Source of the DNA: an uncultured Thermoprotei archaeon
GTDB taxonomy: Archaea; Thermoproteota; Thermoprotei; Thermofilales; B15-G2
DNA length: 64,000 bases
Direction: 5' to 3'
NCBI GenBank assembly: GCA_965367815.1
Contig: CBDUKN010000007.1
Coordinates: forward strand, 32,001 to 96,000
Shown: piece after piece, positions 1 through 64,000 of the stretch
How the letters are laid out: every line of letters starts with the position of its first letter
How positions within the stretch are numbered: the stretch's first letter is position 1
Program-made: the position numbers and the translations under genes
The notes under the pieces: model-generated
The model's input: the letters and a program-made list of their open reading frames with translations, nothing else
What the model was told of the DNA's origin: nothing
Database searches by the model: none

Positions 1-1
1 G

Positions 2-260
2 AAGAGCGCCGAGCTAGCCGTAGAAGCTATTAAGAAAGCTTTCGAGAAAAAACGATTTCACAGCAGAAGGGCTCTCCACTTACTGGAAACTACTAGAAAA
101 AGAAGAATTCATGATAGGAAACCATCTGAGAGCAAGCTATGGCTTCGCTAAAGAATTCTACGACAGATTGAAAATTTATGCTAAAGTATTTTACTCAGAT
201 AAAAATACTACTGCTAAAACTATAGCTGATCACTACCGATTGAAAGAAGTCCTCAAATAG
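2..260 (+). pseudogene. 3' end of a geranylgeranyl reductase-like FAD oxidoreductase with a frameshift (partial at window start)
   Basis: Frame 2 reads KSAELAVEAIKKAFEK. It continues as NDFTAEGLSTYWKLL...EVLK* (TAG 258-260) only if one A is removed from the A6 run at 47-52. Resembles GGR C-termini. Confidence 0.45.
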
Positions 261-459
261 TAAAAGAAGGCAAAAAGGGATTAATAGTTAAAGTAATCAA
301 GGCTATCCCAGTAAAGCTAGATGAATTTGAAGTAGACTTGGTTTTTTGAACTAAATAACGTTTATTTTTCTCTCAACCGCAACCTTTGCTTTAGCAAAAC
401 TACTTAAGCACCTAAAAAAGAGCCTAGTAAGCACTTATACTCTTAGAAGCGTTTACCTA

Positions 460-936
460 ATGGCTTTGACTGAAATGATGGACAAGTACGGAGCAGAGGA
501 AGCACTAAGAAAAATATTCAGATGGGGATATGAAATGGGACACAAGTATGCCCTGAGGTTAGGCAAGGACCTCAAACGCTATACAAATATCTTTAAAGAC
601 AGCCCCTTCTTTGGAAGACTTGGCTGGTACTTGTTCTCCGGAAACATTCCTCAAGTTGAAGTCCACGTAATAGAAATAGAAGGCTATAAAGTACTCGAAA
701 TCTTTGTTAGAGACTATAATTGTCCATGGTGTCTCGGATTCGAGTACAGCTATCCTATATGCAGTTACCCCTGTGGAACTTATGAAGCAGGAACACTCAC
801 GTGGTTTATGCTCATAGGCAAAATAGACGAGTATTGTGCTATTACTAGAGAAAGTAAATGTAAAGCTAGAGGAGGTCCTTGCTGCAAGCTTTCAGTAGTA
901 TATTCCAAGAGAGCTTTCAATAGAAAAGTTCGCTGA
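460..936 (+). CDS. V4R (4-vinyl reductase) domain protein, probably with decayed ends
   Basis: CPWC, PICSYPCGTYEAG and ESKCKARGGPCC match the V4R cysteine pattern. An alternative frame from ~902 (IPRELSIEKFAEIKPELF...FG*, stop 1007-1009) suggests a C-terminal frameshift. Confidence 0.7.
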   Translation: MALTEMMDKYGAEEALRKIFRWGYEMGHKYALRLGKDLKRYTNIFKDSPFFGRLGWYLFSGNIPQVEVHVIEIEGYKVLEIFVRDYNCPWCLGFEYSYPICSYPCGTYEAGTLTWFMLIGKIDEYCAITRESKCKARGGPCCKLSVVYSKRAFNRKVR

Positions 937-1187
937 AATTAAACCAGAGCTGTTTAAAATAATTAGTCCAGAGGATTCTCTTAATGCTTTTAAGGAGATA
1001 TTCGGGTAAATAATTGCTTTATTTTTGATTGGAATCAATTTTCTACTATGGTAAATAAAATAATTTATATATAGTGTTTTACATATGTATAGGTTATACT
1101 TGAAATAATAAAAAAGGAATATATTGCCTAGAATAGAAGAGCCTGCCCCTAAACGCTTATAATTTATATGGAATCAGTATACTTGGT

Positions 1188-1700
1188 ATGTATTCAATTA
1201 AGATAGTGCTTTGCGGTGAAGGAGGAGTAGGGAAAACTAGCATAGCCTACCGCTTTACAAAAGGAGAATTTCCAACAGATATTAAGCTTACAGTAGGAAT
1301 CGAGCATTTTACTAAAGTAATCGAGGTTAATGGGAAACAGGCCAAAATAGTTTTGTGGGATTTGGGTGGTGAAGAGCGCTTCAGATTTTTGGCACCAGTG
1401 TTCCTCAAAGGAGCCAAAGGAGGGCTCTTCGTATTTGATGTGACCAGACTTACTACATTATTTAAACTAGATGAGTGGCTAAAAATTTTCAGAGAGCAAG
1501 TAGGAGATGTGCCTGTTGTGCTAGTAGGCAATAAAGTAGACTTAAGTGAAAGCAGAGCTGTTTTTCGAGAAGCCGCAGAAGAATTCGCCAAAACGAAAGG
1601 GTTTTTAGCATATTATGAAGTTTCAGCAAAGACAGGTGTTAATGTAGAGGAAGCATTTATGCATTTAATCAAAGCTGTTTTAGAAAAAATACAGCTGTAA
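1188..1700 (+). CDS. Rab-like small GTPase (Ras superfamily)
   Basis: G1 GEGGVGKTS, G2 T(VGIEH), G3 WDLGG, G4 NKVD, G5 EVSAK. RabF-like motifs present; no C-terminal prenylation cysteine. Confidence 0.92.
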   Translation: MYSIKIVLCGEGGVGKTSIAYRFTKGEFPTDIKLTVGIEHFTKVIEVNGKQAKIVLWDLGGEERFRFLAPVFLKGAKGGLFVFDVTRLTTLFKLDEWLKIFREQVGDVPVVLVGNKVDLSESRAVFREAAEEFAKTKGFLAYYEVSAKTGVNVEEAFMHLIKAVLEKIQL

Positions 1701-1739
1701 GCTAGTTTAATATATTTCGGTGTTTTCAGAGAACTGTTA

Positions 1740-4046
1740 ATGAAATCTGTTTTAGTAAAAGTAAGGGGTGTAGTTCAGGGAGTAGGATTTCGGCCTTTTG
1801 TTTATCGTCTCGCAGTAAGCCTCGACCTCAAAGGATACGTAAGAAATACTGGTGGCTCTGAAGTAGAGATACTTCTTCAAGGCAAGAATATAGACGAGTT
1901 CTTGACTAGACTCAAGAAGGAGAAGCCTCCTTCAGCGCTAATAGAGGAAATAGATGTGCAAGAAGTAGATGAAGCCCCTTACAAGTGCTTTAGAATACTG
2001 GCGAGCACGTATTCCGTAGAAAAGTACTCTATGATACCTCCTGACTTTAGTTTCTGTGAAGAATGTTTGCGGGAAGTACTCGACGAGTCTTCTAGATGGT
2101 ATATGTATCCGTTTAATTCATGTGCATGGTGCGGGCCTCGCTTCAGTATAATTGAGAAACCGCCTTATGATAGAGAGAACACTTCTATGAGAGATTTTCC
2201 TCTATGCGAAAAGTGTCTAAAGGAGTATCGTGACCCAAGTAATCTCAGGAGGTTTCATGCTCAAGGAATAAGCTGTCCTAAGTGCGGGCCTAAAGTATGG
2301 TTGACCGACTCTTCTGGAGAAAAAATTGGGTGCGAAAATCCTATAATAGAGGCAGCTAAGCTGATCGAGGAAGGATTTATTGTCGCTGTTAAAGGAATAG
2401 GAGGTTTTCACTTAGCTTGTCTAGCTACAGACGATGATGTTGTATTGAAGCTAAGAGCTAGGAAGAAGAGAAGAAGAAAGCCTTTCGCCTTAATGGCACT
2501 AGACTTGAAAGCAGCGTCAAAAATCATAGAAATTACTCCCGCTGTAGAGAAGTGCCTTGCTTCGCCTCAAAGACCTATTGTAGTTGCTCTCAGAAAACCT
2601 GAGGCAGAAGTTTCTTTTTATGTTGCACCGAACTTAAAGACTCTTGGAGTAGAACTAGCGTATACGCCTCTACACTACATACTTCTAATGAATACTAGAG
2701 ACAGATACCTCGTTATGACGAGCGGGAATTTAACAGGACTACCTTTGTGTCATACTAATGAGGAAGCTTTAAGGTCTTTAAAGGGAATAGCAGATTATTT
2801 TCTACTACACAATAGGAGAATAGTTAATAGAGTAGACGATAGTGTAGTAAAAGCCGTAGGCTCGCACGTATTCTTTTTAAGGAGGAGTAGAGGCTACGTT
2901 CCCTGCTGGATCAAAATACCTTTCACGTCTAAAAGGAACATAGTAGCTTTAGGAGCAATGCTCTCTAATACAGGAGCTCTCCTCATTGAAGATAAAGTAA
3001 TACTAACACAGCACATAGGCGACATAGAGAATTTCGAAACCCTAGAGTTCGAGAAGAACGCAATAAGCTTTCTCTTAAGAGCCTACAACATTGATATCAA
3101 GGACTGTGTCATTGCAGTAGACAAGCATCCCCGCTACTTAACGAACCTCATTTCAGAAGAATACTCCCTAAAGGGGGCAAAAGCGCTTAAAGTACAGCAC
3201 CATCACGCGCACATAGCTTCAGTAATGGCAGAACACAAGATTCCTCTAGGAGAAAAAGTAGTAGGTATAGCAATAGATGGAGTAGGCTATGGAGAAGACG
3301 GATGTATATGGGGAGGAGAAATATTAGAAGTCTCGTACACAGATTTCAAGCGTTTAGCTCACTTAAAGTACTTTAAAATGCCTGGAGGAGACCTAGCCAC
3401 AAAATATCCAGTAAGAGTCCTACTAAGCATACTGTCTGATAAGTTATCTGAAGAAGAGCTGAGAGAAACAGCATTAAAGCTCAAGCTTCAAGATAAGCTT
3501 CCTCGAGGACTTCGAGAACTAGATATTGTTCTAAAGCAGATTTACTATAGTAGGCAGCCTTTAGCATCAAGTACAGGCAGGTTCCTTGATGCAGTTTCAG
3601 CTCTACTGGGCTTCTGTTATGAAAGGAGCTATGAGGGAGAACCAGCTATTGTATTAGAGGAAAAAAGTTTCGGAGGCAGAGTACTAGATGAAATTAGCTA
3701 TAGGATCGAAGGAGATAGTGAAGGACATAAGGTAATTGAGCTAAGTTCTACATTGCTTCAAGTGCTTGATCTGCTCCAGTATACAGATACAGAAAACATT
3801 GGAGCCAGTGTTCAGTACTGGTTGGGAAGAATTTTAGCCAAAGTAGCTTTAATGTTCAGAAAAAAGCATAGATATCTCGTGGTCGGCGGAGGAGCATCAG
3901 TTAACACTTTCATTATTAAGGGAATACTAGATGAAGTAGGAGATTCAATTAAGGTACTCTTTGCTAAGAAAACTCCTCCAGGTGACGGAGGCCTGAGTTT
4001 AGGTCAAGCTGTTATTGCTGCGGCTAAGCTACATGAACAGATTTAA
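1740..4046 (+). CDS. hypF: [NiFe]-hydrogenase maturation carbamoyltransferase HypF
   Basis: Acylphosphatase domain GVVQGVGFRPFVY, paired CxxC zinc fingers, QHHHAH, DGVGYG, GDGGLSLGQ; 768 aa. Confidence 0.97.
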   Translation: MKSVLVKVRGVVQGVGFRPFVYRLAVSLDLKGYVRNTGGSEVEILLQGKNIDEFLTRLKKEKPPSALIEEIDVQEVDEAPYKCFRILASTYSVEKYSMIPPDFSFCEECLREVLDESSRWYMYPFNSCAWCGPRFSIIEKPPYDRENTSMRDFPLCEKCLKEYRDPSNLRRFHAQGISCPKCGPKVWLTDSSGEKIGCENPIIEAAKLIEEGFIVAVKGIGGFHLACLATDDDVVLKLRARKKRRRKPFALMALDLKAASKIIEITPAVEKCLASPQRPIVVALRKPEAEVSFYVAPNLKTLGVELAYTPLHYILLMNTRDRYLVMTSGNLTGLPLCHTNEEALRSLKGIADYFLLHNRRIVNRVDDSVVKAVGSHVFFLRRSRGYVPCWIKIPFTSKRNIVALGAMLSNTGALLIEDKVILTQHIGDIENFETLEFEKNAISFLLRAYNIDIKDCVIAVDKHPRYLTNLISEEYSLKGAKALKVQHHHAHIASVMAEHKIPLGEKVVGIAIDGVGYGEDGCIWGGEILEVSYTDFKRLAHLKYFKMPGGDLATKYPVRVLLSILSDKLSEEELRETALKLKLQDKLPRGLRELDIVLKQIYYSRQPLASSTGRFLDAVSALLGFCYERSYEGEPAIVLEEKSFGGRVLDEISYRIEGDSEGHKVIELSSTLLQVLDLLQYTDTENIGASVQYWLGRILAKVALMFRKKHRYLVVGGGASVNTFIIKGILDEVGDSIKVLFAKKTPPGDGGLSLGQAVIAAAKLHEQI

Positions 4047-4730
4047 GCCATATTTCTTAGACAGGAGGTCTTTAATGAGACAAGGATAATCTGTAGTAAT
4101 CATATCTACGTCTAAGTTAATTAGTCTAATAGCTTCTCTCTCAGTATTAACTGTCCATGCACATAAAGTGAGCTTCTTTTCTCTAACCAGTTTAACATAA
4201 TCTCTATCTACGAGAGAGTAATGTACATGAACAGCATCGGCTCTGAGACTTACTGCTCTATTTAAGTTTTCAATAGGGTTTTTCGCGTAAATAAGACCAG
4301 CTTTTATAGATGAAAGTTCTTTAACCTTTTTAACTACTTCTGGGTAAAACGAAATAATCATTATTTTAGGCCCCTTAAATGACTCTACTTCACCTATAAC
4401 TTTTTCAGTGATATCTGGTTCCTTTACTTCGACTAGAACTCCGACTTTGTTTTCACATAATTCTAGTGCTTCCTTTAAAGTTGGTACTTTCTCGCCTTTA
4501 CCCGCGTCGAGTTTTCTTACTTCGCTGAACAGCATTTCTCTGAGAAGGCCTTTACCGTTAGTTGTTCTATCTACTGTATCGTCGTGCATTAAAACAAGTA
4601 CACCGTCCTTGGTTGCGCGAACATCTATTTCGATCCAATCTACTCTGCACTCAATGCCTTTCCTTATTGCTTTAAGAGTATTTTCGGGCTCATATCCGGC
4701 TGCACCTCTATGACCTACTATTTCTATCAT
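4029..4730 (-). CDS. glpQ: Glycerophosphodiester phosphodiesterase
   Basis: GHRGA, PENT, EIDV, HDDTVDRTT, WTVN, TDYP. Confidence 0.92.
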   Translation of the reverse strand: MIEIVGHRGAAGYEPENTLKAIRKGIECRVDWIEIDVRATKDGVLVLMHDDTVDRTTNGKGLLREMLFSEVRKLDAGKGEKVPTLKEALELCENKVGVLVEVKEPDITEKVIGEVESFKGPKIMIISFYPEVVKKVKELSSIKAGLIYAKNPIENLNRAVSLRADAVHVHYSLVDRDYVKLVREKKLTLCAWTVNTEREAIRLINLDVDMITTDYPCLIKDLLSKKYGLNLFM

Positions 4731-4811
4731 ACAGCCTAATCAATTAGGGCTTAGATAAAAATTTGATTGCAATATGAAAATGCTTATTATGCTTGAAGCC
4801 AGTAATAGGTT

Positions 4812-5351
4812 ATGTCCGAGAGAGTAGAGCTTAGTTTTACTGAAGTATCTGATAAGACACTTGAAGTAATGAGAGAACTAGGATTACTTCTAGTATCGGT
4901 AGATAATGAAGGTAAACCAAATGCTATGACTATAGGCTGGGGTTTTATTGGCATAATATGGATGAAGCCTGTTTTTATAGTAGCCGTAAGGCCGTCGAGA
5001 CATACTTACAATCTACTTGAGCAAACAGGAGACTTTACTGTAAATGTTCCAGCTAAAGGATTAGAGAAGGCTGTAGAGTACTGCGGTATTGTTTCGGGCA
5101 GAGACGTAGATAAGTTCAGGGGATGTAAGCTCACACCTCTCCCCTCGAAGTACGTGAAGTCGCCGCTAATAGAGGAGTGCGTTATAGGCTATGAGTGTAA
5201 AATTATCTATAAATTTGATTTAGAGGCAGAAAAACTCCCCAGTAGTGTTCTCTCTGTGTGTTATCCTTCGGGAGACTACCATAGGCTGTACTTTGGTGAA
5301 ATCTTGAGAGTAGTAGTTGTAAAAGACTTTGAAAAGAAATTACCTATATAG
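4812..5351 (+). CDS. Flavin reductase / flavoredoxin family protein
   Basis: NAMTIGW, RHTY, FTVNVP, CGIVSGRDVDK, DYHRLYFGEI. Confidence 0.88.
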   Translation: MSERVELSFTEVSDKTLEVMRELGLLLVSVDNEGKPNAMTIGWGFIGIIWMKPVFIVAVRPSRHTYNLLEQTGDFTVNVPAKGLEKAVEYCGIVSGRDVDKFRGCKLTPLPSKYVKSPLIEECVIGYECKIIYKFDLEAEKLPSSVLSVCYPSGDYHRLYFGEILRVVVVKDFEKKLPI

Positions 5352-5353
5352 AT

Positions 5354-6244
5354 TTATTCTTCAGAGGTCTTGATTACTTTAAATCCCTTTCTAACAAAGT
5401 CTTTTTTAGGAATAAAGACTATTCCCTTTTCTGTTTCAAGCTCAACCATTAATGTAGTTATTTTAACTATTTTACCCACTGTGTCATTTATTTCAATAAT
5501 CGTCCCTTCTTTTAAGCCGCTAGGCTCATTGAATAGGAGTATGAGGGCTTCTTCTCTTAGTCCCAACCCGAAGAGAAGAGCTAATGCGAGACCTACGCTT
5601 ATTCCTATTGCTAGGAAGAGTGCTTGAGCTATGTAGGAGATTACTCGAGGAGCTATGTCAGCTATTTCAAATACTATGAATATAAGTATTATGTACATTG
5701 CGTATTTTAAGAACGCTGCTAACGATGATTTAAACTTAGGCGAAAGAGGTATTTCTTTAAGCGCGCCTTCAGCAAATCCTACAATCCACTCAGTGAAAAG
5801 AATTCCTATGAAGAAGACCAGTATGGCTCCAAAGAACTTCGGTACATAAGTTACTGCAGCTACACTTAGTTCTTCTAAAGCCGGAATATTTAGCACAGAA
5901 ATAGCTGTAACGATAGTTACAGTGTATATAGTAAGCTTCGTTAAAAGCGAGAGTATTCTTGATATAGGATATCCTGCTTTGGTTAAAAGAGCACCTATTT
6001 CAGATTTCTTAAAGCTTTCATCGCCTTTAACTAACTTAACCGCACCAGCAACAGCTTTTGCTGTAACTTTGCCTACGATGTAGCCTATAATTAGAACTAC
6101 TAGCGATGACAGGATGCTTGGAAGATAAGAATATATTACTTTAATTATTTCTTCTAAAATTTTCAGTATATTTTCCTCCACTCTCTCCCCGTTTAGATGT
6201 AGAGGAGGTGTATTTATTCTCTTGTCACTAAAGATAACCCACAT
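5354..6244 (-). CDS. MscS-like mechanosensitive channel / TM-helix repeat protein (true start probably GTG near 6181)
   Basis: Repeated YLPSIL/YVPKFF TM-helix motifs and a C-terminal MscS-like beta domain (GTIIEINDTVGKIVKI...IPK). Confidence 0.75.
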   Translation of the reverse strand: MWVIFSDKRINTPPLHLNGERVEENILKILEEIIKVIYSYLPSILSSLVVLIIGYIVGKVTAKAVAGAVKLVKGDESFKKSEIGALLTKAGYPISRILSLLTKLTIYTVTIVTAISVLNIPALEELSVAAVTYVPKFFGAILVFFIGILFTEWIVGFAEGALKEIPLSPKFKSSLAAFLKYAMYIILIFIVFEIADIAPRVISYIAQALFLAIGISVGLALALLFGLGLREEALILLFNEPSGLKEGTIIEINDTVGKIVKITTLMVELETEKGIVFIPKKDFVRKGFKVIKTSEE

Positions 6245-7526
6245 TTGTCATCAGCGCTAAAATTACCATTGAAACCAGTATTTGTGCAAGCGCTATTGGA
6301 TAGCATTTTTTAACATATTCTCCCATAGATACTTCCATTTTTCTCCGCTCAAGTAGTCTTATACCAATAAGTACTGAAGGAGAGCCAAAAGTAGTCAAGT
6401 TTCCTCCAAGATTGCTTCCAACTATTAGTGCCCAATAGAAAGGCAGAGGATCTATACCCAAGATCTTAACTAAGTCGTTTACTATGGGATATAGTATTAA
6501 CACTACGGGAATGTTGTCTATAAAGGCTGAGACAGTAGCACATATAAGTAGCAGTAGAGGCGCGCTGATACATGGATTTAAGTAAAGTAAGTCTACTAAT
6601 TTTTCTGCTATCTTGTCGAGTACTCCGCTGCGCTCTAGACCTCCAACGAAAATAAAGAAGCCTCCAACGAAAAAGGGTATGCTCCAGTCAGTTCTTCTAA
6701 AAACTTTATCTGGGTCTACTCCGCTGAGCATAAATGACAGTACAACGAAGAAGAATGCGATAAAAGACGGCGGTAAATCAGTGCCGCTACTTAAAGATAC
6801 CGTTATAAGGAATCCTGAGAATATGAGAAACGATCTGTAGAGAGCCGAAGGCTTCTCTACAGCCGACCACGGGTCTATAAGCTTTCTTATCACCTCTTTA
6901 TTCTCAGGATTCAGTTTAGAGTCTCTACGGTAGTATAGAACCCACGATATAATGACGGTGACTAGAGTAAGTAGTACTATGAAAGGCAGTGATATTTTTA
7001 TGAAGTCTGAAAAACCCATACGAGTTTTTGTTGCAATAATGAGCGCTGGAATAGAGCTTATAGGTATTAGAATACCTCCCACATTAGTCTGAAGTCCTTC
7101 AACTAGTATTGTCTCTTTTGCATTAAATCCTAAAGATTCCGCGAACTTGAAGGTTATAGCGCCAAAAATAAGCATTACTGTTATATTTGAAGAAAATCCG
7201 GAAAATAGAGTCACCAGCACTATTAGCGTGATTATCGACAATGTATAATGTGAACCAAGTTTTTGTAGTAAGTATAGTCCTATAAAGTCAAAGAAACCTG
7301 ACTCACTTAACGTTTCAAAGAGTATTAGTATTCCGACTATAAAGAGTACTGTATCTAAGTTAATCATTTCGACAATATCTTCGTATGTGAAGAGACCGTA
7401 AGATATTCCAAAATATACTGAGAGTACTGCGGCGAGCATTGCTACAATAGCTCTATGCTCTATTTCGGCTACTAGAAGAAGTATGACTATTGTGAAAATT
7501 ATAGTGAATGTTGCCAGGGGAGTCAT
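6228..7526 (-). CDS. ArsB/NhaD (ion transporter superfamily) anion permease
   Basis: About 11 TM segments; SGFSSNIT, SAFIDNIP and GSNLGGNLTTFGS motifs. Confidence 0.85.
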   Translation of the reverse strand: MTPLATFTIIFTIVILLLVAEIEHRAIVAMLAAVLSVYFGISYGLFTYEDIVEMINLDTVLFIVGILILFETLSESGFFDFIGLYLLQKLGSHYTLSIITLIVLVTLFSGFSSNITVMLIFGAITFKFAESLGFNAKETILVEGLQTNVGGILIPISSIPALIIATKTRMGFSDFIKISLPFIVLLTLVTVIISWVLYYRRDSKLNPENKEVIRKLIDPWSAVEKPSALYRSFLIFSGFLITVSLSSGTDLPPSFIAFFFVVLSFMLSGVDPDKVFRRTDWSIPFFVGGFFIFVGGLERSGVLDKIAEKLVDLLYLNPCISAPLLLLICATVSAFIDNIPVVLILYPIVNDLVKILGIDPLPFYWALIVGSNLGGNLTTFGSPSVLIGIRLLERRKMEVSMGEYVKKCYPIALAQILVSMVILALMTNVGYL

Positions 7527-7529
7527 TCT

Positions 7530-7853
7530 TTAATGTTTTTTAGCCAGTTTATATAAGCTTAGCGTAATGTCTATGAATATCGGGGCTCCGATGAAGAAAA
7601 GAAACAGCAGAATAAGTGCTTCTACTTCTTTACTTAAAGGATTTTCTCCTAAACGGACTACTACTGCTTCGTGTACAAGCGACAGGAGAAGAATATAGAC
7701 TATTCCGTGGATTACTCTTTTGAACAGCAGACCCTTTTTACCGTATTCTTCGTCGAATTTTCTTTTAATAGATCGGTAGCTGTAGTATCCTATAGAAAAT
7801 CCTACGCAAAAAAGTATCATCAAGGCCCAGGTGTATATTATGCTCAGTATCAT
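7530..7853 (-). CDS. Hypothetical 3-TM membrane protein
   Basis: Three hydrophobic segments; ends 4 bp before the permease start. Confidence 0.6.
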   Translation of the reverse strand: MILSIIYTWALMILFCVGFSIGYYSYRSIKRKFDEEYGKKGLLFKRVIHGIVYILLLSLVHEAVVVRLGENPLSKEVEALILLFLFFIGAPIFIDITLSLYKLAKKH

Positions 7854-7886
7854 CCAGCTTACTATTATGCATCAAAGTATATTTTG

Positions 7887-8872
7887 TTAACTCTCAAGTA
7901 GTTTTGCTTCATATAAAATCCATCTATCTACTTGTGTAGCCCAGCCGACTTCTTTAGTGTACTTGGGGCCTATTGATTCAATGTATATTAGTACTCTATT
8001 ATTGTCATAGTCGAAGACTATGCTCGAGTACCCGTGTGTAGGCCAGTCTTTTCTTTCGTAAGGTGAAGCTGCTTTCCACTCTGTCTGATAGACTGTCTCT
8101 AAATTGTAGTTGCGGTAGTCGACTACGTATGCTTCGAAGTGTTTTGCTATACCGTAGCCATTTATTAAATATCTTCGAGCAAGACCCATGAAAGAACTCC
8201 CCTCCGGCACAAGTGAAGAAATTGCCGTTTAGCTGGAAGTAGTCTGGCTGTTTTTCGCCGTCTATAGTAGGTATACCTAGTTTCTTTCAGTGAATACCGT
8301 CGTGGCTTATTGCTAGACCTGTCTTCACGTTCTTTACTTCTCTTTGAGCCTTATAGAACATAAAATAAGTGCTGTCAATAATATCTACCACTACGTCTCT
8401 TGCCTCTTTAGCATCGTACCTCTCGCCTGTTTTCAAGACAAATCCTTTGTACTCCTGGGGGCCTGCGGGGGTCGTCAGATACATAAAGTATTGCTTCCTA
8501 AGCCCGCCTGTAGTCTACAGACACGTAGAGGTATAGGAGGTCTGTTAAGGGATCTCTTATAATCTGTACTCCTTCAATGCTGAGAACTTCTGTTTTCATG
8601 TCCCTAGATATATCTTCTTTAGTCAAAGCTGTCTTCAGGTAGAAGTCTTCTCCGTTTTTACTGGAATATATTCTGACTTCAACTCCTCTCGCTGGAGCAG
8701 GTTTTCGAGGCCTTACAGCCATTAAATACTCTTTAAAGACGTGGTCATAGAATACCCTGCCTGCACCAACCCATGAGCCAGGTTCAGAGCTCGGGGGGTC
8801 TAGTACAACTTTCTTGAATCTAGTTGCTCTGTCGATGTACTGGGGAGGAATAAAGCCTTTCCAGTCGACCAT
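7887..8872 (-). pseudogene. Fragmented beta-propeller glycoside hydrolase-like gene (GH43/32/68/130 clan-like)
   Basis: Three consecutive same-strand pieces (8498-8872, 8287-8484, 7887-8210). GLAISHDGIH*KKLG has TGA where the S-x-D-G-x-x-W tryptophan is expected. Confidence 0.65.
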
Positions 8873-8907
8873 GGTACTTATTACTCATGACAAAATAAAA
8901 ACTACTT

Positions 8908-10218
8908 ATGGTTATAGATTTATACTTGAGGGTTAAACATTATTCTGTGTCCGAAAAACCAGCAATATTGGGTGGAAAGCCCGTAAGAGAAAAAGGCCTT
9001 GTAGACTGGCCTATAATAACTGAAGAAGAATATGAGGCTGTTAAAAGAGTTTTGAAGAGGAAAAAGCTTTTCGCAAGCATGTATGAGGGCTATGAAGTAC
9101 CTGCTTTTGAAGAAGAGTTCGCTAAAGTAATGGACGTGAAATACGCTATCGCTTGTAGCTCCGGCACAGCCGCACTCGATATTGCTATAAAGGCCTTAGA
9201 TATAGGACCTGGAGATGAAGTAATAACTACTCCCTACACGTTTATCGCTTCCGCTACCTGTGTTTTACACAACTGCGCTATACCTATTTTCGCTGACGTA
9301 GATCTCAAAACAAGAAACATCGATCCATGTGAAATAGAGAAGAAGGTCACTGATAGAACTAAGGCAATTATAGTAGTGCACTTAGCAGGTCATCCATGTG
9401 AAATGGATGAAATTATGCGTATTGCCGAAGAGCATGGACTTTATGTTATTGAAGACTGTGCACAAGCCCATTTAGCGGAGTATAAAGGAAAGAAAGTAGG
9501 CGGAATAGGACACATAGGTATTTTTAGTTTCCAGCAGTCGAAAAACATGACTGCTGGCGAAGGAGGAATGATCACTACAAATGACCCAGAGCTTGCCGAG
9601 AAGTGCAGGTCTCTTAGAGAGCACGGTAGACGTAGAGATAAGCCTTGGTACTATCACGCAGAGCTAGGCTGGAACTACCGTATGACTGAAATGCAGGCAG
9701 CGATTTTAAGAGTACAGCTCAAGAGGCTACCTAAAATAACTGAAGAGCGTAGAAGAAATGCTGAGTATTTGTCAAAGTTAATAAAAGAAGAGCTTGAGGG
9801 AGTAGTAGAGCCTCCTTATGTTGCTCCATATGTTAAACACGCGTGGCATCTCTATCCAATATACTATCATCTCAAAAAAGTAGGTTTGTCTAAGGCAGAA
9901 TTCTGTAAGGCAGTACAGGCAGAGAACGTCGAGTTATATGAAGGATACGCTTGGCCAGTGTACGAGAACCCTATATTCAGAGAACACAGAGCAAGACCTA
10001 GAGGATGCCCGTACACTTGTCCATTCTATGGTAAGAAGGTAGAATATCCTAAAGGACTGTGCCCGAATGCAGAGAAACTATGTTATGAAACAGGCTTGTG
10101 GCTACCTGGCTCAGCGCTAAATAATCCACAGGAAGAAATGGATACAGTAGTTAAGGCAATTAAAAAAGTAGTTAGGCATGCCTCCAAGATAAAAGACTAT
10201 TTCTCTAAGAAGAAGTAG
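8908..10218 (+). CDS. DegT/DnrJ/EryC1/StrS PLP-dependent sugar aminotransferase (start may be GTG 8947)
   Basis: SSGTAAL, IEDCAQAH, SFQQSKNMTAGEGG, GWNYRMTEMQAA. Confidence 0.95.
   Translation: MVIDLYLRVKHYSVSEKPAILGGKPVREKGLVDWPIITEEEYEAVKRVLKRKKLFASMYEGYEVPAFEEEFAKVMDVKYAIACSSGTAALDIAIKALDIGPGDEVITTPYTFIASATCVLHNCAIPIFADVDLKTRNIDPCEIEKKVTDRTKAIIVVHLAGHPCEMDEIMRIAEEHGLYVIEDCAQAHLAEYKGKKVGGIGHIGIFSFQQSKNMTAGEGGMITTNDPELAEKCRSLREHGRRRDKPWYYHAELGWNYRMTEMQAAILRVQLKRLPKITEERRRNAEYLSKLIKEELEGVVEPPYVAPYVKHAWHLYPIYYHLKKVGLSKAEFCKAVQAENVELYEGYAWPVYENPIFREHRARPRGCPYTCPFYGKKVEYPKGLCPNAEKLCYETGLWLPGSALNNPQEEMDTVVKAIKKVVRHASKIKDYFSKKK
9335..9435 (+). repeat. 101-bp exact repeat, copy 1 (copy 2 at 16213-16313)
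   Basis: TAGAGAAGAAGG...GAAGAGCAT is identical in both DegT paralogues. Confidence 0.9.
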
Positions 10219-10232
10219 AATTAGCACTGGTA

Positions 10233-10583
10233 TTATTTTCTATAAAATCTTATTTTTATGTCTCTTCTAGTTCTCCTATAAAGTTCAGCCAGTATCATTT
10301 TAAGCTCACTATCAGTTACAGGTATTTTAAGGCGGCCGGCTTGAGCTAACTGAATTAACTGAAGTTCGAGACTTTCTGCGAGCTCGGGCTTAACGAGCTT
10401 CAAGTTAATTAATCTTTGTCTAGCCTCGGGAGTCAATATAGCTCTGAGCATAGCTTCTTTTCGTGCTTCAAACTCTCTTCTAGCTCTCTCTTGCTCCTCT
10501 AGCTCCCTTAATCTGCGCTGATACTCCTGAAGCTTCCTAAGCTTAATAGCTTCTAGCTCTTCATCATACTCTTCGGACATCAA
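10233..10583 (-). CDS. PDCD5/TFAR19-like DNA-binding protein
   Basis: [31 protein letters not shown] signature. Confidence 0.92.
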
Positions 10584-10645
10584 TAGTACTAAGCGGTAGT
10601 CTACTAAAATAGTTTTCTATATCTTGTATGCAAATAAGGTCTAGA

Positions 10646-12067
10646 TTAAATAATTTTCATCAATATTCTTCTAAGCTTTAATTCGAGCTCTTTCGCTACT
10701 TCTTTTTCTTCACTAAATATGTTTTCTTTCTCGGGCTGATCTCCTATACTCCAGTCTTTAGGCGGAGGCGGAAGATAGTTCCTATCAAGACTATATAACT
10801 CCGGCTCCACCTTCTCTTGTTCTTTTATGTATCTTGTGCCGAAAGTATAGGGTGTCATTTGCTGAGGCCAAAGATATAGACTATAGTCTTCTGTCCTAAT
10901 GCTCCACGACCGCCCATAGTGTCCTGCTATTGCACAGTCTCTAACATGTTCTTCTTCTCCTAGCAGGACTGGCAGTAGACTTTTGCCTTCATATGAAGGC
11001 TTTACAGTCCATCTGCTTCTTTCTTCAGGTAGCTTAAGTAGGTCCACTATTGTGGGAGCCAAGTCGACTGTCTGAACGAATGTTTTTACTCTTTTCGGCT
11101 TTGCTCCTAGTTCTTCAGGAGGCTTAATCATAAAGACTATTCGCGAAAGCTCTTCGTAGGGCCAGGGCCTCACTTTTCTTATTATACCATGTTCTCCTAG
11201 AGGCTCTCCGTGGTCGCTAATAAGTATTATCAACGAGTTCTCCCATAGTCCTAGCTCCTTTACTTTCTCGAAGAAAATGCCTACCCACTTATCTACTAGC
11301 GTGATTTCGCCCGCATACTGTGCTCTAATGTGCTGTATTTCAGGTAAAGTGAAGTGCTTAATGAATCCGCCGTCTTTTCCTCCTATTGATGGATGAATAA
11401 TAGGTAGGCCGCTGTAGTCAGGAGCATATAGTTCATAGTATTCTTGTGGCGGGTCCCATGGCTCGTGGGGATCGAATGAGTCTAGCCACAAAAAGATTCT
11501 GTCTTTGCGTCCTCTAGCTACTTGTTCTTCAAGCCACTTAATGGCTTCTTTAACTACTTGAGCTACAAAGTGGTCTTCTTCGCTTTTCCAGTGAGCAGTG
11601 TTCTTGAGGTATTGAGTTAAGACATTTCTATCGTGGTCCGTGAGATAGTTCTTAGGACTCCATTTACTTAAATCAACTTTTATATTTGGGTCGACTATAT
11701 AGGGGTCTGCTTCCTGGCCTCTAATCCACTTTACGTAGTCAAATCCTCTCTCGTAGGCCATAGTAGGCTTATGCATGTGGTATGTGTCACTTATAAGTGC
11801 CGTAACATAGCCGCTATCCCACAGGACTTCAGCTAAAGGAACGTCTTCTGGCTCAAGCCTCTGCCAGCCTTTTCTCATTAAAGTATATCTGCCTGTAAAA
11901 AGCGCTGTGCGTACAGGAAGTGTAGGCATTCCTTCAGCGTAGGCTCTATCAAAAACAATACTTTCCTTTGCAAAAGCATCTATATTAGGTGTCTTAATCC
12001 ATGAGTTACCATAGCAACCTAAATGATCTGGCCGCAGGCTATCAAGCATCACAATAATTACGTTCAT
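10646..12067 (-). CDS. Sulfatase-like hydrolase (alkaline phosphatase superfamily) with Thr at the nucleophile position
   Basis: MLDSLRPDHLG, TLPVRTALFTGRY, FDPHEPW, SDHGE. Confidence 0.88.
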   Translation of the reverse strand: MNVIIVMLDSLRPDHLGCYGNSWIKTPNIDAFAKESIVFDRAYAEGMPTLPVRTALFTGRYTLMRKGWQRLEPEDVPLAEVLWDSGYVTALISDTYHMHKPTMAYERGFDYVKWIRGQEADPYIVDPNIKVDLSKWSPKNYLTDHDRNVLTQYLKNTAHWKSEEDHFVAQVVKEAIKWLEEQVARGRKDRIFLWLDSFDPHEPWDPPQEYYELYAPDYSGLPIIHPSIGGKDGGFIKHFTLPEIQHIRAQYAGEITLVDKWVGIFFEKVKELGLWENSLIILISDHGEPLGEHGIIRKVRPWPYEELSRIVFMIKPPEELGAKPKRVKTFVQTVDLAPTIVDLLKLPEERSRWTVKPSYEGKSLLPVLLGEEEHVRDCAIAGHYGRSWSIRTEDYSLYLWPQQMTPYTFGTRYIKEQEKVEPELYSLDRNYLPPPPKDWSIGDQPEKENIFSEEKEVAKELELKLRRILMKII

Positions 12068-12148
12068 ACAAGTGAATACTCAGGTTTTGTAATAAAACAC
12101 TTTGCTGTCAATAAACATAAAAGCAAGTTAAACGTAAATAATCCTGCT

Positions 12149-12520
12149 GTGAGTAAAGTAAGCAAAGAATACATTAAAAGTGTTTTAAAGGAAATACAGG
12201 ATGCTTTAGATGAACTAAAGACTATAACTAAATTTAGTGAATCTGATTTTATGTCTAGTAGAACACTTAGATTTTCAGCTAGATTCTCAATAATACAGAT
12301 AGTAGAAGCTGCATCTGACCTAGGAATAGCAATACTCGAAAAAGACTTTTCGGAGACAGCTGAAAGCTATAGGGAAGTTTTTTCAAAACTAGCTTTGAAA
12401 GGAGTAATTAAATCTGAAACAGCCGAAGAGATGGAAAAAATAGCATCTCTAAGAAACATGATTATTCATAGATACTGGAGAATTGATGATAGGAAAATAT
12501 ATAGAGATGCTATTTCGGGA
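12149..12520 (+). pseudogene. HepT-like (DUF86) HEPN RNase toxin, 5' part, interrupted by the TnpB element
   Basis: RNMIIH (Rx4H) motif. Joins in frame to 14702-14764 to give a 144-aa protein ending ...IYRDAISGGICAIERFMEEVREYVSKDC*. Confidence 0.85.
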
Positions 12521-12541
12521 AACTTTCGAGAGCGGTTATGT

Positions 12542-12724
12542 TTATTGTTTCTTGTTCCACCAATATAGGAGTCGATACGGCACACCTATTAAGCTCTCCT
12601 CTACAACAATGATTACCGTATTTCCCGCCTTACTAATCCACGAGCCAAGCACCTTACCCTCTACCTTAAACTCCTTCGGCAACCTATACTCAAGCCACTC
12701 ATCACTCCCTAAACAAGAACTCAA
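12542..12724 (-). CDS. Small hypothetical cargo ORF inside the element
   Basis: 60-aa ORF that reads like coding sequence; no recognised motif. Confidence 0.35.
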   Translation of the reverse strand: MSSCLGSDEWLEYRLPKEFKVEGKVLGSWISKAGNTVIIVVEESLIGVPYRLLYWWNKKQ

Positions 12725-12796
12725 AGCCCATAAATCATGAATATAAATACTTAAATTAACATCAAGGTAAAATACTTGGAGAGAGGTGGGGGGAGG

Positions 12797-12858
12797 GTTC
12801 TATTGCTTCTGAGACTAGTATTCCCCCGGCAGGGGGTTTGGTTTAGAAGCAATAGGGC
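12797..12858. other. Long stem-loop within the left arm of the element
   Basis: CTATTGCTTCT (12800-12810) is perfectly complementary to AGAAGCAATAG (12845-12855), with an inner CCCCC/GGGGG stem. Confidence 0.7.
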
Positions 12859-12977
12859 ATTGGGCAATGAGTTCCGTGTCAGTCACTTACTTCTATTCAT
12901 TCACTAATATACGAGTGAGGAAATAACTATTGCTTAAGCTTTGTCAAGGAAACTAATATACTGTATGGCTATTTATG

Positions 12978-12993
12978 CAAACAGCTTATATAT
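12978..12993 (+). promoter_or_regulatory. Putative BRE/TATA promoter for the omega-RNA/tnpB transcript
   Basis: TTATATA at 12986-12992, ~25 nt before the start of the GC-rich structured region. Confidence 0.55.
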
Positions 12994-13014
12994 CTCTGAA
13001 ACAACTATTACTTT

Positions 13015-13129
13015 AGATGACCCACTCTACCTCTAGGGTAGAGTAGCGATGAGGCGAGAGCCCTATGGCTCAGTGAGCCCCACCCCAGGCCCACAGCTAC
13101 TAGAGCTACGTGGGGTGTCTCCCCGGGAT
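13015..13129 (+). ncRNA. Putative 5' half of a split TnpB omega-RNA
   Basis: GC-rich hairpins (ACTCTACC/GGTAGAGT, GGC-GAGA-GCC, GGCTC/GAGCC). 13102-13127 pairs with 14591-14618 and 13085-13092 pairs with 14693-14700. Confidence 0.55.
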
Positions 13130-13183
13130 AGGGAAGGCAGGTGCCCCCCGCTACCATTCTTTACGGAGCGGTGGGGGTGTCTT

Positions 13184-14580
13184 GTGGGGCGAGAGGTAGA
13201 GGTTTTAAGAAGTAATATTTTGAGGATAATAGAGGATGAGAGTTTTTTAGAAGAGCTTAGGAAAGAATTTAAGAAATACTTTGATACTGCAAATAAATTC
13301 ATAGAACAGTATTATCGGGAAAACTGTAGGCTTCCTAGTGTTTTAGAAGTCTATAGAGTTCTTCGTAGAAATAGTGCTTTCAGTGTTATTTCCAGTGAAG
13401 TAGCTAGGAAGGTCCTAGAGGCTTGGAAATCTTATATTGAGCTTAAAAAGCGTGGCTATAAGGTTGAGAAGCCGGAATTTAGGAGGCCTTCAATTATTCT
13501 TCATAATCAGCAATACAGGATTTATGCTAAGAGGGAAAGTGATGGATGGTCAGTTGAGAAAATCGAGGTGAGGCTTAACAGGAAATGGATTTCAATTAAA
13601 GCTAGAGGGAAGCTTAGACGGATTCCAGTATTGGAGAGTGGTCTAGTATTTTACATTAATATTGATAGAAAACTAGTATATTTGAGACGCTACTTAACAG
13701 ACAAATACTTGATTCTAGGAGAATACTGCACTAATAAAAATAAGGCGAGATTTTTCAGAGAAATAATAAGTGGTATTTTGTTTTTAGTGTTTCTTTAAAG
13801 ATTCCAGTGCTTAAGGGGGATGGTGTAGCGGGTGTAGATATTGGTGTAAGGAATCTTATAGCGCTTGTCGGAATTGACGGTGAAGGTGAGGCTTTTTCAC
13901 TGTTGTTTAAGAGTGGTACCTTAAGGGCTTACTGGCTTAAAAACGAGAAGCTTGCTAGACGGAGACAGAAAATCGCTTACAAGTATTTCTGGGGAGCAGC
14001 AAAGTGTGCTGAAGAAGGTAATAGAGAAGAAGAGAAAGAGTTTTTCAGTAAATATGAATTGTATTTGAGGAAAGCAGGAAGGTTTAAGAAGAAGGCTAGG
14101 GAGGTTCGTAGGAAAGCGGTTAATCAGATGTGTCGATTGATTGCAGAGTTTCTTGTAGAGAAAGGTGTTTCAAGGGTGTTTGTTGGTAATTCGGTATGCT
14201 ACTGTGTTAGTAGTGAAGAAGAAGTTAAGAAAGTTTCTAAGTCTACTAGAGAATTACTGCGCAACTTTTTTGCTTCCCGTCAAATCATTAATGCTCTTAA
14301 GCGGCACTGTGAGGTCAGGGGTATTAGAGTAATTGAGGTGAGTGAAGAGAATACTAGTAGTGTTTGTCCTGTGTGTGTTCAGAGGGTTGAGCGTCCTTAT
14401 AGAGGGCTAGTAGTGTGTGAGAAATGTGGACAATTTAACGCGGATTTAAGTGCAGCATATAACATAATGAAGTTTAATAGTAGTGTCGAGTTAAGTGGTA
14501 AAGAGTTAAAAAGACTTCTCAATAATCCTAAAACATTCCTCTACCTTACTAAGGAACAGAAATGGATATCTAAAAATTAA
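13184..14580 (+). pseudogene. tnpB: TnpB RNA-guided endonuclease with one -1 frameshift near 13744-13768
   Basis: GGGGGTG SD then GTG at 13184. The -1 frame reads QRNNKWYFVFSV..GVDIGVRNL (RuvC-I), VFVGN, EENTS, CPVC/CEKC zinc finger, NADLSAAYNI (RuvC-III). Confidence 0.88.
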
Positions 14581-14596
14581 ATCTTTTTTACCCGAT

Positions 14597-14700
14597 AGGG
14601 AGACACCTCACTAGCTCTCTCCGAAGAGGAGGGGTAACCCGCCTGACCCCCAGGCAGGCAATGAAGGGGCAAAAGCCCCCAAGCCGAAAGAGGGGTCTGG
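14597..14700 (+). ncRNA. 3' part of the TnpB omega-RNA scaffold (element right end); the guide would start at 14701
   Basis: Hairpins GGG-GTAA-CCC, GCCTG/CAGGC and GGGGC-AAAA-GCCCC lie directly downstream of tnpB and run to the junction. Confidence 0.65.
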
Positions 14701-14764
14701 AGGCATATGTGCAATAGAAAGATTTATGGAAGAGGTAAGAGAATATGTGTCTAAGGACTGTTGA
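14701..14764 (+). pseudogene. HepT-like toxin, 3' remnant
   Basis: GICAIERFMEEVREYVSKDC* in the same frame as the 5' part. Confidence 0.75.
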
Positions 14765-15207
14765 GGAAAAGAAAAAGTTTACATTCTACAATATTAGCTT
14801 TAATTCTCGGAAAAAATTCTAGATAAAATAGCTCTTATGTTAGAGAAAGAAAAAGAAATAATTTTTGCAGTAATTTATGGCGGATTTATTGATTCAAAAA
14901 TTTTTAGAGATATTGATATAGCAGTTTTCACAGGATATAAAGTGCCGTATGAAGAAATGTGGTCTTATACGGGGTCTCTGGCTAAAAGACTCGAGGAGGT
15001 GGCAAGTATTCCAGTCGATATTAAGATGCTTGATTACGCTCCTCCTTCTTTTAGAGTAGAAATCTTAAAAAAGGTAAAGTTATAGTCGACAAAGAGCCTT
15101 ATATAAGAATCATATTGAAGTGGGCATCATTATGTGAATTAAATGATATTTCAATAAAATGTAATAAAATTAAAAGTATTTTAGGCGAAGAGGTATTAAG
15201 CCCTTAA
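14745..15207 (+). pseudogene. MntA-like minimal nucleotidyltransferase antitoxin with two frameshifts
   Basis: YGGF...RDIDIAV motif. The frame breaks at A-runs near 14811-14816 and 15067-15072. Start overlaps the hepT 3' end. Confidence 0.75.
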
Positions 15208-15244
15208 GCTAAGTTTTATTTCTAAAAAACGGGAATAAATCTAT

Positions 15245-15769
15245 ATGTCGAGGGTATTTGAAGTTATTAAAGCTAGAAGAAGCATTAGGAGATACGAGCC
15301 TAAGCCTATTCCGCGAGAAGACCTAGAGAAAATATTTGAGGCTGCGAGACTAGCTCCTTCAGCGAAAAATCTTCAGCCCTGGAGATTTGTCGTAATAACT
15401 GACCCTGAAAAGAAAAAGGAGCTAGCTAAAGCCTGCTGGAACCAGATGTTTATAGCTGATGCAGCTGTAATCGTTGTAGCGCTCTCAGATCCTAATTTGT
15501 CTCCAAGGTGGCATGATAAAGACACTATGATAGCTATAGAGCACATGGTGCTTGTTGCAGCTGATTTAGGGTACGGTACATGCTGGATAGGAGCTTTTGA
15601 CGAAAACGAAGTAAAGAAGATAGTTAAGGCTCCTAAGAACCTGAAGGTAGTAGCTGTACTGCCTATCGGTTATCCAGCGGAATCTCCTCCACAGAGACCT
15701 AGGAAGAAGCTTGAGGAAATCTTCTTCTACGAGGAGTACGGAAAGCCGCTAGATTTAAGTAAAATATAG
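15245..15769 (+). CDS. Nitroreductase family protein
   Basis: RRSIRRY, APSAKNLQPW, GYGTCWIG, LPIGYP. Confidence 0.93.
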   Translation: MSRVFEVIKARRSIRRYEPKPIPREDLEKIFEAARLAPSAKNLQPWRFVVITDPEKKKELAKACWNQMFIADAAVIVVALSDPNLSPRWHDKDTMIAIEHMVLVAADLGYGTCWIGAFDENEVKKIVKAPKNLKVVAVLPIGYPAESPPQRPRKKLEEIFFYEEYGKPLDLSKI

Positions 15770-15825
15770 CTTGCTACGACTTAGTTCACGTAGAAAAAGT
15801 AATTATTTAAAAAATACTGTATTTT

Positions 15826-16895
15826 GTGGCTAAGCTAGCTCTTTTAGGAGGAGAGCCTGTTAGAGACCTGAAGAAGAATCTATATCCTTTTTACCCTAGA
15901 ATTGGTGAAGAAGAAATAGAGGCTGTAGTTGAGGTCATGAAGAGCGGCACTTAAGTTCTCTTAGAGGAGAATATACGCGTAGATTCGAAGAAGAGTTTGC
16001 TAAATATATTGGCGTAAACTACGCAATTGCCTGTAGCTCAGGGTCAGCTGCTCTGCACCTAGCTCTGGCTGCTGTAGGAGTAGGACTTGGAGACGAAGTA
16101 ATAGTTCCTGCATACACTTTCACATCGACTGCTGCAGCAGTATTAATGCAGTGTGCTATACCTATTTTCGCCGACGTCAGCCCCGAGACATATACAATAG
16201 ATGTCGAAGACTTAGAGAAGAAGGTCACTGATAGAACTAAGGCAATTATAGTAGTGCACTTAGCAGGTCATCCATGTGAAATGGATGAAATTATGCGTAT
16301 TGCCGAAGAGCATTCCGAGTTTCTTAAAAAGAAGCCTATTAGTGAAGCATTCAATATGCTTGGACGGAACTACCGCATGACAGAGCAGCAGGCAGCTATA
16401 GGCTTAGTTCAGCTGAAAAAGCTAGATAGAATGAATGAAGCTAGAAGAAAAAAGCCGAAGCGCTGATTAAAGTCTTTGAAAAACATGATTGCTTGGATGC
16501 TCTAAAAGTAAAGCCTTATGTTAAGCATGCATGGCACTTGTTCTTCGGAAAATATTTTGAGGAAAAAACAGGTATATCAAGAGAACTTTTCATCAAGGCG
16601 CTAGCAGGCAGAAGGAGTACCCGCCTACATCGGCTACAAAGAACCGCTATATGCAAGTTCTCTCTATAAGTATAAACTTGCTCGTAAAAGAGGATGTCCA
16701 TTTACTTGCCCATTCTACGGCAAAGAAATAGATTATCCAAGCGGACTCTGTCCTACTGCCGAAGAACTATGTTACAAGAGAGCACTTTGGCTTCCGTGCC
16801 ACTCTGAGCTTAAGAAAGAAGATATTAAAGATATTATAGAAGGCATTGAAAAGGTAGTAAATAATATAAATGAATTAAAACAATTTAATACCTAG
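15826..16895 (+). pseudogene. Degraded second DegT-family aminotransferase
   Basis: Fragments KLALLGGEPVR, SSGSAALHLAL, GRNYRMTEQQAA and CPFTCPFYGK lie in different frames. The EDCAQ and PLP-lysine region is deleted. Confidence 0.88.
16213..16313 (+). repeat. 101-bp exact repeat, copy 2
   Basis: Identical to 9335-9435. Confidence 0.9.
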
Positions 16896-17067
16896 CCACA
16901 AAGACCCCTAATCATATTCTTATCAAAAAAGCTTTTCGCAGATTACATTGTAGTGTAAACAGAGTGGTTGATTAAGCACGTAAGATTTATATGTATAAAA
17001 GATTCTCTCCTCTAAGGGACCCAGTATTTCCGAAGAAGAAACAATTACGCGGAAAGAAAGTATTATT

Positions 17068-18801
17068 GTGTTTAAAAAACTATTACCTTATATAAGAAGA
17101 CATATTAAATATTTCCTAATATCTTTAGTACTATTATTCCTATCTAATCAGTTGAGTGTAATAGTACCTCTTATATCGAAAGACATCATAGATAAGTGCA
17201 TTATAGGAGGAAATCTAGAGCTACTACCTAGACTAGTTATTTTAACTATAGTTCTTTCCGTAGCTTCGGCAGGCCTCGGTGCTTTAAGAGGATATATTAA
17301 CACATTTTTTGCCCAAAAAATAGTATACGAGCTTAGAGTTGACGCATTTAAAGCGGTTCAACGTCAGTCATATGTATTCTTTTCTAAAATGCCAATAGGT
17401 CAGCTGATCTCGAGAATCACTAGCGACACCGATGTTGTTTCAAGTTTTCTCAGCAGACCTTTACCTAATGCTCTCAACGCGATTATTTTAGGAGTTCTAG
17501 CTTTCAGTGCAATGACGTCGATAAACTTAAAGCTCACATTCATGATATTTCCCTTCTTTATTGTAATAGTGCTGATTTTCTACAGATATTCTTCGCTAAT
17601 AAGACCTCTTTTCCTAAAAATTAGAAATCAGTATGGAAGATTAACTTCAATTACTAATAATTCTCTAGTAGGTATAATAACTATAAAAGCTTTAGGTGTA
17701 GAAGAATATTCTATTAAAAACTTTAAAGAAGAGAACAGTAGATACTTTGATTTGACAATGAAAGCTGCTAAAGTGAGGGCAACGTATATACCGCTAGTAT
17801 CACTCATAATTGGTATAGCTACAGTTATGATCCTCTACTATGGAGGAATCGAAACCATATTAGGAGCATTTACCGTAGGAAGTCTTTTAGCTTTTATAAG
17901 TTATCTTACAATGCTTGCATGGCCCTTCAGGTTTATAGGCTTCTTCGTGACATCTTTTCAGAGGTCAATGACTGCTGCAAAAAGAGTGTTCGATTTAATA
18001 GAGGCAGTCCCCGAAGTAAAAGAAAAACCTGATGCTATACCTATGCCTCCAATTAAAGGACACATTGTCTTCGAAAATGTTAGCTTTGGCTTTAGCAAAG
18101 ATAGACTTGTCCTAAAGAATATAAACCTTGAAATAAAGCCTGGAGAAAAAGTAGCTGTTGTAGGTCCAACAGGCTCAGGTAAAACGCTGCTAGTAATGAT
18201 GATTCCAAGGTTCTTTGATCCGATTGAAGGAAGAATACTGATAGATGGAATTGATGTAAGAGATGTTAAAATAAGATCTTTGCGCAAACAAATAGCGATA
18301 GTTCCTCAAGAACCCTATATTTTCGCCGGGACTATCAAAGATAATATTGCTTTCGGTAAGCCTAAAGCCCGATTAGATGAAATAGTTAGGGCAGCAAAAA
18401 TTGCTAGAATACACGATTTCATAGAGAAGCTTCCACAGAAATATGATACACTGGTTGGAGAAAGAGGAATAACGCTTTCCGGTGGGCAGAAGCAGAGAAT
18501 AGCTATTGCAAGAGTTATTCTCGTAGACCCCAAGATACTCATACTAGATGACCCTACATCGAATCTCGATGCACAAACCGAGAAAGAATTTGTTGAGATG
18601 CTCAAAGACGTGATAAAAGGCAAGACTACAATTATTATAACTTCTAGACCAGCTTTACTCAAACTAGCAGACAGAATAGTCGTGCTGAAAGATGGAACTA
18701 TTGTGGAAGAAGGAACCCACGAAGAGCTTCTCGCTAAAAAGGGTCTATATTACAGGCTTTATGAAGAGATGGTTAAAATGGCTGAAGTTGAGGTGAAATA
18801 A
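17068..18801 (+). CDS. Heterodimeric ABC exporter subunit (TMD-NBD, degenerate catalytic residues)
   Basis: GPTGSGKT, LSGGQKQR, Walker B ILILDD (E to D), H-switch replaced (ITSR). Confidence 0.93.
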   Translation: MFKKLLPYIRRHIKYFLISLVLLFLSNQLSVIVPLISKDIIDKCIIGGNLELLPRLVILTIVLSVASAGLGALRGYINTFFAQKIVYELRVDAFKAVQRQSYVFFSKMPIGQLISRITSDTDVVSSFLSRPLPNALNAIILGVLAFSAMTSINLKLTFMIFPFFIVIVLIFYRYSSLIRPLFLKIRNQYGRLTSITNNSLVGIITIKALGVEEYSIKNFKEENSRYFDLTMKAAKVRATYIPLVSLIIGIATVMILYYGGIETILGAFTVGSLLAFISYLTMLAWPFRFIGFFVTSFQRSMTAAKRVFDLIEAVPEVKEKPDAIPMPPIKGHIVFENVSFGFSKDRLVLKNINLEIKPGEKVAVVGPTGSGKTLLVMMIPRFFDPIEGRILIDGIDVRDVKIRSLRKQIAIVPQEPYIFAGTIKDNIAFGKPKARLDEIVRAAKIARIHDFIEKLPQKYDTLVGERGITLSGGQKQRIAIARVILVDPKILILDDPTSNLDAQTEKEFVEMLKDVIKGKTTIIITSRPALLKLADRIVVLKDGTIVEEGTHEELLAKKGLYYRLYEEMVKMAEVEVK

Positions 18802-20585
18802 TGCATAGAGCACTGTGGATGGAGCCTGTGAAAGGAGAACATAAAATACCTCTTAAGGTTCTTTTAAAAAGGCTAGCTAAATTACTGGCTCCGTATAAGT
18901 GGGTTCTCTTAGGAGTCTTCGTCGTAACTATTCTGTGCGCTTTAATAGGGCTTGTTCAACCCTATTTAATTAAAGTCGCCATAGACAGCGGAATAAGTAA
19001 AGGCAATATGGAAGTGCTACTGAAGGCTTCAGCTTTATATCTGCTGGCAGTTGTGTCGCTCTGGGCTTTCGACTCAATAAGATCTTATTATTTCGAGTGG
19101 ATAGGAAATAGATTTGTATACGACTTAAGAGAAAAATTATTCAATCACATGGTAGGCCTATCTCACAGCTTTTTCGCGAAATCTCGTGTAGGAGACCTTA
19201 TAGCCCGTGTAATGAGCGACTGTGCCAGAGTAAGAGACGTTTTCATAAGTGGACTAGTAGCTGTAGCCGGCGACATTGTAAGCCTAGCAGGCGCACTAAT
19301 CATAATGTTCATACTAAACGTTGAGCTAACACTAGTTACGCTCACAATTATTCCCGCTATGATTATTGCAGCCTACTTGTTTACAACTAGATTTAGGAGA
19401 GTCTTCATGAAAGTTAGGGAAAAAACTTCGGAGCTCACAACTAAAGTACAAGAAAGTGTCTCGGGTATACGTGAAATACAGGCTTTTGCTAAAGAAAAAA
19501 GAAGTCTAAGAGAGTTCTGTAAAGTCAGTGAAGAGGCTCTCGAAGCTAGAATAGAGGCTACAAAAACATTTTCTCTTTTTCTGCCGCTAATGAACATTAT
19601 AATCACAATAGGCTCGGCTCTAGTAATATGGTACGGCGGACTAATGGTTGTAGCAGGCAGAACTACTGTAGGAGTACTAGTAGCGTTTATAACCTATACA
19701 TCTAGGTTCTTCAGGCCAATATTTACACTAGTATCAATGTACAATATAGTCCAAGAGGCGCTTGTCGCTTTAGAGAGAGTATTTGAGGTAATGGACGTTA
19801 AACCCGAAGTAGTCGACAAACCTGGAGCACTAGAACTAAAAGAAGTCAAAGGACATATAGTATTTGAAGACGTATGGTTCTCCTACGACAAAAAGACTCC
19901 TGTACTTAAAGGAGTGAGCTTTGAAGTCAGGCCTGGAGAAAAACTAGCGATAATTGGTCCTACTGGAGCAGGAAAAACAACAATTGTATATCTTCTCTGC
20001 AGGTTCTACGACCCCGATAAAGGGAGAGTTCTCGTAGATGGACACGACTTGAGAAATGTTAAGCAGAAGTCTCTAAGAAAATTCATAGGCTATGTTCCGC
20101 AAGACACTATACTTTTTCCAGGAACAGTAAAAGATAATATTAAAGTAAGTAAACCGGAGGCAAGCGACGAAGAAGTAGTAGAAGTATGCAAGAAGCTCGG
20201 AATACACCACATAATAGAAAAGCTTCCTCAAGGATACGATACAGACATAGGTGAATTCGGTAAAAGACTTTCAGCAGGCCAAAAACAGCTAATATCAATA
20301 GCTAGAGCACTTCTCAAGGATCCTCCGATACTGATACTAGACGAGGCAATGTCTAACGTCGATCCAGCTACAGAAAGCATAGTTAAGAGAGCTCTAGATA
20401 TTCTGATGAAAAACAGAACTACTATAATAATAGCACATAGACTTACTCTAGCCAGAGACGCCGATAAAATAATAGTAATTCAAGATGGCAGAATAATAGA
20501 AGAAGGCAGTCACGCCGGATTAATGGCGAAGAAAGGAGTATATTACAGACTTTATACAGCACAAATGGGAATAGCTGCTAAATAA
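18801..20585 (+). CDS. Heterodimeric ABC exporter subunit (TMD-NBD, consensus catalytic residues)
   Basis: GPTGAGKT, LSAGQ, ILILDE, IAHR; TAATG stop/start overlap with its partner. Confidence 0.93.
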   Translation: MHRALWMEPVKGEHKIPLKVLLKRLAKLLAPYKWVLLGVFVVTILCALIGLVQPYLIKVAIDSGISKGNMEVLLKASALYLLAVVSLWAFDSIRSYYFEWIGNRFVYDLREKLFNHMVGLSHSFFAKSRVGDLIARVMSDCARVRDVFISGLVAVAGDIVSLAGALIIMFILNVELTLVTLTIIPAMIIAAYLFTTRFRRVFMKVREKTSELTTKVQESVSGIREIQAFAKEKRSLREFCKVSEEALEARIEATKTFSLFLPLMNIIITIGSALVIWYGGLMVVAGRTTVGVLVAFITYTSRFFRPIFTLVSMYNIVQEALVALERVFEVMDVKPEVVDKPGALELKEVKGHIVFEDVWFSYDKKTPVLKGVSFEVRPGEKLAIIGPTGAGKTTIVYLLCRFYDPDKGRVLVDGHDLRNVKQKSLRKFIGYVPQDTILFPGTVKDNIKVSKPEASDEEVVEVCKKLGIHHIIEKLPQGYDTDIGEFGKRLSAGQKQLISIARALLKDPPILILDEAMSNVDPATESIVKRALDILMKNRTTIIIAHRLTLARDADKIIVIQDGRIIEEGSHAGLMAKKGVYYRLYTAQMGIAAK

Positions 20586-21144
20586 ACTCCTCGTTGTATT
20601 TTATCCCGATAGGACAGACTAGTACACATGATAAGCAAAATACACACTTATAGGTCTTAACTGAACTTAAGCCAATAGCGCCTACTGGACAAAAAGCTGT
20701 ACAAGCTAAACAGTTCTCACAAGGATTAAAATCACCTAAAGCCTGTTTCTTTTCAAAAACCTTATCCAAAGCAACTCCCGCAACAACTACTCTAGGACCA
20801 TACCTAGGTGTAACTAAACGCCCATTTCTTCCAACTACTCCTAAACCACCTTCCTCTGCATATTTCTCAAGAGGTAAATTAGTAAATGGCGGAATGTACT
20901 GAGCAAAAACACCTAGTGACTGTAGCTTTGATACAACATAAAATCCTATTTCAGAAGACTTTCTACAAGCTTCAATCATTTTAGAGAAAACGTTTCTCTT
21001 ACTCAGCCCTATGAAGGGAATATAGTACACTAGAATAGACTTAACCCAAGGAAAAATCTCCGCTAAGAGACTATCAGCCTTAACTACACACCACTCAGTT
21101 AAACCTACTTCGTTCAGTACCTTTTCTAATGAGAATATATCCAC
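20578..21144 (-). CDS. QueG-like 4Fe-4S dicluster protein (short)
   Basis: GLGVVGRNG.LVTPRYGPRV and two CxxCxxCxxxCP motifs. Confidence 0.75.
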   Translation of the reverse strand: MDIFSLEKVLNEVGLTEWCVVKADSLLAEIFPWVKSILVYYIPFIGLSKRNVFSKMIEACRKSSEIGFYVVSKLQSLGVFAQYIPPFTNLPLEKYAEEGGLGVVGRNGRLVTPRYGPRVVVAGVALDKVFEKKQALGDFNPCENCLACTAFCPVGAIGLSSVKTYKCVFCLSCVLVCPIGIKYNEEFI

Positions 21145-21232
21145 ATTAGCTTAGGCTTAAGAAAAGTATTAATTATTTTCTGTAAACAGTAAAACCGAAA
21201 AATATACTAGCAGTCAAGCGAACTAGCCATAG

Positions 21233-23053
21233 ATGTATTTAACCGAAATAAAGTTCATACAAGAATACTTCAAGCTGAAAAAACTATTTAGTAAACTGAA
21301 ACACTATAGTAATATACTCAAAATATACTTTGGATTAAAGTTATATGAATTTATATTAAGATATCCTAATGTGAATAAGTATAAATTAATAGAAATAGCT
21401 GAATTAAACAAAGATTTCTTTGCAATTAAAGTACTAGAAAAAATATTTGAAAGACCGAGCTATAAAGAGCTAGTCGAGTACATTATAGAGTCTGAAAACA
21501 TTAAGCTAGACGGCAACGGAGTACCTTATGTCGAAAAGAAAACTGTCTTGCCGAGGCCTGTTGCATGGACTATTGTAGGCTTTATTTTCAACAGTAATGT
21601 TGTTGAAAAATACATAGATTACTTAAAGCTGTGCATAAAAATAAGTGGTATAAAGGAGTTTCTAGAAGGTAAGCTAGAGAAGGTAGAGATTTTAGAGCCT
21701 CGAAAGTCTCTAAGCTATATTCTGTATAGCTTCCTTACAGGAAAGAATGTTTTATACAAGCAGGTTCTGCTTAAAGAACTTCTCAAAGCTAGATTTATAC
21801 TATACTGTAAATTTGCTGAGGAGACGGGAAGAAAACCCTATAGTTTTTCAACTATCCTTTCAGAAAACTATTTAAAAAGAATCGTTAACTTAGCTTACTT
21901 AAGTCTTAGAGAAAGATTTACTATCACACCTGCAGTAGCTCTTTCGGAAGACCTAATTCTATCTAAAAATGTCTCATTCACAGTAGTCTACGGTAGCTTA
22001 AAGAGAGGCTTTATTAACGCTTTATGGGATTTAGCGAGAGATGTACACGAATACGATATCTTCTCTAAAAGCAACATAGTCTTTTCCGCCTGCCATTGGA
22101 AGAAGCTAGCTTTACTTGAAGACAAAATTCTGCTTGCAGAAGGTTTTGTAGGAGAAGGAGACAAAGTAGTGTACGGGTCTTTAAAGTATCTTCCAGAAGT
22201 AAAATGTGTTTTCTTTCTGAACTTTCCATACGGAAAGGAAATAAGTCTTCACAAACATTTATCTGAGATTTTTTCGCAGAGAGACATTATTCAAGTAAAT
22301 CCCTATTTTTCATCTAAAATAGCTGATAGCAAGTACTTAACTAATATTGTTTTAAAGAAAGCGAAAATAAATATTCCTGCTCAGTTGAGGCTCCTCAGGG
22401 GCTTAAATTTAAGCTACTGTATAGAGCAGATAAAAGCTTTTTCGAGAGAGCTTGGAGCATCTATACTTGTAGTAAAGCCTGAGCACGGAACTGAGGGAAT
22501 ACAAGCTGAAGCCTTAGAGTTGTCTAACGAAAGAAAACTAATGCAGTGCTTGCAGAGAATTCTTCAAAGCGATAACGCCGTAGTAGAAGAGCTAAGAGGC
22601 AACATAGGGTACTTAGGATATCCTACTGTATTTAGAGTAGTTGTTTCATGGAACGGCGAAGACTTTGAGTGCGAAGGAGGATACGCTATAGTGTCTCCAG
22701 CTAAAAGGGAGTACATTGCTTCGGTATCACATGGAGGAAGAATAGTGGACATAAATACTGCTTTAAAAAACCTTTACACTTACAGTGAGCTGAAGCAAGT
22801 AAACGTGAATTCAGAAATACTAGTTTCTTCTTCTAAAAGAGCCGCTAAAGTACTGAATACTGGTTTCAGTGAAGAAGACTACTTGAAGTACATGGGCATA
22901 GACTTAGTACTTGAGCAGAGAAGTAAAGAAATCGAAGCAGTTGTCATTGAAGTAAATGCGAGACCTAGCGGTCTAAGTTTCCTAAAGAAAATAGACTCAG
23001 GTGAAGTAAACGTTATAAAAAATTTGTTAAAGTATTTAAAGAGATTCGAGTAA
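21233..23053 (+). CDS. Protein with a C-terminal ATP-grasp domain and an unknown N-terminus
   Basis: ADSKY, VVKPEHGTEG, MGIDL and VIEVNARP ATP-grasp motifs. Confidence 0.72.
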   Translation: MYLTEIKFIQEYFKLKKLFSKLKHYSNILKIYFGLKLYEFILRYPNVNKYKLIEIAELNKDFFAIKVLEKIFERPSYKELVEYIIESENIKLDGNGVPYVEKKTVLPRPVAWTIVGFIFNSNVVEKYIDYLKLCIKISGIKEFLEGKLEKVEILEPRKSLSYILYSFLTGKNVLYKQVLLKELLKARFILYCKFAEETGRKPYSFSTILSENYLKRIVNLAYLSLRERFTITPAVALSEDLILSKNVSFTVVYGSLKRGFINALWDLARDVHEYDIFSKSNIVFSACHWKKLALLEDKILLAEGFVGEGDKVVYGSLKYLPEVKCVFFLNFPYGKEISLHKHLSEIFSQRDIIQVNPYFSSKIADSKYLTNIVLKKAKINIPAQLRLLRGLNLSYCIEQIKAFSRELGASILVVKPEHGTEGIQAEALELSNERKLMQCLQRILQSDNAVVEELRGNIGYLGYPTVFRVVVSWNGEDFECEGGYAIVSPAKREYIASVSHGGRIVDINTALKNLYTYSELKQVNVNSEILVSSSKRAAKVLNTGFSEEDYLKYMGIDLVLEQRSKEIEAVVIEVNARPSGLSFLKKIDSGEVNVIKNLLKYLKRFE

Positions 23054-23533
23054 AGCAGCAGCTTCTTTAACTTTGTTTAAAGCTTCAGAAACTTTCTCTT
23101 TATAGGTATTCAGTTTATTCTCAGCCTCTTCTAGTTTCTTTTTAACTTCTTCTAGCTCAGCTTTGAGTTTCTCTATATCTTCTTTAGGCGCAGCCCTAAC
23201 TAAGGGAACTTCTATCTTTACTCCTTCTCTAGCAAAGCGTTCGTAAGTTTCTCTCACAAGTTTTCCTGCCTCAGTTTTACCAGACAGGTGATTTCTAATA
23301 GTAGCTTCAGTTCTACCTAGTTCTTCAGCTATCATTGATATCGTGTAGCCAGCTTTTTCTCTAGCTAAAGCTGCGGCAGCTACTCCGAGAGAATCTAGCC
23401 AAGTTAAGCGTTCTTCAGCATGCTTCATTTTCTCTAAAACATCTTCTCTGAGTAGAGTAGCTATCATTAAGGCAGTTTCAAGTTTATGAATATCGCTCTT
23501 AGTCAAAGGCTTGAGAGGAATTTCTTCGCTCAT
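23036..23533 (-). CDS. Archaeal HTH regulator (COG1318 / near-KaiC domain type) with coiled-coil tail
   Basis: RLTWLDSL.VAA.ALAREKAG, IAEELGRTEATIRNHL. Confidence 0.8.
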   Translation of the reverse strand: MSEEIPLKPLTKSDIHKLETALMIATLLREDVLEKMKHAEERLTWLDSLGVAAAALAREKAGYTISMIAEELGRTEATIRNHLSGKTEAGKLVRETYERFAREGVKIEVPLVRAAPKEDIEKLKAELEEVKKKLEEAENKLNTYKEKVSEALNKVKEAAALLESL

Positions 23534-23651
23534 ACTATAATATATACTGGATTTACAGTATATTATTTAATCGCCTAAATTTCTTCTCGATCTCGCGGAA
23601 AGCTAATAGTATATGCGTTAAGTAAATTAAAGACTTGTTCAACGAATAGGT

Positions 23652-24527
23652 GTGCACGTATTCATAAGTCATATTTGTCTCCAGTGTCTAGGTAAGCTAG
23701 CATACTACTTCGTATCGAAGACTAAGCTCAGTGAAGAAGAGAAAATAAGGGCTACAGCACACCTCTACAGAAAGATAGCCGAGCTATTTGAAGGAGATTT
23801 AAGCAACTACATGGAGATCTGCGCCAACTTCTACTTAGAAGTATTCAAGGTCACTGGTGAAGAAGACTTATTTGCTGAAGAAAAGAAGCTGAGCAATGAA
23901 ATAGCTTTCAAGCTACTTGACTTAGCTAAACAGCATGCCGAAACTCTCAGCGGAGCAATTAAAGTAGCTGCTGTCGGAAATGCACTAGACTTCGGTACAG
24001 GCGTATACGAGGTTTCCCTAGAAGATTTCAAGAAAGAGTTTTCTGAACTTGTATCTCGGGAATTCGCTATAAACGACTACAGTGTATTCGTAGAAGACTT
24101 AAAGAAGTCTCAGAACATACTCTATGTTCTCGACAATGCTGGAGAAGCAGTATTTGATTTAGTGCTAGTAGAAAAACTGAAAGAATATGTAGATGAAGTA
24201 ATTGTAGCGGCGCGAGACAAGCCTGTACAAAACGACGTGACGGCAAAAGAGGCTCTAGAACTAGGCTTCAGAAAAATAGCTAAAGTTATCAGTACTGGGT
24301 CTAGAGTACCTGGAATTTATTTAAAGACATGTAGCAGCGAATTCATTGAGATCTTGAAGAACAGCGACCTTGTTGTTCTCAAAGGACAGGGCAATTACCA
24401 GTCAATAGATGAAATAAAGAAAGTTAGAAGCAAGCCTACGTACGCTATTCTGAGAGCAAAGTGTCCTCCAGTAGCAAAAGCTCTTGGCGTGAAGTACGGA
24501 GACTTTGTTTTCAAGAAGCTGATTTAA
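23652..24527 (+). CDS. DUF89/ARMT1-like damage-control phosphatase
   Basis: N-terminal CxxC, GNALD, DNAGE, NDVT, KGQGNY, AKC. Confidence 0.9.
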   Translation: MHVFISHICLQCLGKLAYYFVSKTKLSEEEKIRATAHLYRKIAELFEGDLSNYMEICANFYLEVFKVTGEEDLFAEEKKLSNEIAFKLLDLAKQHAETLSGAIKVAAVGNALDFGTGVYEVSLEDFKKEFSELVSREFAINDYSVFVEDLKKSQNILYVLDNAGEAVFDLVLVEKLKEYVDEVIVAARDKPVQNDVTAKEALELGFRKIAKVISTGSRVPGIYLKTCSSEFIEILKNSDLVVLKGQGNYQSIDEIKKVRSKPTYAILRAKCPPVAKALGVKYGDFVFKKLI

Positions 24528-24591
24528 CGGAAAGAGAAAATCGAGACTTTTAGTACACATGCTTTTTATATAGCAAGCTGAGGTAATTGCC

Positions 24592-25905
24592 GTGTACAAG
24601 AAAATAGTATTCTTCATACTCACACTTATTTCCTCGTTTGTAATAATGTATAGCGTAGTATCGAAGTGTCCTCTACTGCCCGGCATAGACGGTCCCTACT
24701 ACTTAGTTCAGACAAATTATCTCTTAAAGTACTTTAAGCTAAAATACATGGATCCTCCTTTGGCTTTCTTTATTCTAGCTTTCTTCAGATTGTTTATAAG
24801 CGACCCCTTTGTAGCGCTTAAAGTAGGAATAACAGTAATTACGTCAAATATAGCAGCCACTATTTTCCTTTACTCAGATTACTTCACTAAAGACGAAATA
24901 CAGGCTTTCTTAATTTCGCTTATATTTGTCTTAAACAGCACTACATTTAGACTGCTGCAAGACTTCTGGAAAAACATAACTGGCTTCATTTGGATAGTTC
25001 TGTCGCTGTATTTTACTGCAAGAGGGGTAAACGAGAACAACAGAAAGTACTGTATCTTAGCCTCACTATTCATAGTGCTGACCTATTTAACACATATACT
25101 TGACGCAGGAACCATTACCTTGATCTATCTATTTACACCATTTTTTCTTCTAATACACTCTACTAAAAGTGTTAAGAAAGTATGGGTTCAGGTAGCTACA
25201 GCAGCATTAATGCTTGCAGCAGCTTTCGCAGCGCCAATAATTGTCGGAGGAGATATAGCCAAAGGAGTAGCCTTTATTGAAGACTTACTGGAGCTAGAGA
25301 AAGAGGTAGAAGAATTTCCGCCTATTATTGCTGTAAGGTGGTCGTTTACAGGACTTCTCTTCGGTGCAGCCTGCTTAATCTTTTCAATATACTATATTAA
25401 AAGAAAGCCTGTGTGCAGTATACTGGGAGCAATAGGTGTAGCTTTAATAGCGCTAAATTTACCTTTCATTGAAAGAGGCTGGCTATGGAGATTTCAGTTA
25501 ATGAATGGACTTCTCATAACTTTAGCTCTTCCAGTAATTTTAGCGGAAATCGAAGACAAGACCGCTAAAATAGCTATACTTCTTCTAATTCTAGGCTTTG
25601 TTGTATACGACTCTGCCTACTACTTCGACAGAGGACTCCGTATGAGCATATCTTTAGCTGAATACGCTGAAATAAAGCTTCTTGTGAAAAAGCTCCCTCC
25701 AGGCGCAACTCTAGTAGTACCTAATACTAAGCTAAGGTACTGGATTGAAACATTTTGCGAAAATGTAGTTAGACAGCCGACAGGAGCTGAGGGAAAGCTT
25801 ATTCTAGTAATTGAGAAAAGAGTAGTGCACAAAAGACCTCCTTGGCCTGTGTTTTTCAGAGGAAAATTTATTGAAGCATACATTATATTGAAAAAGAGAC
25901 CTTAA
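24592..25905 (+). CDS. Polytopic membrane protein, GT-C glycosyltransferase-like
   Basis: GIDGPYY and YMDPPL after TM1, ~11 TM segments and a small soluble C-terminal domain. Confidence 0.5.
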   Translation: MYKKIVFFILTLISSFVIMYSVVSKCPLLPGIDGPYYLVQTNYLLKYFKLKYMDPPLAFFILAFFRLFISDPFVALKVGITVITSNIAATIFLYSDYFTKDEIQAFLISLIFVLNSTTFRLLQDFWKNITGFIWIVLSLYFTARGVNENNRKYCILASLFIVLTYLTHILDAGTITLIYLFTPFFLLIHSTKSVKKVWVQVATAALMLAAAFAAPIIVGGDIAKGVAFIEDLLELEKEVEEFPPIIAVRWSFTGLLFGAACLIFSIYYIKRKPVCSILGAIGVALIALNLPFIERGWLWRFQLMNGLLITLALPVILAEIEDKTAKIAILLLILGFVVYDSAYYFDRGLRMSISLAEYAEIKLLVKKLPPGATLVVPNTKLRYWIETFCENVVRQPTGAEGKLILVIEKRVVHKRPPWPVFFRGKFIEAYIILKKRP

Positions 25906-25960
25906 GTTTCACAGGGTAGAAGTTTTTTATAATAGATAATATACAGTACCTTGAGGTGTT

Positions 25961-28900
25961 ATGCTTAAAGGGAAATTATTAGCTTTCATACTAGGATTAA
26001 CTCTAATATCAGCGGCTCTGCTAGCGCCTATTTCAGCTGTACCAATGTTTACCATAAGAGGATATGTTAAAACATGGAAAGGAGAGCCTCACACCAATAC
26101 TATAGTCGTGGCATTCGATATAGCAAACTACGAAGTAAGAGGAGTGACTAAAACAAATGCTAGCGGATACTTTGAAATTACAGTACCGAGAGGCTATAAG
26201 TACGTAGTATTTATTCTGCCGCTCAACGCTAATGGAACAGCTCTAAGCCATGTACCAGAAATAGCCGACTTACATTCATTTGAAGACTTAGTTGAAGTCA
26301 CTATAAACTTCAAGGCATACCCAGCAGCATTTGTTAAAGTCTACGGAACAATACACTATGTTGGGGGAGATTGGCTCGAAATATTTTCACTTAAAGTACT
26401 AGATACAAGCGGAACAAGGATATCTGAAGTACTAGACGCAGGTAAAGCAGTATACTCAAGAGAGTTCGTGGGTAAAGGTGAAGTAAAAGTATCTCTTGTC
26501 GACGAATATGGCACAGCGTCAAGTTTCCTCGTATACTATGAAGTAGGAGTAAGGAGAGGAAAACTGCCTGCAGGTCTAGCCGATAAAAGCATAGCTATAG
26601 TTCCTGCAGAAAAACCAGTTATAGTTGAGTTCACGACAAGCATAATAGATAACCGTAAGCCACCGTTCCTTAGAGAACCAATACACAGAGTAAAATTCAC
26701 TATAGGAGATCCACTCAACCCGCTAACACTAAAACCCGGAGAAAAAGTATTATTTGATATCGAGAAAGAGTCCTTGAAGAGAATTATCCAGGAAGTTAGA
26801 AGAGACGTCGATATAGCTGAATCACTCATAGAAGAAATGGAGCGAATGGGCTTCTACCTAGCTCCAGAGAGAGCAGACTTAGCTAAAGCTATAGCGCTAA
26901 TAGAAGAAGCAAAGCTCGCCTATGAGCAGAACCAGCCAGTAGAGCAGATAATAGAGAAGCTTGAGAGAGCATACGTTATAGCGACACAAGTAGTAGCTGG
27001 ACGAGTATTTTTCCTCAAAACAGTTGCTTTAGAGGGAGCGCCTCTTCTCTCATACTTCATAGCACTCTTCGCAGCAGTAATGGCCTACTACTTCTTCGAA
27101 GACCCCAAGAAAAAACTATACTCGTTCATAGCGTTCTTCGCAGCCTTCATGATAATATTCGCGCTATCTTACCCAGGATTCCCACTACTATGGAACAACA
27201 GAAGAGACCTCTTCCTAATCTCAGTATCTACAGCCTTCTTCGGAGTACTCTTCTTACTATTCTACTTACCCATCAAAATAAAGGAAGCAGAGCTCCCAGG
27301 AACATTCAGAAGAGGAGCAATACTGGCAGTAACATTCTCACTTGCAAAGAGATTCTCTAGACTCAAGAAAACTAGAACAGGTATAGTAGTGTTCTCTCTA
27401 GCGGCTCTAATCTGGGCGTTTACAGTACTAGCATCTATTTCAACAGTATACGGCATATGGAGCGCTGAAGTACCTTCAGTAACCAAGGTAAACGCGCTAG
27501 TGGTAAAGCACTTAATAAATGAGACAACTATAAGTTCACTAGGCTATTTCTCTGACTACCAGTGGTTCGTCCAGCAGCTAGGCAACGATAGTGTATCAGT
27601 AGTAGTCTATAACGATCCGACAATTAAGCTAACTATACTCATTACTTCACCTGAAGGAAAATCTGTTGAAGTCAAAGCCTTCATGGGAGTCTCAGAGATA
27701 GAAGACAAAATTACAGGCATATCAAAAATAATAGTTGAAGGAGACTGGTCAAAAGTAGAGGAAAAGAACTCTGTCTTCTTACCTTCAACTCTAGCTGAGA
27801 AGCTTGGAGTGAAAGTAGGAGATGTAGTTAAAATAGAAGTATATAGGCCGGGAGTAGAAATACCTGTATCAGAAAAATACGTTGTCGCAGGAATATTTGA
27901 TGAACTGTCTCTAGACAGAATAAAAGATATCGATGGAACACCGCTTAAACCACTAGTTCTAGTGAAAGGAGGCTTTGCTCCAGCAAACTCAACAGACATA
28001 ATTATTGGCAACTGGGAGTACTTACTCAAAGAAGTTCTCCTTGAAGAGAAAGCACTATTCTCAACAGTATTTAAGATATACAGAATAGCTGCAGTAGGGT
28101 CATCAGATGTACTGAAGAGCGTAGCCAGAAGATATATTGAAAGAAAAGGTGAAGGCTACTATGTTTACGTAAATACTGAAGGCAAGTGCTACAAACTTTT
28201 CTTCGGACAGAAAGTAGAAAACATCTTAATGAGAAACGTTGACTTCATAATACCAATAGCAATAGTAATCTCGGTAGTACTTGTATCAATGTACAGTATA
28301 GTAGAGGAAAGAAGAAGAGAAATATTTATCTTCAACGCTATAGGCTTCAATCCAATGCACATAGCCTTCCTATTCTTAGCGGAGTCAATAGTCTACGGAC
28401 TCATATCAGGAGGCCTAGGATACATAGCTGGAATAGTCACCTTCAGAGTAATGGCAACATACTTCTCGTCACTAAACCTCCTAGTAAGAGAAAAGCTAGA
28501 GTGGTACTGGAGCATCATAGCAATATTTATCTCAATACTAGTAGCCATGATCGCTTCCTTCAAGCCAGCACTCAAAGCAGCCATGATGTACACTCCATCA
28601 AGAGTACGCAGAGTAAAGGCCACTGAGGCAGAAAAACTCAAACGCGAAGAAAAAATCCTAGTAACCTACGTAGGCAAGAGGTATCTACTATCAGCTAAAA
28701 TCAAGGAAGATGAGGCCGTAATATTCTTCTCGTTTATATACTCAAGGCTCAAGGACATGGAGTCAGGATACACTGAGAGAGTAGAAGATCTGCAGGAATA
28801 TGATGAAGAAGAGCTTCCCGACGGAACACTAGTAAAGAGATTCACCTTCAAGTGCGTGCTCTTAGTTGAAGGAGAGCGCGTAGTCATAGACAACGACTTG

Positions 28901-29071
28901 AGGTGCACAAAGAGTTCTAAAGAGAAGTTCTATAGAGTAGAGCTCTACGCGAAGCCTCATGGCGAAAAAGAAATCCCGCTGAGGTACCTTGATAGAGTAG
29001 CCTCAATGATCAACGATATACTCAAGTCATGGGAAGAAGAAAGAAAGAGGCTGCTGTCGTCGCGCCGATAA
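25961..29071 (+). CDS. Large FtsX/MacB-like permease with N-terminal Ig-like ectodomain
   Basis: Signal peptide, carboxypeptidase-regulatory-like beta domain, 3 TM, MacB-type LAEKLGVKVGD loop, ERRREI..FNAIG, FLAES, TPS tail. Confidence 0.82.
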   Translation: MLKGKLLAFILGLTLISAALLAPISAVPMFTIRGYVKTWKGEPHTNTIVVAFDIANYEVRGVTKTNASGYFEITVPRGYKYVVFILPLNANGTALSHVPEIADLHSFEDLVEVTINFKAYPAAFVKVYGTIHYVGGDWLEIFSLKVLDTSGTRISEVLDAGKAVYSREFVGKGEVKVSLVDEYGTASSFLVYYEVGVRRGKLPAGLADKSIAIVPAEKPVIVEFTTSIIDNRKPPFLREPIHRVKFTIGDPLNPLTLKPGEKVLFDIEKESLKRIIQEVRRDVDIAESLIEEMERMGFYLAPERADLAKAIALIEEAKLAYEQNQPVEQIIEKLERAYVIATQVVAGRVFFLKTVALEGAPLLSYFIALFAAVMAYYFFEDPKKKLYSFIAFFAAFMIIFALSYPGFPLLWNNRRDLFLISVSTAFFGVLFLLFYLPIKIKEAELPGTFRRGAILAVTFSLAKRFSRLKKTRTGIVVFSLAALIWAFTVLASISTVYGIWSAEVPSVTKVNALVVKHLINETTISSLGYFSDYQWFVQQLGNDSVSVVVYNDPTIKLTILITSPEGKSVEVKAFMGVSEIEDKITGISKIIVEGDWSKVEEKNSVFLPSTLAEKLGVKVGDVVKIEVYRPGVEIPVSEKYVVAGIFDELSLDRIKDIDGTPLKPLVLVKGGFAPANSTDIIIGNWEYLLKEVLLEEKALFSTVFKIYRIAAVGSSDVLKSVARRYIERKGEGYYVYVNTEGKCYKLFFGQKVENILMRNVDFIIPIAIVISVVLVSMYSIVEERRREIFIFNAIGFNPMHIAFLFLAESIVYGLISGGLGYIAGIVTFRVMATYFSSLNLLVREKLEWYWSIIAIFISILVAMIASFKPALKAAMMYTPSRVRRVKATEAEKLKREEKILVTYVGKRYLLSAKIKEDEAVIFFSFIYSRLKDMESGYTERVEDLQEYDEEELPDGTLVKRFTFKCVLLVEGERVVIDNDLRCTKSSKEKFYRVELYAKPHGEKEIPLRYLDRVASMINDILKSWEEERKRLLSSRR

Positions 29072-29072
29072 A

Positions 29073-30659
29073 ATGTTAAGTAAATATTTGGACAAAGAAT
29101 TTTTGTTAACTTTATTTATTCTAATTATTTTGCTTATAGAAATAATAGCATTATTTATACTACCTAGCTTTAAAGTAAAAAAGTTAACTAGAGAAGAATA
29201 CTTAGCGAAAGCTATTGAAGCCTACGAGTGGATGATGCAGTTCCAGATAACTCCTCCCGGCACTCCATGGGGATGGCACCTGAACTGCAGAGACGCATGG
29301 GGAGGACTAGCAGGCTACTACACCAGACACTGCAAGTGGGCAGCAGTGTACGGTGCTGAAAGCTTCTATCAGCTCTACATAGCCTCACACGACGTAGGCT
29401 GGTTCTTGGAACTCGGAGTAGACCTATATAATATAACCGGCGAAGAAAAGTACCTTAAAGCTACTGAACTAGCAGCACAGTGGGCTCTCAGAATACAAGT
29501 AGGGTACAGTTCTTGGCTTAAAAAATTCGAAAAGCGCTACATTATGCCTCAAAAAAGTGAACGCAGTGTTAGCTGGAGATACGTTCCTGGTATAAAGTTT
29601 TCTAATGAGGTCATTGGAGCATACACTGAAGGAATGTTTGTTTTCAGCGGCGAACCACCATATCTTCATGATTGGAGTGAAGGAGTATGCTACGCTGAGC
29701 CAGCACTTTGGGTTGCGCCCGAGCATGTCATACCTATAGCTAAAGGTTTACTAAAACTATACTTAGCAACAAAGAATAAAACATACTTAATGTCAGCTAT
29801 GAGGGCACTCGACTTTATAGCTAGAATGCAGTCTCCTGAAGGCGGTATATACACGTGTTATCCTCCGAATGCCTACGGAATTAGAATGAGTGATACAGCT
29901 AGTGCAGCTGAACTTTTCCTTTATGCCTACATAGTGGTAGGAAACAAAACTTATCTCGAAAGAGGACTTAAGGCATGTGACTTCATGATAAGCAAGCAAG
30001 TAGCTTACGGCAGGTGGAGAGGAGTGCTGCCTCACTTGTCTACAGCTGGAGGTTCTTGGAGAAAACACAGTTATTTTACAGGCGACGCTGCTGAGGCTAT
30101 TATAGCCTGGTTAAAAGCATATGAGCTTACGGGTGAATATAAGTATCTGGAGGCGGCTGTAAGAGCAGCTTACTTTCTTCTTAGAATGCAGGAAACAGAC
30201 GCCAGTAAGCCTTGGGGTACTAAGATATATTCATGGGATAAGCGTGCAGTAGGAGGATTCTACTGGGCCTATGTGCCAGGCTACGGCATCTTGGAATACC
30301 AATTTGTTTCATCAACTACGTCAGCCGCCATAGCTTTACTCAAATTATACACTGTAGTCGAAGAACCTATTTTCTTAGAAAGCGTGAACTTGGCTTTAAA
30401 ATGGCTTCTCGAGACAGAAATATATTCTCCTTCAAACACATACTTAGATCTTCCCGGCTTAACCGTAGTAAGCGATCCTCACGGACTTTATAAAAGCGGA
30501 TATGTCCCACTATACGGTAAGTATTACGATGAAATCCCCGGAACAATGACAGGAGACCCCGAGCAAGGCTTCTGTGTAGCAATGGCTGCCTCCGGTCCCT
30601 GCTACCTCTTCCTTGAAATATACAGATTATACCATAAAGTATATAATCAGCAGAAGTAG
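29073..30659 (+). CDS. Membrane-anchored alpha/alpha-barrel protein (six-hairpin glycosidase or prenyltransferase-like fold)
   Basis: N-terminal TM anchor; repeated Y..TG...YL..A..A..(W/F)...Q helical hairpins. Confidence 0.65.
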   Translation: MLSKYLDKEFLLTLFILIILLIEIIALFILPSFKVKKLTREEYLAKAIEAYEWMMQFQITPPGTPWGWHLNCRDAWGGLAGYYTRHCKWAAVYGAESFYQLYIASHDVGWFLELGVDLYNITGEEKYLKATELAAQWALRIQVGYSSWLKKFEKRYIMPQKSERSVSWRYVPGIKFSNEVIGAYTEGMFVFSGEPPYLHDWSEGVCYAEPALWVAPEHVIPIAKGLLKLYLATKNKTYLMSAMRALDFIARMQSPEGGIYTCYPPNAYGIRMSDTASAAELFLYAYIVVGNKTYLERGLKACDFMISKQVAYGRWRGVLPHLSTAGGSWRKHSYFTGDAAEAIIAWLKAYELTGEYKYLEAAVRAAYFLLRMQETDASKPWGTKIYSWDKRAVGGFYWAYVPGYGILEYQFVSSTTSAAIALLKLYTVVEEPIFLESVNLALKWLLETEIYSPSNTYLDLPGLTVVSDPHGLYKSGYVPLYGKYYDEIPGTMTGDPEQGFCVAMAASGPCYLFLEIYRLYHKVYNQQK

Positions 30660-30666
30660 GAGGTAG

Positions 30667-32520
30667 ATGTATATGTTTGATAAAGCTTTTCAGTTGGCAA
30701 TAATGATTTTCTCGAGCTTAATGATGGCACAGCTTTTCTCTAGAACTTTATTCGAAAAAGAGTTTTACAGAAAAGTAAACTTCCTGTTAATATTTCTTGT
30801 ATCAGTCTTACTCATGTATAAAATAGAGCCAATGCCCTTCGAACTAGCTCTTTCGCTTATAGTGCCGCCCTTTAGACTAGAGTACTTAATGACTTTTATT
30901 CTAGCGTTTATACCCTTCCTTATTCCTTTAGCTATACTATTTTCACGCGGCGAAACGTGGCTACTCGCAGAGATAGTCGTACGTTTTCTTAGAAGAAGGC
31001 GCCTTAGAACACTATTAAATGTAATGACAGTAGCCTTAGTACTCTCGGTACTAACCTCGGTTGCCGCTATATCGCCGCTAAAATCATTTTATGTAATGAA
31101 AATAGCACAGACACCAGCAGAGCTAAAAGAGCTGTGCAAGCACCACCACGTATACATATTGCTCTATAAGGAATATACCTGGATTGCATCTACTGAGGCA
31201 AGTATACAGAAGGAAGAAATGAAGTCGCTGACACTGGAAGTGAAAACAGGCTTCTTGTCACTTTTCAGCAAACCTGAAGCAGTAATAGACTTCATGTACA
31301 CTGAAGGCCTAGCTGACGGGAAAAAAGTTCAAATTCTCATAACCGATACTAACACTTTACAAGAGATCTTTCCATCAAATTTAATATTAAAAAAATTAAA
31401 TGAAAAAACACTAGCTTACGCCAATTCATATACTTTAATAAATACTACAATCAAAATAAACAGTATTGATCGCGAATTTAAGCCCAGCGGATTATTTAAT
31501 TTAACAGAAGTGAAAATAACAAGAGACATAGCTATTCTAACAAAAACTCCTTCAATCTTAATCGACATTAAAGCACTTAAACCAGAAGAGATTTTAAACC
31601 TCGTAGATGCAGGAGCCTTAAAGTACGTAGTTGTCGCAGTAAATCATGCTGTTAGCAAATCGAATCTAGAAAAATTCATTAAGTTATTTTCAAGTGAAGC
31701 GAGCTACCAAGAAAAAGCTCTTGTATACACACCACTAGTATTGCAAATAGATGAAAATAACGTAATGATGTATTTCACTATAGGCACATACTACATGTTT
31801 TCAGGCGAAATAGGGTACTTGTTCTTTGCAGCACTATCAATTTTCCTACTCCTATTTTCAACAATTCTAGGAACTGTATATGAGAGAAGCAAAGAGTACT
31901 CCATCCTAGCCTGTCTAGGGGCAACTCCTAGTAAAATATACCTTGTCATGTTCCTTGAAGGAGCCTACCTAGCCTCCCTTGGAGGAGTACTCTCAATGTT
32001 TATTGCATATCCTATAATAAGGGAAGGGATATCAGCTTACTACAAATCAAACTTGCCTTCAATATTCTTTCTGTCACTAGGCACAAGCTACCTAGCAACA
32101 ATAGCCTCATATTTAGCTCTAAGAATTAAAGGAATACGTGAAGTTACTCCAAGCCGCGTAATAAAATACACTGCGGAAAGAAAGAAAACAGGGGGAGAAT
32201 TCGAAGTACCCATAAAAATTCACGACTGGAGTAGTTTCAAGCATTTCCTCAAAGAAATCGAAGGAAAAAACGTTGAACCAGGAATAAAAGTACTAAAGGT
32301 ATCCGAGGAAAACGGAAATCTAAAAGCACTAGTCGCATGTGGTATAGATAGAGAAGCCCTATACATGTTTACATTAATTTATTCAGGAGAATCTGTAAAA
32401 ATCAGGGTTGCAGGCGAAAGAACATGGACAGCTGAGCACTCCAGATTATATGACCTCGCTGTAAGAAGCTTTAGAAAACTAGCCTTAAGATACTCACTCA
32501 AAGAAAAATTAAACAAGTAA
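30667..32520 (+). CDS. FtsX-like permease paralogue
   Basis: RRRLRTLL TM1 entry, ERSKEYSILACLGA, MFLEG, TPS tail. Confidence 0.8.
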   Translation: MYMFDKAFQLAIMIFSSLMMAQLFSRTLFEKEFYRKVNFLLIFLVSVLLMYKIEPMPFELALSLIVPPFRLEYLMTFILAFIPFLIPLAILFSRGETWLLAEIVVRFLRRRRLRTLLNVMTVALVLSVLTSVAAISPLKSFYVMKIAQTPAELKELCKHHHVYILLYKEYTWIASTEASIQKEEMKSLTLEVKTGFLSLFSKPEAVIDFMYTEGLADGKKVQILITDTNTLQEIFPSNLILKKLNEKTLAYANSYTLINTTIKINSIDREFKPSGLFNLTEVKITRDIAILTKTPSILIDIKALKPEEILNLVDAGALKYVVVAVNHAVSKSNLEKFIKLFSSEASYQEKALVYTPLVLQIDENNVMMYFTIGTYYMFSGEIGYLFFAALSIFLLLFSTILGTVYERSKEYSILACLGATPSKIYLVMFLEGAYLASLGGVLSMFIAYPIIREGISAYYKSNLPSIFFLSLGTSYLATIASYLALRIKGIREVTPSRVIKYTAERKKTGGEFEVPIKIHDWSSFKHFLKEIEGKNVEPGIKVLKVSEENGNLKALVACGIDREALYMFTLIYSGESVKIRVAGERTWTAEHSRLYDLAVRSFRKLALRYSLKEKLNK

Positions 32521-32905
32521 ATACTGCACACATTACCGTCCAAGAAAGCAATAATTTTAGTTCAATTAACTTTAAATTTATCTTTCCTGTAGCCAATCAA
32601 TCTTTAACACACTACTATAAAATTAGTACTAATTTCGGCAGCAATATTCCTATTTTTTGCTCATAACTACCTTTACGTTCTTATAAAAAGACTTTATTAA
32701 AGCAGTCTTAAACTAAATGCGTTAATAACTAAACATATGGCTCCTAGCAACAATTTTCATAAAACCCTTACGACACGTTATGACCCTGAGAAGAAATTTG
32801 ACAAAGGTAAAAAATACTGACGGTTCATATATCTTTTTCGGAAAGCCTTAAATAATTTTGTTTTTCTAGTTAAAACAGCATTTGATACATATTGAGGGAT
32901 AGAAT

Positions 32906-34933
32906 ATGGTGGAGGAGACGAAAGTAAAAGAAGTAGAGGCTCTAAAAGTACTCAAATCACCGCGCCTCATAATCCTCTGGATTATAATTCTACTAGTATT
33001 CATCCCCTATCAAGCATTCAGACTCTATGGATGTTACGGCAACGGAACATCGTTCATGAGCCTAGTGCTCTTACTAACAGCTATAATCGGCTTATTTAGC
33101 AAGAAGTTTAAGCTATCACCTCAAGAAGCAACAATAGCCTTTGCCATAGCGACAGTAGCAGCTGATATCTCAATCTATACAGCTTTCTACGATAATCCAC
33201 TATCAGGCATACCCTTCATTAACCTATATGGCGGACCAAACCTCGATAAAGTAAAGCAGTGGATACCTTCATGGATGTTTATACCTACAGAAGTACTAGA
33301 GCCTGCCAGAAATGGTGGAGCAATGCTCCCACTAGGGCCGCTCTTACCAGTACTAGCTTTCTTAACAATATTCTTAATAGCACTCAAGTTGCTACAGCTA
33401 GCCACAGCAGGCATTATTGCAAGACAGTTTGTAGAAATAGAGCGCCTTCCATTCCCAGCCTTCATGCCAAGCCTCTACGTAATCAAATACTATTCCGAAG
33501 AAGTAGGAAAGAAGCCTAGACTACTATCATGGAAAGGCAACACTCCGTTCTGGCTGGGCTTCATCATAGGATTTCTAATAGATGCTATAGCTATTATGGA
33601 AGTATTTAGCGAAGCTGTCACAGGAAAAACCTACATACAGCTTCCTGCAAGCACAGGATTCATAGGACAGTTCGTAGTTGATCTAAGGTTCCTAGAACCG
33701 TACTTGCCGGGCGCAATGCTGTACTGGTATCCAGGACTAGACTTCGGTTTCTTCCCAGTCGCTCTCTTCTTGCCATTAGATGTAATGGCTACGGCAATTC
33801 TATGGTTCTTCCTATGGTATATCTTCTATCCAGCAACAGTTAATATCCTTGGAATATATCCGACAAAAGTTACCGCAGGACAGCTAGGAGGAGGTGCTGT
33901 AGGAGCATGGCCATTTACATGGGTTGGTCAGATAGCAGTCCCATTTGCATTAGGCCTCTATCCACTAATATTTAGCTGGAGGTACTTCAGAGACTTCTTC
34001 AGAAAAGCTTTTAAGAGAACAGACCTCAATCCATCGCTCCCAGAAACTCTGCCAGTCTACACGGGTATTGTAGCTTTCATAATATTGCTAGCTCTGCTAG
34101 CGACTATAGGCATGCCAATAGTGCTAGCGTTTCTCTGGCTAATAGTTCTGACAATCTGTTGGACAGGTATGGCTAGAGTAGCAGGCGAATACTTCACTCA
34201 GCCACTGGCCTGGGCGTGGGGAGACCTCTACAGAGGATTCATGGGCTTCTCTCAGACAGTCATGGGCTGGCCTAACCCCTATCCATCTAAAGAAGCATGG
34301 GGCACTATGATGGGCATGAGGCTGACTTACAATACTGTAGAAAGAGAGGTAGACAGCACATGGGGCTTCTTAGGCTGGTACAGGGTAGCGAGAGACACTA
34401 ACACAAGCTGGAAAGCAGTCTATATAGCCCAGCTCGTAGCGGTAATTATTGGGGTAATTCTTGCCTGGCCAGCTATCTACGGTCTAGCCTACTACAGAGG
34501 TCTTGAGGTAGGCTGGAACGGATACTTTACAGCTACATCCATCAGATACGCTGCTAGAAGATTTGTGGACTACGGTCTAGCAGGAACAGTAAATGCTATT
34601 AGTCCATGGAACATGCTAAAGATCGGATGGCTCTTTGGAGGCATCGTAATGGTCTTTGCTATAATGTGGCTTAGACTCAGATTCCCATGGTTCTTCCTCA
34701 ACCCAGTAGGTATGCTATGGCAACACCCATGGTGGCTTGGTGCAACTATGCTAGCTTTCGTTATAAAGTACATCGTTATCAAGGTGGGCGGTGCACAGGC
34801 TAATGAGAAATACTTAATACCCTTCGCTACCGGCTGGGCTTTCGGATCAGCTATAGGTGGACTAGTGACATACTGGCCCGAAAACATTTATAGAGCGTTC
34901 TTCAACAGACTCTTCCCGTACTTCTGGTGGTAA
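32906..34933 (+). CDS. OPT-superfamily-like polytopic membrane protein (DUF6785/DUF6784-like)
   Basis: About 15 TM segments, LSPQE, RQFVEIERLPFP, RFPWFFLNPVG. Confidence 0.7.
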   Translation: MVEETKVKEVEALKVLKSPRLIILWIIILLVFIPYQAFRLYGCYGNGTSFMSLVLLLTAIIGLFSKKFKLSPQEATIAFAIATVAADISIYTAFYDNPLSGIPFINLYGGPNLDKVKQWIPSWMFIPTEVLEPARNGGAMLPLGPLLPVLAFLTIFLIALKLLQLATAGIIARQFVEIERLPFPAFMPSLYVIKYYSEEVGKKPRLLSWKGNTPFWLGFIIGFLIDAIAIMEVFSEAVTGKTYIQLPASTGFIGQFVVDLRFLEPYLPGAMLYWYPGLDFGFFPVALFLPLDVMATAILWFFLWYIFYPATVNILGIYPTKVTAGQLGGGAVGAWPFTWVGQIAVPFALGLYPLIFSWRYFRDFFRKAFKRTDLNPSLPETLPVYTGIVAFIILLALLATIGMPIVLAFLWLIVLTICWTGMARVAGEYFTQPLAWAWGDLYRGFMGFSQTVMGWPNPYPSKEAWGTMMGMRLTYNTVEREVDSTWGFLGWYRVARDTNTSWKAVYIAQLVAVIIGVILAWPAIYGLAYYRGLEVGWNGYFTATSIRYAARRFVDYGLAGTVNAISPWNMLKIGWLFGGIVMVFAIMWLRLRFPWFFLNPVGMLWQHPWWLGATMLAFVIKYIVIKVGGAQANEKYLIPFATGWAFGSAIGGLVTYWPENIYRAFFNRLFPYFWW

Positions 34934-35200
34934 ACTAGAAATAGTTTAACAATTTTTTATTTTATTTTTAATGTGTTTTAAATAGTTAGAGTCTTCTTAT
35001 GCTGTATATGCCTTAATTGAGGCGTAGGAAGTATCCTTTACTACAAGTTCTCGTTATGGTTATGTCTAGTACTAGGTAAACCGGGAGTCATAATATGGAA
35101 GCTTAGCTGACACAATTTTAACAATTATTGGGTTATCTCTATTGAAAAATCTTTTATAAGAACATAAATTAGGTTTATATAGCCAAAGGTTTACTGTTAA

Positions 35201-38200
35201 TTGATGGTGATAAATTCAAAGAAAGCTTTTACACTAATATTCATTATAGTTCTGAGTGTAGTGATTGCCACGGTACCTGAAGCAACTGTTTCTCGCAGAG
35301 AAACAATTAACTGGGAGGATCTTGAAGCATTCTTAAAGAACTTCAATTACTCCAAGGTTCTCAAACATATCGAATATTTTGGCTCGCTTGATAGTCGCTT
35401 GACAGGGTATCCCGGTGCCTGGGAAGCTCTACGCTATATATATTCAGAGCTGGAGCTCTATGGGTACGACTTAGTCTATTTCCAGAATTTCACCACAGTT
35501 GTTCCAGTAGTGCGAGAAGCTTACATTGAAGTTAAGAGCGGCGAGACTGTCAGCAAGTTTAAAGTATACCCTGTTTGGCCTAATCTTGTTCAAACATCTC
35601 CTACTGGACCCGAAGGTATCTCGGGGAAGTTGCTCTACTTAGGTAAAGGGGACTTAGAGAGCATCAAGGGAATAGACATAAAAGATGCTATTGTTCTCCT
35701 GGATTATAACAGCGGAGACAATTGGGTGAAGTTAGCCGAGCTAGGAGCAAGAGCTGTAATTTTCATAGAGCCTTTATCAACCAACAGATTCGAGTCTTTC
35801 AATAAATTTGTCTACGTAAATCTTTATTTCCCTAGAGTCTATGTTGACAGAAAGACTGGTATCGAACTAAAAAAACTGTGTGAAAAAGATGCCGCTACAG
35901 CTAGGCTTATTCTAGATTACTCGATGGAAGAGGTTGTTTCAGCGAATGTAGTTGCTTTCCTGAAAGGAAAAGGCAGCACTAATGATTCTCTTGTTTTAGC
36001 AGCATATATTGACGATTGGTCTCCTGTACCCGAGCTCGCTAGCCACTATGATAGCGCCTGCGGTGCAGCAGTCTTACTCGAAGTAGCACGCTTACTAGCT
36101 AAAAGTAAGCCAGAACTCAACGTCATTGTAGTATTCTTTACGGGTCACTGGGAAGGTTTATGCGGACCTAGAGCTTTCGTAGAAGAGGTACTCGAAGTTT
36201 TTGCTGACCGCACATTGCAGAACCATCCAATATGGAACCAAAGTGTTCCTAAAACATTTCTTTCATTGGATTTATCTACTGGTAGCAGTAGTGTTGCCCT
36301 ACTCCACTCAGGCGGATTTTATCACGTAGCAGGTCCCAGTATTTTTGAAGAATGCGTAGACATGTTCAGGGGAATGGATTTCCTTCTAAGAGAGTATGGT
36401 AGGAGTAACAGGCTAGCTGACTTAGTCAAAAAATACTCAGGCAGGGCTCCTGAAATATATTACCAGCTTATAGATCAATCTGGAGGCGCTTACGTGGAGG
36501 CTGGTGAGCTAGAATACTTTACTCCTGTGCCCTACAAGTACATCGCTGATGTAGAGCCATGGCTTCAAGCGGGACTACCAGGCTATACGCTCTTTACTGC
36601 TTTCGACTACAGGTTTACATGGTTCACTCCTCTTAAAGAACGAGTACACTTTAACCCGGATAACCTTAAGCCTCAAGCATACTATGTTGCAGCACTATCT
36701 TACATTTACTCCAACGTCGTAACAAGTGATTACCCACCGAGGAGAGTATGGGGCCCGACTCGCTACTATTTCCCAGGACCCTTCGCCCCATTTGTTCCGG
36801 GCTTCACTAAGATGAGAGGTCAAGTCGTAGTATATTTGCCTATTTCGCCTAGACAGTATGAGCCGCTAATGAATGAAACTATAGTAGCTATAGTGGATTC
36901 AGAGGATCAATACAATATTTTCAACTATATTTTCTTAAAAACAAAGCCTAATGGAACTTTTGTTGTCCATGGTCTAGCCATAGATAGAGGAGGGGGAGCA
37001 AGAACTTATATGGCTAGGCTCTACGTAATTGACTATAAGAACAAGGGAAGAATTCTCTATACAAATGATTACGGCAAATATGGTGCTGAAGCAATATACA
37101 CTACGAGAACGTTCAGTGTGAGAGAAGGAGTCTATGGATGGCCGCAGCCTTTGCGTTTCGTCGTATTCAAGTGTGCCAGCATAACTATGTTTAGTGTAAC
37201 TTTTCCTCAAGGAATGCTTGACTTATACAACTACATGAGTATATACAAGACTCTTCAAGCCCGAGATGTTTCAGTAATAGTTAGAGAATTTACATCTCAC
37301 TCAGAGGTATATCACTATGGTTATGAAGTAGACCCTATGTCTAGGATACTAGTTGTCTATGTCAAGCCTGAAGAGAGAATAGAAATAGAAGTACACGTTA
37401 GGTCTCAGGAAGGGCCAATCTACTTAACAATTCTACTTTTAAATGCTTCTGAAAAATACCCGGAGGGTGCTGGTTACTATCTTAATGAGCCGGGAGAATC
37501 TCTGGTTTTATTAAAGTCTACTTTGCACTACGTCGAGAACTTCTACTGGCTAAGTAGATATAGAATAGACTTGGCTGCGAGGTTCGGTGTCTTTGACGCG
37601 GAGTCTCAGAGAAGTTTGAGGATGCTTGAAGAGTGGCGTAATTTAACTAAAAAGTATTTAGAGGAAAAAGATTATAGTAAAGCCTACTATGCTTCGCTAA
37701 TCGCTTGGGCTTGGGCACAAAAGCTCTATTACTCGTCGAGAGGGCTTATTCAAGGCTCATCTACAACTACTGTAGTCTACTTCGTTATGTTGATCCCATT
37801 TGCTTTCGTGCTAGAGAGACTTTTATTTGAGTTTTACGAGGGCAGAAAAAGACTCTTAACAATAGCGTGTATCTTTGCAATATTTATTGTCTTGATGTGG
37901 CTTAACCATCCAGGTTTCCATTTAGTAGCGAGTATGCCTACACTGTTGCTAGGCTTCGTTATACTAACTATTTCGGTAGTAATAGGTTTCCTACTCTACA
38001 CAGATTTCCAAGGCGTAATGTGGAGAGTAAGGAAAAAGACTCTTGGAGTACACTTCGTAGAAGTGAGTAGATGGGATGTCATGGTTTCGTCGCTTTACTA
38101 TGGTGTAGTAAATATGAAGAGGCACAAGGTTACTTCGCTTCTTACTCTGACAGCAATAGTCATCATAACAATGTCGCTAATATCACTTACATCAATTACG

Positions 38201-39802
38201 ACGCATACTGTTCTAAAAACATTGAGTATTACTGCTGAGCCTAGTTATACAGGGCTTTTAGCTAGGTATGTCTCTTATGATACCTTGCCGGAATCGTTTG
38301 TGGAGTGCCTAAAGGTGTTAAGTGAAGAAGAAGTAGCTAGACGTGCCTGGCTTTATGGGCCTATTGAAGGATCGACTCTATGGGGAGAAATACCTGTAGA
38401 GTATGAGGGTAAGAAAGAAACTGTAAGAGCTATAGTAGGCTTAGATGAAGTAGACGGTAAGGTCTTAGGCATAGAAGCCGCTACTATTTATAGAAGATGG
38501 AGTGAGCTTTTCCGCGAAATATCGCCCGACGTAATATCTTGTATAATAAACCGTAAGCTCGCAGAATTCCTTGGCATAAAGTCTGTGCCTGCGAAAGTAA
38601 AAATATGGGGCATTGACTTTATAGTAGTCGATATATTTGATCCAGCTGCACTCGGTGGAGTAAGAGATATTGATAATGAGCCTATAGCTCCTTTCAATAT
38701 ATGGTCTACTGAAGCAGGGGCATCTGGCATCGTTGTTACAGAGAGGCTTCAGTGGGATACTATTATAATTATTCCCTACAGTGTCTTAGAAAAGTTCCCT
38801 GGCTCTATAAGAGCGAGCACAGCTGTTGTAGGCGAAGACTACACGAAACTAGATAAGTTTGCCAGAATACTCGCGGAAATGACCTATAACATGTATCTCT
38901 TTGTCTCTGACGGAAAGAAAGTGAAAGGATATGTTTCGTTAGTAGGTCTCGCTGCTAGAGGATGGTCATTCTTACTACCGGCTATAGTTATAGCTTCGCT
39001 TATAATGTTCAATATGATGATTTCTCTAGTACAGCAAAGAACAAATGAAGTTAAAACTCTTTCAGCTCTAGGTCTTGCTCCACTACATGTTGTTGGCCTC
39101 TTCTTCTCTGAAGCTATAGCCTATGCGCTCATAGGAGGAGTAATAGGATATACTACCGGTATATTTGTACTCAAGGCTTTGACACCACTAATGGGCCCCG
39201 GCTTCTATCCCAATTACACTTCAGGTGCAGTAGTGTTAGCGATAGCACTTTCATTTGTCACTGTAATAGTACCCTCAATTATTCCTGCCTTCAGAATGGG
39301 TGCTCTCGTAACACCATCGCTTGAAAGAAAATGGAAGATTACTACTAAACCTAGAGGAGATATATGGGAAATTCCTACGCCGTTTAGAGCAACTAAGGTA
39401 GAAGCTCCCGGCGTGCTTCTTTATGTTAAAGAGTTTCTCGATGCTCATAGAACAGAAAGAGCCCATAGATGGTTTGCTTCACTTGAAGAAGCTAAAATAA
39501 CCTCATTTGAAATGGAGGGTAAAAAAGGCTATGCGCTTAAAACTAGAGTAATGCTCTATCCATGGGAGGCTGGACTAAAACAGGAAGTTGAAATAGCTGC
39601 GTTACCAGAAGACGGTATTTCTCGATTCACTGTAGCGCTGCGCCTCGAGTCAGGGCCAAGAGAAGTCTGGATACGTTCCAACAAGGCGTTCCTAGATATC
39701 CTTAGGAAGCAGTTCTTATTATGGAGAAGTATTGTTCCTTCTGAGAGAAGAGAATACGTTAAGAAGGCTTTAGATCTTGTGGGCTTGAAGGAGGGTGAGT
39801 AG
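35201..39802 (+). CDS. Giant FtsX-like permease fused to a PA/M28 peptidase-like ectodomain
   Basis: Signal peptide, SRLTGYPG, PA insert (GARAVIF), AAYIDD, DSACG, GHWEG, LDLSTG, then 3 TM, MacB-type loop, QRTNEV..LSALGL, TPSLERKW. Confidence 0.82.
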   Translation: MMVINSKKAFTLIFIIVLSVVIATVPEATVSRRETINWEDLEAFLKNFNYSKVLKHIEYFGSLDSRLTGYPGAWEALRYIYSELELYGYDLVYFQNFTTVVPVVREAYIEVKSGETVSKFKVYPVWPNLVQTSPTGPEGISGKLLYLGKGDLESIKGIDIKDAIVLLDYNSGDNWVKLAELGARAVIFIEPLSTNRFESFNKFVYVNLYFPRVYVDRKTGIELKKLCEKDAATARLILDYSMEEVVSANVVAFLKGKGSTNDSLVLAAYIDDWSPVPELASHYDSACGAAVLLEVARLLAKSKPELNVIVVFFTGHWEGLCGPRAFVEEVLEVFADRTLQNHPIWNQSVPKTFLSLDLSTGSSSVALLHSGGFYHVAGPSIFEECVDMFRGMDFLLREYGRSNRLADLVKKYSGRAPEIYYQLIDQSGGAYVEAGELEYFTPVPYKYIADVEPWLQAGLPGYTLFTAFDYRFTWFTPLKERVHFNPDNLKPQAYYVAALSYIYSNVVTSDYPPRRVWGPTRYYFPGPFAPFVPGFTKMRGQVVVYLPISPRQYEPLMNETIVAIVDSEDQYNIFNYIFLKTKPNGTFVVHGLAIDRGGGARTYMARLYVIDYKNKGRILYTNDYGKYGAEAIYTTRTFSVREGVYGWPQPLRFVVFKCASITMFSVTFPQGMLDLYNYMSIYKTLQARDVSVIVREFTSHSEVYHYGYEVDPMSRILVVYVKPEERIEIEVHVRSQEGPIYLTILLLNASEKYPEGAGYYLNEPGESLVLLKSTLHYVENFYWLSRYRIDLAARFGVFDAESQRSLRMLEEWRNLTKKYLEEKDYSKAYYASLIAWAWAQKLYYSSRGLIQGSSTTTVVYFVMLIPFAFVLERLLFEFYEGRKRLLTIACIFAIFIVLMWLNHPGFHLVASMPTLLLGFVILTISVVIGFLLYTDFQGVMWRVRKKTLGVHFVEVSRWDVMVSSLYYGVVNMKRHKVTSLLTLTAIVIITMSLISLTSITTHTVLKTLSITAEPSYTGLLARYVSYDTLPESFVECLKVLSEEEVARRAWLYGPIEGSTLWGEIPVEYEGKKETVRAIVGLDEVDGKVLGIEAATIYRRWSELFREISPDVISCIINRKLAEFLGIKSVPAKVKIWGIDFIVVDIFDPAALGGVRDIDNEPIAPFNIWSTEAGASGIVVTERLQWDTIIIIPYSVLEKFPGSIRASTAVVGEDYTKLDKFARILAEMTYNMYLFVSDGKKVKGYVSLVGLAARGWSFLLPAIVIASLIMFNMMISLVQQRTNEVKTLSALGLAPLHVVGLFFSEAIAYALIGGVIGYTTGIFVLKALTPLMGPGFYPNYTSGAVVLAIALSFVTVIVPSIIPAFRMGALVTPSLERKWKITTKPRGDIWEIPTPFRATKVEAPGVLLYVKEFLDAHRTERAHRWFASLEEAKITSFEMEGKKGYALKTRVMLYPWEAGLKQEVEIAALPEDGISRFTVALRLESGPREVWIRSNKAFLDILRKQFLLWRSIVPSERREYVKKALDLVGLKEGE

Positions 39803-39804
39803 TT

Positions 39805-41739
39805 ATGGGGAGGTTTAGGTTATTCAATGAAGAAGAAGGATTAACTTGGAGGTCGTTTTTAGCAATAGTGTTTTCAGCGGTAGTAATACTTCCTATACAA
39901 ATTTACATGACTCTAGCTACTCCAATATCAGTAGCTTGGCCCGCTGTAATTCTATTGCTCTTCACTGAGCTTGCCTATTTCTTCCACTCGCCTCTATCCA
40001 GACAGGAGGGCTTCATAATATATTTCGTCTCATCAGTAGCTATAGGAGGATCGGTACTCGTAGAGGGAATGATACCTTTCCTTAACTTCCCCTACCGCGT
40101 ATACATGGTTCAAAGCCCCTACTTCAAGGCACTAGGCTTCGATAAAGAGGTGCCCTGGTGGTTTGTTCCGCCTATATCTTCAGAAGCTATACTGAAGAGA
40201 ACTCTGCTTCACCCAGACTGGCTATTCTACATAGGACTGCTTATCTTAGGCTTCATCATATATCTCGGCACAATACTGCCTATGACCTTCATATTAGCTC
40301 AGCTCTACATAGAAATAGAGAAACTGCCATTCCCTATAGGAAGAGTACAAGCCGAGACAATAATCAGCTTGACTGAAAGAGACCCTGAGAGATTCGATAA
40401 ATTCATACTGTCAGCAGTAATAGGAGTAATATATTCACTCATCCTCTACGGCTTCCCAATAATAACGCTAACATTCTTCGGCAAAGCATTTTCTGTTACA
40501 GGGTCTATGATATGGTCGTTCCTCGACTTGACTCAGGCACTACAAGTAATCATACCGGGAGCAATCTTCGGCGTATCGCTAGACCTCCTCAACGTAGCTT
40601 CAGCATGGGTCATTCCCTCTTACCTAGTGATTACAGCAACTATAGCATCTATACTAGCCTATGTTGTCGGAAACGCTATTGCGCTAAAACTTCCGCTAGA
40701 TATATTCAAGTGGTGGCAACAAGACTGGTTCCCTGGAGCAGGACTAGTCTGGCTCTACCAGCGCTCGTACTTTGACTTATGGCTTAGTGCTTACATAGGT
40801 GTATCGATAGCTGCCGGTATAATGCCGTTTATCCTCGAGTACAAGAACTATGCCAGAGCTTTCTCTAATCTAAAATCTCTCCCCGAGAGCGTGAAGAAAG
40901 CAGGGTACATATCGCTGACTCCTCTTCTCACAGTATACTTCCTTTCCGTAGCCGCCTCAATAGCGCTATTCAAGTATCTTGTGCCTAGATTCCCCATAAT
41001 ACTGCTTCTGCCTTTCGTTGCCTGGGGCTTCATATGGCCTTTCATCAGCGCCTGGTCTATAGGTATGACAGGATTTGCTCCAGCCCAGCCCCCGATGCTC
41101 AGAGAGGCAACTATTCTCTTCAGCGGATACAAGGATCTAGATGTATGGTTCGCTGGATGGGTTGCTCAGCCAGGAAATGCTCCAGGAGTAATAGTGAATG
41201 CATTCCAAGTAGGCTACTGGTGTGGAGTAACTCCGAAAACATACCTCAAGGCGGCTTTCATGGCAATGCCTCTGCTCTTCATATTCTCGCTAATATACGT
41301 CGACATGTTCTGGCGCATGGCTCCAATGCCCTCAGCCTTCTACCCATGGATCGAGGTAACGTGGCCTATTTCTGTGCTAAACTGGGTTATCTGGCCTACA
41401 TTCGTGAGAAAAGGCTTCCTGCCTACAATAAGCTCAGAGTTTATAATAGGGTTCTTCTTAGTATCAGCGATTCTCGCAGTGGTCTTAAAGATACTTAAGC
41501 TACCTCTAGCAGTGCTAATAGGTGTTCTCTGGGGAATTACTTCTATGCCTCATCCGCTAGTAGGAGCAACAATAGGAGTAATTGTGGGCAAGATACTCGA
41601 AAAGAAGCTTGGTAAGGAAAAGTGGGACCGCGATAAAGTAGTCATAGTAGCTGGCTTAACTCTAGGAAACGCTGTAGCAATAGCTTTCGCCGCCTCGTTG
41701 CTACTAATATCGAGGTCGCTATGGGCTCTACCATACTAA
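39805..41739 (+). CDS. OPT-superfamily-like polytopic membrane protein
   Basis: GLTWRS, LSRQE, QLYIEIEKLPFP, ~15 TM segments; starts 2 bp after the upstream giant permease. Confidence 0.72.
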   Translation: MGRFRLFNEEEGLTWRSFLAIVFSAVVILPIQIYMTLATPISVAWPAVILLLFTELAYFFHSPLSRQEGFIIYFVSSVAIGGSVLVEGMIPFLNFPYRVYMVQSPYFKALGFDKEVPWWFVPPISSEAILKRTLLHPDWLFYIGLLILGFIIYLGTILPMTFILAQLYIEIEKLPFPIGRVQAETIISLTERDPERFDKFILSAVIGVIYSLILYGFPIITLTFFGKAFSVTGSMIWSFLDLTQALQVIIPGAIFGVSLDLLNVASAWVIPSYLVITATIASILAYVVGNAIALKLPLDIFKWWQQDWFPGAGLVWLYQRSYFDLWLSAYIGVSIAAGIMPFILEYKNYARAFSNLKSLPESVKKAGYISLTPLLTVYFLSVAASIALFKYLVPRFPIILLLPFVAWGFIWPFISAWSIGMTGFAPAQPPMLREATILFSGYKDLDVWFAGWVAQPGNAPGVIVNAFQVGYWCGVTPKTYLKAAFMAMPLLFIFSLIYVDMFWRMAPMPSAFYPWIEVTWPISVLNWVIWPTFVRKGFLPTISSEFIIGFFLVSAILAVVLKILKLPLAVLIGVLWGITSMPHPLVGATIGVIVGKILEKKLGKEKWDRDKVVIVAGLTLGNAVAIAFAASLLLISRSLWALPY

Positions 41740-41768
41740 AGCGTTCAAAATATTTTTGATAATCTTTT

Positions 41769-41824
41769 AGTTTCAGACTGTGGCGTACTCTTCATCTATC
41801 TGTTTTCCGAGCTTCATCATCTTA
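41769..41824 (-). ncRNA. Candidate C/D box sRNA
   Basis: Minus strand ATGATGA - 11 nt - CAGA - TAGATGA - 15 nt - CTGA, intergenic. Confidence 0.7.
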
Positions 41825-41881
41825 GTTTTGAGTATCTAACCGTAACTTTTACTATACTAACCTAAATAATAATTATTAGTA

Positions 41882-43039
41882 ATGCCTGCTGTAGCAGATT
41901 TACCTTTACATACAGGCACTGTTCCGCCCTGGCTAGCTTCCCGTATGATTAAGCTGACTGAGATAGTTGTAAGACTTCTCGTAGAAGAATATGGTACTGT
42001 AGGTGTTCTTGAGAGATTATCTGACCCTATTTGGTTTCAGGCACTAAATAATCTAATCGGAATGGACTGGGATAGCTCTGGATCGACGACAGTTACCTGT
42101 GGAATACTTAAACAGGTTCTTATTAAAGAAGACTTCGGTATTAAAGCAGCTGGAGGTAAGGGAGATAAAGCTAGGGCAACTCCTTCCGAACTCAAAGAAA
42201 TCTGTAGCAAATATAGCTTAAATCCAGATAAATATATTCAAGTATCACGTATTGTAGCAAAAGTAGATAACGTTGCTCTACAGTGTGGATATACTCTATA
42301 CCACCATATGTTTTTCGTAGACAAGGAAGGCAACTGGACTATAGTCCAGCAGGGAATGAATGTTTCTACGAAAATGGCTCGAAGATACCACTGGTTCTCG
42401 GGACATTTAAAAGACTTTGTTGTAGAGCCTCATAAGGCAATAAGCGGAACTAAACACAGCTACGCGTTCAATACTATAGCTAGAAGAATAGATGAGTTTA
42501 GAAAAACAGTAGTAGATTTAGCTAAAGAAAATGCCTCAAAACTCGAGAGAGAACTCAAATCAGTTCTTGCACTCGCTAAAGGAAATACTCTACTAGCCTA
42601 CTACACGCCCTATAATCCTGAAGAAGCGAGAAAGAAAGTAAGGAAGTATATAAGCTTGGGGCCAGTAGCGCTAAATAGGAAGGCTTTAATTGAGGCAAGA
42701 GAACTCGCAGTGTCTGATTTCAAGGAACTGCTTTTAGTTAAAGGACTCGGTCCAAGCACTCTCAGAGCACTAGCTCTTGTAGCAGAGCTTGTATACGAAA
42801 CACCTCCCTCGTGGAAAGACCCCGTAACACATCCAATAGACCCCTTCAAGTACGCTTACGCTGTAGGAGGAAAAGACGGAGTACCCTTCCCAGTAGACAA
42901 GAAGACTTACGATGAGCTTCTCTCTTTTCTAGAAGCACTGCTAGCTAAAGCTAGAGAACACAGAAAAATATTCCTCAAAAACATGGCTAAGATCACTAAA
43001 AACTGGTCTCCTCCACCAGAAGACAAAATTCCAACATAA
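41882..43039 (+). CDS. DUF763 family protein
   Basis: ADLPLH, GMDWDSSGSTT, VQQGMN, ARRYHW, GGKDGVPFPV. Confidence 0.9.
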   Translation: MPAVADLPLHTGTVPPWLASRMIKLTEIVVRLLVEEYGTVGVLERLSDPIWFQALNNLIGMDWDSSGSTTVTCGILKQVLIKEDFGIKAAGGKGDKARATPSELKEICSKYSLNPDKYIQVSRIVAKVDNVALQCGYTLYHHMFFVDKEGNWTIVQQGMNVSTKMARRYHWFSGHLKDFVVEPHKAISGTKHSYAFNTIARRIDEFRKTVVDLAKENASKLERELKSVLALAKGNTLLAYYTPYNPEEARKKVRKYISLGPVALNRKALIEARELAVSDFKELLLVKGLGPSTLRALALVAELVYETPPSWKDPVTHPIDPFKYAYAVGGKDGVPFPVDKKTYDELLSFLEALLAKAREHRKIFLKNMAKITKNWSPPPEDKIPT

Positions 43040-43063
43040 TATTCGACTCAACTAGAATATCCT

Positions 43064-43101
43064 TATATACTTCATTCGAGTATATTCGAGTGAAGTATAT
43101 A
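43064..43101. promoter_or_regulatory. 38-bp imperfect palindrome directly upstream of the AAA ATPase gene
   Basis: TATATACTTCATTCGAG-TATA-TTCGAGTGAAGTATATA. Confidence 0.6.
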
Positions 43102-43104
43102 TAG

Positions 43105-44541
43105 GTGACTCGAGTGATCTCGAAAACTATCGTAGAGCAGAATCCCTGGTGGAGAGTAAAAGATTTCGAGAGATTTGATTATGATTTAGAAAAATACCAA
43201 AAAATGATAGTACATTTCAGTAGAAAAATACCGCCACTCGCCAAAGGGAGAACATATTTTATTAAAGGTCCTAGGAGGTCAGGAAAGACTATTTGGCTGA
43301 AATTATATATTAAGCATTTAATAGAAAATGGAGAGGATCCATTAAGCATATTATATTTATCATGCGATAGAATACCTATAGTAAACTATGTTCAGTTAAT
43401 GAATATTATTAGAGAATACTTAAACATATATAAAAGAGAATCAAATTTTATTTTAATAGATGAAATTACTAGAGTAAATAAATGGAGCTATGCGCTGAAG
43501 GGACTAAAAGACTCCGGAGTACTGGAGAACTGCATAACAGTAGTCACGGGGTCAATACCCTTACTACTGACTAGAGGAGCAGAATTAATGCCTGGAAGAG
43601 GTGTTGAGGGAGGAGAATACTACTTAACGCCAGTGTCGTTTAGAAAATATATTGAAGCACTAGCTAACGAGAAAATAAGAAGAATTCTAAAAGAGAAATC
43701 TTTTTCATTAGATGAAAGTATAGAAAAAATAGCTAAGAAAATTTCAGAAACATTGCCCTATATTACAGAAATAGATGAAATCTTCTACAAGTATCTTCAA
43801 ACAGGCGGTTTCCCTGAGGTAGTCGATGCTTTTCTCAGAAAAGAGAAGCCTGTAGAAGAAGCTCTTGAAATACTACTAAACTATATTTTAGGAGATATAG
43901 CTAAAGAGAATAGAGATCCAGATATAGCTAAAGCAGTATTAATAGAAATATCAAAAAACCTATCAAGCATAGTAACTTATGCTACATTAGCCAAAAAAAT
44001 AGGAATATCGCTAGATACTGTTAAAGATTATATAAAAATACTAGAAGAAATGCTAGTAGTAATTCCTCTCGGGAAATTCATTTTTTCAAGTAAAACAAGC
44101 ACTCTAAAAGGAGGAATAAAAGCTTACTTTACAGACATAGGCTTCTACTACGCTATAAAAACATTTAGCGAAGGAAAATTATACAGTCAAGTAGTAAATG
44201 AAACATTAACAGTAGAGAAAACTCCGATCATAGTAGAAAACATAGTAGTATCACATATAGTTCAGCACGGAAGAATACCTAAGCTAAGAGAACCAAATAC
44301 TTTCATAGGCTATATAAAAAATAAAAAAGAAACAGACATACTGTATAAGAGACAAGACGGAACATTAGTAGAAATCGAAGTAAAGTATAGGTATAAAGTC
44401 AAACTGCCTCCTGTTAAAAGAGCGAAAGAAGTAATAATTATTTCAAGAGACTCTTTTAGCTATGACAAAAATAAAAAAGTGCTTATAGTTCCTGTTTCAG
44501 TATTTCTCGCATTACTTAAAGATTGTGAAAAAAGTCTATAG
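43105..44541 (+). CDS. AAA_14/DUF4143 ATP-binding protein
   Basis: QNPWW, GPRRSGKT, LIDEI, TGS, GGFP, YFTDIG, ETD...IEVKY. Confidence 0.88.
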   Translation: MTRVISKTIVEQNPWWRVKDFERFDYDLEKYQKMIVHFSRKIPPLAKGRTYFIKGPRRSGKTIWLKLYIKHLIENGEDPLSILYLSCDRIPIVNYVQLMNIIREYLNIYKRESNFILIDEITRVNKWSYALKGLKDSGVLENCITVVTGSIPLLLTRGAELMPGRGVEGGEYYLTPVSFRKYIEALANEKIRRILKEKSFSLDESIEKIAKKISETLPYITEIDEIFYKYLQTGGFPEVVDAFLRKEKPVEEALEILLNYILGDIAKENRDPDIAKAVLIEISKNLSSIVTYATLAKKIGISLDTVKDYIKILEEMLVVIPLGKFIFSSKTSTLKGGIKAYFTDIGFYYAIKTFSEGKLYSQVVNETLTVEKTPIIVENIVVSHIVQHGRIPKLREPNTFIGYIKNKKETDILYKRQDGTLVEIEVKYRYKVKLPPVKRAKEVIIISRDSFSYDKNKKVLIVPVSVFLALLKDCEKSL

Positions 44542-45345
44542 CCTACATAAGTTATTTAAATATTTTGTATCTCTAATTAAAATATCTTTTTTCTCTAAAT
44601 CACTACATCGTCCAAGAGACTCGTCTTCAATAGTTAAGTCTCCGTTATATCCATGTCTTTTTAAAATGCTAACTATTTTCTTCAAGTCGACGTCTCCTTC
44701 GAAGAGAGGAGACATAGTTACGTCACCTGGCTTACGCCAAGCTTCTTTACGCTCAGCGACAGCGTTCTTAACATGAGTGTGTTTAACTCTATCGGCAAAC
44801 TTCTCGACTATCTCGTAGACTTTGCTCAGCGGATATCCATACCAGTAAAAGTTACCTGTATCGAGAGTCAATCCAAGAAAAGTTTCCGGAAACTCTTTAA
44901 ACAAAGCATCCAAGTACTCTTCTCTATTAGAAACATAGCCGTGATTCTCGATAGCTAATACTACGTCCTTTACTTTATCTTTAAGCTCTTTAAGCCAGTC
45001 AATTGACGCCCGAATACAGTCTTCTAAACTATAGCCTTCTACTTCCTTTACAATAGTATCTACACGAACTACTCCTAATCCAAGCCTATGAGCTATATTG
45101 ACTGCTTTAACCACATAATCAGTTTCCATAAAATCATTGGCAATAAGTATAGAGTTTACTTCAATATTCTGTTCGCTTAGATATTTCTTAAAACTGCTTA
45201 ACTCGTATTCAAGATTATGGCCGCTGAAGACTTTAAAGTCTCTAGGCAAGTAAAGCTCAATACTATTTATTCCAAGTACACTAAGTCCTTCTTCAACAGA
45301 ACCGAATACGTTCTTTAAAATAATGTCTCTACAAGCAACGTACAC
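44536..45345 (-). CDS. Sugar phosphate isomerase/epimerase (xylose isomerase-like TIM barrel)
   Basis: IENHG, LDTGN, HTHVK, TIEDE. Confidence 0.88.
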   Translation of the reverse strand: MYVACRDIILKNVFGSVEEGLSVLGINSIELYLPRDFKVFSGHNLEYELSSFKKYLSEQNIEVNSILIANDFMETDYVVKAVNIAHRLGLGVVRVDTIVKEVEGYSLEDCIRASIDWLKELKDKVKDVVLAIENHGYVSNREEYLDALFKEFPETFLGLTLDTGNFYWYGYPLSKVYEIVEKFADRVKHTHVKNAVAERKEAWRKPGDVTMSPLFEGDVDLKKIVSILKRHGYNGDLTIEDESLGRCSDLEKKDILIRDTKYLNNLCRL

Positions 45346-45430
45346 GAAATACTCTCAGTTCAAGCAAATATATTACTAAGCGCGGCAAATCGCTAGAATT
45401 CTTTATAAGAATTAAATCAAAGGTTAATAA

Positions 45431-46645
45431 GTGTACATAAAGCAGTATGAAGACCTATTGTTTAAAATTGTCGAAGAATACGGCACACCGGTCTATGTTT
45501 ATTTTGCTGAAATACTGTTAAATAACTTTAATAAAATAAAAACTACTGCCGAAAAATATTTTAGAAAACCATTAATAGCTTATGCTTATAAAGCTAACTC
45601 AAATATACACTTGTGTAGACTATTGCATGAGAAAGGAGCTGGAGCAGAAGTAGTTTCGCTGGGAGAAATTTTTCTAGCAATGAAAGCAGGCGCCAGTAAA
45701 GTAGTTTTTAACGGAGTATCTAAATCAGTTAACGAAATAGAATACGCAATTAAAAATAAAGTGTGGTTAATTAATATAGAGAATTTAAGTGAACTAAAAT
45801 ACATTAACAATTTCTCTAAAAGAAATAATAGTATTCAAAAAGTAGGGATAAGATTCAACCCAGGTATCGAAGTAAGCACACATAAACATATCGCTACCGG
45901 AGGCAAATTAAATAAATTTGGTTTAGATTCAAAAGATTTCATTAAAGCAGTCGATATCTCAAAGAAAATGAATAATGTAGACTTGTGTGCTGTACATTTT
46001 CACATAGGATCACAGATATTTGAAATAGAGTCTTATGTAAAGGCACTTGAAGAAGTTCTTAACTTAACTAAAGAAGCAAAAATAGACTTAAAGGTAGTAA
46101 ATATTGGCGGAGGCTTCGGCTACTCTTATGAAACAGGAGAAATTCTCAATCTAGACAATCTATTTGCAGAGATAGCTCCTATACTGAAAGACTTTCTTGA
46201 AGAAGAGCCCACAGTCGTTTTAGAGCCGGGCAGAGCTATTGTAGCTTCAGCAGGAATCCTGTTAACTAAAGTAAATTATGTTAAAGAAGTCTATGGCAGA
46301 AAATGGATACTAGTAGACGCTGGCATGAGTGATTTTATTAGACCTGCTCTCTATGGAGCAAAACATAAAATAACAGTACTAGGCAAGAGCGAGCCCGTAG
46401 AAAAATACTCCATAGGAGGGCCGGTATGTGAGTCAGCCGATGTTTTTGCAGAAAACGTAGAGCTCCCTAAAGTAGTGCCGGGAGACATAATAGTTGTACA
46501 TGATGTGGGAGCATACGGCTACTCCATGTCAAGTAACTACAACGCTAGACCCAGACCCCCAGAAATACTAGTTAAGGGGAGAGAAGTAAAGCTTATTAGA
46601 AGAAGAGAAAGCCTAGAAGACTTGCTAAGATTAATGACGATTTGA
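45431..46645 (+). CDS. lysA: Diaminopimelate decarboxylase
   Basis: YAYKAN, HFHIGSQ, NIGGG, EPGR, CESAD, GAYG.SMSSNYN. Confidence 0.93.
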   Translation: MYIKQYEDLLFKIVEEYGTPVYVYFAEILLNNFNKIKTTAEKYFRKPLIAYAYKANSNIHLCRLLHEKGAGAEVVSLGEIFLAMKAGASKVVFNGVSKSVNEIEYAIKNKVWLINIENLSELKYINNFSKRNNSIQKVGIRFNPGIEVSTHKHIATGGKLNKFGLDSKDFIKAVDISKKMNNVDLCAVHFHIGSQIFEIESYVKALEEVLNLTKEAKIDLKVVNIGGGFGYSYETGEILNLDNLFAEIAPILKDFLEEEPTVVLEPGRAIVASAGILLTKVNYVKEVYGRKWILVDAGMSDFIRPALYGAKHKITVLGKSEPVEKYSIGGPVCESADVFAENVELPKVVPGDIIVVHDVGAYGYSMSSNYNARPRPPEILVKGREVKLIRRRESLEDLLRLMTI

Positions 46646-46689
46646 AGTAATTATGACAGCAACCAAATAAAGACCGGTTTATACTTAGT

Positions 46690-46746
46690 TAGAGTGATGA
46701 AGGATTGGCTTACTGAAAGCTGATGAAGGTGCGAGATTCTGATACC
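46690..46746 (+). ncRNA. Candidate C/D box sRNA
   Basis: GTGATGA - 12 nt - CTGA - AAGC - TGATGA - 12 nt - CTGA, canonical boxes and spacing. Confidence 0.88.
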
Positions 46747-46825
46747 AGTTTCATCAGTATTCAATACTTTGAGAATTTTGTCCGAAGCTCAAACTACAGC
46801 AACAGTATTTTGAAACAATAGAATA

Positions 46826-46893
46826 GCGGTCTGAAGCGAGGTCCCCACCAATCATCCGAGTAGTCAGCGCCCGTAAGAATTCTTCATCCCATT
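46826..46893 (-). ncRNA. Candidate C/D box sRNA with long guides
   Basis: Minus strand GGGATGA - 16 nt - CTGA - GGATGA - 18 nt - CAGA. Confidence 0.5.
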
Positions 46894-46925
46894 ACTTTAA
46901 TAGAAGATTCGGGCTTATTTAGTTT

Positions 46926-46983
46926 ATTATCAGTGATGGGGCTACCGCTCATCAAATAGCGGAGCCCCAAGTTCATCATCTAT
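46926..46983 (-). ncRNA. Candidate C/D box sRNA
   Basis: Minus strand ATGATGA, degenerate D', TGATGA - 15 nt - CTGA. Confidence 0.62.
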
Positions 46984-47067
46984 TACTCTACTTGAAGTCA
47001 GACTTAATAATTTATCTTCGTGACGCGTTAATGATAAATACTTTGGGCAAGCATAGCTTTTGAAAAA

Positions 47068-48186
47068 ATGAGTGTGTCTTTAGATGCAATTAAAGAACTA
47101 GCGGAATCTATTCTTTATCCTCTAGAGCAGTATGTTCGGAGCAATATTTGCTGGGACCCTAATAGCCCCTACTACGGCGGACTACTAGAGACTATCCCTC
47201 ACACTCCTCAGCCTACATGGCCCCACGCCTCTTACGTGACTGCTGACGCCTACTTAAAGCTATATGAAGCCTACAGGAAACCCGAGTACTGGGAGGTAGC
47301 TAAAGTAATGGTAAATTATCTTGTTAGAGAGCAGAGCGACGCAGGTTGCTGGTATGGATATACTGGATATCCGAAGAGTTTTGGATGGAATGAGAAAAAC
47401 GCGCCTCCTGGAAGTAAGCTAAATGTTGTTTTCGAAGACGGTACTGTTCTCGACATAATACGTGAGCCTTTTAGTATTTTCGGGACAGTTCTTTACGGCA
47501 AAGTAGTAGTAAACGCCTATGAAGTAGCTGTTAAAAACAACTTAGACTTGAGCGAGGCCGAGCATTGGAGAATATCTTTCCTTAAGGCAGCAGAGTTCGT
47601 GTGCCATATGATTGATAATAAGGGCTACTGGGTAGGCAACAGAGCGTGGAATCAGAGAGCTGCAGTAGCAGTACTACTTTTTACTGCCAGTAGACTTTTA
47701 TGTCCTGAACGGTACTTGAGAAAAGCTAAAATAGTACTAGACCAAATTCTGGAAGCACAGCTCGAGTCAGGCGAGTACCCCTACTCTGAGACAGGAGGCA
47801 GAACTTACCATTATCATGCTTTGACACTGTATTTTCTCAATCAAGTAAATAGAGAGTATCCGAGTAAACGCGTAGAAGAAGCTGTATTAAAAGGATTGAA
47901 GTGGATGTGGAGTATGCAGAAAGAAAACGGTGATTTTGACTGGAGTATACACTCACCTAAAGACCATAAAACAAGGCTGTTCTCGACATTTGGAATAGCT
48001 TTAGCTGCAACAGCACCTTACTTAAAGTTATTCAAAGAAAATGTTTACAAAACGCTAGTTTTCTTAAAGAAGCACCAGAATCCAAATGGAGGTTTTCCGC
48101 GGAAAATAGGACTAGAGAAGACGGATAATGTCACATCAGGAGAGATTTTACACGGCTTAGCTGAGCTAGTTAAAGCCTTAGAATAG
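47068..48186 (+). CDS. Alpha/alpha-barrel protein with prenyltransferase/squalene cyclase-like QxxxG repeats
   Basis: EQSDAGCW, AQLESGEY, MQKENGDF, HQNPNGGF. Confidence 0.65.
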   Translation: MSVSLDAIKELAESILYPLEQYVRSNICWDPNSPYYGGLLETIPHTPQPTWPHASYVTADAYLKLYEAYRKPEYWEVAKVMVNYLVREQSDAGCWYGYTGYPKSFGWNEKNAPPGSKLNVVFEDGTVLDIIREPFSIFGTVLYGKVVVNAYEVAVKNNLDLSEAEHWRISFLKAAEFVCHMIDNKGYWVGNRAWNQRAAVAVLLFTASRLLCPERYLRKAKIVLDQILEAQLESGEYPYSETGGRTYHYHALTLYFLNQVNREYPSKRVEEAVLKGLKWMWSMQKENGDFDWSIHSPKDHKTRLFSTFGIALAATAPYLKLFKENVYKTLVFLKKHQNPNGGFPRKIGLEKTDNVTSGEILHGLAELVKALE

Positions 48187-48187
48187 T

Positions 48188-49630
48188 TTACTCGCTTGAG
48201 AGTTTTTCTAGTATTTTGCCGTACTCTACTAGCGCTTTAATTGCTCTGACAGCTCTTTCTGGAGTCGGGTATGTCGGTATGCCTTCTTCGTCGAAAAGCC
48301 TTCTATAGTACTTAGCCATATCTGCTTCGCCTATATCGCATACTACTACTGGTTTACCGTATTCTTTAATTATCTTGGAGAGTTTCTTGGGAAGGTCTGT
48401 AGTTACTAGCGGTACTTGGTGCATGGGTAAGAGAACTACGCCATCTACATTAGGGTCTCTTAAAACAAGCTTCAGGGACTCTATGAACCCTTTGTCGTCA
48501 GCTGAGCCAGTTAAGTCTACTGGATCTGTTGTGACAGCGAAGTCTCTTAGAATTCCCTGCTTCTTGAGTTCCTCGAACTTCTCTAAAGTCTCCTTACTGA
48601 ATTCAGCTAATTTCATTCCCTGAAACTCTATTTCATCGGAGGCCATTACGCCGCATCCTCCGCCGTCAGTAACCACGGCTATTCTGTCGCCTTTAGCTGG
48701 AGGCTGCATTGCAAGAGCTTTAGCCATGTCGCAGAATTCTTCCATGTCTCTAGCTCTAATTACTCCGCACTGCTTAAAGGCAGCATCATATATCGCGTCT
48801 ACTCCAGCTAGAGCACCAGTATGAGAAGTCGCAGCTTTAGCGCCTGCCGCAGTTCTACCAGACTTGAGGACAACTATAGGTTTCTTTAAGGCGACTTTCC
48901 TAGCTATTTCTATGAATTTTCTGCCTTCCTTTATGTTTTCTATGTAAACCATAATAGCTTTCGTCAAGTCATCTTCAGCTAAATACTCGAGTAGATCTGC
49001 TTCATCTACGTCGCATTTATTGCCGTATGAAATAAACTTAGAGAGCCCTAAGTCTGTTCCAGCAAAGTAGTCTAGTACAGCTGCGCCAAAAGCACCGCTC
49101 TGACTAATAAAAGCTATATGTCCTCTCCTAGGTCTAGGCATTGATAGCAGAGGGCCTTTTGGGCTGTTCTTGTAGGTCGGTATAAAAAGAGTATCTACGC
49201 CGCTCCAAGGATCATATATGCCTATACAGTTTGGACCAATTATTCTAACACCGTACTTTTGTGCTGTATCAACAAGCTTCTGTTCAAGAGCGTGGTTACC
49301 TACTTCAGAAAATCCTGCTGAAATAACTATAACACACTTAATTCCCTTTACACCGCAGTCTTCAATAATTCGCGGCACTATTCTCGCGGGGACACATACG
49401 ACACTTAAATCAACGTCTCCGGAGATGTCTCTAACACTTGGGTAACATTTTACACCAGCTATTTCATTAGCTTTAGGGTTAACTGGGTAAACTTCACCCT
49501 TAAAAATCCCTTTTTTCTTGTTACTCAAGAAGTTCTCTAGAATAATTCTCCCCACTGCTCCAGGTTCTCTTGAAGCACCTATTATTGCTACGCCTCTAGG
49601 ATTAAAGAATCCATCTAATTCTTTACTCAT
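48188..49630 (-). CDS. acdA: ADP-forming acyl-CoA synthetase alpha subunit
   Basis: VAIIGAS, ISAGFSE, IGPNCIG, SQSGA, SHTGALAG, GGG.GV, PVDLTG. Confidence 0.92.
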   Translation of the reverse strand: MSKELDGFFNPRGVAIIGASREPGAVGRIILENFLSNKKKGIFKGEVYPVNPKANEIAGVKCYPSVRDISGDVDLSVVCVPARIVPRIIEDCGVKGIKCVIVISAGFSEVGNHALEQKLVDTAQKYGVRIIGPNCIGIYDPWSGVDTLFIPTYKNSPKGPLLSMPRPRRGHIAFISQSGAFGAAVLDYFAGTDLGLSKFISYGNKCDVDEADLLEYLAEDDLTKAIMVYIENIKEGRKFIEIARKVALKKPIVVLKSGRTAAGAKAATSHTGALAGVDAIYDAAFKQCGVIRARDMEEFCDMAKALAMQPPAKGDRIAVVTDGGGCGVMASDEIEFQGMKLAEFSKETLEKFEELKKQGILRDFAVTTDPVDLTGSADDKGFIESLKLVLRDPNVDGVVLLPMHQVPLVTTDLPKKLSKIIKEYGKPVVVCDIGEADMAKYYRRLFDEEGIPTYPTPERAVRAIKALVEYGKILEKLSSE

Positions 49631-49789
49631 GCAAGATATAGGGAGTAATAGAATTTAAGTTCTATTGTTAAAAACTGTTTAAAGTAATCGCTAATAGTAA
49701 ATTAGTTAATGGCTTAAGGTAAAGAATATTTTGTCGAATACTAGTATACGATAGTTCAGAAAATATATTTTTCTCCGCAATATATTCTC

Positions 49790-51463
49790 GTGTTTTTAAA
49801 CAAGATAAAGAGTATTCTAAAAGGGCTTTTGTCCTTCGGAGAAATCATAGCTGGATCTAGTGAGGAAAAAAGAGTAGTAGATTTTATTAAAAACAGATTA
49901 GAAAAATATGTATCTGAAATAAATATTCAAGAAGTACCAGTAATGAATTGGAGAGAAAAATATTCTATAGTGGAGGGTAAAAATATTAAGATAAAGTCTA
50001 TAGCTTTGCCCTATTCTCTTTCTTTTGATGAAGAAAGCACATTAATTCATATAACACATATTAGAGATAAAAAGTGGAAAAAGGCCTGTGGGAAAATAGT
50101 GTTAGTTCAAATACCTCCAGGAGACGTAGATTTTGTTGAAGACTACTACGCCAAAGCAGTTGAAGTAGGAGCTGTTGGGCTAATAGCCTATGATTCTTAC
50201 CCGGGGGTCTACAGAAGGATAGTTGTCACTGGAGTTAAAGACTATCGTTGGGGATGCGGCGAAATGCCGCCTCCAATTCCTGCAGTAATGGTTAAAAAGG
50301 AGGACGGCTTAAAGTTAGCTAAAAGAGAAGGAGAAAAAATACGAGTACTGGTCGAAACCAATGTATTGAGCTCTACTGGATATAACATCGAGGGGATTAT
50401 ATACGGACACAGTGATGAAGAAGTCCTTCTTATAGCTCACCACGACCACTGGCTTACAGGCGCAGCCGACAACTGCTTAGGAGTATCCTTGCTTATAGCT
50501 GCAGCCGAACAGTTAAAGAATAGCTTTCTTAAAAGAACAATTAAACTCGTGTCGTTTACAGCAGAGGAGGCAGGGGCTCCCTGTTTTTCCTCATATTATT
50601 GGACATGGGGTTCAAGATACTATGTTAATTCGCTTGAGTCAAAGAAAGCTCTAAGTAAAATCTATGCCGTAGTGAATGTCGATGTTTTGGCGAAAGGAGA
50701 CGTCAAATTAAGTGTGTCTGGACCCGACTACATGTTTTTAGCAGAAAAGCTTTCTGGAATTAAGGCGGAGTACGATAGCAGCTACATGGATAGCTACGCT
50801 TTTTCATCTAAAGGAGTACCCGCACTGACATTACATACTCTCGACGAATACATGCAGTACTATCATACGGATAAAGATGTACCCGAGAATATTGATTGGA
50901 GTACAGTAGAAAGGGGAGTCTCTATTGCTTTAAAGATCTTAGCAGAACTAGCGAAGGGCTTGGAAATAGACTATGACAAGTGGACGGATTTAATAGAGAG
51001 TACTGCTAAAAGACTAGATGTACCACTACCCGCTGACTTAAAGAGAATATCTAGAGAGTTTTCTCGAAGTCTGCTTGAAACAACAATATACGCCTATGAC
51101 GAGCACTATCCCGACGAACGCCCAGCTTTTTTGAAAACACATTTTCTACCCGAGCTTAAAGCACTCGAAGACTTTAAGAGACTTCGGGAAGCATACATTG
51201 CGCTCAAAGAAGGAAACCTAGATAAATGCATAAAGATAGTATCAAGCATACCTCTGCGAATAAAGCTTGGGTCAGGTGGGACGCTAATATCACTAAATAC
51301 AAAGTGTTTGCTCATATTCTTAGAAGAGAAGAGAATATCCACGGCCCTAAAGCTTCTCGAGAATATTCTCTCTATTGAGAAAGAATATAAAGCAGAGCTG
51401 AAGAAACTTTTCTTGAGGAAAATCGAGGAAGCGAGGATGAAGATCCAGTATACTGAAATGTGA
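49790..51463 (+). CDS. M28 family aminopeptidase with PA domain
   Basis: Intact ligands AHHD, ADNCLG, AEEAG, NVD, YHTDKD. Confidence 0.88.
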   Translation: MFLNKIKSILKGLLSFGEIIAGSSEEKRVVDFIKNRLEKYVSEINIQEVPVMNWREKYSIVEGKNIKIKSIALPYSLSFDEESTLIHITHIRDKKWKKACGKIVLVQIPPGDVDFVEDYYAKAVEVGAVGLIAYDSYPGVYRRIVVTGVKDYRWGCGEMPPPIPAVMVKKEDGLKLAKREGEKIRVLVETNVLSSTGYNIEGIIYGHSDEEVLLIAHHDHWLTGAADNCLGVSLLIAAAEQLKNSFLKRTIKLVSFTAEEAGAPCFSSYYWTWGSRYYVNSLESKKALSKIYAVVNVDVLAKGDVKLSVSGPDYMFLAEKLSGIKAEYDSSYMDSYAFSSKGVPALTLHTLDEYMQYYHTDKDVPENIDWSTVERGVSIALKILAELAKGLEIDYDKWTDLIESTAKRLDVPLPADLKRISREFSRSLLETTIYAYDEHYPDERPAFLKTHFLPELKALEDFKRLREAYIALKEGNLDKCIKIVSSIPLRIKLGSGGTLISLNTKCLLIFLEEKRISTALKLLENILSIEKEYKAELKKLFLRKIEEARMKIQYTEM

Positions 51464-51486
51464 CGACTTTCGTCCCTCCTGAGCTA
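51430..51486 (+). ncRNA. Candidate C/D box sRNA overlapping the peptidase 3' end
   Basis: AGGATGA - 12 nt - CTGA - AATG - TGACGA - 12 nt - CTGA. The D guide is complementary to GAGGGACGAAAG, a sequence I recall from archaeal 16S rRNA. Confidence 0.8.
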
Positions 51487-51520
51487 CTTACCATATTTCA
51501 AATACTTTAAACCTAAGAAA

Positions 51521-52189
51521 TTAATCTAAATACCTTAATAGATCTTTCAAGTCATTTAATATAAAATCACATGAAAACCTATAGGGAATTACAGAGTATC
51601 CTCTCGCTACAAGAGCAGTTTTCATGCCCATTTTCCTAGGTATAGCTAAGTCTAGGTAATAGTCGTCGCCTACGCTCAGTACTTCTTCTGGTCGGAGACT
51701 AAGCGTGCTCAAAGCATATGTGAACATACGTGGATTAGGCTTGACGCACCCAGTATCTCTGCTAGTTACTACAGTCATGTATTTTTTCAAAGTAGACAAT
51801 ATATCCTGAATAGCAAAAAGAGGAACAGAAGTGACTACAGCCATTTTTAAGTCTTTATTTTTAAGTTCTTCAAGTACCTCAAGGACTTCGGGGAAAAATT
51901 TGTTTCTAGTACGACTATAAAAGCTAACTATTTTCTTTAAAGATTCGTTATCTACTTTTATGTAGAGGCGGTCGCATACTTTTCTGAAAAATTCTTCAAA
52001 ATTACTGTATTTTTCTCGAGGATAGTCTACAAAAAGGACATAGAGATAGGCTGCTCTTAATTCCTGAGCGTATACTTCGTAGCCGTTTTCAAGTAAAATT
52101 GATGATAGATCTTCAAATGAAATAGGTTTTTCAGCGTAAACGAGTGTTCCATAAAGGTCAAATACTATACCATGGACTTTCATATTCAT
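51521..52189 (-). CDS. HAD-superfamily hydrolase
   Basis: FDLYGTL, VVTS, KPNP, VGDD...D. Confidence 0.9.
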   Translation of the reverse strand: MNMKVHGIVFDLYGTLVYAEKPISFEDLSSILLENGYEVYAQELRAAYLYVLFVDYPREKYSNFEEFFRKVCDRLYIKVDNESLKKIVSFYSRTRNKFFPEVLEVLEELKNKDLKMAVVTSVPLFAIQDILSTLKKYMTVVTSRDTGCVKPNPRMFTYALSTLSLRPEEVLSVGDDYYLDLAIPRKMGMKTALVARGYSVIPYRFSCDFILNDLKDLLRYLD

Positions 52190-52336
52190 AGGTAATTGTT
52201 TTCTTTACCCTTGATATAAACAATGCTGTTTGCCTTAAGTCGTTAATTAAGGTGGCTGTATGTAAAGGTCACGTTACCGTTTAGCTAGTTGAGCATAAAG
52301 GATATTAATTTCCTCGAGTACTAATCCAATAAGGTA

Positions 52337-53290
52337 ATGTCAGGTTTGTTTGAGAACCTCATTGTTGCAAGCGAGAACGGACACATGGAGTATGATTTAA
52401 GAGTTCACTTAGCTGATCTTAGTCTCGAGAGAGAAGACTATAGTGAAAAACTTGCGGGAACTGTTGTATCAATGTTGCTGCAGCTATGTAGAGATTTAGG
52501 TATAGAGCAGGAAGGAAAGCTGGAAATAGGTGATAAAAGCTTTTATTTTTCTCGTAGAAATGGAGGCTTGGCTTTAGTATATTTTCTTTCAAAAACTCCT
52601 GTTTCACCTGATGAAATAAATTCTTTTCTAAAAGAACTTTTAGCGTTAAGAAAAGAAGTTTATAGCAATGGAGGTAAACTCAAGGATTTAAGGCGAGAAA
52701 TAAACAAGTTTCTTGTATACTATATGGGCGTACATAATTATTCTCTGCTTTATTTTAAAAATACTTTGATGGCTAAAAAAGGAATAAAAAGCATAATAGT
52801 TTACTATAAGAATAAAGTATCTATTGATGGAGTCAATTTAGGTGAGGGTGTCCAAAGAAGTATAATCAAACTTATTAGAAAAATACAGAGTTTTTGGGAT
52901 TTATCGATAGATTTTGTTAAAGCTAGAATAAATAATAGCAATACTGTAATAGTATACGTTAGTAAAGACTTCTATTTATCTCTTCTTTACGATGAAGGAG
53001 CTATAGATCTCAATACTTTAAACGATATTATAATAAAATTGAAAAAAAGACTGTGTTCGATTAAAAAGGAGCCTATTAGAATTACATCTAGTCTTATGCC
53101 TATTTACGAGAAAATTTTAGAGAATTATAAGCTAATAGACCCGAAAAGAGCTTCGGAGCTTTTATCCGAAGACATAAAGAAGCTTGTCTTCGAGGAATGT
53201 TTTACGCTTAAAGAAGCTTTAAGTTATATTGAGAGTAAGGGAGGCTTTCCTGTAAGTGCTAGCAAGACGACTTATATAAAAGAATCCTAA
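52337..53290 (+). CDS. Hypothetical protein, candidate longin plus roadblock domain fusion
   Basis: Secondary-structure pattern read by eye only. Confidence 0.5.
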   Translation: MSGLFENLIVASENGHMEYDLRVHLADLSLEREDYSEKLAGTVVSMLLQLCRDLGIEQEGKLEIGDKSFYFSRRNGGLALVYFLSKTPVSPDEINSFLKELLALRKEVYSNGGKLKDLRREINKFLVYYMGVHNYSLLYFKNTLMAKKGIKSIIVYYKNKVSIDGVNLGEGVQRSIIKLIRKIQSFWDLSIDFVKARINNSNTVIVYVSKDFYLSLLYDEGAIDLNTLNDIIIKLKKRLCSIKKEPIRITSSLMPIYEKILENYKLIDPKRASELLSEDIKKLVFEECFTLKEALSYIESKGGFPVSASKTTYIKES

Positions 53291-54248
53291 GCTTAGTGCC
53301 AGACGATTTTACTACATAGATATCTTCGAGCACAAGCTCAGTTTTTATTTTAGTTACTATGTTTACGTACGGAGTTATTAATATTAGTTTCTGTGAAACT
53401 ATTTTCTCCGATATTTTTATTAATTTTTCTAAAATTTCTTTGATATTTGACGACTTCATTCTAATTCCTCGAGGAGGATCCGCTATAATATAATCACAGT
53501 TCTTTATTGGAGTGAATTTAAAGTCTGCTGTAAACAAGTCTATTTCTACTTCAGCTTCTCTTGAATTATGTAAGGCGCATAGAATATATTTTCTAGAAAT
53601 GTCACTTCCTATACAGTATACGTTTTCTAGTATTTTTGCCGTCTCTATTAGTGTTGTCCCAGAGCCGACAAAAGGATCATAAATACTTGACTTAGATTCT
53701 ACTTCAGCTAAAATCAGAGATGCACATGCGACAATAGGGCTTAGTGGAGCTGGATGTTTGTAAACATAGTATGATCTTTGGTGAAGTGCTCCTTTCACTT
53801 CGATCGCTAGGTAGAGAGTTTTTCCGTAGAGTTCTGCTCTAAGCTTCCTTGTAGCCCTAGGGCTACAGTCTATTTTCCACACTCTTTTAATTTCTCTGGC
53901 TACTATTTTTTCTAAAAAGTTTTCTGAAAAAGTGTGCATAGGAATGTGTGCTCTTACAGCTAGTTTGTCGATATTTTCTGGCTTAAACGTCCTTGAGAGT
54001 AGTTCTCTAATAGCATATCTTAGTCTCTTAACTGAAATAGCTTCCAGCTCAGCTACACCTAGTACTCTAGCTATGAAGAGCACTGTGCTTAAAGTCAACG
54101 CTCTTTCCTCAGAAAGGTTTTCTACGAGTACTCTTTCGTCAGAGAGCCTATGAGCTGTAGCTGCAGGGTCTTTTAGTTTAATTTCTTTAATTACAGCTTT
54201 TTCTACTCCAGCAAGTGTTCCTAATATGAGTTCATTCATTTTATTCAA
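53259..54248 (-). CDS. THUMP-domain SAM-dependent RNA methyltransferase (Trm14-like)
   Basis: LHQRSY..Y.HPAPL, DPFVGSGT, ADPPRG. Confidence 0.82.
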   Translation of the reverse strand: MNKMNELILGTLAGVEKAVIKEIKLKDPAATAHRLSDERVLVENLSEERALTLSTVLFIARVLGVAELEAISVKRLRYAIRELLSRTFKPENIDKLAVRAHIPMHTFSENFLEKIVAREIKRVWKIDCSPRATRKLRAELYGKTLYLAIEVKGALHQRSYYVYKHPAPLSPIVACASLILAEVESKSSIYDPFVGSGTTLIETAKILENVYCIGSDISRKYILCALHNSREAEVEIDLFTADFKFTPIKNCDYIIADPPRGIRMKSSNIKEILEKLIKISEKIVSQKLILITPYVNIVTKIKTELVLEDIYVVKSSGTKLRILLYKSSC

Positions 54249-55335
54249 CTATCTTTAATCCAGAGCCTGTTAAAGGGGCTACTACTTCCTCGCCTTTATC
54301 TAAAATTCCTTCCTCCACGGCTTTAGCTAGTGCCGCGAAGACAGTTATTGAAGTAGGTTCAACTATGAATCCTTTCTTGTAGGCAAATGACGAATATAAG
54401 TGGATATCATAGTTGTCTACTACTATGCAGCAGCCCTGAGTCTCTTTAATTGTTCGTACTATTTCGTTTAAGCGAGGGGGATTTTTTACTCGAAGTCCGT
54501 CAGCTAAAGATGAGCACCCGGAGGGCTTTTTCCCGTAAAGGGCCTCGTATACTGGAGCGCAGCTAGCGCCTTGAACTGCTATTAAGCGCGGTACTTTCTC
54601 TACTAATCCTAGCTCGTAGAGTTCTTTAAAGCCCTTATAAAGCCCTAAGAGCAGAGTTCCGCTAGCTACAGGAACTACAGCTGCGTCGGGAGTTCTCCAG
54701 CCGAGCTGCTCAGCTATCTCGAAAGCAATAGTCTTAGTGCCTTCAATAAAGTAGGGATTCCACAAATGGCCCACGTAGACGTAGTCGCTTAGCTCTGCTT
54801 CTTTTACTGCTTTTTCGTGTGCTTCTTCTCTAGAGTTACACTCAACTACTTCAGCTCCCGAAGCCTTAATGAAAGCTATTTTTCCCGAAGGAGCGTCTTT
54901 AGGCACAAATATTTTAGCTTTTATGCCAGCTGAGGACGCATAATAGGCTACAGAAATACCAGCATTGCCCGAAGAGTCTTCAATTACTCCGCTGAACTTG
55001 AATTCAGCTACCTTAGACAAAGTGACAGCAGTTCCTCTATCTTTAAAAGATCCTGTCGGATTCAAGTAGTCTAGCTTAAGATAAAGTTTTAGTGCAAAGA
55101 AGTCGCGTTCAACTAAAGGAGTGCAGCCTTCGCCTAGGCTAACGAGTTTTTCTGCAGGAATTAGTTCTTTATATCTCCATAAGCTCCACTCTCTCCTCTT
55201 TATTTCCCCCGGATCGATTTTAAGTCCATTTAAGTCGTACTCTACTGTAAGAGGACTTCCACAGGAATGCTTGTATACCCAGTTTTCTTCAGAGATTTCT
55301 TTCCGGCACTTAGGGCATACAAGCCTGTAGGTCAC
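54241..55335 (-). CDS. thrC: Threonine synthase-like PLP enzyme
   Basis: SLGEGCTPL, NPTGSFKDRG, DSSGNAG, EGTKT, TGSGLK. Confidence 0.85.
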   Translation of the reverse strand: MTYRLVCPKCRKEISEENWVYKHSCGSPLTVEYDLNGLKIDPGEIKRREWSLWRYKELIPAEKLVSLGEGCTPLVERDFFALKLYLKLDYLNPTGSFKDRGTAVTLSKVAEFKFSGVIEDSSGNAGISVAYYASSAGIKAKIFVPKDAPSGKIAFIKASGAEVVECNSREEAHEKAVKEAELSDYVYVGHLWNPYFIEGTKTIAFEIAEQLGWRTPDAAVVPVASGTLLLGLYKGFKELYELGLVEKVPRLIAVQGASCAPVYEALYGKKPSGCSSLADGLRVKNPPRLNEIVRTIKETQGCCIVVDNYDIHLYSSFAYKKGFIVEPTSITVFAALAKAVEEGILDKGEEVVAPLTGSGLKIVE

Positions 55336-55384
55336 AGTAATTTGTCTCGGTAAAGCTAATAAGTTTCTTTCCGCAAAAGGCTAT

Positions 55385-56026
55385 GTGAGTAAAGCTAGAG
55401 CTGCGGCTTGCTTTGGGTATTTCCTACTAATAGTACCGTTTTCGCCTGCAGTAATAGCTGGCTACCTCCTTGCAGGACTGTCGTGGCTTTTCCTTAATAG
55501 CAAACTTAGTAAAAGAATTTTCTTGGTGACAGGAATATACTTTGTTTCAGTATCAGCTCTCCTTACAGCAACTTATCTTCTTACAAGAGTACTTCAGCCA
55601 GTTAAAACTTTAAGCTACTTATATGAACAAGTAGCAATGGGAGTATCTCATATTATTGTATTAGCATGGCTCATAAAGCTCTGTCTAGAAGCAGTTGCCT
55701 TCAGGATCTGTGGAAAAGAACTGCTTTCTAGGCTATTTAAAGTAGCTGGAATAATATCGATTATCTCTCTCTTAGCTATTTTAGTAGGATACATAGCACT
55801 CGACTTTAAATATGAGTTTGTTCAAAGTCTTTCCGAAGTAGTCTTCGCCACAGGACTTATATTAGCTTTAGTAAACAATATTATAGCTGGAATAGCTTTT
55901 ATTAAAGCAAAAATACCTTCGCAAAAAACAGCTTTAAATATCGCTGAAGAGATGTCATACCAGAATGTATGCGTGGAAGACTCCGCCTCGGATAAAGGTG
56001 CTGGAAGCACTTGGGTGTATAGCTGA
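55385..56026 (+). CDS. Hypothetical membrane protein
   Basis: About 5 hydrophobic segments. Confidence 0.6.
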   Translation: MSKARAAACFGYFLLIVPFSPAVIAGYLLAGLSWLFLNSKLSKRIFLVTGIYFVSVSALLTATYLLTRVLQPVKTLSYLYEQVAMGVSHIIVLAWLIKLCLEAVAFRICGKELLSRLFKVAGIISIISLLAILVGYIALDFKYEFVQSLSEVVFATGLILALVNNIIAGIAFIKAKIPSQKTALNIAEEMSYQNVCVEDSASDKGAGSTWVYS

Positions 56027-56408
56027 TGGCAGAATAAAGTTCATAGGTGATAGAGAAGCTATTGTTGTAAGCTCTACTGGAGAAAGGAGCTATAAGGTCA
56101 CTTGGGATGGCGGAAAAGCCATAATGTCTACTGACAACGGGTCTCTATATAGAGGATACTTAGGTTATCCTAGTATAGCTTTCTTAATGCTTAAAGGAGT
56201 TCTTCCCTTCGACAAGAGGTTAGCTGATGCTCTTAAAGGAGTACCTTGGAAAAAACTCAATGAAACTTATAAAAAATATAAAATTGTTGAAGAAAAAGTT
56301 AAAGTAATAGCTAAGGAAAGAGGAGTGTCTCCTGAAGAATTAGATAGATTCGTAGCCAAAGTAATGAAAGCTATAAGAGAACAAAAATTTGTTAAACTAG
56401 AAGTCTAG
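55965..56408 (+). CDS. Hypothetical protein
   Basis: 147-aa ORF with KVLEALG.IADGR, DNGS..RGYLGYP; function unknown. Confidence 0.75.
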   Translation: MYAWKTPPRIKVLEALGCIADGRIKFIGDREAIVVSSTGERSYKVTWDGGKAIMSTDNGSLYRGYLGYPSIAFLMLKGVLPFDKRLADALKGVPWKKLNETYKKYKIVEEKVKVIAKERGVSPEELDRFVAKVMKAIREQKFVKLEV

Positions 56409-57445
56409 CATATTCTAGGAACAATTTCGCCCATAGGCTCTTCGACAATGCGTGTACCTCCCACAGACGTCTTCATGTAAACTCTAGGCGGCTTTTTATC
56501 GACTGCTTCTCCGATAATAGCAGCTTCAGTATAGCCTCTAGACTTAAGTTCCTTTAGAACCTCTTCGGCAATACTACCTTCTACTCCCATGACTACTCTT
56601 CCTTCGCAAGCCAGCACGAGAGGATCTACTCCAAGCATTTCGCAGTAAGCTAGGACTTCTTCTTTAATAGGAATGTTTTCTTCATAAATAATAATGCTGA
56701 CTTCGGATTTTTTGGCTAAGTCATTTAAGGCCATAGCTAAGCCTCCTCTCGTAGGGTCTTTGGCCGCATGAATCTTAGTTATTCTCTGTACAGTCTCGAT
56801 TATGTCTATGACGGGAGTGCAGTCGGAAGTCAAACTAGACTCTACTTCTATTCCTGCCTGACACGCCATAATAACAGCGCCGTGGTCTCCTATAGTTCCA
56901 GAAACAATTATTTTGTCTCCAAGCTTAAGGCCGTTATTTCTAATGAGATTTTCTTTAGAGACAAAACCCACACCTGTAGTTGATATAACTATTTTGTCTA
57001 GTGAACCTCTAGGCATTACTTTAAAGTCTCCTCCTATAAGAGCTATGTTTTTCTTCTCAAGAACATCGACCATAGACTTGACTATTTCATAGAGCTTATC
57101 TAGAGGAAATCCTTCCTCAACGACAATAGTGTCTAGAAAAGCCAGCGGCTTTGCTCCCATGACAGCTAAGTCATTTATTGTTCCAGTGGCCGCTAATTTA
57201 CCTATATTTCCTCCAGGAAAGAAAATAGGGTTTACTGTATAACTGTCAGTAGTTATAGCCAAGTAGTTTCCTTCACCTACAGGCAGTAAAGCAGAGTCTT
57301 CAAGCTCGCTCAGCCCTGTTCCACCTTCAATTTTCTTCAATGAAACTAAATCGACTAACTTTTTGATAAGTGAAGACATTTCAGCGCCTCCTGCGCCGTG
57401 GGCTAAAGTAACTATTTCTTCCATCAAATAGATGTTCTGCTTCAC
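56405..57445 (-). CDS. hypE: Hydrogenase maturation protein HypE (start probably ATG 57424)
   Basis: LAHGAGG, TTDSY, GTINDLA, DPTRGG, C-terminal PRIC. Confidence 0.97.
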   Translation of the reverse strand: MKQNIYLMEEIVTLAHGAGGAEMSSLIKKLVDLVSLKKIEGGTGLSELEDSALLPVGEGNYLAITTDSYTVNPIFFPGGNIGKLAATGTINDLAVMGAKPLAFLDTIVVEEGFPLDKLYEIVKSMVDVLEKKNIALIGGDFKVMPRGSLDKIVISTTGVGFVSKENLIRNNGLKLGDKIIVSGTIGDHGAVIMACQAGIEVESSLTSDCTPVIDIIETVQRITKIHAAKDPTRGGLAMALNDLAKKSEVSIIIYEENIPIKEEVLAYCEMLGVDPLVLACEGRVVMGVEGSIAEEVLKELKSRGYTEAAIIGEAVDKKPPRVYMKTSVGGTRIVEEPMGEIVPRIC

Positions 57446-57532
57446 TAGTATTTATAGTAGTAGAACTTTAGCGTAGAGTATAGATTTATCGTCTATACTT
57501 CGAGTACATAAAAAAGATTAATAAACAGAGAA

Positions 57533-58186
57533 GTGTTCACATGTATGAATAAGTTAGCTATAGTTTCAATACTAGCGCTACTATTAATTTCGCCTATACC
57601 TCTAGCTTTCCTTGAGGGGAGCGGGGTAAAAGAAGTTACAGGAACAATAGTTAAAATAACAGATGAAGGCATCGTATTATCAACTAATTCAAGTGAAATA
57701 GAGCTCTTTTGCAGAGGCGTATGGGTAGTATTCTACAATAATACTAGAGTCAAAGTCACATGGAATAAAGTGAAGACAAGACTTTCTGAAGGAATGACCG
57801 TGACAGCTAAATACATTACCAAGGAAGTAAAGGGCAGACAGCTGAATATAGCTTTATCTCTTAAGATAGGAAACTATACTCTAGTTAGAGCGAAAGCACT
57901 CAAGAAACATGTTGAAAGGAAGCATATAGTAAAAGCTAGCGGAACAGTAGAAGAAGTGGGCTCAGACTATGTTGTAGTAAATATTAATGGGACCAGCGTT
58001 AGACTAGAAACTAAAGGAGAGTGGATAGTTAAGGGATCCTGGAGCTCCATAACATCAGCTCCCCTAAGTCCTGGAGATAAAGTACTAGTAGTGTACTTAA
58101 AGCTAAAAGACAAGAACATAGCCTTAGGCTTCAAAAACTACGACAAAAACCTCATTATTGTGAGAAAAAGACCTCGAAGCAAGTAA
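57533..58186 (+). CDS. Secreted protein with two OB-fold-like (DUF5666-like) repeats
   Basis: Signal peptide; duplicated G(T/S)(I/V)...GxWxV...NIAL units. Confidence 0.6.
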   Translation: MFTCMNKLAIVSILALLLISPIPLAFLEGSGVKEVTGTIVKITDEGIVLSTNSSEIELFCRGVWVVFYNNTRVKVTWNKVKTRLSEGMTVTAKYITKEVKGRQLNIALSLKIGNYTLVRAKALKKHVERKHIVKASGTVEEVGSDYVVVNINGTSVRLETKGEWIVKGSWSSITSAPLSPGDKVLVVYLKLKDKNIALGFKNYDKNLIIVRKRPRSK

Positions 58187-58238
58187 TTTATTTGCTATTA
58201 AAAGCAAAGCATATATTTTATTTTTCTTTTAACCATCT

Positions 58239-58706
58239 ATGGTAATGAAGAAAACTCATCTTGCGGCGGGTCTCTTGACATGGATTCTTCTCTCAAGTTA
58301 CCTCAAGCTTATTGACCTAAATGCTCTGTTTTCCTCTGTTTTTGCTTCGCCTCTACCAGATTTTGACTTAAGAATTAAGCATAGAGCTTTGCTACACAAT
58401 CTCTTTGCTATGCTAGCTCTAGCAAGTTTAGTTTTATACTACTTTGGGTACTTGAATGCAGTGTTTTTTACATTAGCCTATTTTTCTCACATACTACTAG
58501 ATTCTTTAACGAAGGCGGGGGTCTCTTTACTTTACCCCTTTTCTAAAAAACGGTATGGTTTAAGACTTTTTAGAAACGGAAGTTTATTTGATAAGTTTAT
58601 CTTTTTCTCTTTTACGGCGATGTTTTTACTACTATTTATCAAAATGTTCAGCAGCGTAGAATTTACTGAATTTTTAAAAGAATTTAAAGAGCTTTTAGCA
58701 CGTTAA
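58239..58706 (+). CDS. YdjM-like membrane metal-dependent hydrolase
   Basis: TH, LPDFD, HR.LLH, SHILLD.LT..G..LLYP. Confidence 0.85.
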   Translation: MVMKKTHLAAGLLTWILLSSYLKLIDLNALFSSVFASPLPDFDLRIKHRALLHNLFAMLALASLVLYYFGYLNAVFFTLAYFSHILLDSLTKAGVSLLYPFSKKRYGLRLFRNGSLFDKFIFFSFTAMFLLLFIKMFSSVEFTEFLKEFKELLAR

Positions 58707-60258
58707 TTATCTCAGAGGATATTTCTTTGAATGCTCTTTTTCTCCAAGAATCCTTTTTAGCATACGATAAGGTATATAGTATGCTTAAAGAGGCTTTAAC
58801 AGCTATTTTAAGAAATAGTTTCTTAATGCTGTTTGAAGAATACTTCGAGAAGAAGGTTAGTCCCCATTCTCCTATATTGTATTTCCAGCACTTTATGAAA
58901 ATCTCTTTCTGCAGCTCACTTAAGTGTTCAAAGGAAGTTTCCGGCCCGTTTTTGAGGTAGCAGGTTTCTTCAGGTACAAAGAACAGAGGAACTATGAATA
59001 ACTTGAGGCTTGAAAGTTCGTCTAGTAGCTCTAGAGTCTGAATAACGTCTTCTTCTGTTTCTCCGGGAAGCCCCGTGATAATGGTTGCTAGCGGATACCA
59101 GTCATATTCGTTCATAGTGGCTATAGAGTCTAGTACTACTCTAGGCCAGTCTTCGGGCTTGAATGGTTTTGGTTTGCCCGCCATGTATTTGGCTATAAGC
59201 CTAGTGCTCCCCGTTTCTATTCCCACCTCAGTTGTTACTATTGTTTTATTCCTGTAGCTGTAGTAAGAGTACTGCAGTAGCAGCTCCGAGATCTCTTTAA
59301 CTAGTTTCTTGTCGAGGAGTACTGGTGGCAGAGCTGAGTGGGCTGGCTGAATATACTTGACTCCTTTTATGCTGGCTATTGCTTTAAGTACTTTGAGTAT
59401 TTTCTCGCCGTTAGGCTTGAAATCTGGGCTATTACACCCATAGAGAAATAGATCGTCCGTAGCCACTAGGATAAAGTCTTGTCCTGCTTCAACATTTACT
59501 TTCACTTCCTTTACTACGCGGTCTAAGGGCATGCATCTTCTAACTTGCATTGTAGGAGAGCAGAACTGGCATCCACGTCCGCATCCTCGAGTAATTTCGA
59601 CAACTCCGTGGACTGCTGCCCGCTTAATGCAAGGTATTTCGTCAGCAGAAGCAGGAGTTCCGTAAACAACTTTTTCTACAGGCTTACCTTCAATTAGCTT
59701 AGAGAAGAGTTCTCCTACTATTTTCTCTCCTTCACCTATAATGACTACGTCAACGCCGTACTTCTCCATCATCTTTTTCTTAGCTAACTGCCAGCTACCA
59801 GCGCCTCCTACAACTATTTTGACTTTAGGCTTATATTTCATCCACTTTTCTGAAAGCTTCTTGAACTCGTAGGCGGTCATCGACTCGCCTAAGCCTATTA
59901 ACGTAGAGTAAGTTATGCTAACGAAAGCTATTCCAAGAGGATCCATTGATGATACAGCTATTACTTTAGTTTCCGGGCCCACTACTTTATCTAAGTCATC
60001 GGGATGAACTACAGCTACTTCTTCTTCGCTGAAGCCGTACTCTATCAGAGCGGCTTCTATTTTCCTTAAGCCATATGGGGCATAAAGGACTTCGTAGTTA
60101 TCGAGTTTAGGTACAGGAGTGTAAAGTGTTTTTAAGAGAAAGCACCTCGGAATAAAACCTGGTTTAGAAAACGAGGCTGAAAAAGCTATAAAAGGGCTTT
60201 TCTTATAGTCGCTCATTTCGGTAGCTGGCGAAGTAAGAACTATCTTCGGCGAAGTCAT
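58684..60258 (-). CDS. B12-binding domain radical SAM protein
   Basis: APYGLRKIEA, GEGE, RGCGRGCQFC, GIETG, GLPGET. Confidence 0.9.
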   Translation of the reverse strand: MTSPKIVLTSPATEMSDYKKSPFIAFSASFSKPGFIPRCFLLKTLYTPVPKLDNYEVLYAPYGLRKIEAALIEYGFSEEEVAVVHPDDLDKVVGPETKVIAVSSMDPLGIAFVSITYSTLIGLGESMTAYEFKKLSEKWMKYKPKVKIVVGGAGSWQLAKKKMMEKYGVDVVIIGEGEKIVGELFSKLIEGKPVEKVVYGTPASADEIPCIKRAAVHGVVEITRGCGRGCQFCSPTMQVRRCMPLDRVVKEVKVNVEAGQDFILVATDDLFLYGCNSPDFKPNGEKILKVLKAIASIKGVKYIQPAHSALPPVLLDKKLVKEISELLLQYSYYSYRNKTIVTTEVGIETGSTRLIAKYMAGKPKPFKPEDWPRVVLDSIATMNEYDWYPLATIITGLPGETEEDVIQTLELLDELSSLKLFIVPLFFVPEETCYLKNGPETSFEHLSELQKEIFIKCWKYNIGEWGLTFFSKYSSNSIKKLFLKIAVKASLSILYTLSYAKKDSWRKRAFKEISSEIINVLKAL

Positions 60259-60376
60259 GGCAGTCAGCTTAATGATTTTTCATTAAATATATTCTTTTCG
60301 TTTCTGTCCACACAGTTTCTTTAAAAATGAAAACGATAACGTATTTATCTGACCAAAAGACTAGTGACACGGTATT

Positions 60377-63300
60377 ATGCTCGACTTTAACGCCTTTCCA
60401 GTAACGAAAGTTGATGCCTCAGGTAAAGTAAATAGAGGTAAGTACAAAATTATAGGAAAGTGTGAGCTTGAAAAAGGAGTATTCAAAAACGTCGATATTT
60501 CTGGAGAGTACGCTGATTTAATTAAAGTTATTGAGGAAGCTGCTAAAGACGTAGATTTATCGTGTGCACTTGAGTTTTCTGTAAATTCTGAGTACCTCCT
60601 AGAAGCAGTTGACAGAAAAAGAGTTAGGCTAGATGTAGATGTCTTGAAGGAGATTCCAGAGAACCTTTACTCAGGCCTAAAAACTCTCTACAGGCTTAGC
60701 TTTATTTACGCCAAAGAGCTTTTTGAAAACGGCTGGAGGAGCGCACTTAAAAAAGTTTTAGAGGAATACAAGAGGCTTTCTGGTAGCGATAAAGAGCACT
60801 TGAGACGGGTCTTAGAGCAGCCCTGTATAGACGCACACAAGTTTTTCTTGAAGTTTCTCGAAAAAGCTTCTATTACTTCAGGAGATGAGCTAGAGTGGTG
60901 GATTACCTGGATTAGAGCCCAAGTAACGAGAGACTATCCCTACGATATTGAAAGAGTCCGAGAAATAATAGAGAGATACGGCGACGAAGTATATTCGAGC
61001 GAGGCAGTCGACGAATTTTACAGAGTAATTAAAGGCAGCTATAATGAAGACTTAGATGAAGAAAACATAGCTAGGCTAGCTAAGAGAGCTAGAGAAAAGG
61101 GCGAGCTAGTAGTATTCACTAGACTTGGACGTGCGTCAATAGTAATGGGCTATTTGCTGGCTGCGTCAAAAGTACTGAAGCCGGGGAGAGAACTGATTGA
61201 AGCTGTAGAGAGCTTGGAGAGCTATATTAAGAAGCTAGGGCTAGACGAACTGTATCCCTCGATACATAAACTAAAGCTCTTTCTCTCAAAAGAGGAAGTA
61301 AGTTTAGCTCAAATTATACGCTCAGTTAAATTAGCTTTAAGTGATGTCGAGGAGCTGGAAAAGAAGGTATCTAGGGAGCTAAGAGAGAAGCTCGAGAAAG
61401 AAGCTATTTCGAGCAGTGAAGCAGCAGAGCAGCTAGAATACTGGCACAGAAACCTGCTTGAAGTCAAGAAGAAGCTTTACGATATTCTAGGCAAGGCGCA
61501 CAAGCAGCCGTCGCGCCACGGAGTGTTCGTGTTCTTCGGGCAGAGAATATCTCCTCAAGGATCCTATAGAATAGCTCTCATAAACGAGAACCTAAGAGCA
61601 TACAAGGGCCCGTCGTTCGGCTTAGAGGAGTACATGATTAAGGGAGGCTACAACATCTACTGTACTCCATCGCTAAGAGTCTTAAAGTACGTCGACTACT
61701 GGATAGAGGCACTGCCGCTATTTATTCACGAGAAAGAGGGAGGAGGCTATGAAATAGACTACGAAAACCTTGAGGCAGCAATAAGGAAAATGGCTCCTTA
61801 CTGGGCACTGAACATCGAGAGAGCAGAAAAAGAGGGAACGAGAAGGCCTACATTCTGCCTAGTAACAACACAGAGCTACAATATGACTCACTTGGTGAGA
61901 TTCTGGCTAGAAGAAGAAATGGCTCTATTCAATACAATCAGGGCAAAAAACCTTGAAAAAGAAGTAGAAGCACTAGTTAAAGAGTACCGCAGAAAAATAG
62001 CTGAGTACGCTAACGAAGTAGTAGAGGAGCAGCATCTACATGAAGCACTATCAATAGAATTAAAGAAAACTAAAAACAAGGAAAAAGCTTTAATAAACAT
62101 AATATATAAAGATCCCGTTTTTGCACACCAAGTAGCGTGCTTAGCTCTAGTCAAAGAATATGGTCTCGAAAAGAAAGTAGAAGAAGAACTGAGTAAAGTT
62201 CTCTCAGAGAAACCTGGAATAAGCAGAGAGGAGGCTTTAGCTGAAGCTAGGGAAAGAGTTTTAGCGAAAACATTCATAGATCCCGAAACCTTTGAGCTAA
62301 CTTCAGAGCCTAGAGGAGTAGCTCTCATAGAGCTTGCTGGAAGATATCTTAGAGACCACTTAGACTTAGCGGAATCTACTGCGCGTAAAGAAGTTGTGGT
62401 CAAGCACGGGCTCTTAAAGGAACTCTACAGATACTGGTACTCTGCTGAAGGGCCTAACAAAAAGTATAATTTAGCGTATACACCGAGCAGAGTAGACTTA
62501 GGGCCAAATGAAATACCTTCAGTAATAGACCAAGGACAGCCAATAGGACCTGTTGACATAGAGTCTGGAGAAGCCACGAAAGAGCTCTTCGATAAAATCA
62601 ACATATCAATCGAAGGAGCCTACGTCTACCTGAATACAGCTTGCGCTGAAGGCCAGAAGACGCTAGAAAATGCTTCGAGAGACGACAACTATGCTTTTGC
62701 AAACATAGTGGCGCTAACAGCCCAGGCAATGGAGTCTAACGCTTACTCCATTATAGCCTACATAAACATGAGGCCTACACACCTAATACTCTGGCCGGGC
62801 AGAGGCTACGGAGGATTCTGTATACCTAAAGATGGCCTCTTCGTGAGCTATGTGCTCAGCCTCAAAAACAGAGACATTCTGCGTAAGCTTGGAGTACCTG
62901 AGCAAGCACACTTAAAAGTCTCTAAGCTAGTCGACGAGCTTCTTTCACTCAAACAAGAGTACGAAGATCCACTAGAGTGGATGGAGCTTGTAGAAGAAAA
63001 ACTAGGAGAGCTTATCGATAAGCTCAAGCAGGCAAGAATATACGTTCCTCCGCTTCAAGCAGTCTCAAGTGTAATCGAGAGACTTAGAGGGCCTAAAGAC
63101 CATTGGAGCGAGTACTTGAGAAAAGTCGCGTCAGTTCTCTACGAAGCGAGGTACGTGCCTTCACGAATGGTTAATAATTACATGCCTTACCATACTGCAG
63201 CCTGCATGTACCATGCACTAGACTTAGCCAGGAGGAAGAATCCTAAAGTCCCTGCCGACAGCGAAGCAGTTTTCTGTATACAGGCCTCCTATAAGCCGGG

Positions 63301-64000
63301 AGTACAGGATAGCAGACTTTCAACAGAATTCGAAGTATTCTTAGCACTAACTAAGTCAAAAGACAGGCTCAAGAGATTCCGCTGGAAAGAGCTGAGGGAG
63401 CTCGCGTCGCTAGCTCTCGACAAAAGATCCGTGCCCAAGGAAATTAGAGTAGTAGACCCGCTAATAAATACCCGGGACTGGCTTTTCGACAGTGAAATAG
63501 CTCTGAGGAGAAAAGCTGAGGGACTCAAAGAGATTCTCTTAGAGAAAATAGAAGGCTTCACCGAGGACGATATTAGAGTAAATGTCGAGAGATTTGGTGC
63601 AGAATACGAAAAATGGGTTATAGGCTTTAGAGAAAACGGAACTGAGGTAAAGCTCTCCGATAGACCTGAAATACTAGTAGAAGTAGCTAGAACAGTTTTC
63701 GAGGAAGAAGGCATAGAGTATGAAAAAGCCTTAAAGTACGCTAAAGTCTATGGCCTCGATTTCACTAAGTGGCCTGGGCTCACGCAAGATAAGGCTAAGT
63801 TGCTCAAAGAGCGTATTAAAGGACTCTTCCAGTGGCTCGTAGTATACACTAAAGGAATAATTCAAGATCCAGAAGAAGGCCTCAAAGGAGTAGATGTACT
63901 CAGCCTCGGCATACCTCACCCAGAGATACTGGCCTATGTCTTAGACTTACCTAGACTCAGATTCCTCATGACTACAGGAAACCCGTCTAGTGCTCTGGCA
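60377..64000 (+). CDS. Very large (at least 1208 aa, runs off the window) divergent UDP-glucose/GDP-mannose dehydrogenase-like protein
   Basis: Not in the ORF track, presumably because it has no stop in the window. In frame from ATG 60377: LAYTPSRVD, AEGQKTLENASRDDNYAFAN, WPGRGYGGFCIPKD, SYKPGVQDSR. Confidence 0.8.
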   Translation, partial: MLDFNAFPVTKVDASGKVNRGKYKIIGKCELEKGVFKNVDISGEYADLIKVIEEAAKDVDLSCALEFSVNSEYLLEAVDRKRVRLDVDVLKEIPENLYSGLKTLYRLSFIYAKELFENGWRSALKKVLEEYKRLSGSDKEHLRRVLEQPCIDAHKFFLKFLEKASITSGDELEWWITWIRAQVTRDYPYDIERVREIIERYGDEVYSSEAVDEFYRVIKGSYNEDLDEENIARLAKRAREKGELVVFTRLGRASIVMGYLLAASKVLKPGRELIEAVESLESYIKKLGLDELYPSIHKLKLFLSKEEVSLAQIIRSVKLALSDVEELEKKVSRELREKLEKEAISSSEAAEQLEYWHRNLLEVKKKLYDILGKAHKQPSRHGVFVFFGQRISPQGSYRIALINENLRAYKGPSFGLEEYMIKGGYNIYCTPSLRVLKYVDYWIEALPLFIHEKEGGGYEIDYENLEAAIRKMAPYWALNIERAEKEGTRRPTFCLVTTQSYNMTHLVRFWLEEEMALFNTIRAKNLEKEVEALVKEYRRKIAEYANEVVEEQHLHEALSIELKKTKNKEKALINIIYKDPVFAHQVACLALVKEYGLEKKVEEELSKVLSEKPGISREEALAEARERVLAKTFIDPETFELTSEPRGVALIELAGRYLRDHLDLAESTARKEVVVKHGLLKELYRYWYSAEGPNKKYNLAYTPSRVDLGPNEIPSVIDQGQPIGPVDIESGEATKELFDKINISIEGAYVYLNTACAEGQKTLENASRDDNYAFANIVALTAQAMESNAYSIIAYINMRPTHLILWPGRGYGGFCIPKDGLFVSYVLSLKNRDILRKLGVPEQAHLKVSKLVDELLSLKQEYEDPLEWMELVEEKLGELIDKLKQARIYVPPLQAVSSVIERLRGPKDHWSEYLRKVASVLYEARYVPSRMVNNYMPYHTAACMYHALDLARRKNPKVPADSEAVFCIQASYKPGVQDSRLSTEFEVFLALTKSKDRLKRFRWKELRELASLALDKRSVPKEIRVVDPLINTRDWLFDSEIALRRKAEGLKEILLEKIEGFTEDDIRVNVERFGAEYEKWVIGFRENGTEVKLSDRPEILVEVARTVFEEEGIEYEKALKYAKVYGLDFTKWPGLTQDKAKLLKERIKGLFQWLVVYTKGIIQDPEEGLKGVDVLSLGIPHPEILAYVLDLPRLRFLMTTGNPSSALA

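Follow-up and report, generated by a model that had tools for sequence, protein, structure and literature searches.

The 64,000-nt window analysed here (the whole stretch of DNA, from a heat-loving archaeon, of which the element described below is a small part) contains a tnpB gene flanked by two segments whose RNAs are complementary to one another. The question raised by this locus is what, if anything, a pairing between the 5' leader of a transposon gene and its presumed guide RNA is for. [quoted passage not shown] TnpB/omega-RNA systems are the ancestors of Cas12. To our knowledge, separation of the guide RNA from the nuclease mRNA is known only in bacteria, through self-processing or through the competition with intron splicing found in IStrons. 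A conserved stem from leader to guide would add a layer of control that is new for archaeal elements.

The insertion element, its leader and its 3' RNA

The tnpB gene belongs to a tnpB-only insertion sequence (Table 1), and related DNA has the site without it. DNA contigs of three of the four runs join 12517 straight to 14699, skipping 2181 letters with 3 letters shared, and one 2,422-nt contig spans both sides of the empty site with one differing letter per side. Because GGA is common to both joints, the element ends are ambiguous by 3 nt. The existence of the empty site indicates that the element has been mobile recently; its target was a hepT-like gene. The truncated small ORF in the left-end region has a full-length relative with a 145-aa open frame (G000:C2:142957-143391), and neither form matched a Pfam family. 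A search of the genome for Y1 transposases found none, and only one gene of the resolvase family turned up; the window has no tRNA genes.

Table 1. Positions, strands and supporting evidence of the features discussed, numbered along the window
Feature	Position	Strand	Basis
Whole tnpB-only insertion sequence, 2,181 bp	12518..14698	+	Empty-site joint, paralogue divergence
Truncated small ORF, left-end region	12542..12724	-	Comparison of relatives
TATA-like box TTATATAT	12986..12993	+	Sequence; block kept in 6 leader variants
Leader 5' domain: hairpin 1 (~13021-13046) and nested hairpin (13051-13081)	13021..13081	+	RNAalifold, 5 leaders
5' strand of outer 7-bp helix	13102..13108	+	Sequence, folding
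5' arm GTGGGGTGTCTCCC	13110..13123	+	Sequence, repeats, folding
CGGG (5' strand of 4-bp helix) and ATA (proposed 5' bulge/cut site)	13124..13130	+	Sequence, two-strand folds
Hairpin including ribosome-binding-site G-run (GGGGGTG 13173-13179)	13144..13177	+	Covariation
tnpB, two ORFs (13184-13798 and 13807-14580)	13184..14580	+	Pfam, comparison with copy C26
AAAAATTAAAT, TATA-like, overlapping the stop codon, then T6 (14584-14589)	14572..14589	+	10-copy alignment
CCCG (3' strand of 4-bp helix) and ATA (predicted 3-nt bulge, proposed 3' cut site)	14591..14597	+	Folding
3' arm GGGAGACACCTCAC and TAGCTCT	14598..14618	+	Alignment
Predicted omega-RNA core, ending in 3' strand GAAAGAGGGGTCT	14612..14698	+	10-copy alignment, covarying hairpins
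Presumed guide segment, host DNA adjoining the right end	14699..14718	+	Empty-site joint, known TnpB layout

The window's tnpB is a pseudogene. A -1 frameshift near 13746, where it has one base fewer than the intact copy C26, breaks the reading frame, and the same frameshift is present in an independent assembly (L029) that is 99.71% identical. The translation matches PF07282 (1e-12) and PF01385 (9.1e-8; 32.8 bits, cut-off 30.5), and C26 matches PF07282 (1.2e-13), with PF01385 at 23.8 bits falling under the cut-off. A single-sequence search of solved structures gave no match, and a profile search gave weak matches to TnpB and Cas12f. In the alignment to 8j12_A (profile E 0.00097), the zinc ribbon and the RuvC-III aspartate are present (CPVC...C.KC...NAD), and the RuvC-I aspartate, in iagvDiGa, lies opposite GIDLG within a weak stretch. 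The usual place of the RuvC-II glutamate is occupied by an invariant block, VYIGNSVC, in which no glutamate was found.

The predicted omega-RNA sits wholly 3' of the tnpB stop codon. Ten copies share covarying hairpins up to GGGGTC(T), where the paralogous sequences part at the right end of the element, and the empty-site joint (14698/14699) fixes this end. The core comprises a hairpin of variable length, a second (GCCTG/CAGGC) with a conserved ACCCCC loop, and a third (GGGGC/GCCCC); the ACCCCC loop may form a pseudoknot with GGGGT. At about 100 nt this RNA is short, compared with the GC-rich RNA of about 130-170 nt that lies 3' of two other tnpB families in the same genome. Rfam models gave nothing at gathering score in the window, and three weak, unrelated matches at E <=10 in 12700-14900. 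Between the stop codon and the 3' RNA, an AT-rich box and a T-rich tract occupy the same position in all ten aligned copies, and this region could be the terminator of the tnpB mRNA, the promoter of the 3' RNA, or both. The T-tract may end the mRNA ahead of the 3' arm, which casts doubt on both strands of the stem sharing one transcript. The same region would double as the 3' strand of a weak helix on the tnpB side of the stem.

The leader is GC-rich and about 170 nt long. If the TATA-like box serves as its promoter, transcription would start at about 13013-13020, at TTTAGATGA. Hairpin 1 shows double compensatory changes among five leaders (CTCTACC/GGTAGAG versus CCTTACC/GGTAAGG), and the hairpin that includes the ribosome-binding site covaries as well (GCTACC/GGAGC versus GCCACC/GGGGC and CTCCAC/GAGGGAG). 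The 5' arm and the adjoining CGGG are among the best conserved blocks of the leader. Its GATGA motifs were considered by eye as those of a C/D-box RNA, an idea that was dropped because no CUGA boxes were seen.

Pairing across tnpB and its BHB-like inner end

Pairing between the leader arm and the 3' arm is real, and every pair and coordinate given in the first-pass annotation was confirmed in the sequence. A 14-bp helix with a single G-U pair (13113 G with 14608 U) joins 13110-13123 to 14598-14611. Outside it lies a 7-bp helix (AGAGCTA 13102-13108 with TAGCTCT 14612-14618), and inside it a 4-bp helix (CGGG 13124-13127 with CCCG 14591-14594), with ATA triplets at 13128-13130 on the 5' side and 14595-14597 on the 3' side. 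The 14-nt arms were also listed by a repeat search (I11), and the 8-nt direct repeat noted earlier, GATAGGGA, is indeed present in one copy per site. The arms can pair over about 1.5 kb, enclosing the AU-rich tnpB ORF in a loop of about 1.47 kb; GC content is 0.67 (13050-13149) and 0.62 (14600-14699) at the flanks versus 0.26-0.47 within the ORF. The surroundings of both GC islands are AT-rich.

Gapless helices were scanned for by comparing 656 nt upstream with 240 nt downstream; the window's score was reached in 3 of 200 dinucleotide shuffles, and that of the paralogue on contig C8 in none of 200. RNAduplex on 400-nt and 280-nt pieces was of no use for this purpose, since its long chains of interior loops gave overlapping energies for real and shuffled sequences. 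When pairing probabilities were computed in the 1705-nt putative pre-RNA, the 14 arm pairs reached 1.0 at 37 C and 0.86-0.99 at 80 C, the 4-bp helix 0.99-1.0 and 0.75-0.82, and the outer 7 bp 0.84-1.0 and 0.55-0.95, respectively. The minimum-energy fold includes the long-range helix in C7 and C8 at both temperatures and in L031 at 80 C, and in L025 and L028 the 5' arm pairs instead with a nearer arm-like copy inside an insert. A local hairpin at the 3' site, CCC-GAnA-GGG, is predicted by RNAalifold from the 3' RNA alone; it is outcompeted by the long-range helix in full-length and two-strand folds, and is disrupted in C4 and in L009/L038.

At its inner end the stem resembles a BHB motif in part. 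The 4-bp helix and 3-nt spacing described by the first-pass annotation are upheld as the relaxed hBH type (a motif defined in passages of PMC3239211), whereas the second flanking helix is not predicted. In the canonical register, this intron-side helix has a probability of 0.00-0.03 in the 1705-nt pre-RNA, and it appears in none of the two-strand folds of the five arm-bearing elements. Only the 3'-strand bulge is therefore a predicted bulge, and the 5' 'bulge' opens to the loop. Both the central 4-bp helix and the 3'-strand 3-nt bulge are found in all five elements; a strict 3-4-3 hBHBh' motif, with two 3-nt bulges each flanked by helices, is not. As modelled, the structure fits the relaxed hBH type only.

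The host encodes the enzymes that such a motif would require for splicing: two EndA-family (PF01974) genes above cut-off (C4:141353-141607 and C4:137336-137584) and an RtcB RNA ligase gene (C8:73046-74353). The gene count is consistent with an EndA of the broad-specificity (alpha-beta)2 type, which, according to passages of PMC3239211, accepts relaxed motifs that lack one bulge. EndA cuts after 13129 and 14596 would then free an RNA of 1467 nt, probably a circle, that contains tnpB and its ribosome-binding site. RtcB would join the leader, about 115 nt long, to the 3' RNA of about 102 nt plus guide, giving a scaffold of about 220 nt with CGGGAUA as its closing loop. We consider this unlikely. 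The geometry is correct in having a 14-bp exon helix, an all-G-C centre of 4 bp and 3-nt segments 3' of each central strand; the 3-4-3 spacing is held in all five arm-bearing elements while the spacer letters change; in L031, L025 and L028 the intron-side helix begins with G-C, for one pair or two; and the 3' RNA is short beside the RNAs of the two other tnpB families. Long-range BHB stems and mRNA-associated BHB introns also have precedents (pre-rRNA, cbf5 and the HVO_1309 5' UTR, in passages of PMC7714728), and circular RNAs of unexplained origin from IS200/IS605 genes are reported for Sulfolobales in passages of PMC12558985. Set against this are the nearly absent intron-side helix and a T5-T6 tract 2-7 nt ahead of the 3' site. 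No joined form was seen among the DNA contigs. The 8-nt direct repeat GAUAGGGA at both sites could produce the same 'junction' by DNA recombination or by template switching of reverse transcriptase, so that false junctions are possible.

Related elements and the origin of the stem

Relatives of the element are few. A protein scan found no further ones in genome contigs or viral contigs; in same-order genomes, 5 of 41 match at E 1e-10, with the one close match in a same-genus genome, and in same-class genomes 2 of 120 match at E 1e-40. A pattern scan of genome contigs returned 21 stretches, of which one is an archaeal member of the family with an incomplete 5' region; the other 20 are read as chance matches in bacteria. 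A metagenome scan added 8 loci representing 4 distinct elements. Nine related elements, those with a readable 5' region, were counted.

Aligning the flanks of homologous loci, a check put forward by the first-pass annotation, gave a divided answer: the exact arrangement recurs, and compensatory changes do not accompany it. The arm, the 4-bp helix and the 3-nt spacers are kept in five of the nine elements, the arm is fused to the start codon in two, and two have no arm. Among the five, CGGG is invariant, the 5' spacer is AUA or AGA and the 3' spacer AUA or ACA, and two-strand folds give the same helix, 3-nt bulge and 4-bp helix every time. Differences within the arms are all one-sided (G-U, one bulged C, or a terminal A-C mismatch), and the 4-bp helix is identical throughout. 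The outer 7-bp helix is confined to the window copy, with about 4 bp in the others, and overlaps the variable-length conserved hairpin of the 3' RNA. The arm persists in C8, L025 and L028 despite an insert of about 400 nt between it and tnpB. The 3' arm is found in nine of the ten aligned 3' ends; it is deleted in C5, which has an open ORF.

The exceptions bear directly on splicing. C26 has an intact tnpB, an arm fused to its start codon and no BHB-like geometry, and C21a has an intact ORF and no arm whatever (C27 likewise has none); both C26 and C21a keep the same 3' RNA. C26 and L025 differ in leader layout while their 3' RNAs are identical. In C4, the second fused copy, tnpB is broken. These elements argue against splicing, as does the lack of compensatory covariation in the arms. 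In C4 and C26 the helix is retained and its arm runs straight into the ribosome-binding site and ATG; 300 shuffled arms were tried for each copy, and 0 and 11 of them, respectively, matched the observed energy. The 3' arm was considered as a universal mask of the ribosome-binding site, and this was mostly rejected as a composition effect: in eight copies, 30, 61, 11, 50, 0, 44, 14 and 31 of 300 shuffled arms reached the observed energy, so that the pairing is barely above composition in five of the eight (30 to 61 of 300).

A second TnpB family in the same genome limits the split omega-RNA claim further. A related leader (the 5' domain variant, as in C21a) precedes this unrelated family, which has an unrelated 3' RNA, and this argues against the leader as a TnpB-specific half of a scaffold. 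The long-range helix, its relaxed BHB end, the recurrence of that arrangement in five of nine elements and the host EndA and RtcB genes are what stands of that claim. The second family has a perfect 19-bp complement of its own, between its 5' UTR (C21:40213) and its 3' RNA (C21:41699), which none of 200 shuffles reached and which is present in the minimum-energy fold at 37 and 80 C. By eye, GUUU/GAAC and a UGA bulge could be taken there for a BHB geometry; predicted folds place the pairing in a different register at 37 C and in no such register at 80 C.

It is also possible, though doubtful, that the complement is a relic without function in RNA, the 5' arm having arisen from an inverted or duplicated piece of the right end or of the translation-start region and spread among copies by gene conversion of a promoter-leader module. 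The tnpB mRNA would then stop at the T-tract, and the 3' RNA would come from its own promoter, in keeping with the conservation of the TATA-like box and T-tract before it. The leader module (12943-13099/13185) is 95-96% identical among C7, C8 and C4 while the tnpB bodies are about 70-73% identical, a sign that the module was exchanged recently. Upstream of tnpB, C8, L025, L028 and C27 carry the omega core in antisense, with continuous, unbulged pairing over about 11-27 nt in the copies read, and the recurrence of such copies indicates that DNA rearrangement alone can make such complements. Sequence at the translation start of tnpB (GTGGGGGTGTCTTGTGGGG at 13170-13188) is similar to the arm, C4 and C26 look like deletions between the two as direct repeats, and the arms show no compensatory change. 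However, a plain inverted duplication predicts a continuous helix (…CCC TAT CGGG), and the 3-nt offset and the CGG letters are explained by neither an inverted nor a direct repeat. The arm and CGGG are also nearly invariant in otherwise diverged leaders (L028, L031) and in elements with old inserts, and the 19-bp complement of the second family has sharp ends. If the complement is a relic only, what is left is a commonplace tnpB pseudogene within an insertion sequence that moved recently.

The explanation that we prefer, tentatively and at a little short of an even chance, is that the arms form a selected long-range closing stem from leader to guide RNA, for processing or antisense control. 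The transcript would begin with the conserved GC-rich leader, whose 14-nt arm would pair directly 5' of the omega-RNA core. The stem would thereby anchor the leader at the guide RNA's 5' edge, either in cis on read-through transcripts or in trans, with a leader RNA pairing to a separate 3' RNA. It would mark or protect that edge and couple the fate of the tnpB mRNA to that of the guide, and where the arm has become fused to the start codon, the helix would also hide the site of translation initiation. Given the relaxed BHB at the inner end, a host endonuclease cut at 14596/14597 is the most concrete route to such an edge, and no evidence calls for ligation into a composite scaffold. The pairing, its conservation, the mobility of the element and the structured leader are shown; we infer both the co-transcription of the two arms and the function of the stem.

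Several observations favour such a closing stem: pairing probabilities of 0.75-1.0, the presence of the helix in minimum-energy folds and in all five two-strand folds, the conservation of the arm and its survival of the insert, the helix in C4 and C26, the compensatory changes in the leader, recent mobility and the second family's complement. Against it stand arms free of compensatory change, the losses in C21a, C27 and C5, the T-tract, the broken gene in the window, the nearer arm-like copy in L025 and L028, the recurring inverted omega copies, and pairing at the ribosome-binding region that in five of eight copies hardly exceeds composition.

Comparison with known systems

The closest counterparts of the locus are the TnpB/omega-RNA (OMEGA) systems of IS200/IS605- and IS607-type elements such as ISDra2. 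It shares with them the TnpB Pfam domains, the zinc ribbon and NAD motif, a structured RNA at the right end with host DNA as presumed guide, several diverged copies and an empty site. It differs in that the 3' RNA lies entirely past the stop codon and is only about 100 nt long, and in the conserved leader with a 14-nt complement of the 5' edge of that RNA. No description of a leader-to-omega pairing of this type was found in full-text literature searching.

Archaeal pre-rRNA stems and BHB introns (in tRNA, rRNA, cbf5 mRNA and the HVO_1309 5' UTR, as covered in passages of PMC7714728) likewise have a 4-bp helix between 3-nt segments and can enclose a kilobase insert. Here, by contrast, the second flanking helix is unpredicted and the arms do not covary, so that the motif is at best a relaxed hBH. 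If the host splicing endonuclease cuts the stem, this would be the first mobile element known to us that matures its guide RNA by the archaeal BHB route, and if splicing goes to completion, one primary transcript would yield both the nuclease message and the mature guide. IStrons are likewise tnpB elements with an interaction between 5' and 3' RNA segments, and as there, the 3' region would be contested by splicing and by formation of the guide RNA (passages of PMC13565253). Unlike in those elements, no group I ribozyme was found here with Rfam, in the window or in 12700-14900 at E <=10. The host gene would not be restored, because splicing at the putative sites would leave 612 nt of the element at its left end and 102 nt at its right.

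Type V tracrRNA:crRNA pairs and split tRNA halves offer another likeness, in that two separately encoded RNAs are joined by a duplex of 14-21 bp beside the guide scaffold; split tRNAs form relaxed BHB motifs in trans, as passages of PMC3239211 describe. The present leader differs from these in that a place for it within the ribonucleoprotein would be hypothetical, and in that a related leader also precedes an unrelated TnpB family. Finally, archaeal tnpB loci yield circular RNAs of unexplained origin, which in S. solfataricus lie at the 5' end of the gene (passages of PMC12558985). The authors of that work found no BHB at the circles that they mapped, whereas a BHB-like motif is predicted here, from sequence alone. 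That such a relaxed motif allows EndA to excise a circle of tnpB mRNA and RtcB to join the leader to the guide RNA, and that this accounts for some IS200/IS605 circular RNAs, is in our view quite improbable; if EndA does cut the stem, it would give the circular RNAs reported from such elements a testable origin.

Pairing across the tnpB gene

[quoted passage not shown] The base pairs on which this was founded were all recovered from the sequence (see table), as were a T6 tract at 14584-14589 and the direct repeat GATAGGGA at both proposed cut sites. The 14-nt arms also emerged as an inverted repeat in a repeat search of the window, and both flanks are GC islands (GC content 0.62-0.67, versus 0.26-0.47 in the ORF). 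In a gapless-helix scan of 656 nt upstream against 240 nt downstream, evaluated with dinucleotide shuffles, the window helix score was matched in three of 200 shuffles and that of the C8 paralogue in none of 200.

When the 1705-nt putative primary transcript was folded, the predicted pair probability of the arm was 1.0 at 37 °C and 0.86-0.99 at 80 °C, and that of the central 4-bp helix was 0.99-1.0 and 0.75-0.82, respectively. The intron-side helix, which is the second flanking helix of a BHB, was not borne out: its canonical register has a probability of only 0.00-0.03, and the predicted shape is therefore a helix, a 3-nt 3'-strand bulge, a 4-bp helix and an open loop. The outer 7-bp helix is present in the window copy but spans only about 4 bp in other copies, and its strand 14612-14618 coincides in part with the 5' side of the variable-length hairpin of the 3' RNA (vide infra); we take it to be a peculiarity of the window copy.

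Features of the element, with window coordinates
Feature	Position in window	Counterpart	Remarks
Small left-end ORF	12542-12724 (truncated)	G000:C2:142957-143391	strand -; no Pfam family found
GC-rich inverted repeat 12800-12810 / 12845-12855	12776-12866	G000:C9:37896-38260	
TATA-like box	12986-12993		leader start
Two covarying hairpins	13021-13081		leader 5' domain
Outer helix	13102-13108 / 14612-14618		7 bp
Arm helix	13110-13123 / 14598-14611		14 bp, one G-U
Central helix	13124-13127 / 14591-14594		4 bp, CGGG / CCCG
ATA spacer			directly after each strand of central helix
Covarying hairpin	13144-13177		with G-run of ribosome-binding site; arm region precedes
GTG start codon	13184		leader end

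Recurrence of the motif among related elements

Nine elements with a readable 5' region were compared, with equivalents merged (the window copy C7 with metagenome locus L029, L025 with L027, and L028 with L030 and L032). A separate arm is found in five (C7, C8, L025, L028 and L031), and two-strand folds of all five at 37 and 80 °C give a 13-15-bp helix, a 3-nt 3'-strand bulge and CGGG/CCCG, with spacers that vary in letters (5' AUA or AGA; 3' AUA or ACA) and are constant in length. The anticipated conservation of the 4-bp helix and 3-nt bulges thus holds for the helix and the 3'-strand bulge in five of nine elements, but not for the remainder. C21a and C27 have no arm. In C4 and C26, arm, ribosome-binding site and start codon are fused, and a 10-11-bp helix is retained without BHB-like geometry; these two copies resemble products of deletion from the arm to its near-repeat at the start region. 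The covariation check yielded no compensatory pair; all arm differences affect one side only (G-U pairs, a single bulged C and a terminal mismatch). A canonical intron-side helix was predicted in none of the elements in two-strand folds; it could begin with one or two G-C pairs in L031, L025 and L028.

In L025 (~860-1200), L028 (~870-1200), C8 (~32190-32500) and C27 (L020), leader and tnpB are separated by an insert of about 400 nt, after which come a second hairpin and ribosome-binding site. The insert contains the omega-RNA core in antisense orientation (e.g. GGGGGTCAGGCGGGTTACC) and an arm-like CCCGTGGGAGACAC, and may represent either a nested remnant or an anti-guide RNA. In the full-length minimum-energy folds of L025 and L028, the 5' arm pairs with the nearer arm-like copy inside this insert.

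In a tnpB element of an unrelated family (C21:39898-41900), positions 40213-40231 of the 5' UTR are perfectly complementary over 19 bp to 41699-41717 in that element's 3' RNA; this was equalled in 0 of 200 shuffles and is present in the minimum-energy fold at both 37 and 80 °C. Long-range complements between 5' UTR and guide RNA are therefore seen more than once in this genome, but not the BHB-like detail: the BHB-like register that can be drawn by eye at this element is absent from the predicted fold and was rejected.

The inserted unit and its modules

Because DNA contigs from three of four sequencing runs join 12517 directly to 14699, the inserted unit is 12518-14698 (2,181 bp, with three shared letters, GGA). 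The proposed 5' segment consequently lies some 500-600 nt inside the left end rather than being a terminal site for a transposase. The insertion disrupts a HepT-like ribonuclease gene at its 3' end (12023-12568; PF01934, 5.4e-22), and a nucleotidyltransferase gene lies downstream (14837-15085; PF18765, 2e-9), the two probably forming a toxin-antitoxin pair; in related-strain contigs the site is uninterrupted. No Y1 transposase gene and only one resolvase-family gene were found in the genome. The left-end region of the elements on C2, C4, C5, C15 and C25 contains a small conserved opposite-strand ORF. On C9, the inverted-repeat piece lies about 20 nt from a fragment reduced to the 3' RNA and the final ~250 nt of tnpB, apparently a deletion derivative that has lost both leader and nuclease.

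The leader module (12943-13099/13185) is 95-96% identical among C7, C8 and C4, whereas the tnpB bodies are only about 70-73% identical, suggesting module exchange. Its 5' domain is found in variant form upstream of C21a and C27, and also upstream of the different-family tnpB on C21, whose 3' RNA is unrelated; since the module is common to different TnpB families, the leader is unlikely to be the family-specific half of a guide scaffold. That the stem is a relic of DNA rearrangement, with leader and guide in separate transcription units, is a somewhat unlikely reading.

The 3' RNA, about 100 nt and entirely past the tnpB stop codon, lies where the omega-RNA would be expected. An alignment of ten copies gives a common order: an AT-rich box, a T-rich tract, the block ACCC(C)GAnAGGGAGAYRCCYC ACTAG, a variable-length hairpin, TAACCCGCCTGACCCCCAGGC, another covarying hairpin and GAAAGRGGGGTC, past which the copies diverge.

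The ORFs at 13184-13798 and 13807-14580 are two halves of one tnpB (PF07282, 1e-12; PF01385, 9e-8), with a single base missing near 13746 relative to an intact paralogue. The frameshift is identical in L029, where this locus was assembled independently from a metagenome (99.71% identity across 2754 nt). A further T6 tract (13243-13248), 60 nt inside the ORF, could terminate a short leader RNA. Intact ORFs are found on C8 (477 aa), C26 (469 aa) and C21a (526 aa); C5 is open though cut by the contig end, C4 is broken, and C27, C21b and C9 are fragmentary. The last ~65 nt of the C5 contig (L003), beside its tnpB copy, resemble sequencing adapter and probably arose as an artefact of assembling a repeat. 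Matches were obtained in five of 41 sampled relatives at E 1e-10 (a close homologue only in a same-genus genome), two of 120 genomes class-wide at E 1e-40, eight metagenome loci and one further Thermoprotei MAG; as sampled, the family is narrow in distribution. The RuvC-II glutamate was not seen at what we take to be its usual place; the alignment reads VYIGNSVC there (C26 protein, residues 335-342). This family could fall within those TnpB branches whose catalytic site is rearranged, as mentioned in passages of PMC10691335.

Readings of the stem and known archaeal RNAs

In our view the conserved leader-guide stem, which dominates the predicted thermodynamics, is more likely selected than accidental, because the arm ranks with the most strongly conserved portions of leaders that have diverged, persists where an old insert separates it from tnpB, and has a parallel in principle in an unrelated TnpB family. 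The tentatively preferred reading is a closing or processing stem that would mark or protect the guide RNA's 5' edge or, alternatively, link the mRNA to the guide in antisense fashion. Full splicing, which would yield a circular tnpB RNA and a ligated composite guide, appears improbable. Its geometry would suit a relaxed substrate and the enzymes are encoded in the genome (two EndA-family genes and RtcB), but the second helix and covariation are missing, some copies with intact tnpB lack the arm or motif, an unrelated TnpB family has a related leader, and the T-tract also weighs against it.

No description of a BHB intron or split guide at tnpB was found in full-text searches on TnpB, archaeal circular RNA and the splicing endonuclease, and PMC12558985 reports no BHB at its mapped circles. 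According to passages of PMC3239211, (alpha-beta)2 enzymes cleave relaxed motifs without one bulge, and substrates beyond tRNA and rRNA include cbf5 mRNA and the HVO_1309 5' UTR (passages of PMC7714728). Haloarchaea are reported to have circular omega-RNAs, and two Sulfolobales to have circular RNAs at their IS200/IS605 genes (PMC12558985).

Follow-up and report, generated by a model that had tools for sequence, protein, structure and literature searches.

A seven-gene membrane cluster from an uncultured Thermoprotei archaeon probably encodes the substrate-facing parts of a type VII ABC system with a motor encoded elsewhere

The window analyzed here is a 64,000-nucleotide stretch of DNA from an uncultured Thermoprotei archaeon, the genome of which is designated G000 (C numbers denote its sequences; other G and L numbers denote other genomes and loci). 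The listing of open reading frames in the window revealed a cluster of seven co-oriented ORFs on the + strand at positions 24592-41739 (Table 1). The successive intergenic gaps from ORF1 to ORF7 are 55, 1, 7, 385, 267, and 2 bp and thus comprise three junctions of 1-7 bp and two long AT-rich spacers, in agreement with an earlier note on this DNA that described seven co-oriented membrane genes, several of which are 1-7 bp apart. The complete cluster is syntenic in the congeneric genome G001 (locus L001), with protein identities of 59-83%. The protein labels in the earlier note, namely GT-C-like, three FtsX, anchored barrel, two OPT-like and PA/M28, were borne out, whereas its Ig label for ORF2 corresponds only to a CarboxypepD_reg/Ig-like match at the start of the ectodomain that scored 18.1 bits against a cut-off of 32.3. 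The note was also correct that the cluster lacks a Walker A NBD gene: a scan for the motif [AG]xxxxGK[ST] returned no match in any of the seven proteins. The only NBDs within the window are those of two ABC_membrane plus ABC_tran half-transporters at 17068-20585 that represent another class of ABC protein. The unit formed by OPT-a, the giant M28-like FtsX and OPT-b (ORF5 to ORF7) is referred to below as the triad; approximately seven triads are present in the genome, on C1, C3, C5 (twice), C7 and C24, with a partial example on C12.

Table 1. Genes of the cluster and domains of ORF6, with positions counted from the first nucleotide of the window.
Feature	Position	Strand	Description	Basis
ORF1	24592-25905	+	437 aa, polytopic membrane protein	
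ORF2	25961-29071	+	1036 aa, giant FtsX; signal anchor, ~330-aa ectodomain, extra TM bundle, MacB-type core, ~150-aa cytoplasmic tail	
ORF3	29073-30659	+	528 aa, N-terminally anchored, alpha/alpha-barrel-like	
ORF4	30667-32520	+	617 aa, FtsX; N-terminal TM bundle, ~250-aa ectodomain, TM2-4, ~110-aa tail	
ORF5	32906-34933	+	675 aa, OPT-a	
ORF6	35201-39802	+	1533 aa, giant FtsX with M28-like ectodomain	
ORF6, residues 31-520	35291-36760	+	PA plus M28-like ectodomain	AF2, Foldseek, alignment
ORF6, residues 521-830	36761-37690	+	beta-rich middle ectodomain and helical hairpin stalk	model secondary structure
ORF6, membrane region	37757-39355	+	three extra TM helices, then MacB-type core (TM1, ~240-aa extracytoplasmic domain, TM2-4 with coupling loop)	hydropathy, profiles, motif
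ORF6, residues 1386-1533	39356-39799	+	conserved C-terminal cytoplasmic domain	AF2
ORF7	39805-41739	+	644 aa, OPT-b	

The FtsX family of Pfam (PF02687; cut-off 25.5 bits) was recognized in ORF2 (43.7 bits), ORF4 (28.0 bits) and ORF6 (42.9 bits). Hydropathy analysis alone assigned each of these proteins the order TM1, extracytoplasmic domain and TM2-4, with extra TM helices upstream. ORF2 was matched by the FtsXNTM, FtsXecto2 and FtsXcore profiles and, partially, by the lolCE and ADOP models of NCBIfam, while ORF4 gave a partial match to the FtsX_Gpos model. Scores with the NCBIfam equivalog models for LolCDE, FtsEX and MacB fell far under the cut-offs in every case, exemplified by a value of 41.1 for lolCE against the required 362, and the paralogues matched MacB_PCD below its cut-off. 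Paralogues of ORF2 are located at C3:130739-133777 and C5:48748-51909 and an OPT-a gene adjoins each, whereas a homologue of ORF4 with 36% identity lies 3' of the triad in locus L002. The loop between TM2 and TM3 carries the motif [EQ]RxxE[IVY] at residues 783, 406 and 1279 of ORF2, ORF4 and ORF6, respectively. In ORF6 the motif reads Q-R-x-x-E-V, and in the alignment of ORF6 orthologues R1280 is invariant and E1279 and E1283 are at least 90% conserved. The motif also is kept in most paralogues, in one conventional FtsX protein and in the mini-FtsX protein described below. In MacB, the TM2-TM3 loop forms the major coupling helix, through which the permease touches the NBD (PMC5985334). As judged by these motifs, the FtsX proteins of the window retain the NBD coupling loop, with the contact itself being putative.

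ORF6, for which the ATG at 35204 is the probable true start, has six full-length paralogues in the genome (E values of 1e-61 to 1e-191) and orthologues with 22-81% identity in archaea and bacteria. The protein matched Peptidase_M28 with 42.9 bits (cut-off 21.3), and an AF2 model of the ectodomain (pLDDT 83) recovered 2ek8 (E value of 2.5e-27), PaAP, BSAP, GCPII and the transferrin receptor in Foldseek searches. In the alignment to 2ek8, the H-H-D-S segment corresponds to Y-I-D-D, which places Tyr instead of His at the HxD site, and A-E-E corresponds to G-H-W, which replaces Glu-Glu by His-Trp; the last two M28 ligands were assigned tentatively from the consensus only. The Glu-Glu pair is missing in all 30 fused homologues that were aligned, most of which possess G-H-[WYF]-Q, whereas A-E-E is kept in two free M28 paralogues. 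The M28-like domain appears non-catalytic in the light of this loss, and the replacement of the catalytic residues suggests a role in binding rather than cleavage. Retention of the PA plus M28 fold with replaced catalytic residues recalls the transferrin receptor, and nicastrin is another non-catalytic M28/PA relative. The likeness is at the level of the fold. The conserved G-H-[WYF]-Q motif that occupies the position of Glu-Glu is specific to the giant FtsX family. The structure matches span only the first ~500-600 residues of ORF6 and no fold was recognized for the middle ectodomain, but the FtsXmid profile made from this region is conserved among the paralogues. The C-terminal cytoplasmic domain was modeled with a pLDDT of 93.9 and reached no Pfam family. 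Its resemblance to helix-grip, START, Bet v 1, AHSA1 and KA1-like folds was limited to Foldseek TM values of 0.3-0.45, and the best Z score of 8.8 (rmsd of 3.0 over 111 aligned residues) is in the range typical of models that have no clear match. A search at E≤1e-3 found the domain in 1,589 representative clusters; in the 150 that were listed, it occupies the C-terminus or a position close to it.

The OPT-a protein ORF5 is filed in Pfam under DUF6785 (47.2 bits) and DUF6784 (29.0 bits) and has six further paralogues in the genome, on C1, C3, C5 (twice), C12 and C24; the set of 13 ORFs that jackhmmer assembled mixes OPT-a-type with six OPT-b-type proteins. The OPT-b protein ORF7 possesses ~15 TM helices and has five paralogues, each of which is directly 3' of an M28-type giant FtsX gene. 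ORF7 itself reached no Pfam family, and both window proteins differ from OPT/YSL carriers in scoring below the cut-off for PF03169. The likeness to this family comes instead from relatives: PF03169 is carried by 13 of the 22 ORF7 homologues and by the ORF7 paralogue at C3:121891-123291 (60.7 bits; cut-off 25.8), and hhalign aligned ORF5 with the ORF7 family over 594 columns (probability of 99.9%, E value of 4e-32). On profile comparison ORF5 and ORF7 are homologous, and ORF7 is a divergent OPT-like protein.

The remaining two genes, for a GT-C-like protein and a barrel protein, are outside the conserved core. ORF1, with ~9-10 TM helices by hydropathy, matched PTPS_related (PF10131), which we take to be a member of the GT-C clan, with 31.1 bits (cut-off 26.4; E value of 1.1e-7) over profile positions 5-307 of 621. 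The gene has no paralogue within this genome and its orthologue in G001 is 60% identical and occupies the same position; ORF1 is a lineage-specific addition to the cluster. ORF3 has a single N-terminal TM helix (residues 11-29, by hydropathy) and matched C5-epim_C (38.1 bits) and Pec_lyase (29.5 bits) and, more weakly, GH76 and GH127 in Pfam. It also lacks a paralogue within this genome, and among the four related genomes searched with ORF3 as query a homologue was recovered solely from G001.

A profile search of G000 yielded 18 FtsX matches. Four correspond to small FtsX genes, each with an adjoining NBD, and the other 14 are in open frames of 617-1533 aa that, other than the unrelated half-transporters of the window, have no intact NBD gene within 7 kb. 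No NBD of the MacB/LolD class was found in the cluster or within 7 kb around it. Genes for NBDs of this class are located instead at C9:63012-63734 and C4:10332-11063. The C9 gene adjoins that for a 212-aa mini-FtsX protein with four TM helices and no ectodomain, the pair spanning C9:63012-64375. The C9 NBD matched MJ0796 (E value of 1e-73), solved LolD chains (~1e-54 to 1e-57) and YbbA (3e-52), as well as the MacB model; it scored 236.8 bits on the LolD model, which is below the cut-off of 307.75. By sequence the protein is a member of the MacB/LolD class. The mini-FtsX and the two ATPases are termed the engine below; the neighbors of the engine genes are housekeeping genes, and no further membrane partner is encoded close by. 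Residues 830-1533 of the giant FtsX and the mini-FtsX gave a complex prediction score of 0.38 compared to 0.00 for the best control, with runs that shared at least 76% of contacts and a partner pLDDT of at least 67. Of 80 solved complexes and 110 mismatched pairs, 58 and 2, respectively, attained the scoring mark, but only seven of the solved complexes, along with both mismatches, did so with scores of 0.60 or less. As solved LolCDE-like heterodimers exist, the result may reflect likeness to these structures. The prediction lends weak support to a giant FtsX/mini-FtsX pair.

A search with an OPT-b profile identified 80 loci, of which 24 are archaeal and 56 bacterial. A giant FtsX gene is beside the OPT gene in 58 of these (24/24 archaeal, 34/56 bacterial), often with junctions that overlap or measure 1-8 bp, whereas 22 bacterial loci possess an OPT-b-like gene without a giant FtsX. 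Among the loci with a giant FtsX, OPT-a also is present in 20/24 archaeal and 21/34 bacterial cases. A MacB/LolD-class NBD adjoins the triad in 19 of the 34 bacterial but only 2 of the 24 archaeal loci, and a 4-TM mini-FtsX, in most cases encoded immediately next to the engine NBD, is present in 21 and 1, respectively. NBDs of the engine type, defined by an identity of 60% or more to the NBD encoded on C9 or C4, occur in 21 of the 58 loci with a giant FtsX compared to none of the 22 without. The C9 or C4 NBD was the best match of 25 of the 41 NBD segments in the loci (63-82% identity), whereas other MacB-type NBDs of this genome are only ~50% identical to the locus segments, and the C9 mini-FtsX was the best match of 22 of the 23 small FtsX ORFs. 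The three Verrucomicrobiota loci with two NBDs (L056, L057, L064) each possess one of the C9 type and one of the C4 type. Conservation of the triad extends from Thermoproteota to several phyla of bacteria, Desulfobacterota and Verrucomicrobiota among them.

Genomes in which the triad is unlinked to an engine showed a similar association. The mini-FtsX with a C9-type NBD (79-99% identical) was found away from the fetched triad locus in four of five archaeal triad genomes, and the mini-FtsX/NBD pair was found elsewhere in all four bacterial genomes with unlinked triads. Two engine-type NBDs each are present in G000 and in four of the five archaeal triad genomes, in a search that covered all but G002. 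Across 251 genomes of the phylum, DUF6785 was detected in 48 and the mini-FtsX in 49, with both in 46; the mini-FtsX was always single copy, whereas DUF6785 gave up to at least five scored matches. Genomes G050 and G195, which initially showed DUF6785 only, possess a divergent mini-FtsX and two engine NBDs 3-4 kb from a single triad. Conversely, G009, G083 and G245 have the mini-FtsX but not DUF6785 at E≤1e-8, and in G245 no C9-type NBD adjoins the mini-FtsX. The mini-FtsX was not found in two triad-bearing MAGs, G002 (1.4 Mb) and G260, which may be incomplete. The phyletic co-occurrence of triad and engine is near complete, and as neither the window nor 22 of the 24 archaeal loci have a linked engine gene, the archaeal link rests on co-occurrence among related, non-independent genomes. 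The earlier note viewed the cluster as a system without an ATPase, which is true for the window only. The gene-neighborhood survey that it set beforehand as the test of this claim revealed, in large part, a cognate LolD/MacB ATPase at homologous clusters. In view of the linked NBDs and mini-FtsX genes elsewhere, the orthologues in this genome, the co-occurrence in 251 genomes and the retained coupling-loop motif, the claim is not supported. The envelope complex that the note proposed survives as an uncharacterized conserved system in which OPT-like proteins accompany FtsX, but not as one energized by the former.

The cluster probably encodes those components that vary and face the substrate in a conserved, undescribed type VII (MacB/LolCDE-like) ABC system with a motor encoded elsewhere. 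The core would be the triad, to which two more FtsX proteins, the alpha/alpha-barrel protein and the GT-C-like protein would be lineage additions. The C9 mini-FtsX and ATPase, together with the second, paralogous ATPase encoded on C4, would constitute the motor. Each giant FtsX would pair with the mini-FtsX in the fashion of LolC and LolE atop a dimer, possibly a heterodimer, of both ATPases, and ATP binding would press on the TM2-TM3 coupling loop and move the large ectodomain by mechanotransmission. One single-copy engine may serve all ~15 giant FtsX paralogues encoded in the genome, which would make the system modular, with numerous FtsX/OPT modules that can be exchanged on a common engine. 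The OPT-like pair would most likely carry material captured or processed by the ectodomain across the membrane. The system probably captures or processes peptides and takes them up for growth. As the canonical catalytic residues are absent from the M28-like domain, the peptide substrate is a guess.

The proposed system shares with LolCDE the use of separately encoded LolD-class ATPases by two different FtsX-type permeases, which fits the LolD model score of the C9 NBD and the partial lolCE matches of the FtsX proteins. It differs in that scores with the LolD, LolC and LolE models all are far under the cut-offs, that one subunit has no ectodomain whereas the other, with a length of 1,000-1,900 aa, possesses a PA/M28-like domain, a C-terminal cytoplasmic domain and three additional TM helices, and that a pair of OPT-like carriers is associated with the system. 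It also occurs in archaea, which are not known to have a Lol pathway. FtsEX, acting with EnvC, PcsB, CwlO or RipC, is reported to be a MacB-fold ABC complex that passes ATP-driven motion to an extracellular hydrolase-type module without transmembrane pumping. In the present system, FtsX and the hydrolase-like module form one polypeptide, the module appears to be devoid of the M28 catalytic pair, scores with the FtsX models are far under the cut-offs, and the proteins are multiple per genome and tied to OPT carriers. The FtsX domain, the extracytoplasmic domain between TM1 and TM2 and the major coupling helix between TM2 and TM3 are shared with MacB of MacAB-TolC (PMC5985334), but the NBD is unfused, genes for an adaptor or outer-membrane duct were not seen, and the TMD pair is probably heteromeric. 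YbbAP-TesA also is a type VII ABC system that works with an extracytoplasmic hydrolase, and YbbA is matched by the C9 NBD as noted above; YbbP differs in being a fused double permease, the esterase partner is separate, and the abstract portion of the report does not mention an OPT component (PMC12646458).

It is possible, but doubtful, that the assembly is a plug-in hybrid of primary and secondary transporter, in which the engine is shared in trans by at least 12 interchangeable giant FtsX proteins with M28-like, Ntn-hydrolase-like or Ig-like ectodomains, those of the M28 type being in physical complex with the two OPT carriers. ATP-driven mechanotransmission would then capture or feed the substrate that the proton-driven OPT pair translocates. 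If true, such an assembly would have no described precedent in the ABC or OPT families and would be conserved across Thermoproteota, Desulfobacterota and Verrucomicrobiota; a description of an OPT member with an ABC partner was not found in the literature searched. Alternatively, and with similarly tentative standing, the OPT-like genes may be co-regulated neighbors only, encoding independent secondary carriers that take up or export compounds connected with the role of FtsX and form no physical complex with it. OPT carriers are self-sufficient proton-coupled transporters, and the 22 bacterial loci with OPT-b-like genes alone are consistent with such independence. The adjacency of giant FtsX and OPT genes at all archaeal and most bacterial loci, with its overlapping or very short junctions, and the retention of two distinct OPT paralogues together argue for a closer association.

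The composition of the FtsX dimer also can be read differently. MacB and FtsX are homodimers (PMC5985334), and giant FtsX homodimers might likewise be driven by the engine ATPases with the mini-FtsX as a separate homodimer or as an assembly or regulatory factor. The low heterodimer score noted above would accord with this arrangement, and each of the two NBD paralogues could belong to its own kind of complex. Nevertheless, the arrangement is unlikely: the mini-FtsX is nearly restricted to triad genomes as a single copy, is encoded in 22 of the 58 triad loci, and is a 4-TM FtsX without an ectodomain, for which an independent output is not evident.

Efflux, the extraction of lipoproteins and the control of hydrolases, as performed by known type VII systems, all concern material at the outer face (PMC5985334). 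An outward system would follow this pattern, with a peptide, glycopeptide or lipid-linked compound exported by the OPT-like proteins and then processed or expelled by the ATP-driven ectodomain of the giant FtsX in the biogenesis of the envelope or S-layer, and would give a place to the GT-C-like and barrel proteins added in the window. These two genes are not part of the core, and the triad is shared by archaea and diderm bacteria with unrelated envelopes. Moreover, several archaeal genomes possess 5-7 or more triads, a multiplication more in keeping with diversified capture of nutrients than with a single biosynthetic step. Export is improbable on these grounds, and uptake is preferred.

That no ABC ATPase is at work and the FtsX-like proteins of the cluster are energized by proton-driven OPT-like subunits is highly improbable: NBD genes are absent from the cluster, from beside all ~15 giant FtsX genes and, as linked engine NBDs, from most archaeal loci, and the giant FtsX has the extra conserved cytoplasmic domain of unassigned role, but the mini-FtsX and one or two NBDs adjoin the triad in bacteria and in single-copy archaeal genomes, engine orthologues co-occur with triads here and elsewhere, the coupling-loop motif is conserved, and the C-terminal domain is no NBD substitute as it also is present where NBDs adjoin.

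The cluster comprises seven co-oriented membrane genes (ORF1-ORF7), as the earlier note had reported, and the list of open reading frames, the Pfam matches and the synteny in a congeneric genome (G001) and in locus L001 agree on this point. The accompanying observation that the cluster harbors no gene for a nucleotide-binding ABC ATPase (NBD) with a Walker A motif also was confirmed, as the motif is missing from all seven proteins. The intergenic gaps from ORF1 to ORF7 measure 55, 1, 7, 385, 267, and 2 bp, respectively. Both long spacers are AT-rich with TATA-like runs, which makes the presence of three transcription units plausible. ORF7 is, by homology, a divergent OPT protein because PF03169 is present in 13 of its 22 database homologues, a paralogue located on contig C3 reaches 60.7 bits with this family, and the families of ORF5 and ORF7 can be aligned over 594 columns with 99.9% probability. 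Gene order is shared with G001 from the upstream ABC genes through ORF5 (59-83% identity), and L001 extends the shared order with the giant FtsX and OPT-b genes. The alpha/alpha-barrel protein encoded by ORF3 was not found with ORF3 as the query in three of four related genomes and therefore was dropped from the core components.

Features in the window and elsewhere in the source genome (G000); locations that begin with C are contigs of this genome and those that begin with L are fetched loci
Feature	Location	Length (aa)	Pfam match or description
ORF1-ORF7	window 24592-41739, + strand		seven-gene cluster
ORF1		437	PTPS_related
ORF2		1036	FtsX
ORF3		528	C5-epim_C, Pec_lyase (weak; alpha/alpha-barrel families)
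ORF4		617	FtsX
ORF5 (OPT-a)		675	DUF6785, DUF6784
ORF6 (giant FtsX)		1533	FtsX, Peptidase_M28
ORF7 (OPT-b)		644	no Pfam family matched
Upstream ABC pair	window 17068-20585		adjacent ABC_membrane + ABC_tran genes, overlapping by 1 bp
Genes between ABC pair and cluster	window 20578-24527		4Fe-4S protein, 606-aa YheC/D-like ATP-grasp, small HTH, ARMT1-like phosphatase
Segment in vent metagenomes	window 32906-41739		listed for three DNA runs from hydrothermal-vent metagenomes, one a possible source, and for no RNA run
Downstream ATPase	window 43105-44541		AAA_14 + DUF4143
Free M28 paralogue	window 49790-51463 (C7:81790-83463)		no FtsX
Free M28 paralogue	C18:31285-32550		no FtsX
Mini-FtsX	C9:63737-64375	212	FtsX
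C9-type ATPase	C9:63012-63734		NBD
C4-type ATPase	C4:10332-11063		NBD
C3 giant FtsX	C3:116339-119941	1200	Phospholipase B/AAT (Ntn-hydrolase-like) ectodomain
C3 giant FtsX with preceding gene	C3:114207-119941 (L103:207-5941)		penicillin amidase gene, then giant FtsX
C5 giant FtsX	C5:40313-44269 (L104:1313-5269)	1318	M28-type, no TM2-4 core or C-terminal domain
C12 giant FtsX	C12:22907-25357	601 + 170	broken by one TAA stop
C20 fragments	C20:43972-44554		ABC ATPase fragments, in-frame TGA stops
C24 paralogue pair	C24:8946-12072 (L101:2946-6072)	~516 each	weak DUF4861 matches, coiled-coil tail

The two ABC genes located 4 kb upstream of the cluster encode half-transporters that possess their own ABC_membrane domains and that probably form a heterodimeric exporter; as half-transporters with transmembrane domains of their own, they were ruled out as candidates for the absent ATPase, and their identity to comparable bacterial genes in the vicinity of triads (sets of OPT-a, M28-type giant FtsX and OPT-b genes such as ORF5-ORF7) is only 29-39%. 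In loci from Desulfobacterota, comparable ABC genes of 829 aa are located downstream of triads. The genes between the ABC pair and the cluster are all kept in G001 with their order unchanged. The ATPase gene just downstream of the cluster, which follows a DUF763 gene, does not encode an ABC NBD.

Related loci were collected with a profile of OPT-b homologues (A1) that yielded 345 confirmed places in contigs from one genome per species, of which the best 80 were taken with 10-kb flanks and annotated with our own profiles. Among these best 80, giant FtsX was found beside OPT-b in all 24 archaeal loci, which cover Thermoprotei, Bathyarchaeia, Brockarchaeota, and others, and OPT-a also was present in 20 of them. 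Giant FtsX occurred in 34 of the 56 bacterial loci (Desulfobacterota, Verrucomicrobiota, Planctomycetota, Latescibacterota, and others) and an OPT-b-like gene was present alone in 22, mostly from Armatimonadota. The cluster had been viewed initially as an ATPase-free system. This view is not supported by the survey, in which an ABC ATPase adjoined the triad in 19 of 34 bacterial and 2 of 24 archaeal loci with giant FtsX; several of the remaining bacterial loci end at contig boundaries. Such an ATPase was found in none of the 22 loci without giant FtsX. In these same sets of 34 bacterial and 24 archaeal loci, a small FtsX adjoined the triad 21 times and once, respectively. The C9 or C4 ATPase of the source genome was the best match for 25 of 41 NBD segments in the loci, with 63-82% identity compared to ~50% for the next MacB-type NBDs of the same genome, and the other 16 segments were unrelated ABC genes. 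The triad-adjacent ATPases, judged by these alignments, are a distinct and very conserved type. Similarly, 22 of 23 small FtsX reading frames best matched the mini-FtsX, and the odd one is a homologue of the 617-aa FtsX in the window. The Verrucomicrobiota loci L056, L057, and L064, which are the three with two NBD genes, each possess one of C9 type and one of C4 type. Locus L079, from Desulfoferrobacter suflitae DRH4, has mini-FtsX, NBD, giant FtsX, OPT-a, and OPT-b genes consecutively.

The source genome is 2.45 Mb in size and 99.4% complete. Its mini-FtsX comprises four TM helices without an ectodomain, and the TM2-TM3 loop is strongly conserved. The C9 ATPase belongs to the MacB/LolD class (match to MJ0796 with E 1e-73), scores below the equivalog cut-offs of the LolD, MacB, and DevA models, and, when the sequence is read by eye, shows the Walker A, signature, Walker B, and H-loop motifs intact. 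The C9 genes are located among housekeeping genes (PcrB, a CBS protein, and a metallophosphoesterase), as is the C4 gene (ABCE1/RLI, THUMP, and CGI-121). FtsX matches in the genome number 18: four small genes of 212-390 aa, each of which directly adjoins an ABC ATPase, and 14 that lie within open frames of 617-1533 aa. Paralogues mapped with phmmer, jackhmmer, and home-made domain profiles revealed that the triad, in the order OPT-a, giant FtsX, OPT-b, recurs on C1, C3, C5 (twice), C7 (the window, C7:32001-96000), and C24, and partially on C12. The triad-type giant FtsX consists of a signal anchor, a PA/M28-like domain, a middle domain, three extra TM helices, a MacB-type core, and a C-terminal cytoplasmic domain. 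The 1036-aa FtsX of the window and its C3 paralogue possess a CarboxypepD_reg-like ectodomain, and a Phospholipase B/AAT head is fused to a giant FtsX on C3; the genome therefore encodes several hydrolase-like head types. No intact NBD gene was found at a distance of 7 kb or less from any of the giant FtsX loci in this genome, and the only NBD matches in that range were the half-transporters of the window and, on C20, a fragment of 93 aa close to in-frame stops.

The motif [EQ]RxxE[IVY] is present in the TM2-TM3 loop of all three FtsX proteins of the window, of the mini-FtsX, and of one conventional FtsX of the genome. Among 22 orthologues the arginine is invariant and the flanking glutamates are conserved at ≥90%. 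PMC5985334 describes the corresponding MacB loop as the major coupling helix that passes NBD closure to TM2, and describes LolCE as two different FtsX-type subunits with one ATPase dimer in common. The conserved motif is a sign that the FtsX proteins of the window may be coupled to an ATPase. Complex prediction with alignments of giant FtsX residues 830-1533 and of mini-FtsX gave a score of 0.38 compared to 0.00 for the best control, with values of 0.38, 0.43, and 0.38 in separate runs, contact agreement of at least 76%, and partner pLDDT of at least 67. Of 80 solved complexes, 58 reach the mark applied, as do 2 of 110 mismatched pairs; at scores of 0.60 or under it is reached by only 7 of the 80 solved complexes and by both mismatches. 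The prediction lends weak support to pairing of the giant and mini-FtsX proteins; as LolCDE-like complexes are solved, the pass may reflect likeness to these.

Four of five archaeal genomes with triads encode a mini-FtsX (50-91% identical) and a C9-type NBD (79-99%) away from the fetched triad locus; neither was found in the fifth, a 1.4-Mb MAG, and no engine pair, i.e., mini-FtsX with its ATPase, was found in archaeal MAG G260. Two engine-type NBDs each occur in the source genome and in the four of those five genomes that were searched for them (all but G002). In all four bacterial genomes whose triads are unlinked despite ample flanks, the engine pair is located elsewhere. Among 251 sampled genomes from the phylum (≥80% complete), DUF6785 (E ≤ 1e-8) was present in 48 and mini-FtsX (E ≤ 1e-30) in 49; 46 genomes had both, 2 had DUF6785 only, 3 had mini-FtsX only, and the remaining 200 had neither. 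As the sampled genomes are related and hence not independent, these counts are given without a P value; the pattern spans about a dozen families. The two DUF6785-only genomes (G050 and G195, complete, 1.6 Mb) possess a divergent 189-aa mini-FtsX with C9-type and C4-type NBDs 3-4 kb from a single triad, such that mini-FtsX, two NBDs, OPT-b, OPT-a, and giant FtsX lie within 16 kb (loci L106 on G050:C1 and L107 on G195:C1). One genus includes six genomes in which DUF6785 is matched only once; mini-FtsX lies 8-9 kb from that match in these, and the sole annotated locus of the six (G125) has a 1058-aa FtsX, OPT-a, and OPT-b at that place. Across the 251 genomes mini-FtsX is always single copy, and many genomes have at least five DUF6785 matches.

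An AF2 model of residues 28-832 of the giant FtsX (805 residues, pLDDT 83) was matched by Foldseek to the PA-containing M28 aminopeptidases 2ek8 (E 2.5e-27), PaAP, and BSAP, and also to GCPII and the transferrin receptor. The matches span the first 500-600 residues, which is the PA/M28 part only; the middle ectodomain (residues 521-830), which is beta-rich followed by a helical hairpin stalk, gave no fold match in the search with the 805-residue model. In the HMMER alignment to 2ek8 the histidine of the HxD site is replaced by tyrosine and the catalytic/ligand Glu-Glu pair by His-Trp. The latter site is mostly G-H-[WYF]-Q across 30 aligned fused homologues, and the two free-standing M28 paralogues of the genome have canonical H-x-D, D-N, and A-E-E motifs. 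Thus, the M28-like domain has the appearance of a module for binding, or of one altered in another way, and not that of a canonical di-zinc peptidase. The C-terminal cytoplasmic domain has a confidently predicted fold (pLDDT 93.9) with middling, background-level likeness to helix-grip, KA1-like, and BamC-like folds, and no function was drawn from these middling matches. The domain defines 1,589 protein clusters at 50% identity. Among the 150 clusters listed it is at or near the C-terminal end, and most full-length proteins are ~1,430-1,900 aa with the longest at 3,053 aa. As the domain also is present where ATPase genes are adjacent, it is not a substitute for the NBD.

Gene content, homology, synteny, co-occurrence, and the altered M28 site are direct observations. 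The best-supported reading is a modular type VII ABC system, which we consider likely. A single engine, comprising mini-FtsX and two paralogous ATPases, would be encoded at C9 and C4, and the window would supply one M28-type module, two OPT carriers, and lineage-specific additions. The giant FtsX would form a heterodimer with mini-FtsX and would contact the OPT proteins, and about 15 giant FtsX proteins may use the one common engine. Capture or processing of extracellular peptides or proteins, followed by uptake via the OPT pair, is the favored role because OPT carriers import peptides, because heterotrophic lineages of sediments and hot springs possess multiple copies of the module, and because the cells in which it is found differ in envelopes that are unrelated. 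A role directed outward, in building the envelope, is a less probable alternative. The proposal in the earlier note that OPT subunits energize ATPase-free FtsX receptors was not supported and is very improbable; the partnership of OPT and FtsX proteins that it also envisaged is consistent with their synteny, which is the one line of evidence for it.

The modular type VII system so read is an ABC mechanotransducer joined to two OPT-family secondary carriers, and several archaeal genomes encode multiple copies of the substrate-facing module and keep a single engine elsewhere. It is a conserved system of five or six genes in archaea and at least five bacterial phyla. Like LolCDE it would have two unlike FtsX subunits, and it would resemble FtsEX in the ATP-driven control of an extracellular hydrolase-type module. 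Unlike these systems, it misses every equivalog cut-off, is present in archaea, and includes an ectodomain-free subunit, an extra TM bundle, the C-terminal domain, two OPT carriers, and an unlinked engine that would be shared. To our knowledge, type VII ABC systems (MacB, LolCDE, FtsEX, BceAB, and YbbAP) are known only from bacteria and each as a self-contained operon. No description of DUF6785, DUF6784, or an FtsX-OPT system was found in the literature searched, with most subscription journals outside it. If true, the reading gives a function for DUF6785 and DUF6784, accounts for the "orphan" giant FtsX genes of many metagenome-assembled genomes, constitutes a new coupling of ATP- and proton-driven transport, and bears on polymer harvest by heterotrophs of sediments and hot springs, for example Bathyarchaeia and Brockarchaeota. 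For annotation, a cluster without an ATPase gene should not be equated with an ATPase-free system.

Several loci of the source genome are altered. One of the two C5 triads has a giant FtsX truncated before TM2-4, the end of which overlaps the following OPT-b gene; it may be a truncated or decaying copy. The C12 gene is probably a pseudogene or reflects a sequencing error. The C20 fragments, 6-7 kb downstream of a 1312-aa giant FtsX, look like a decayed NBD gene. In the C24 triad the two paralogues are located between OPT-a and OPT-b.
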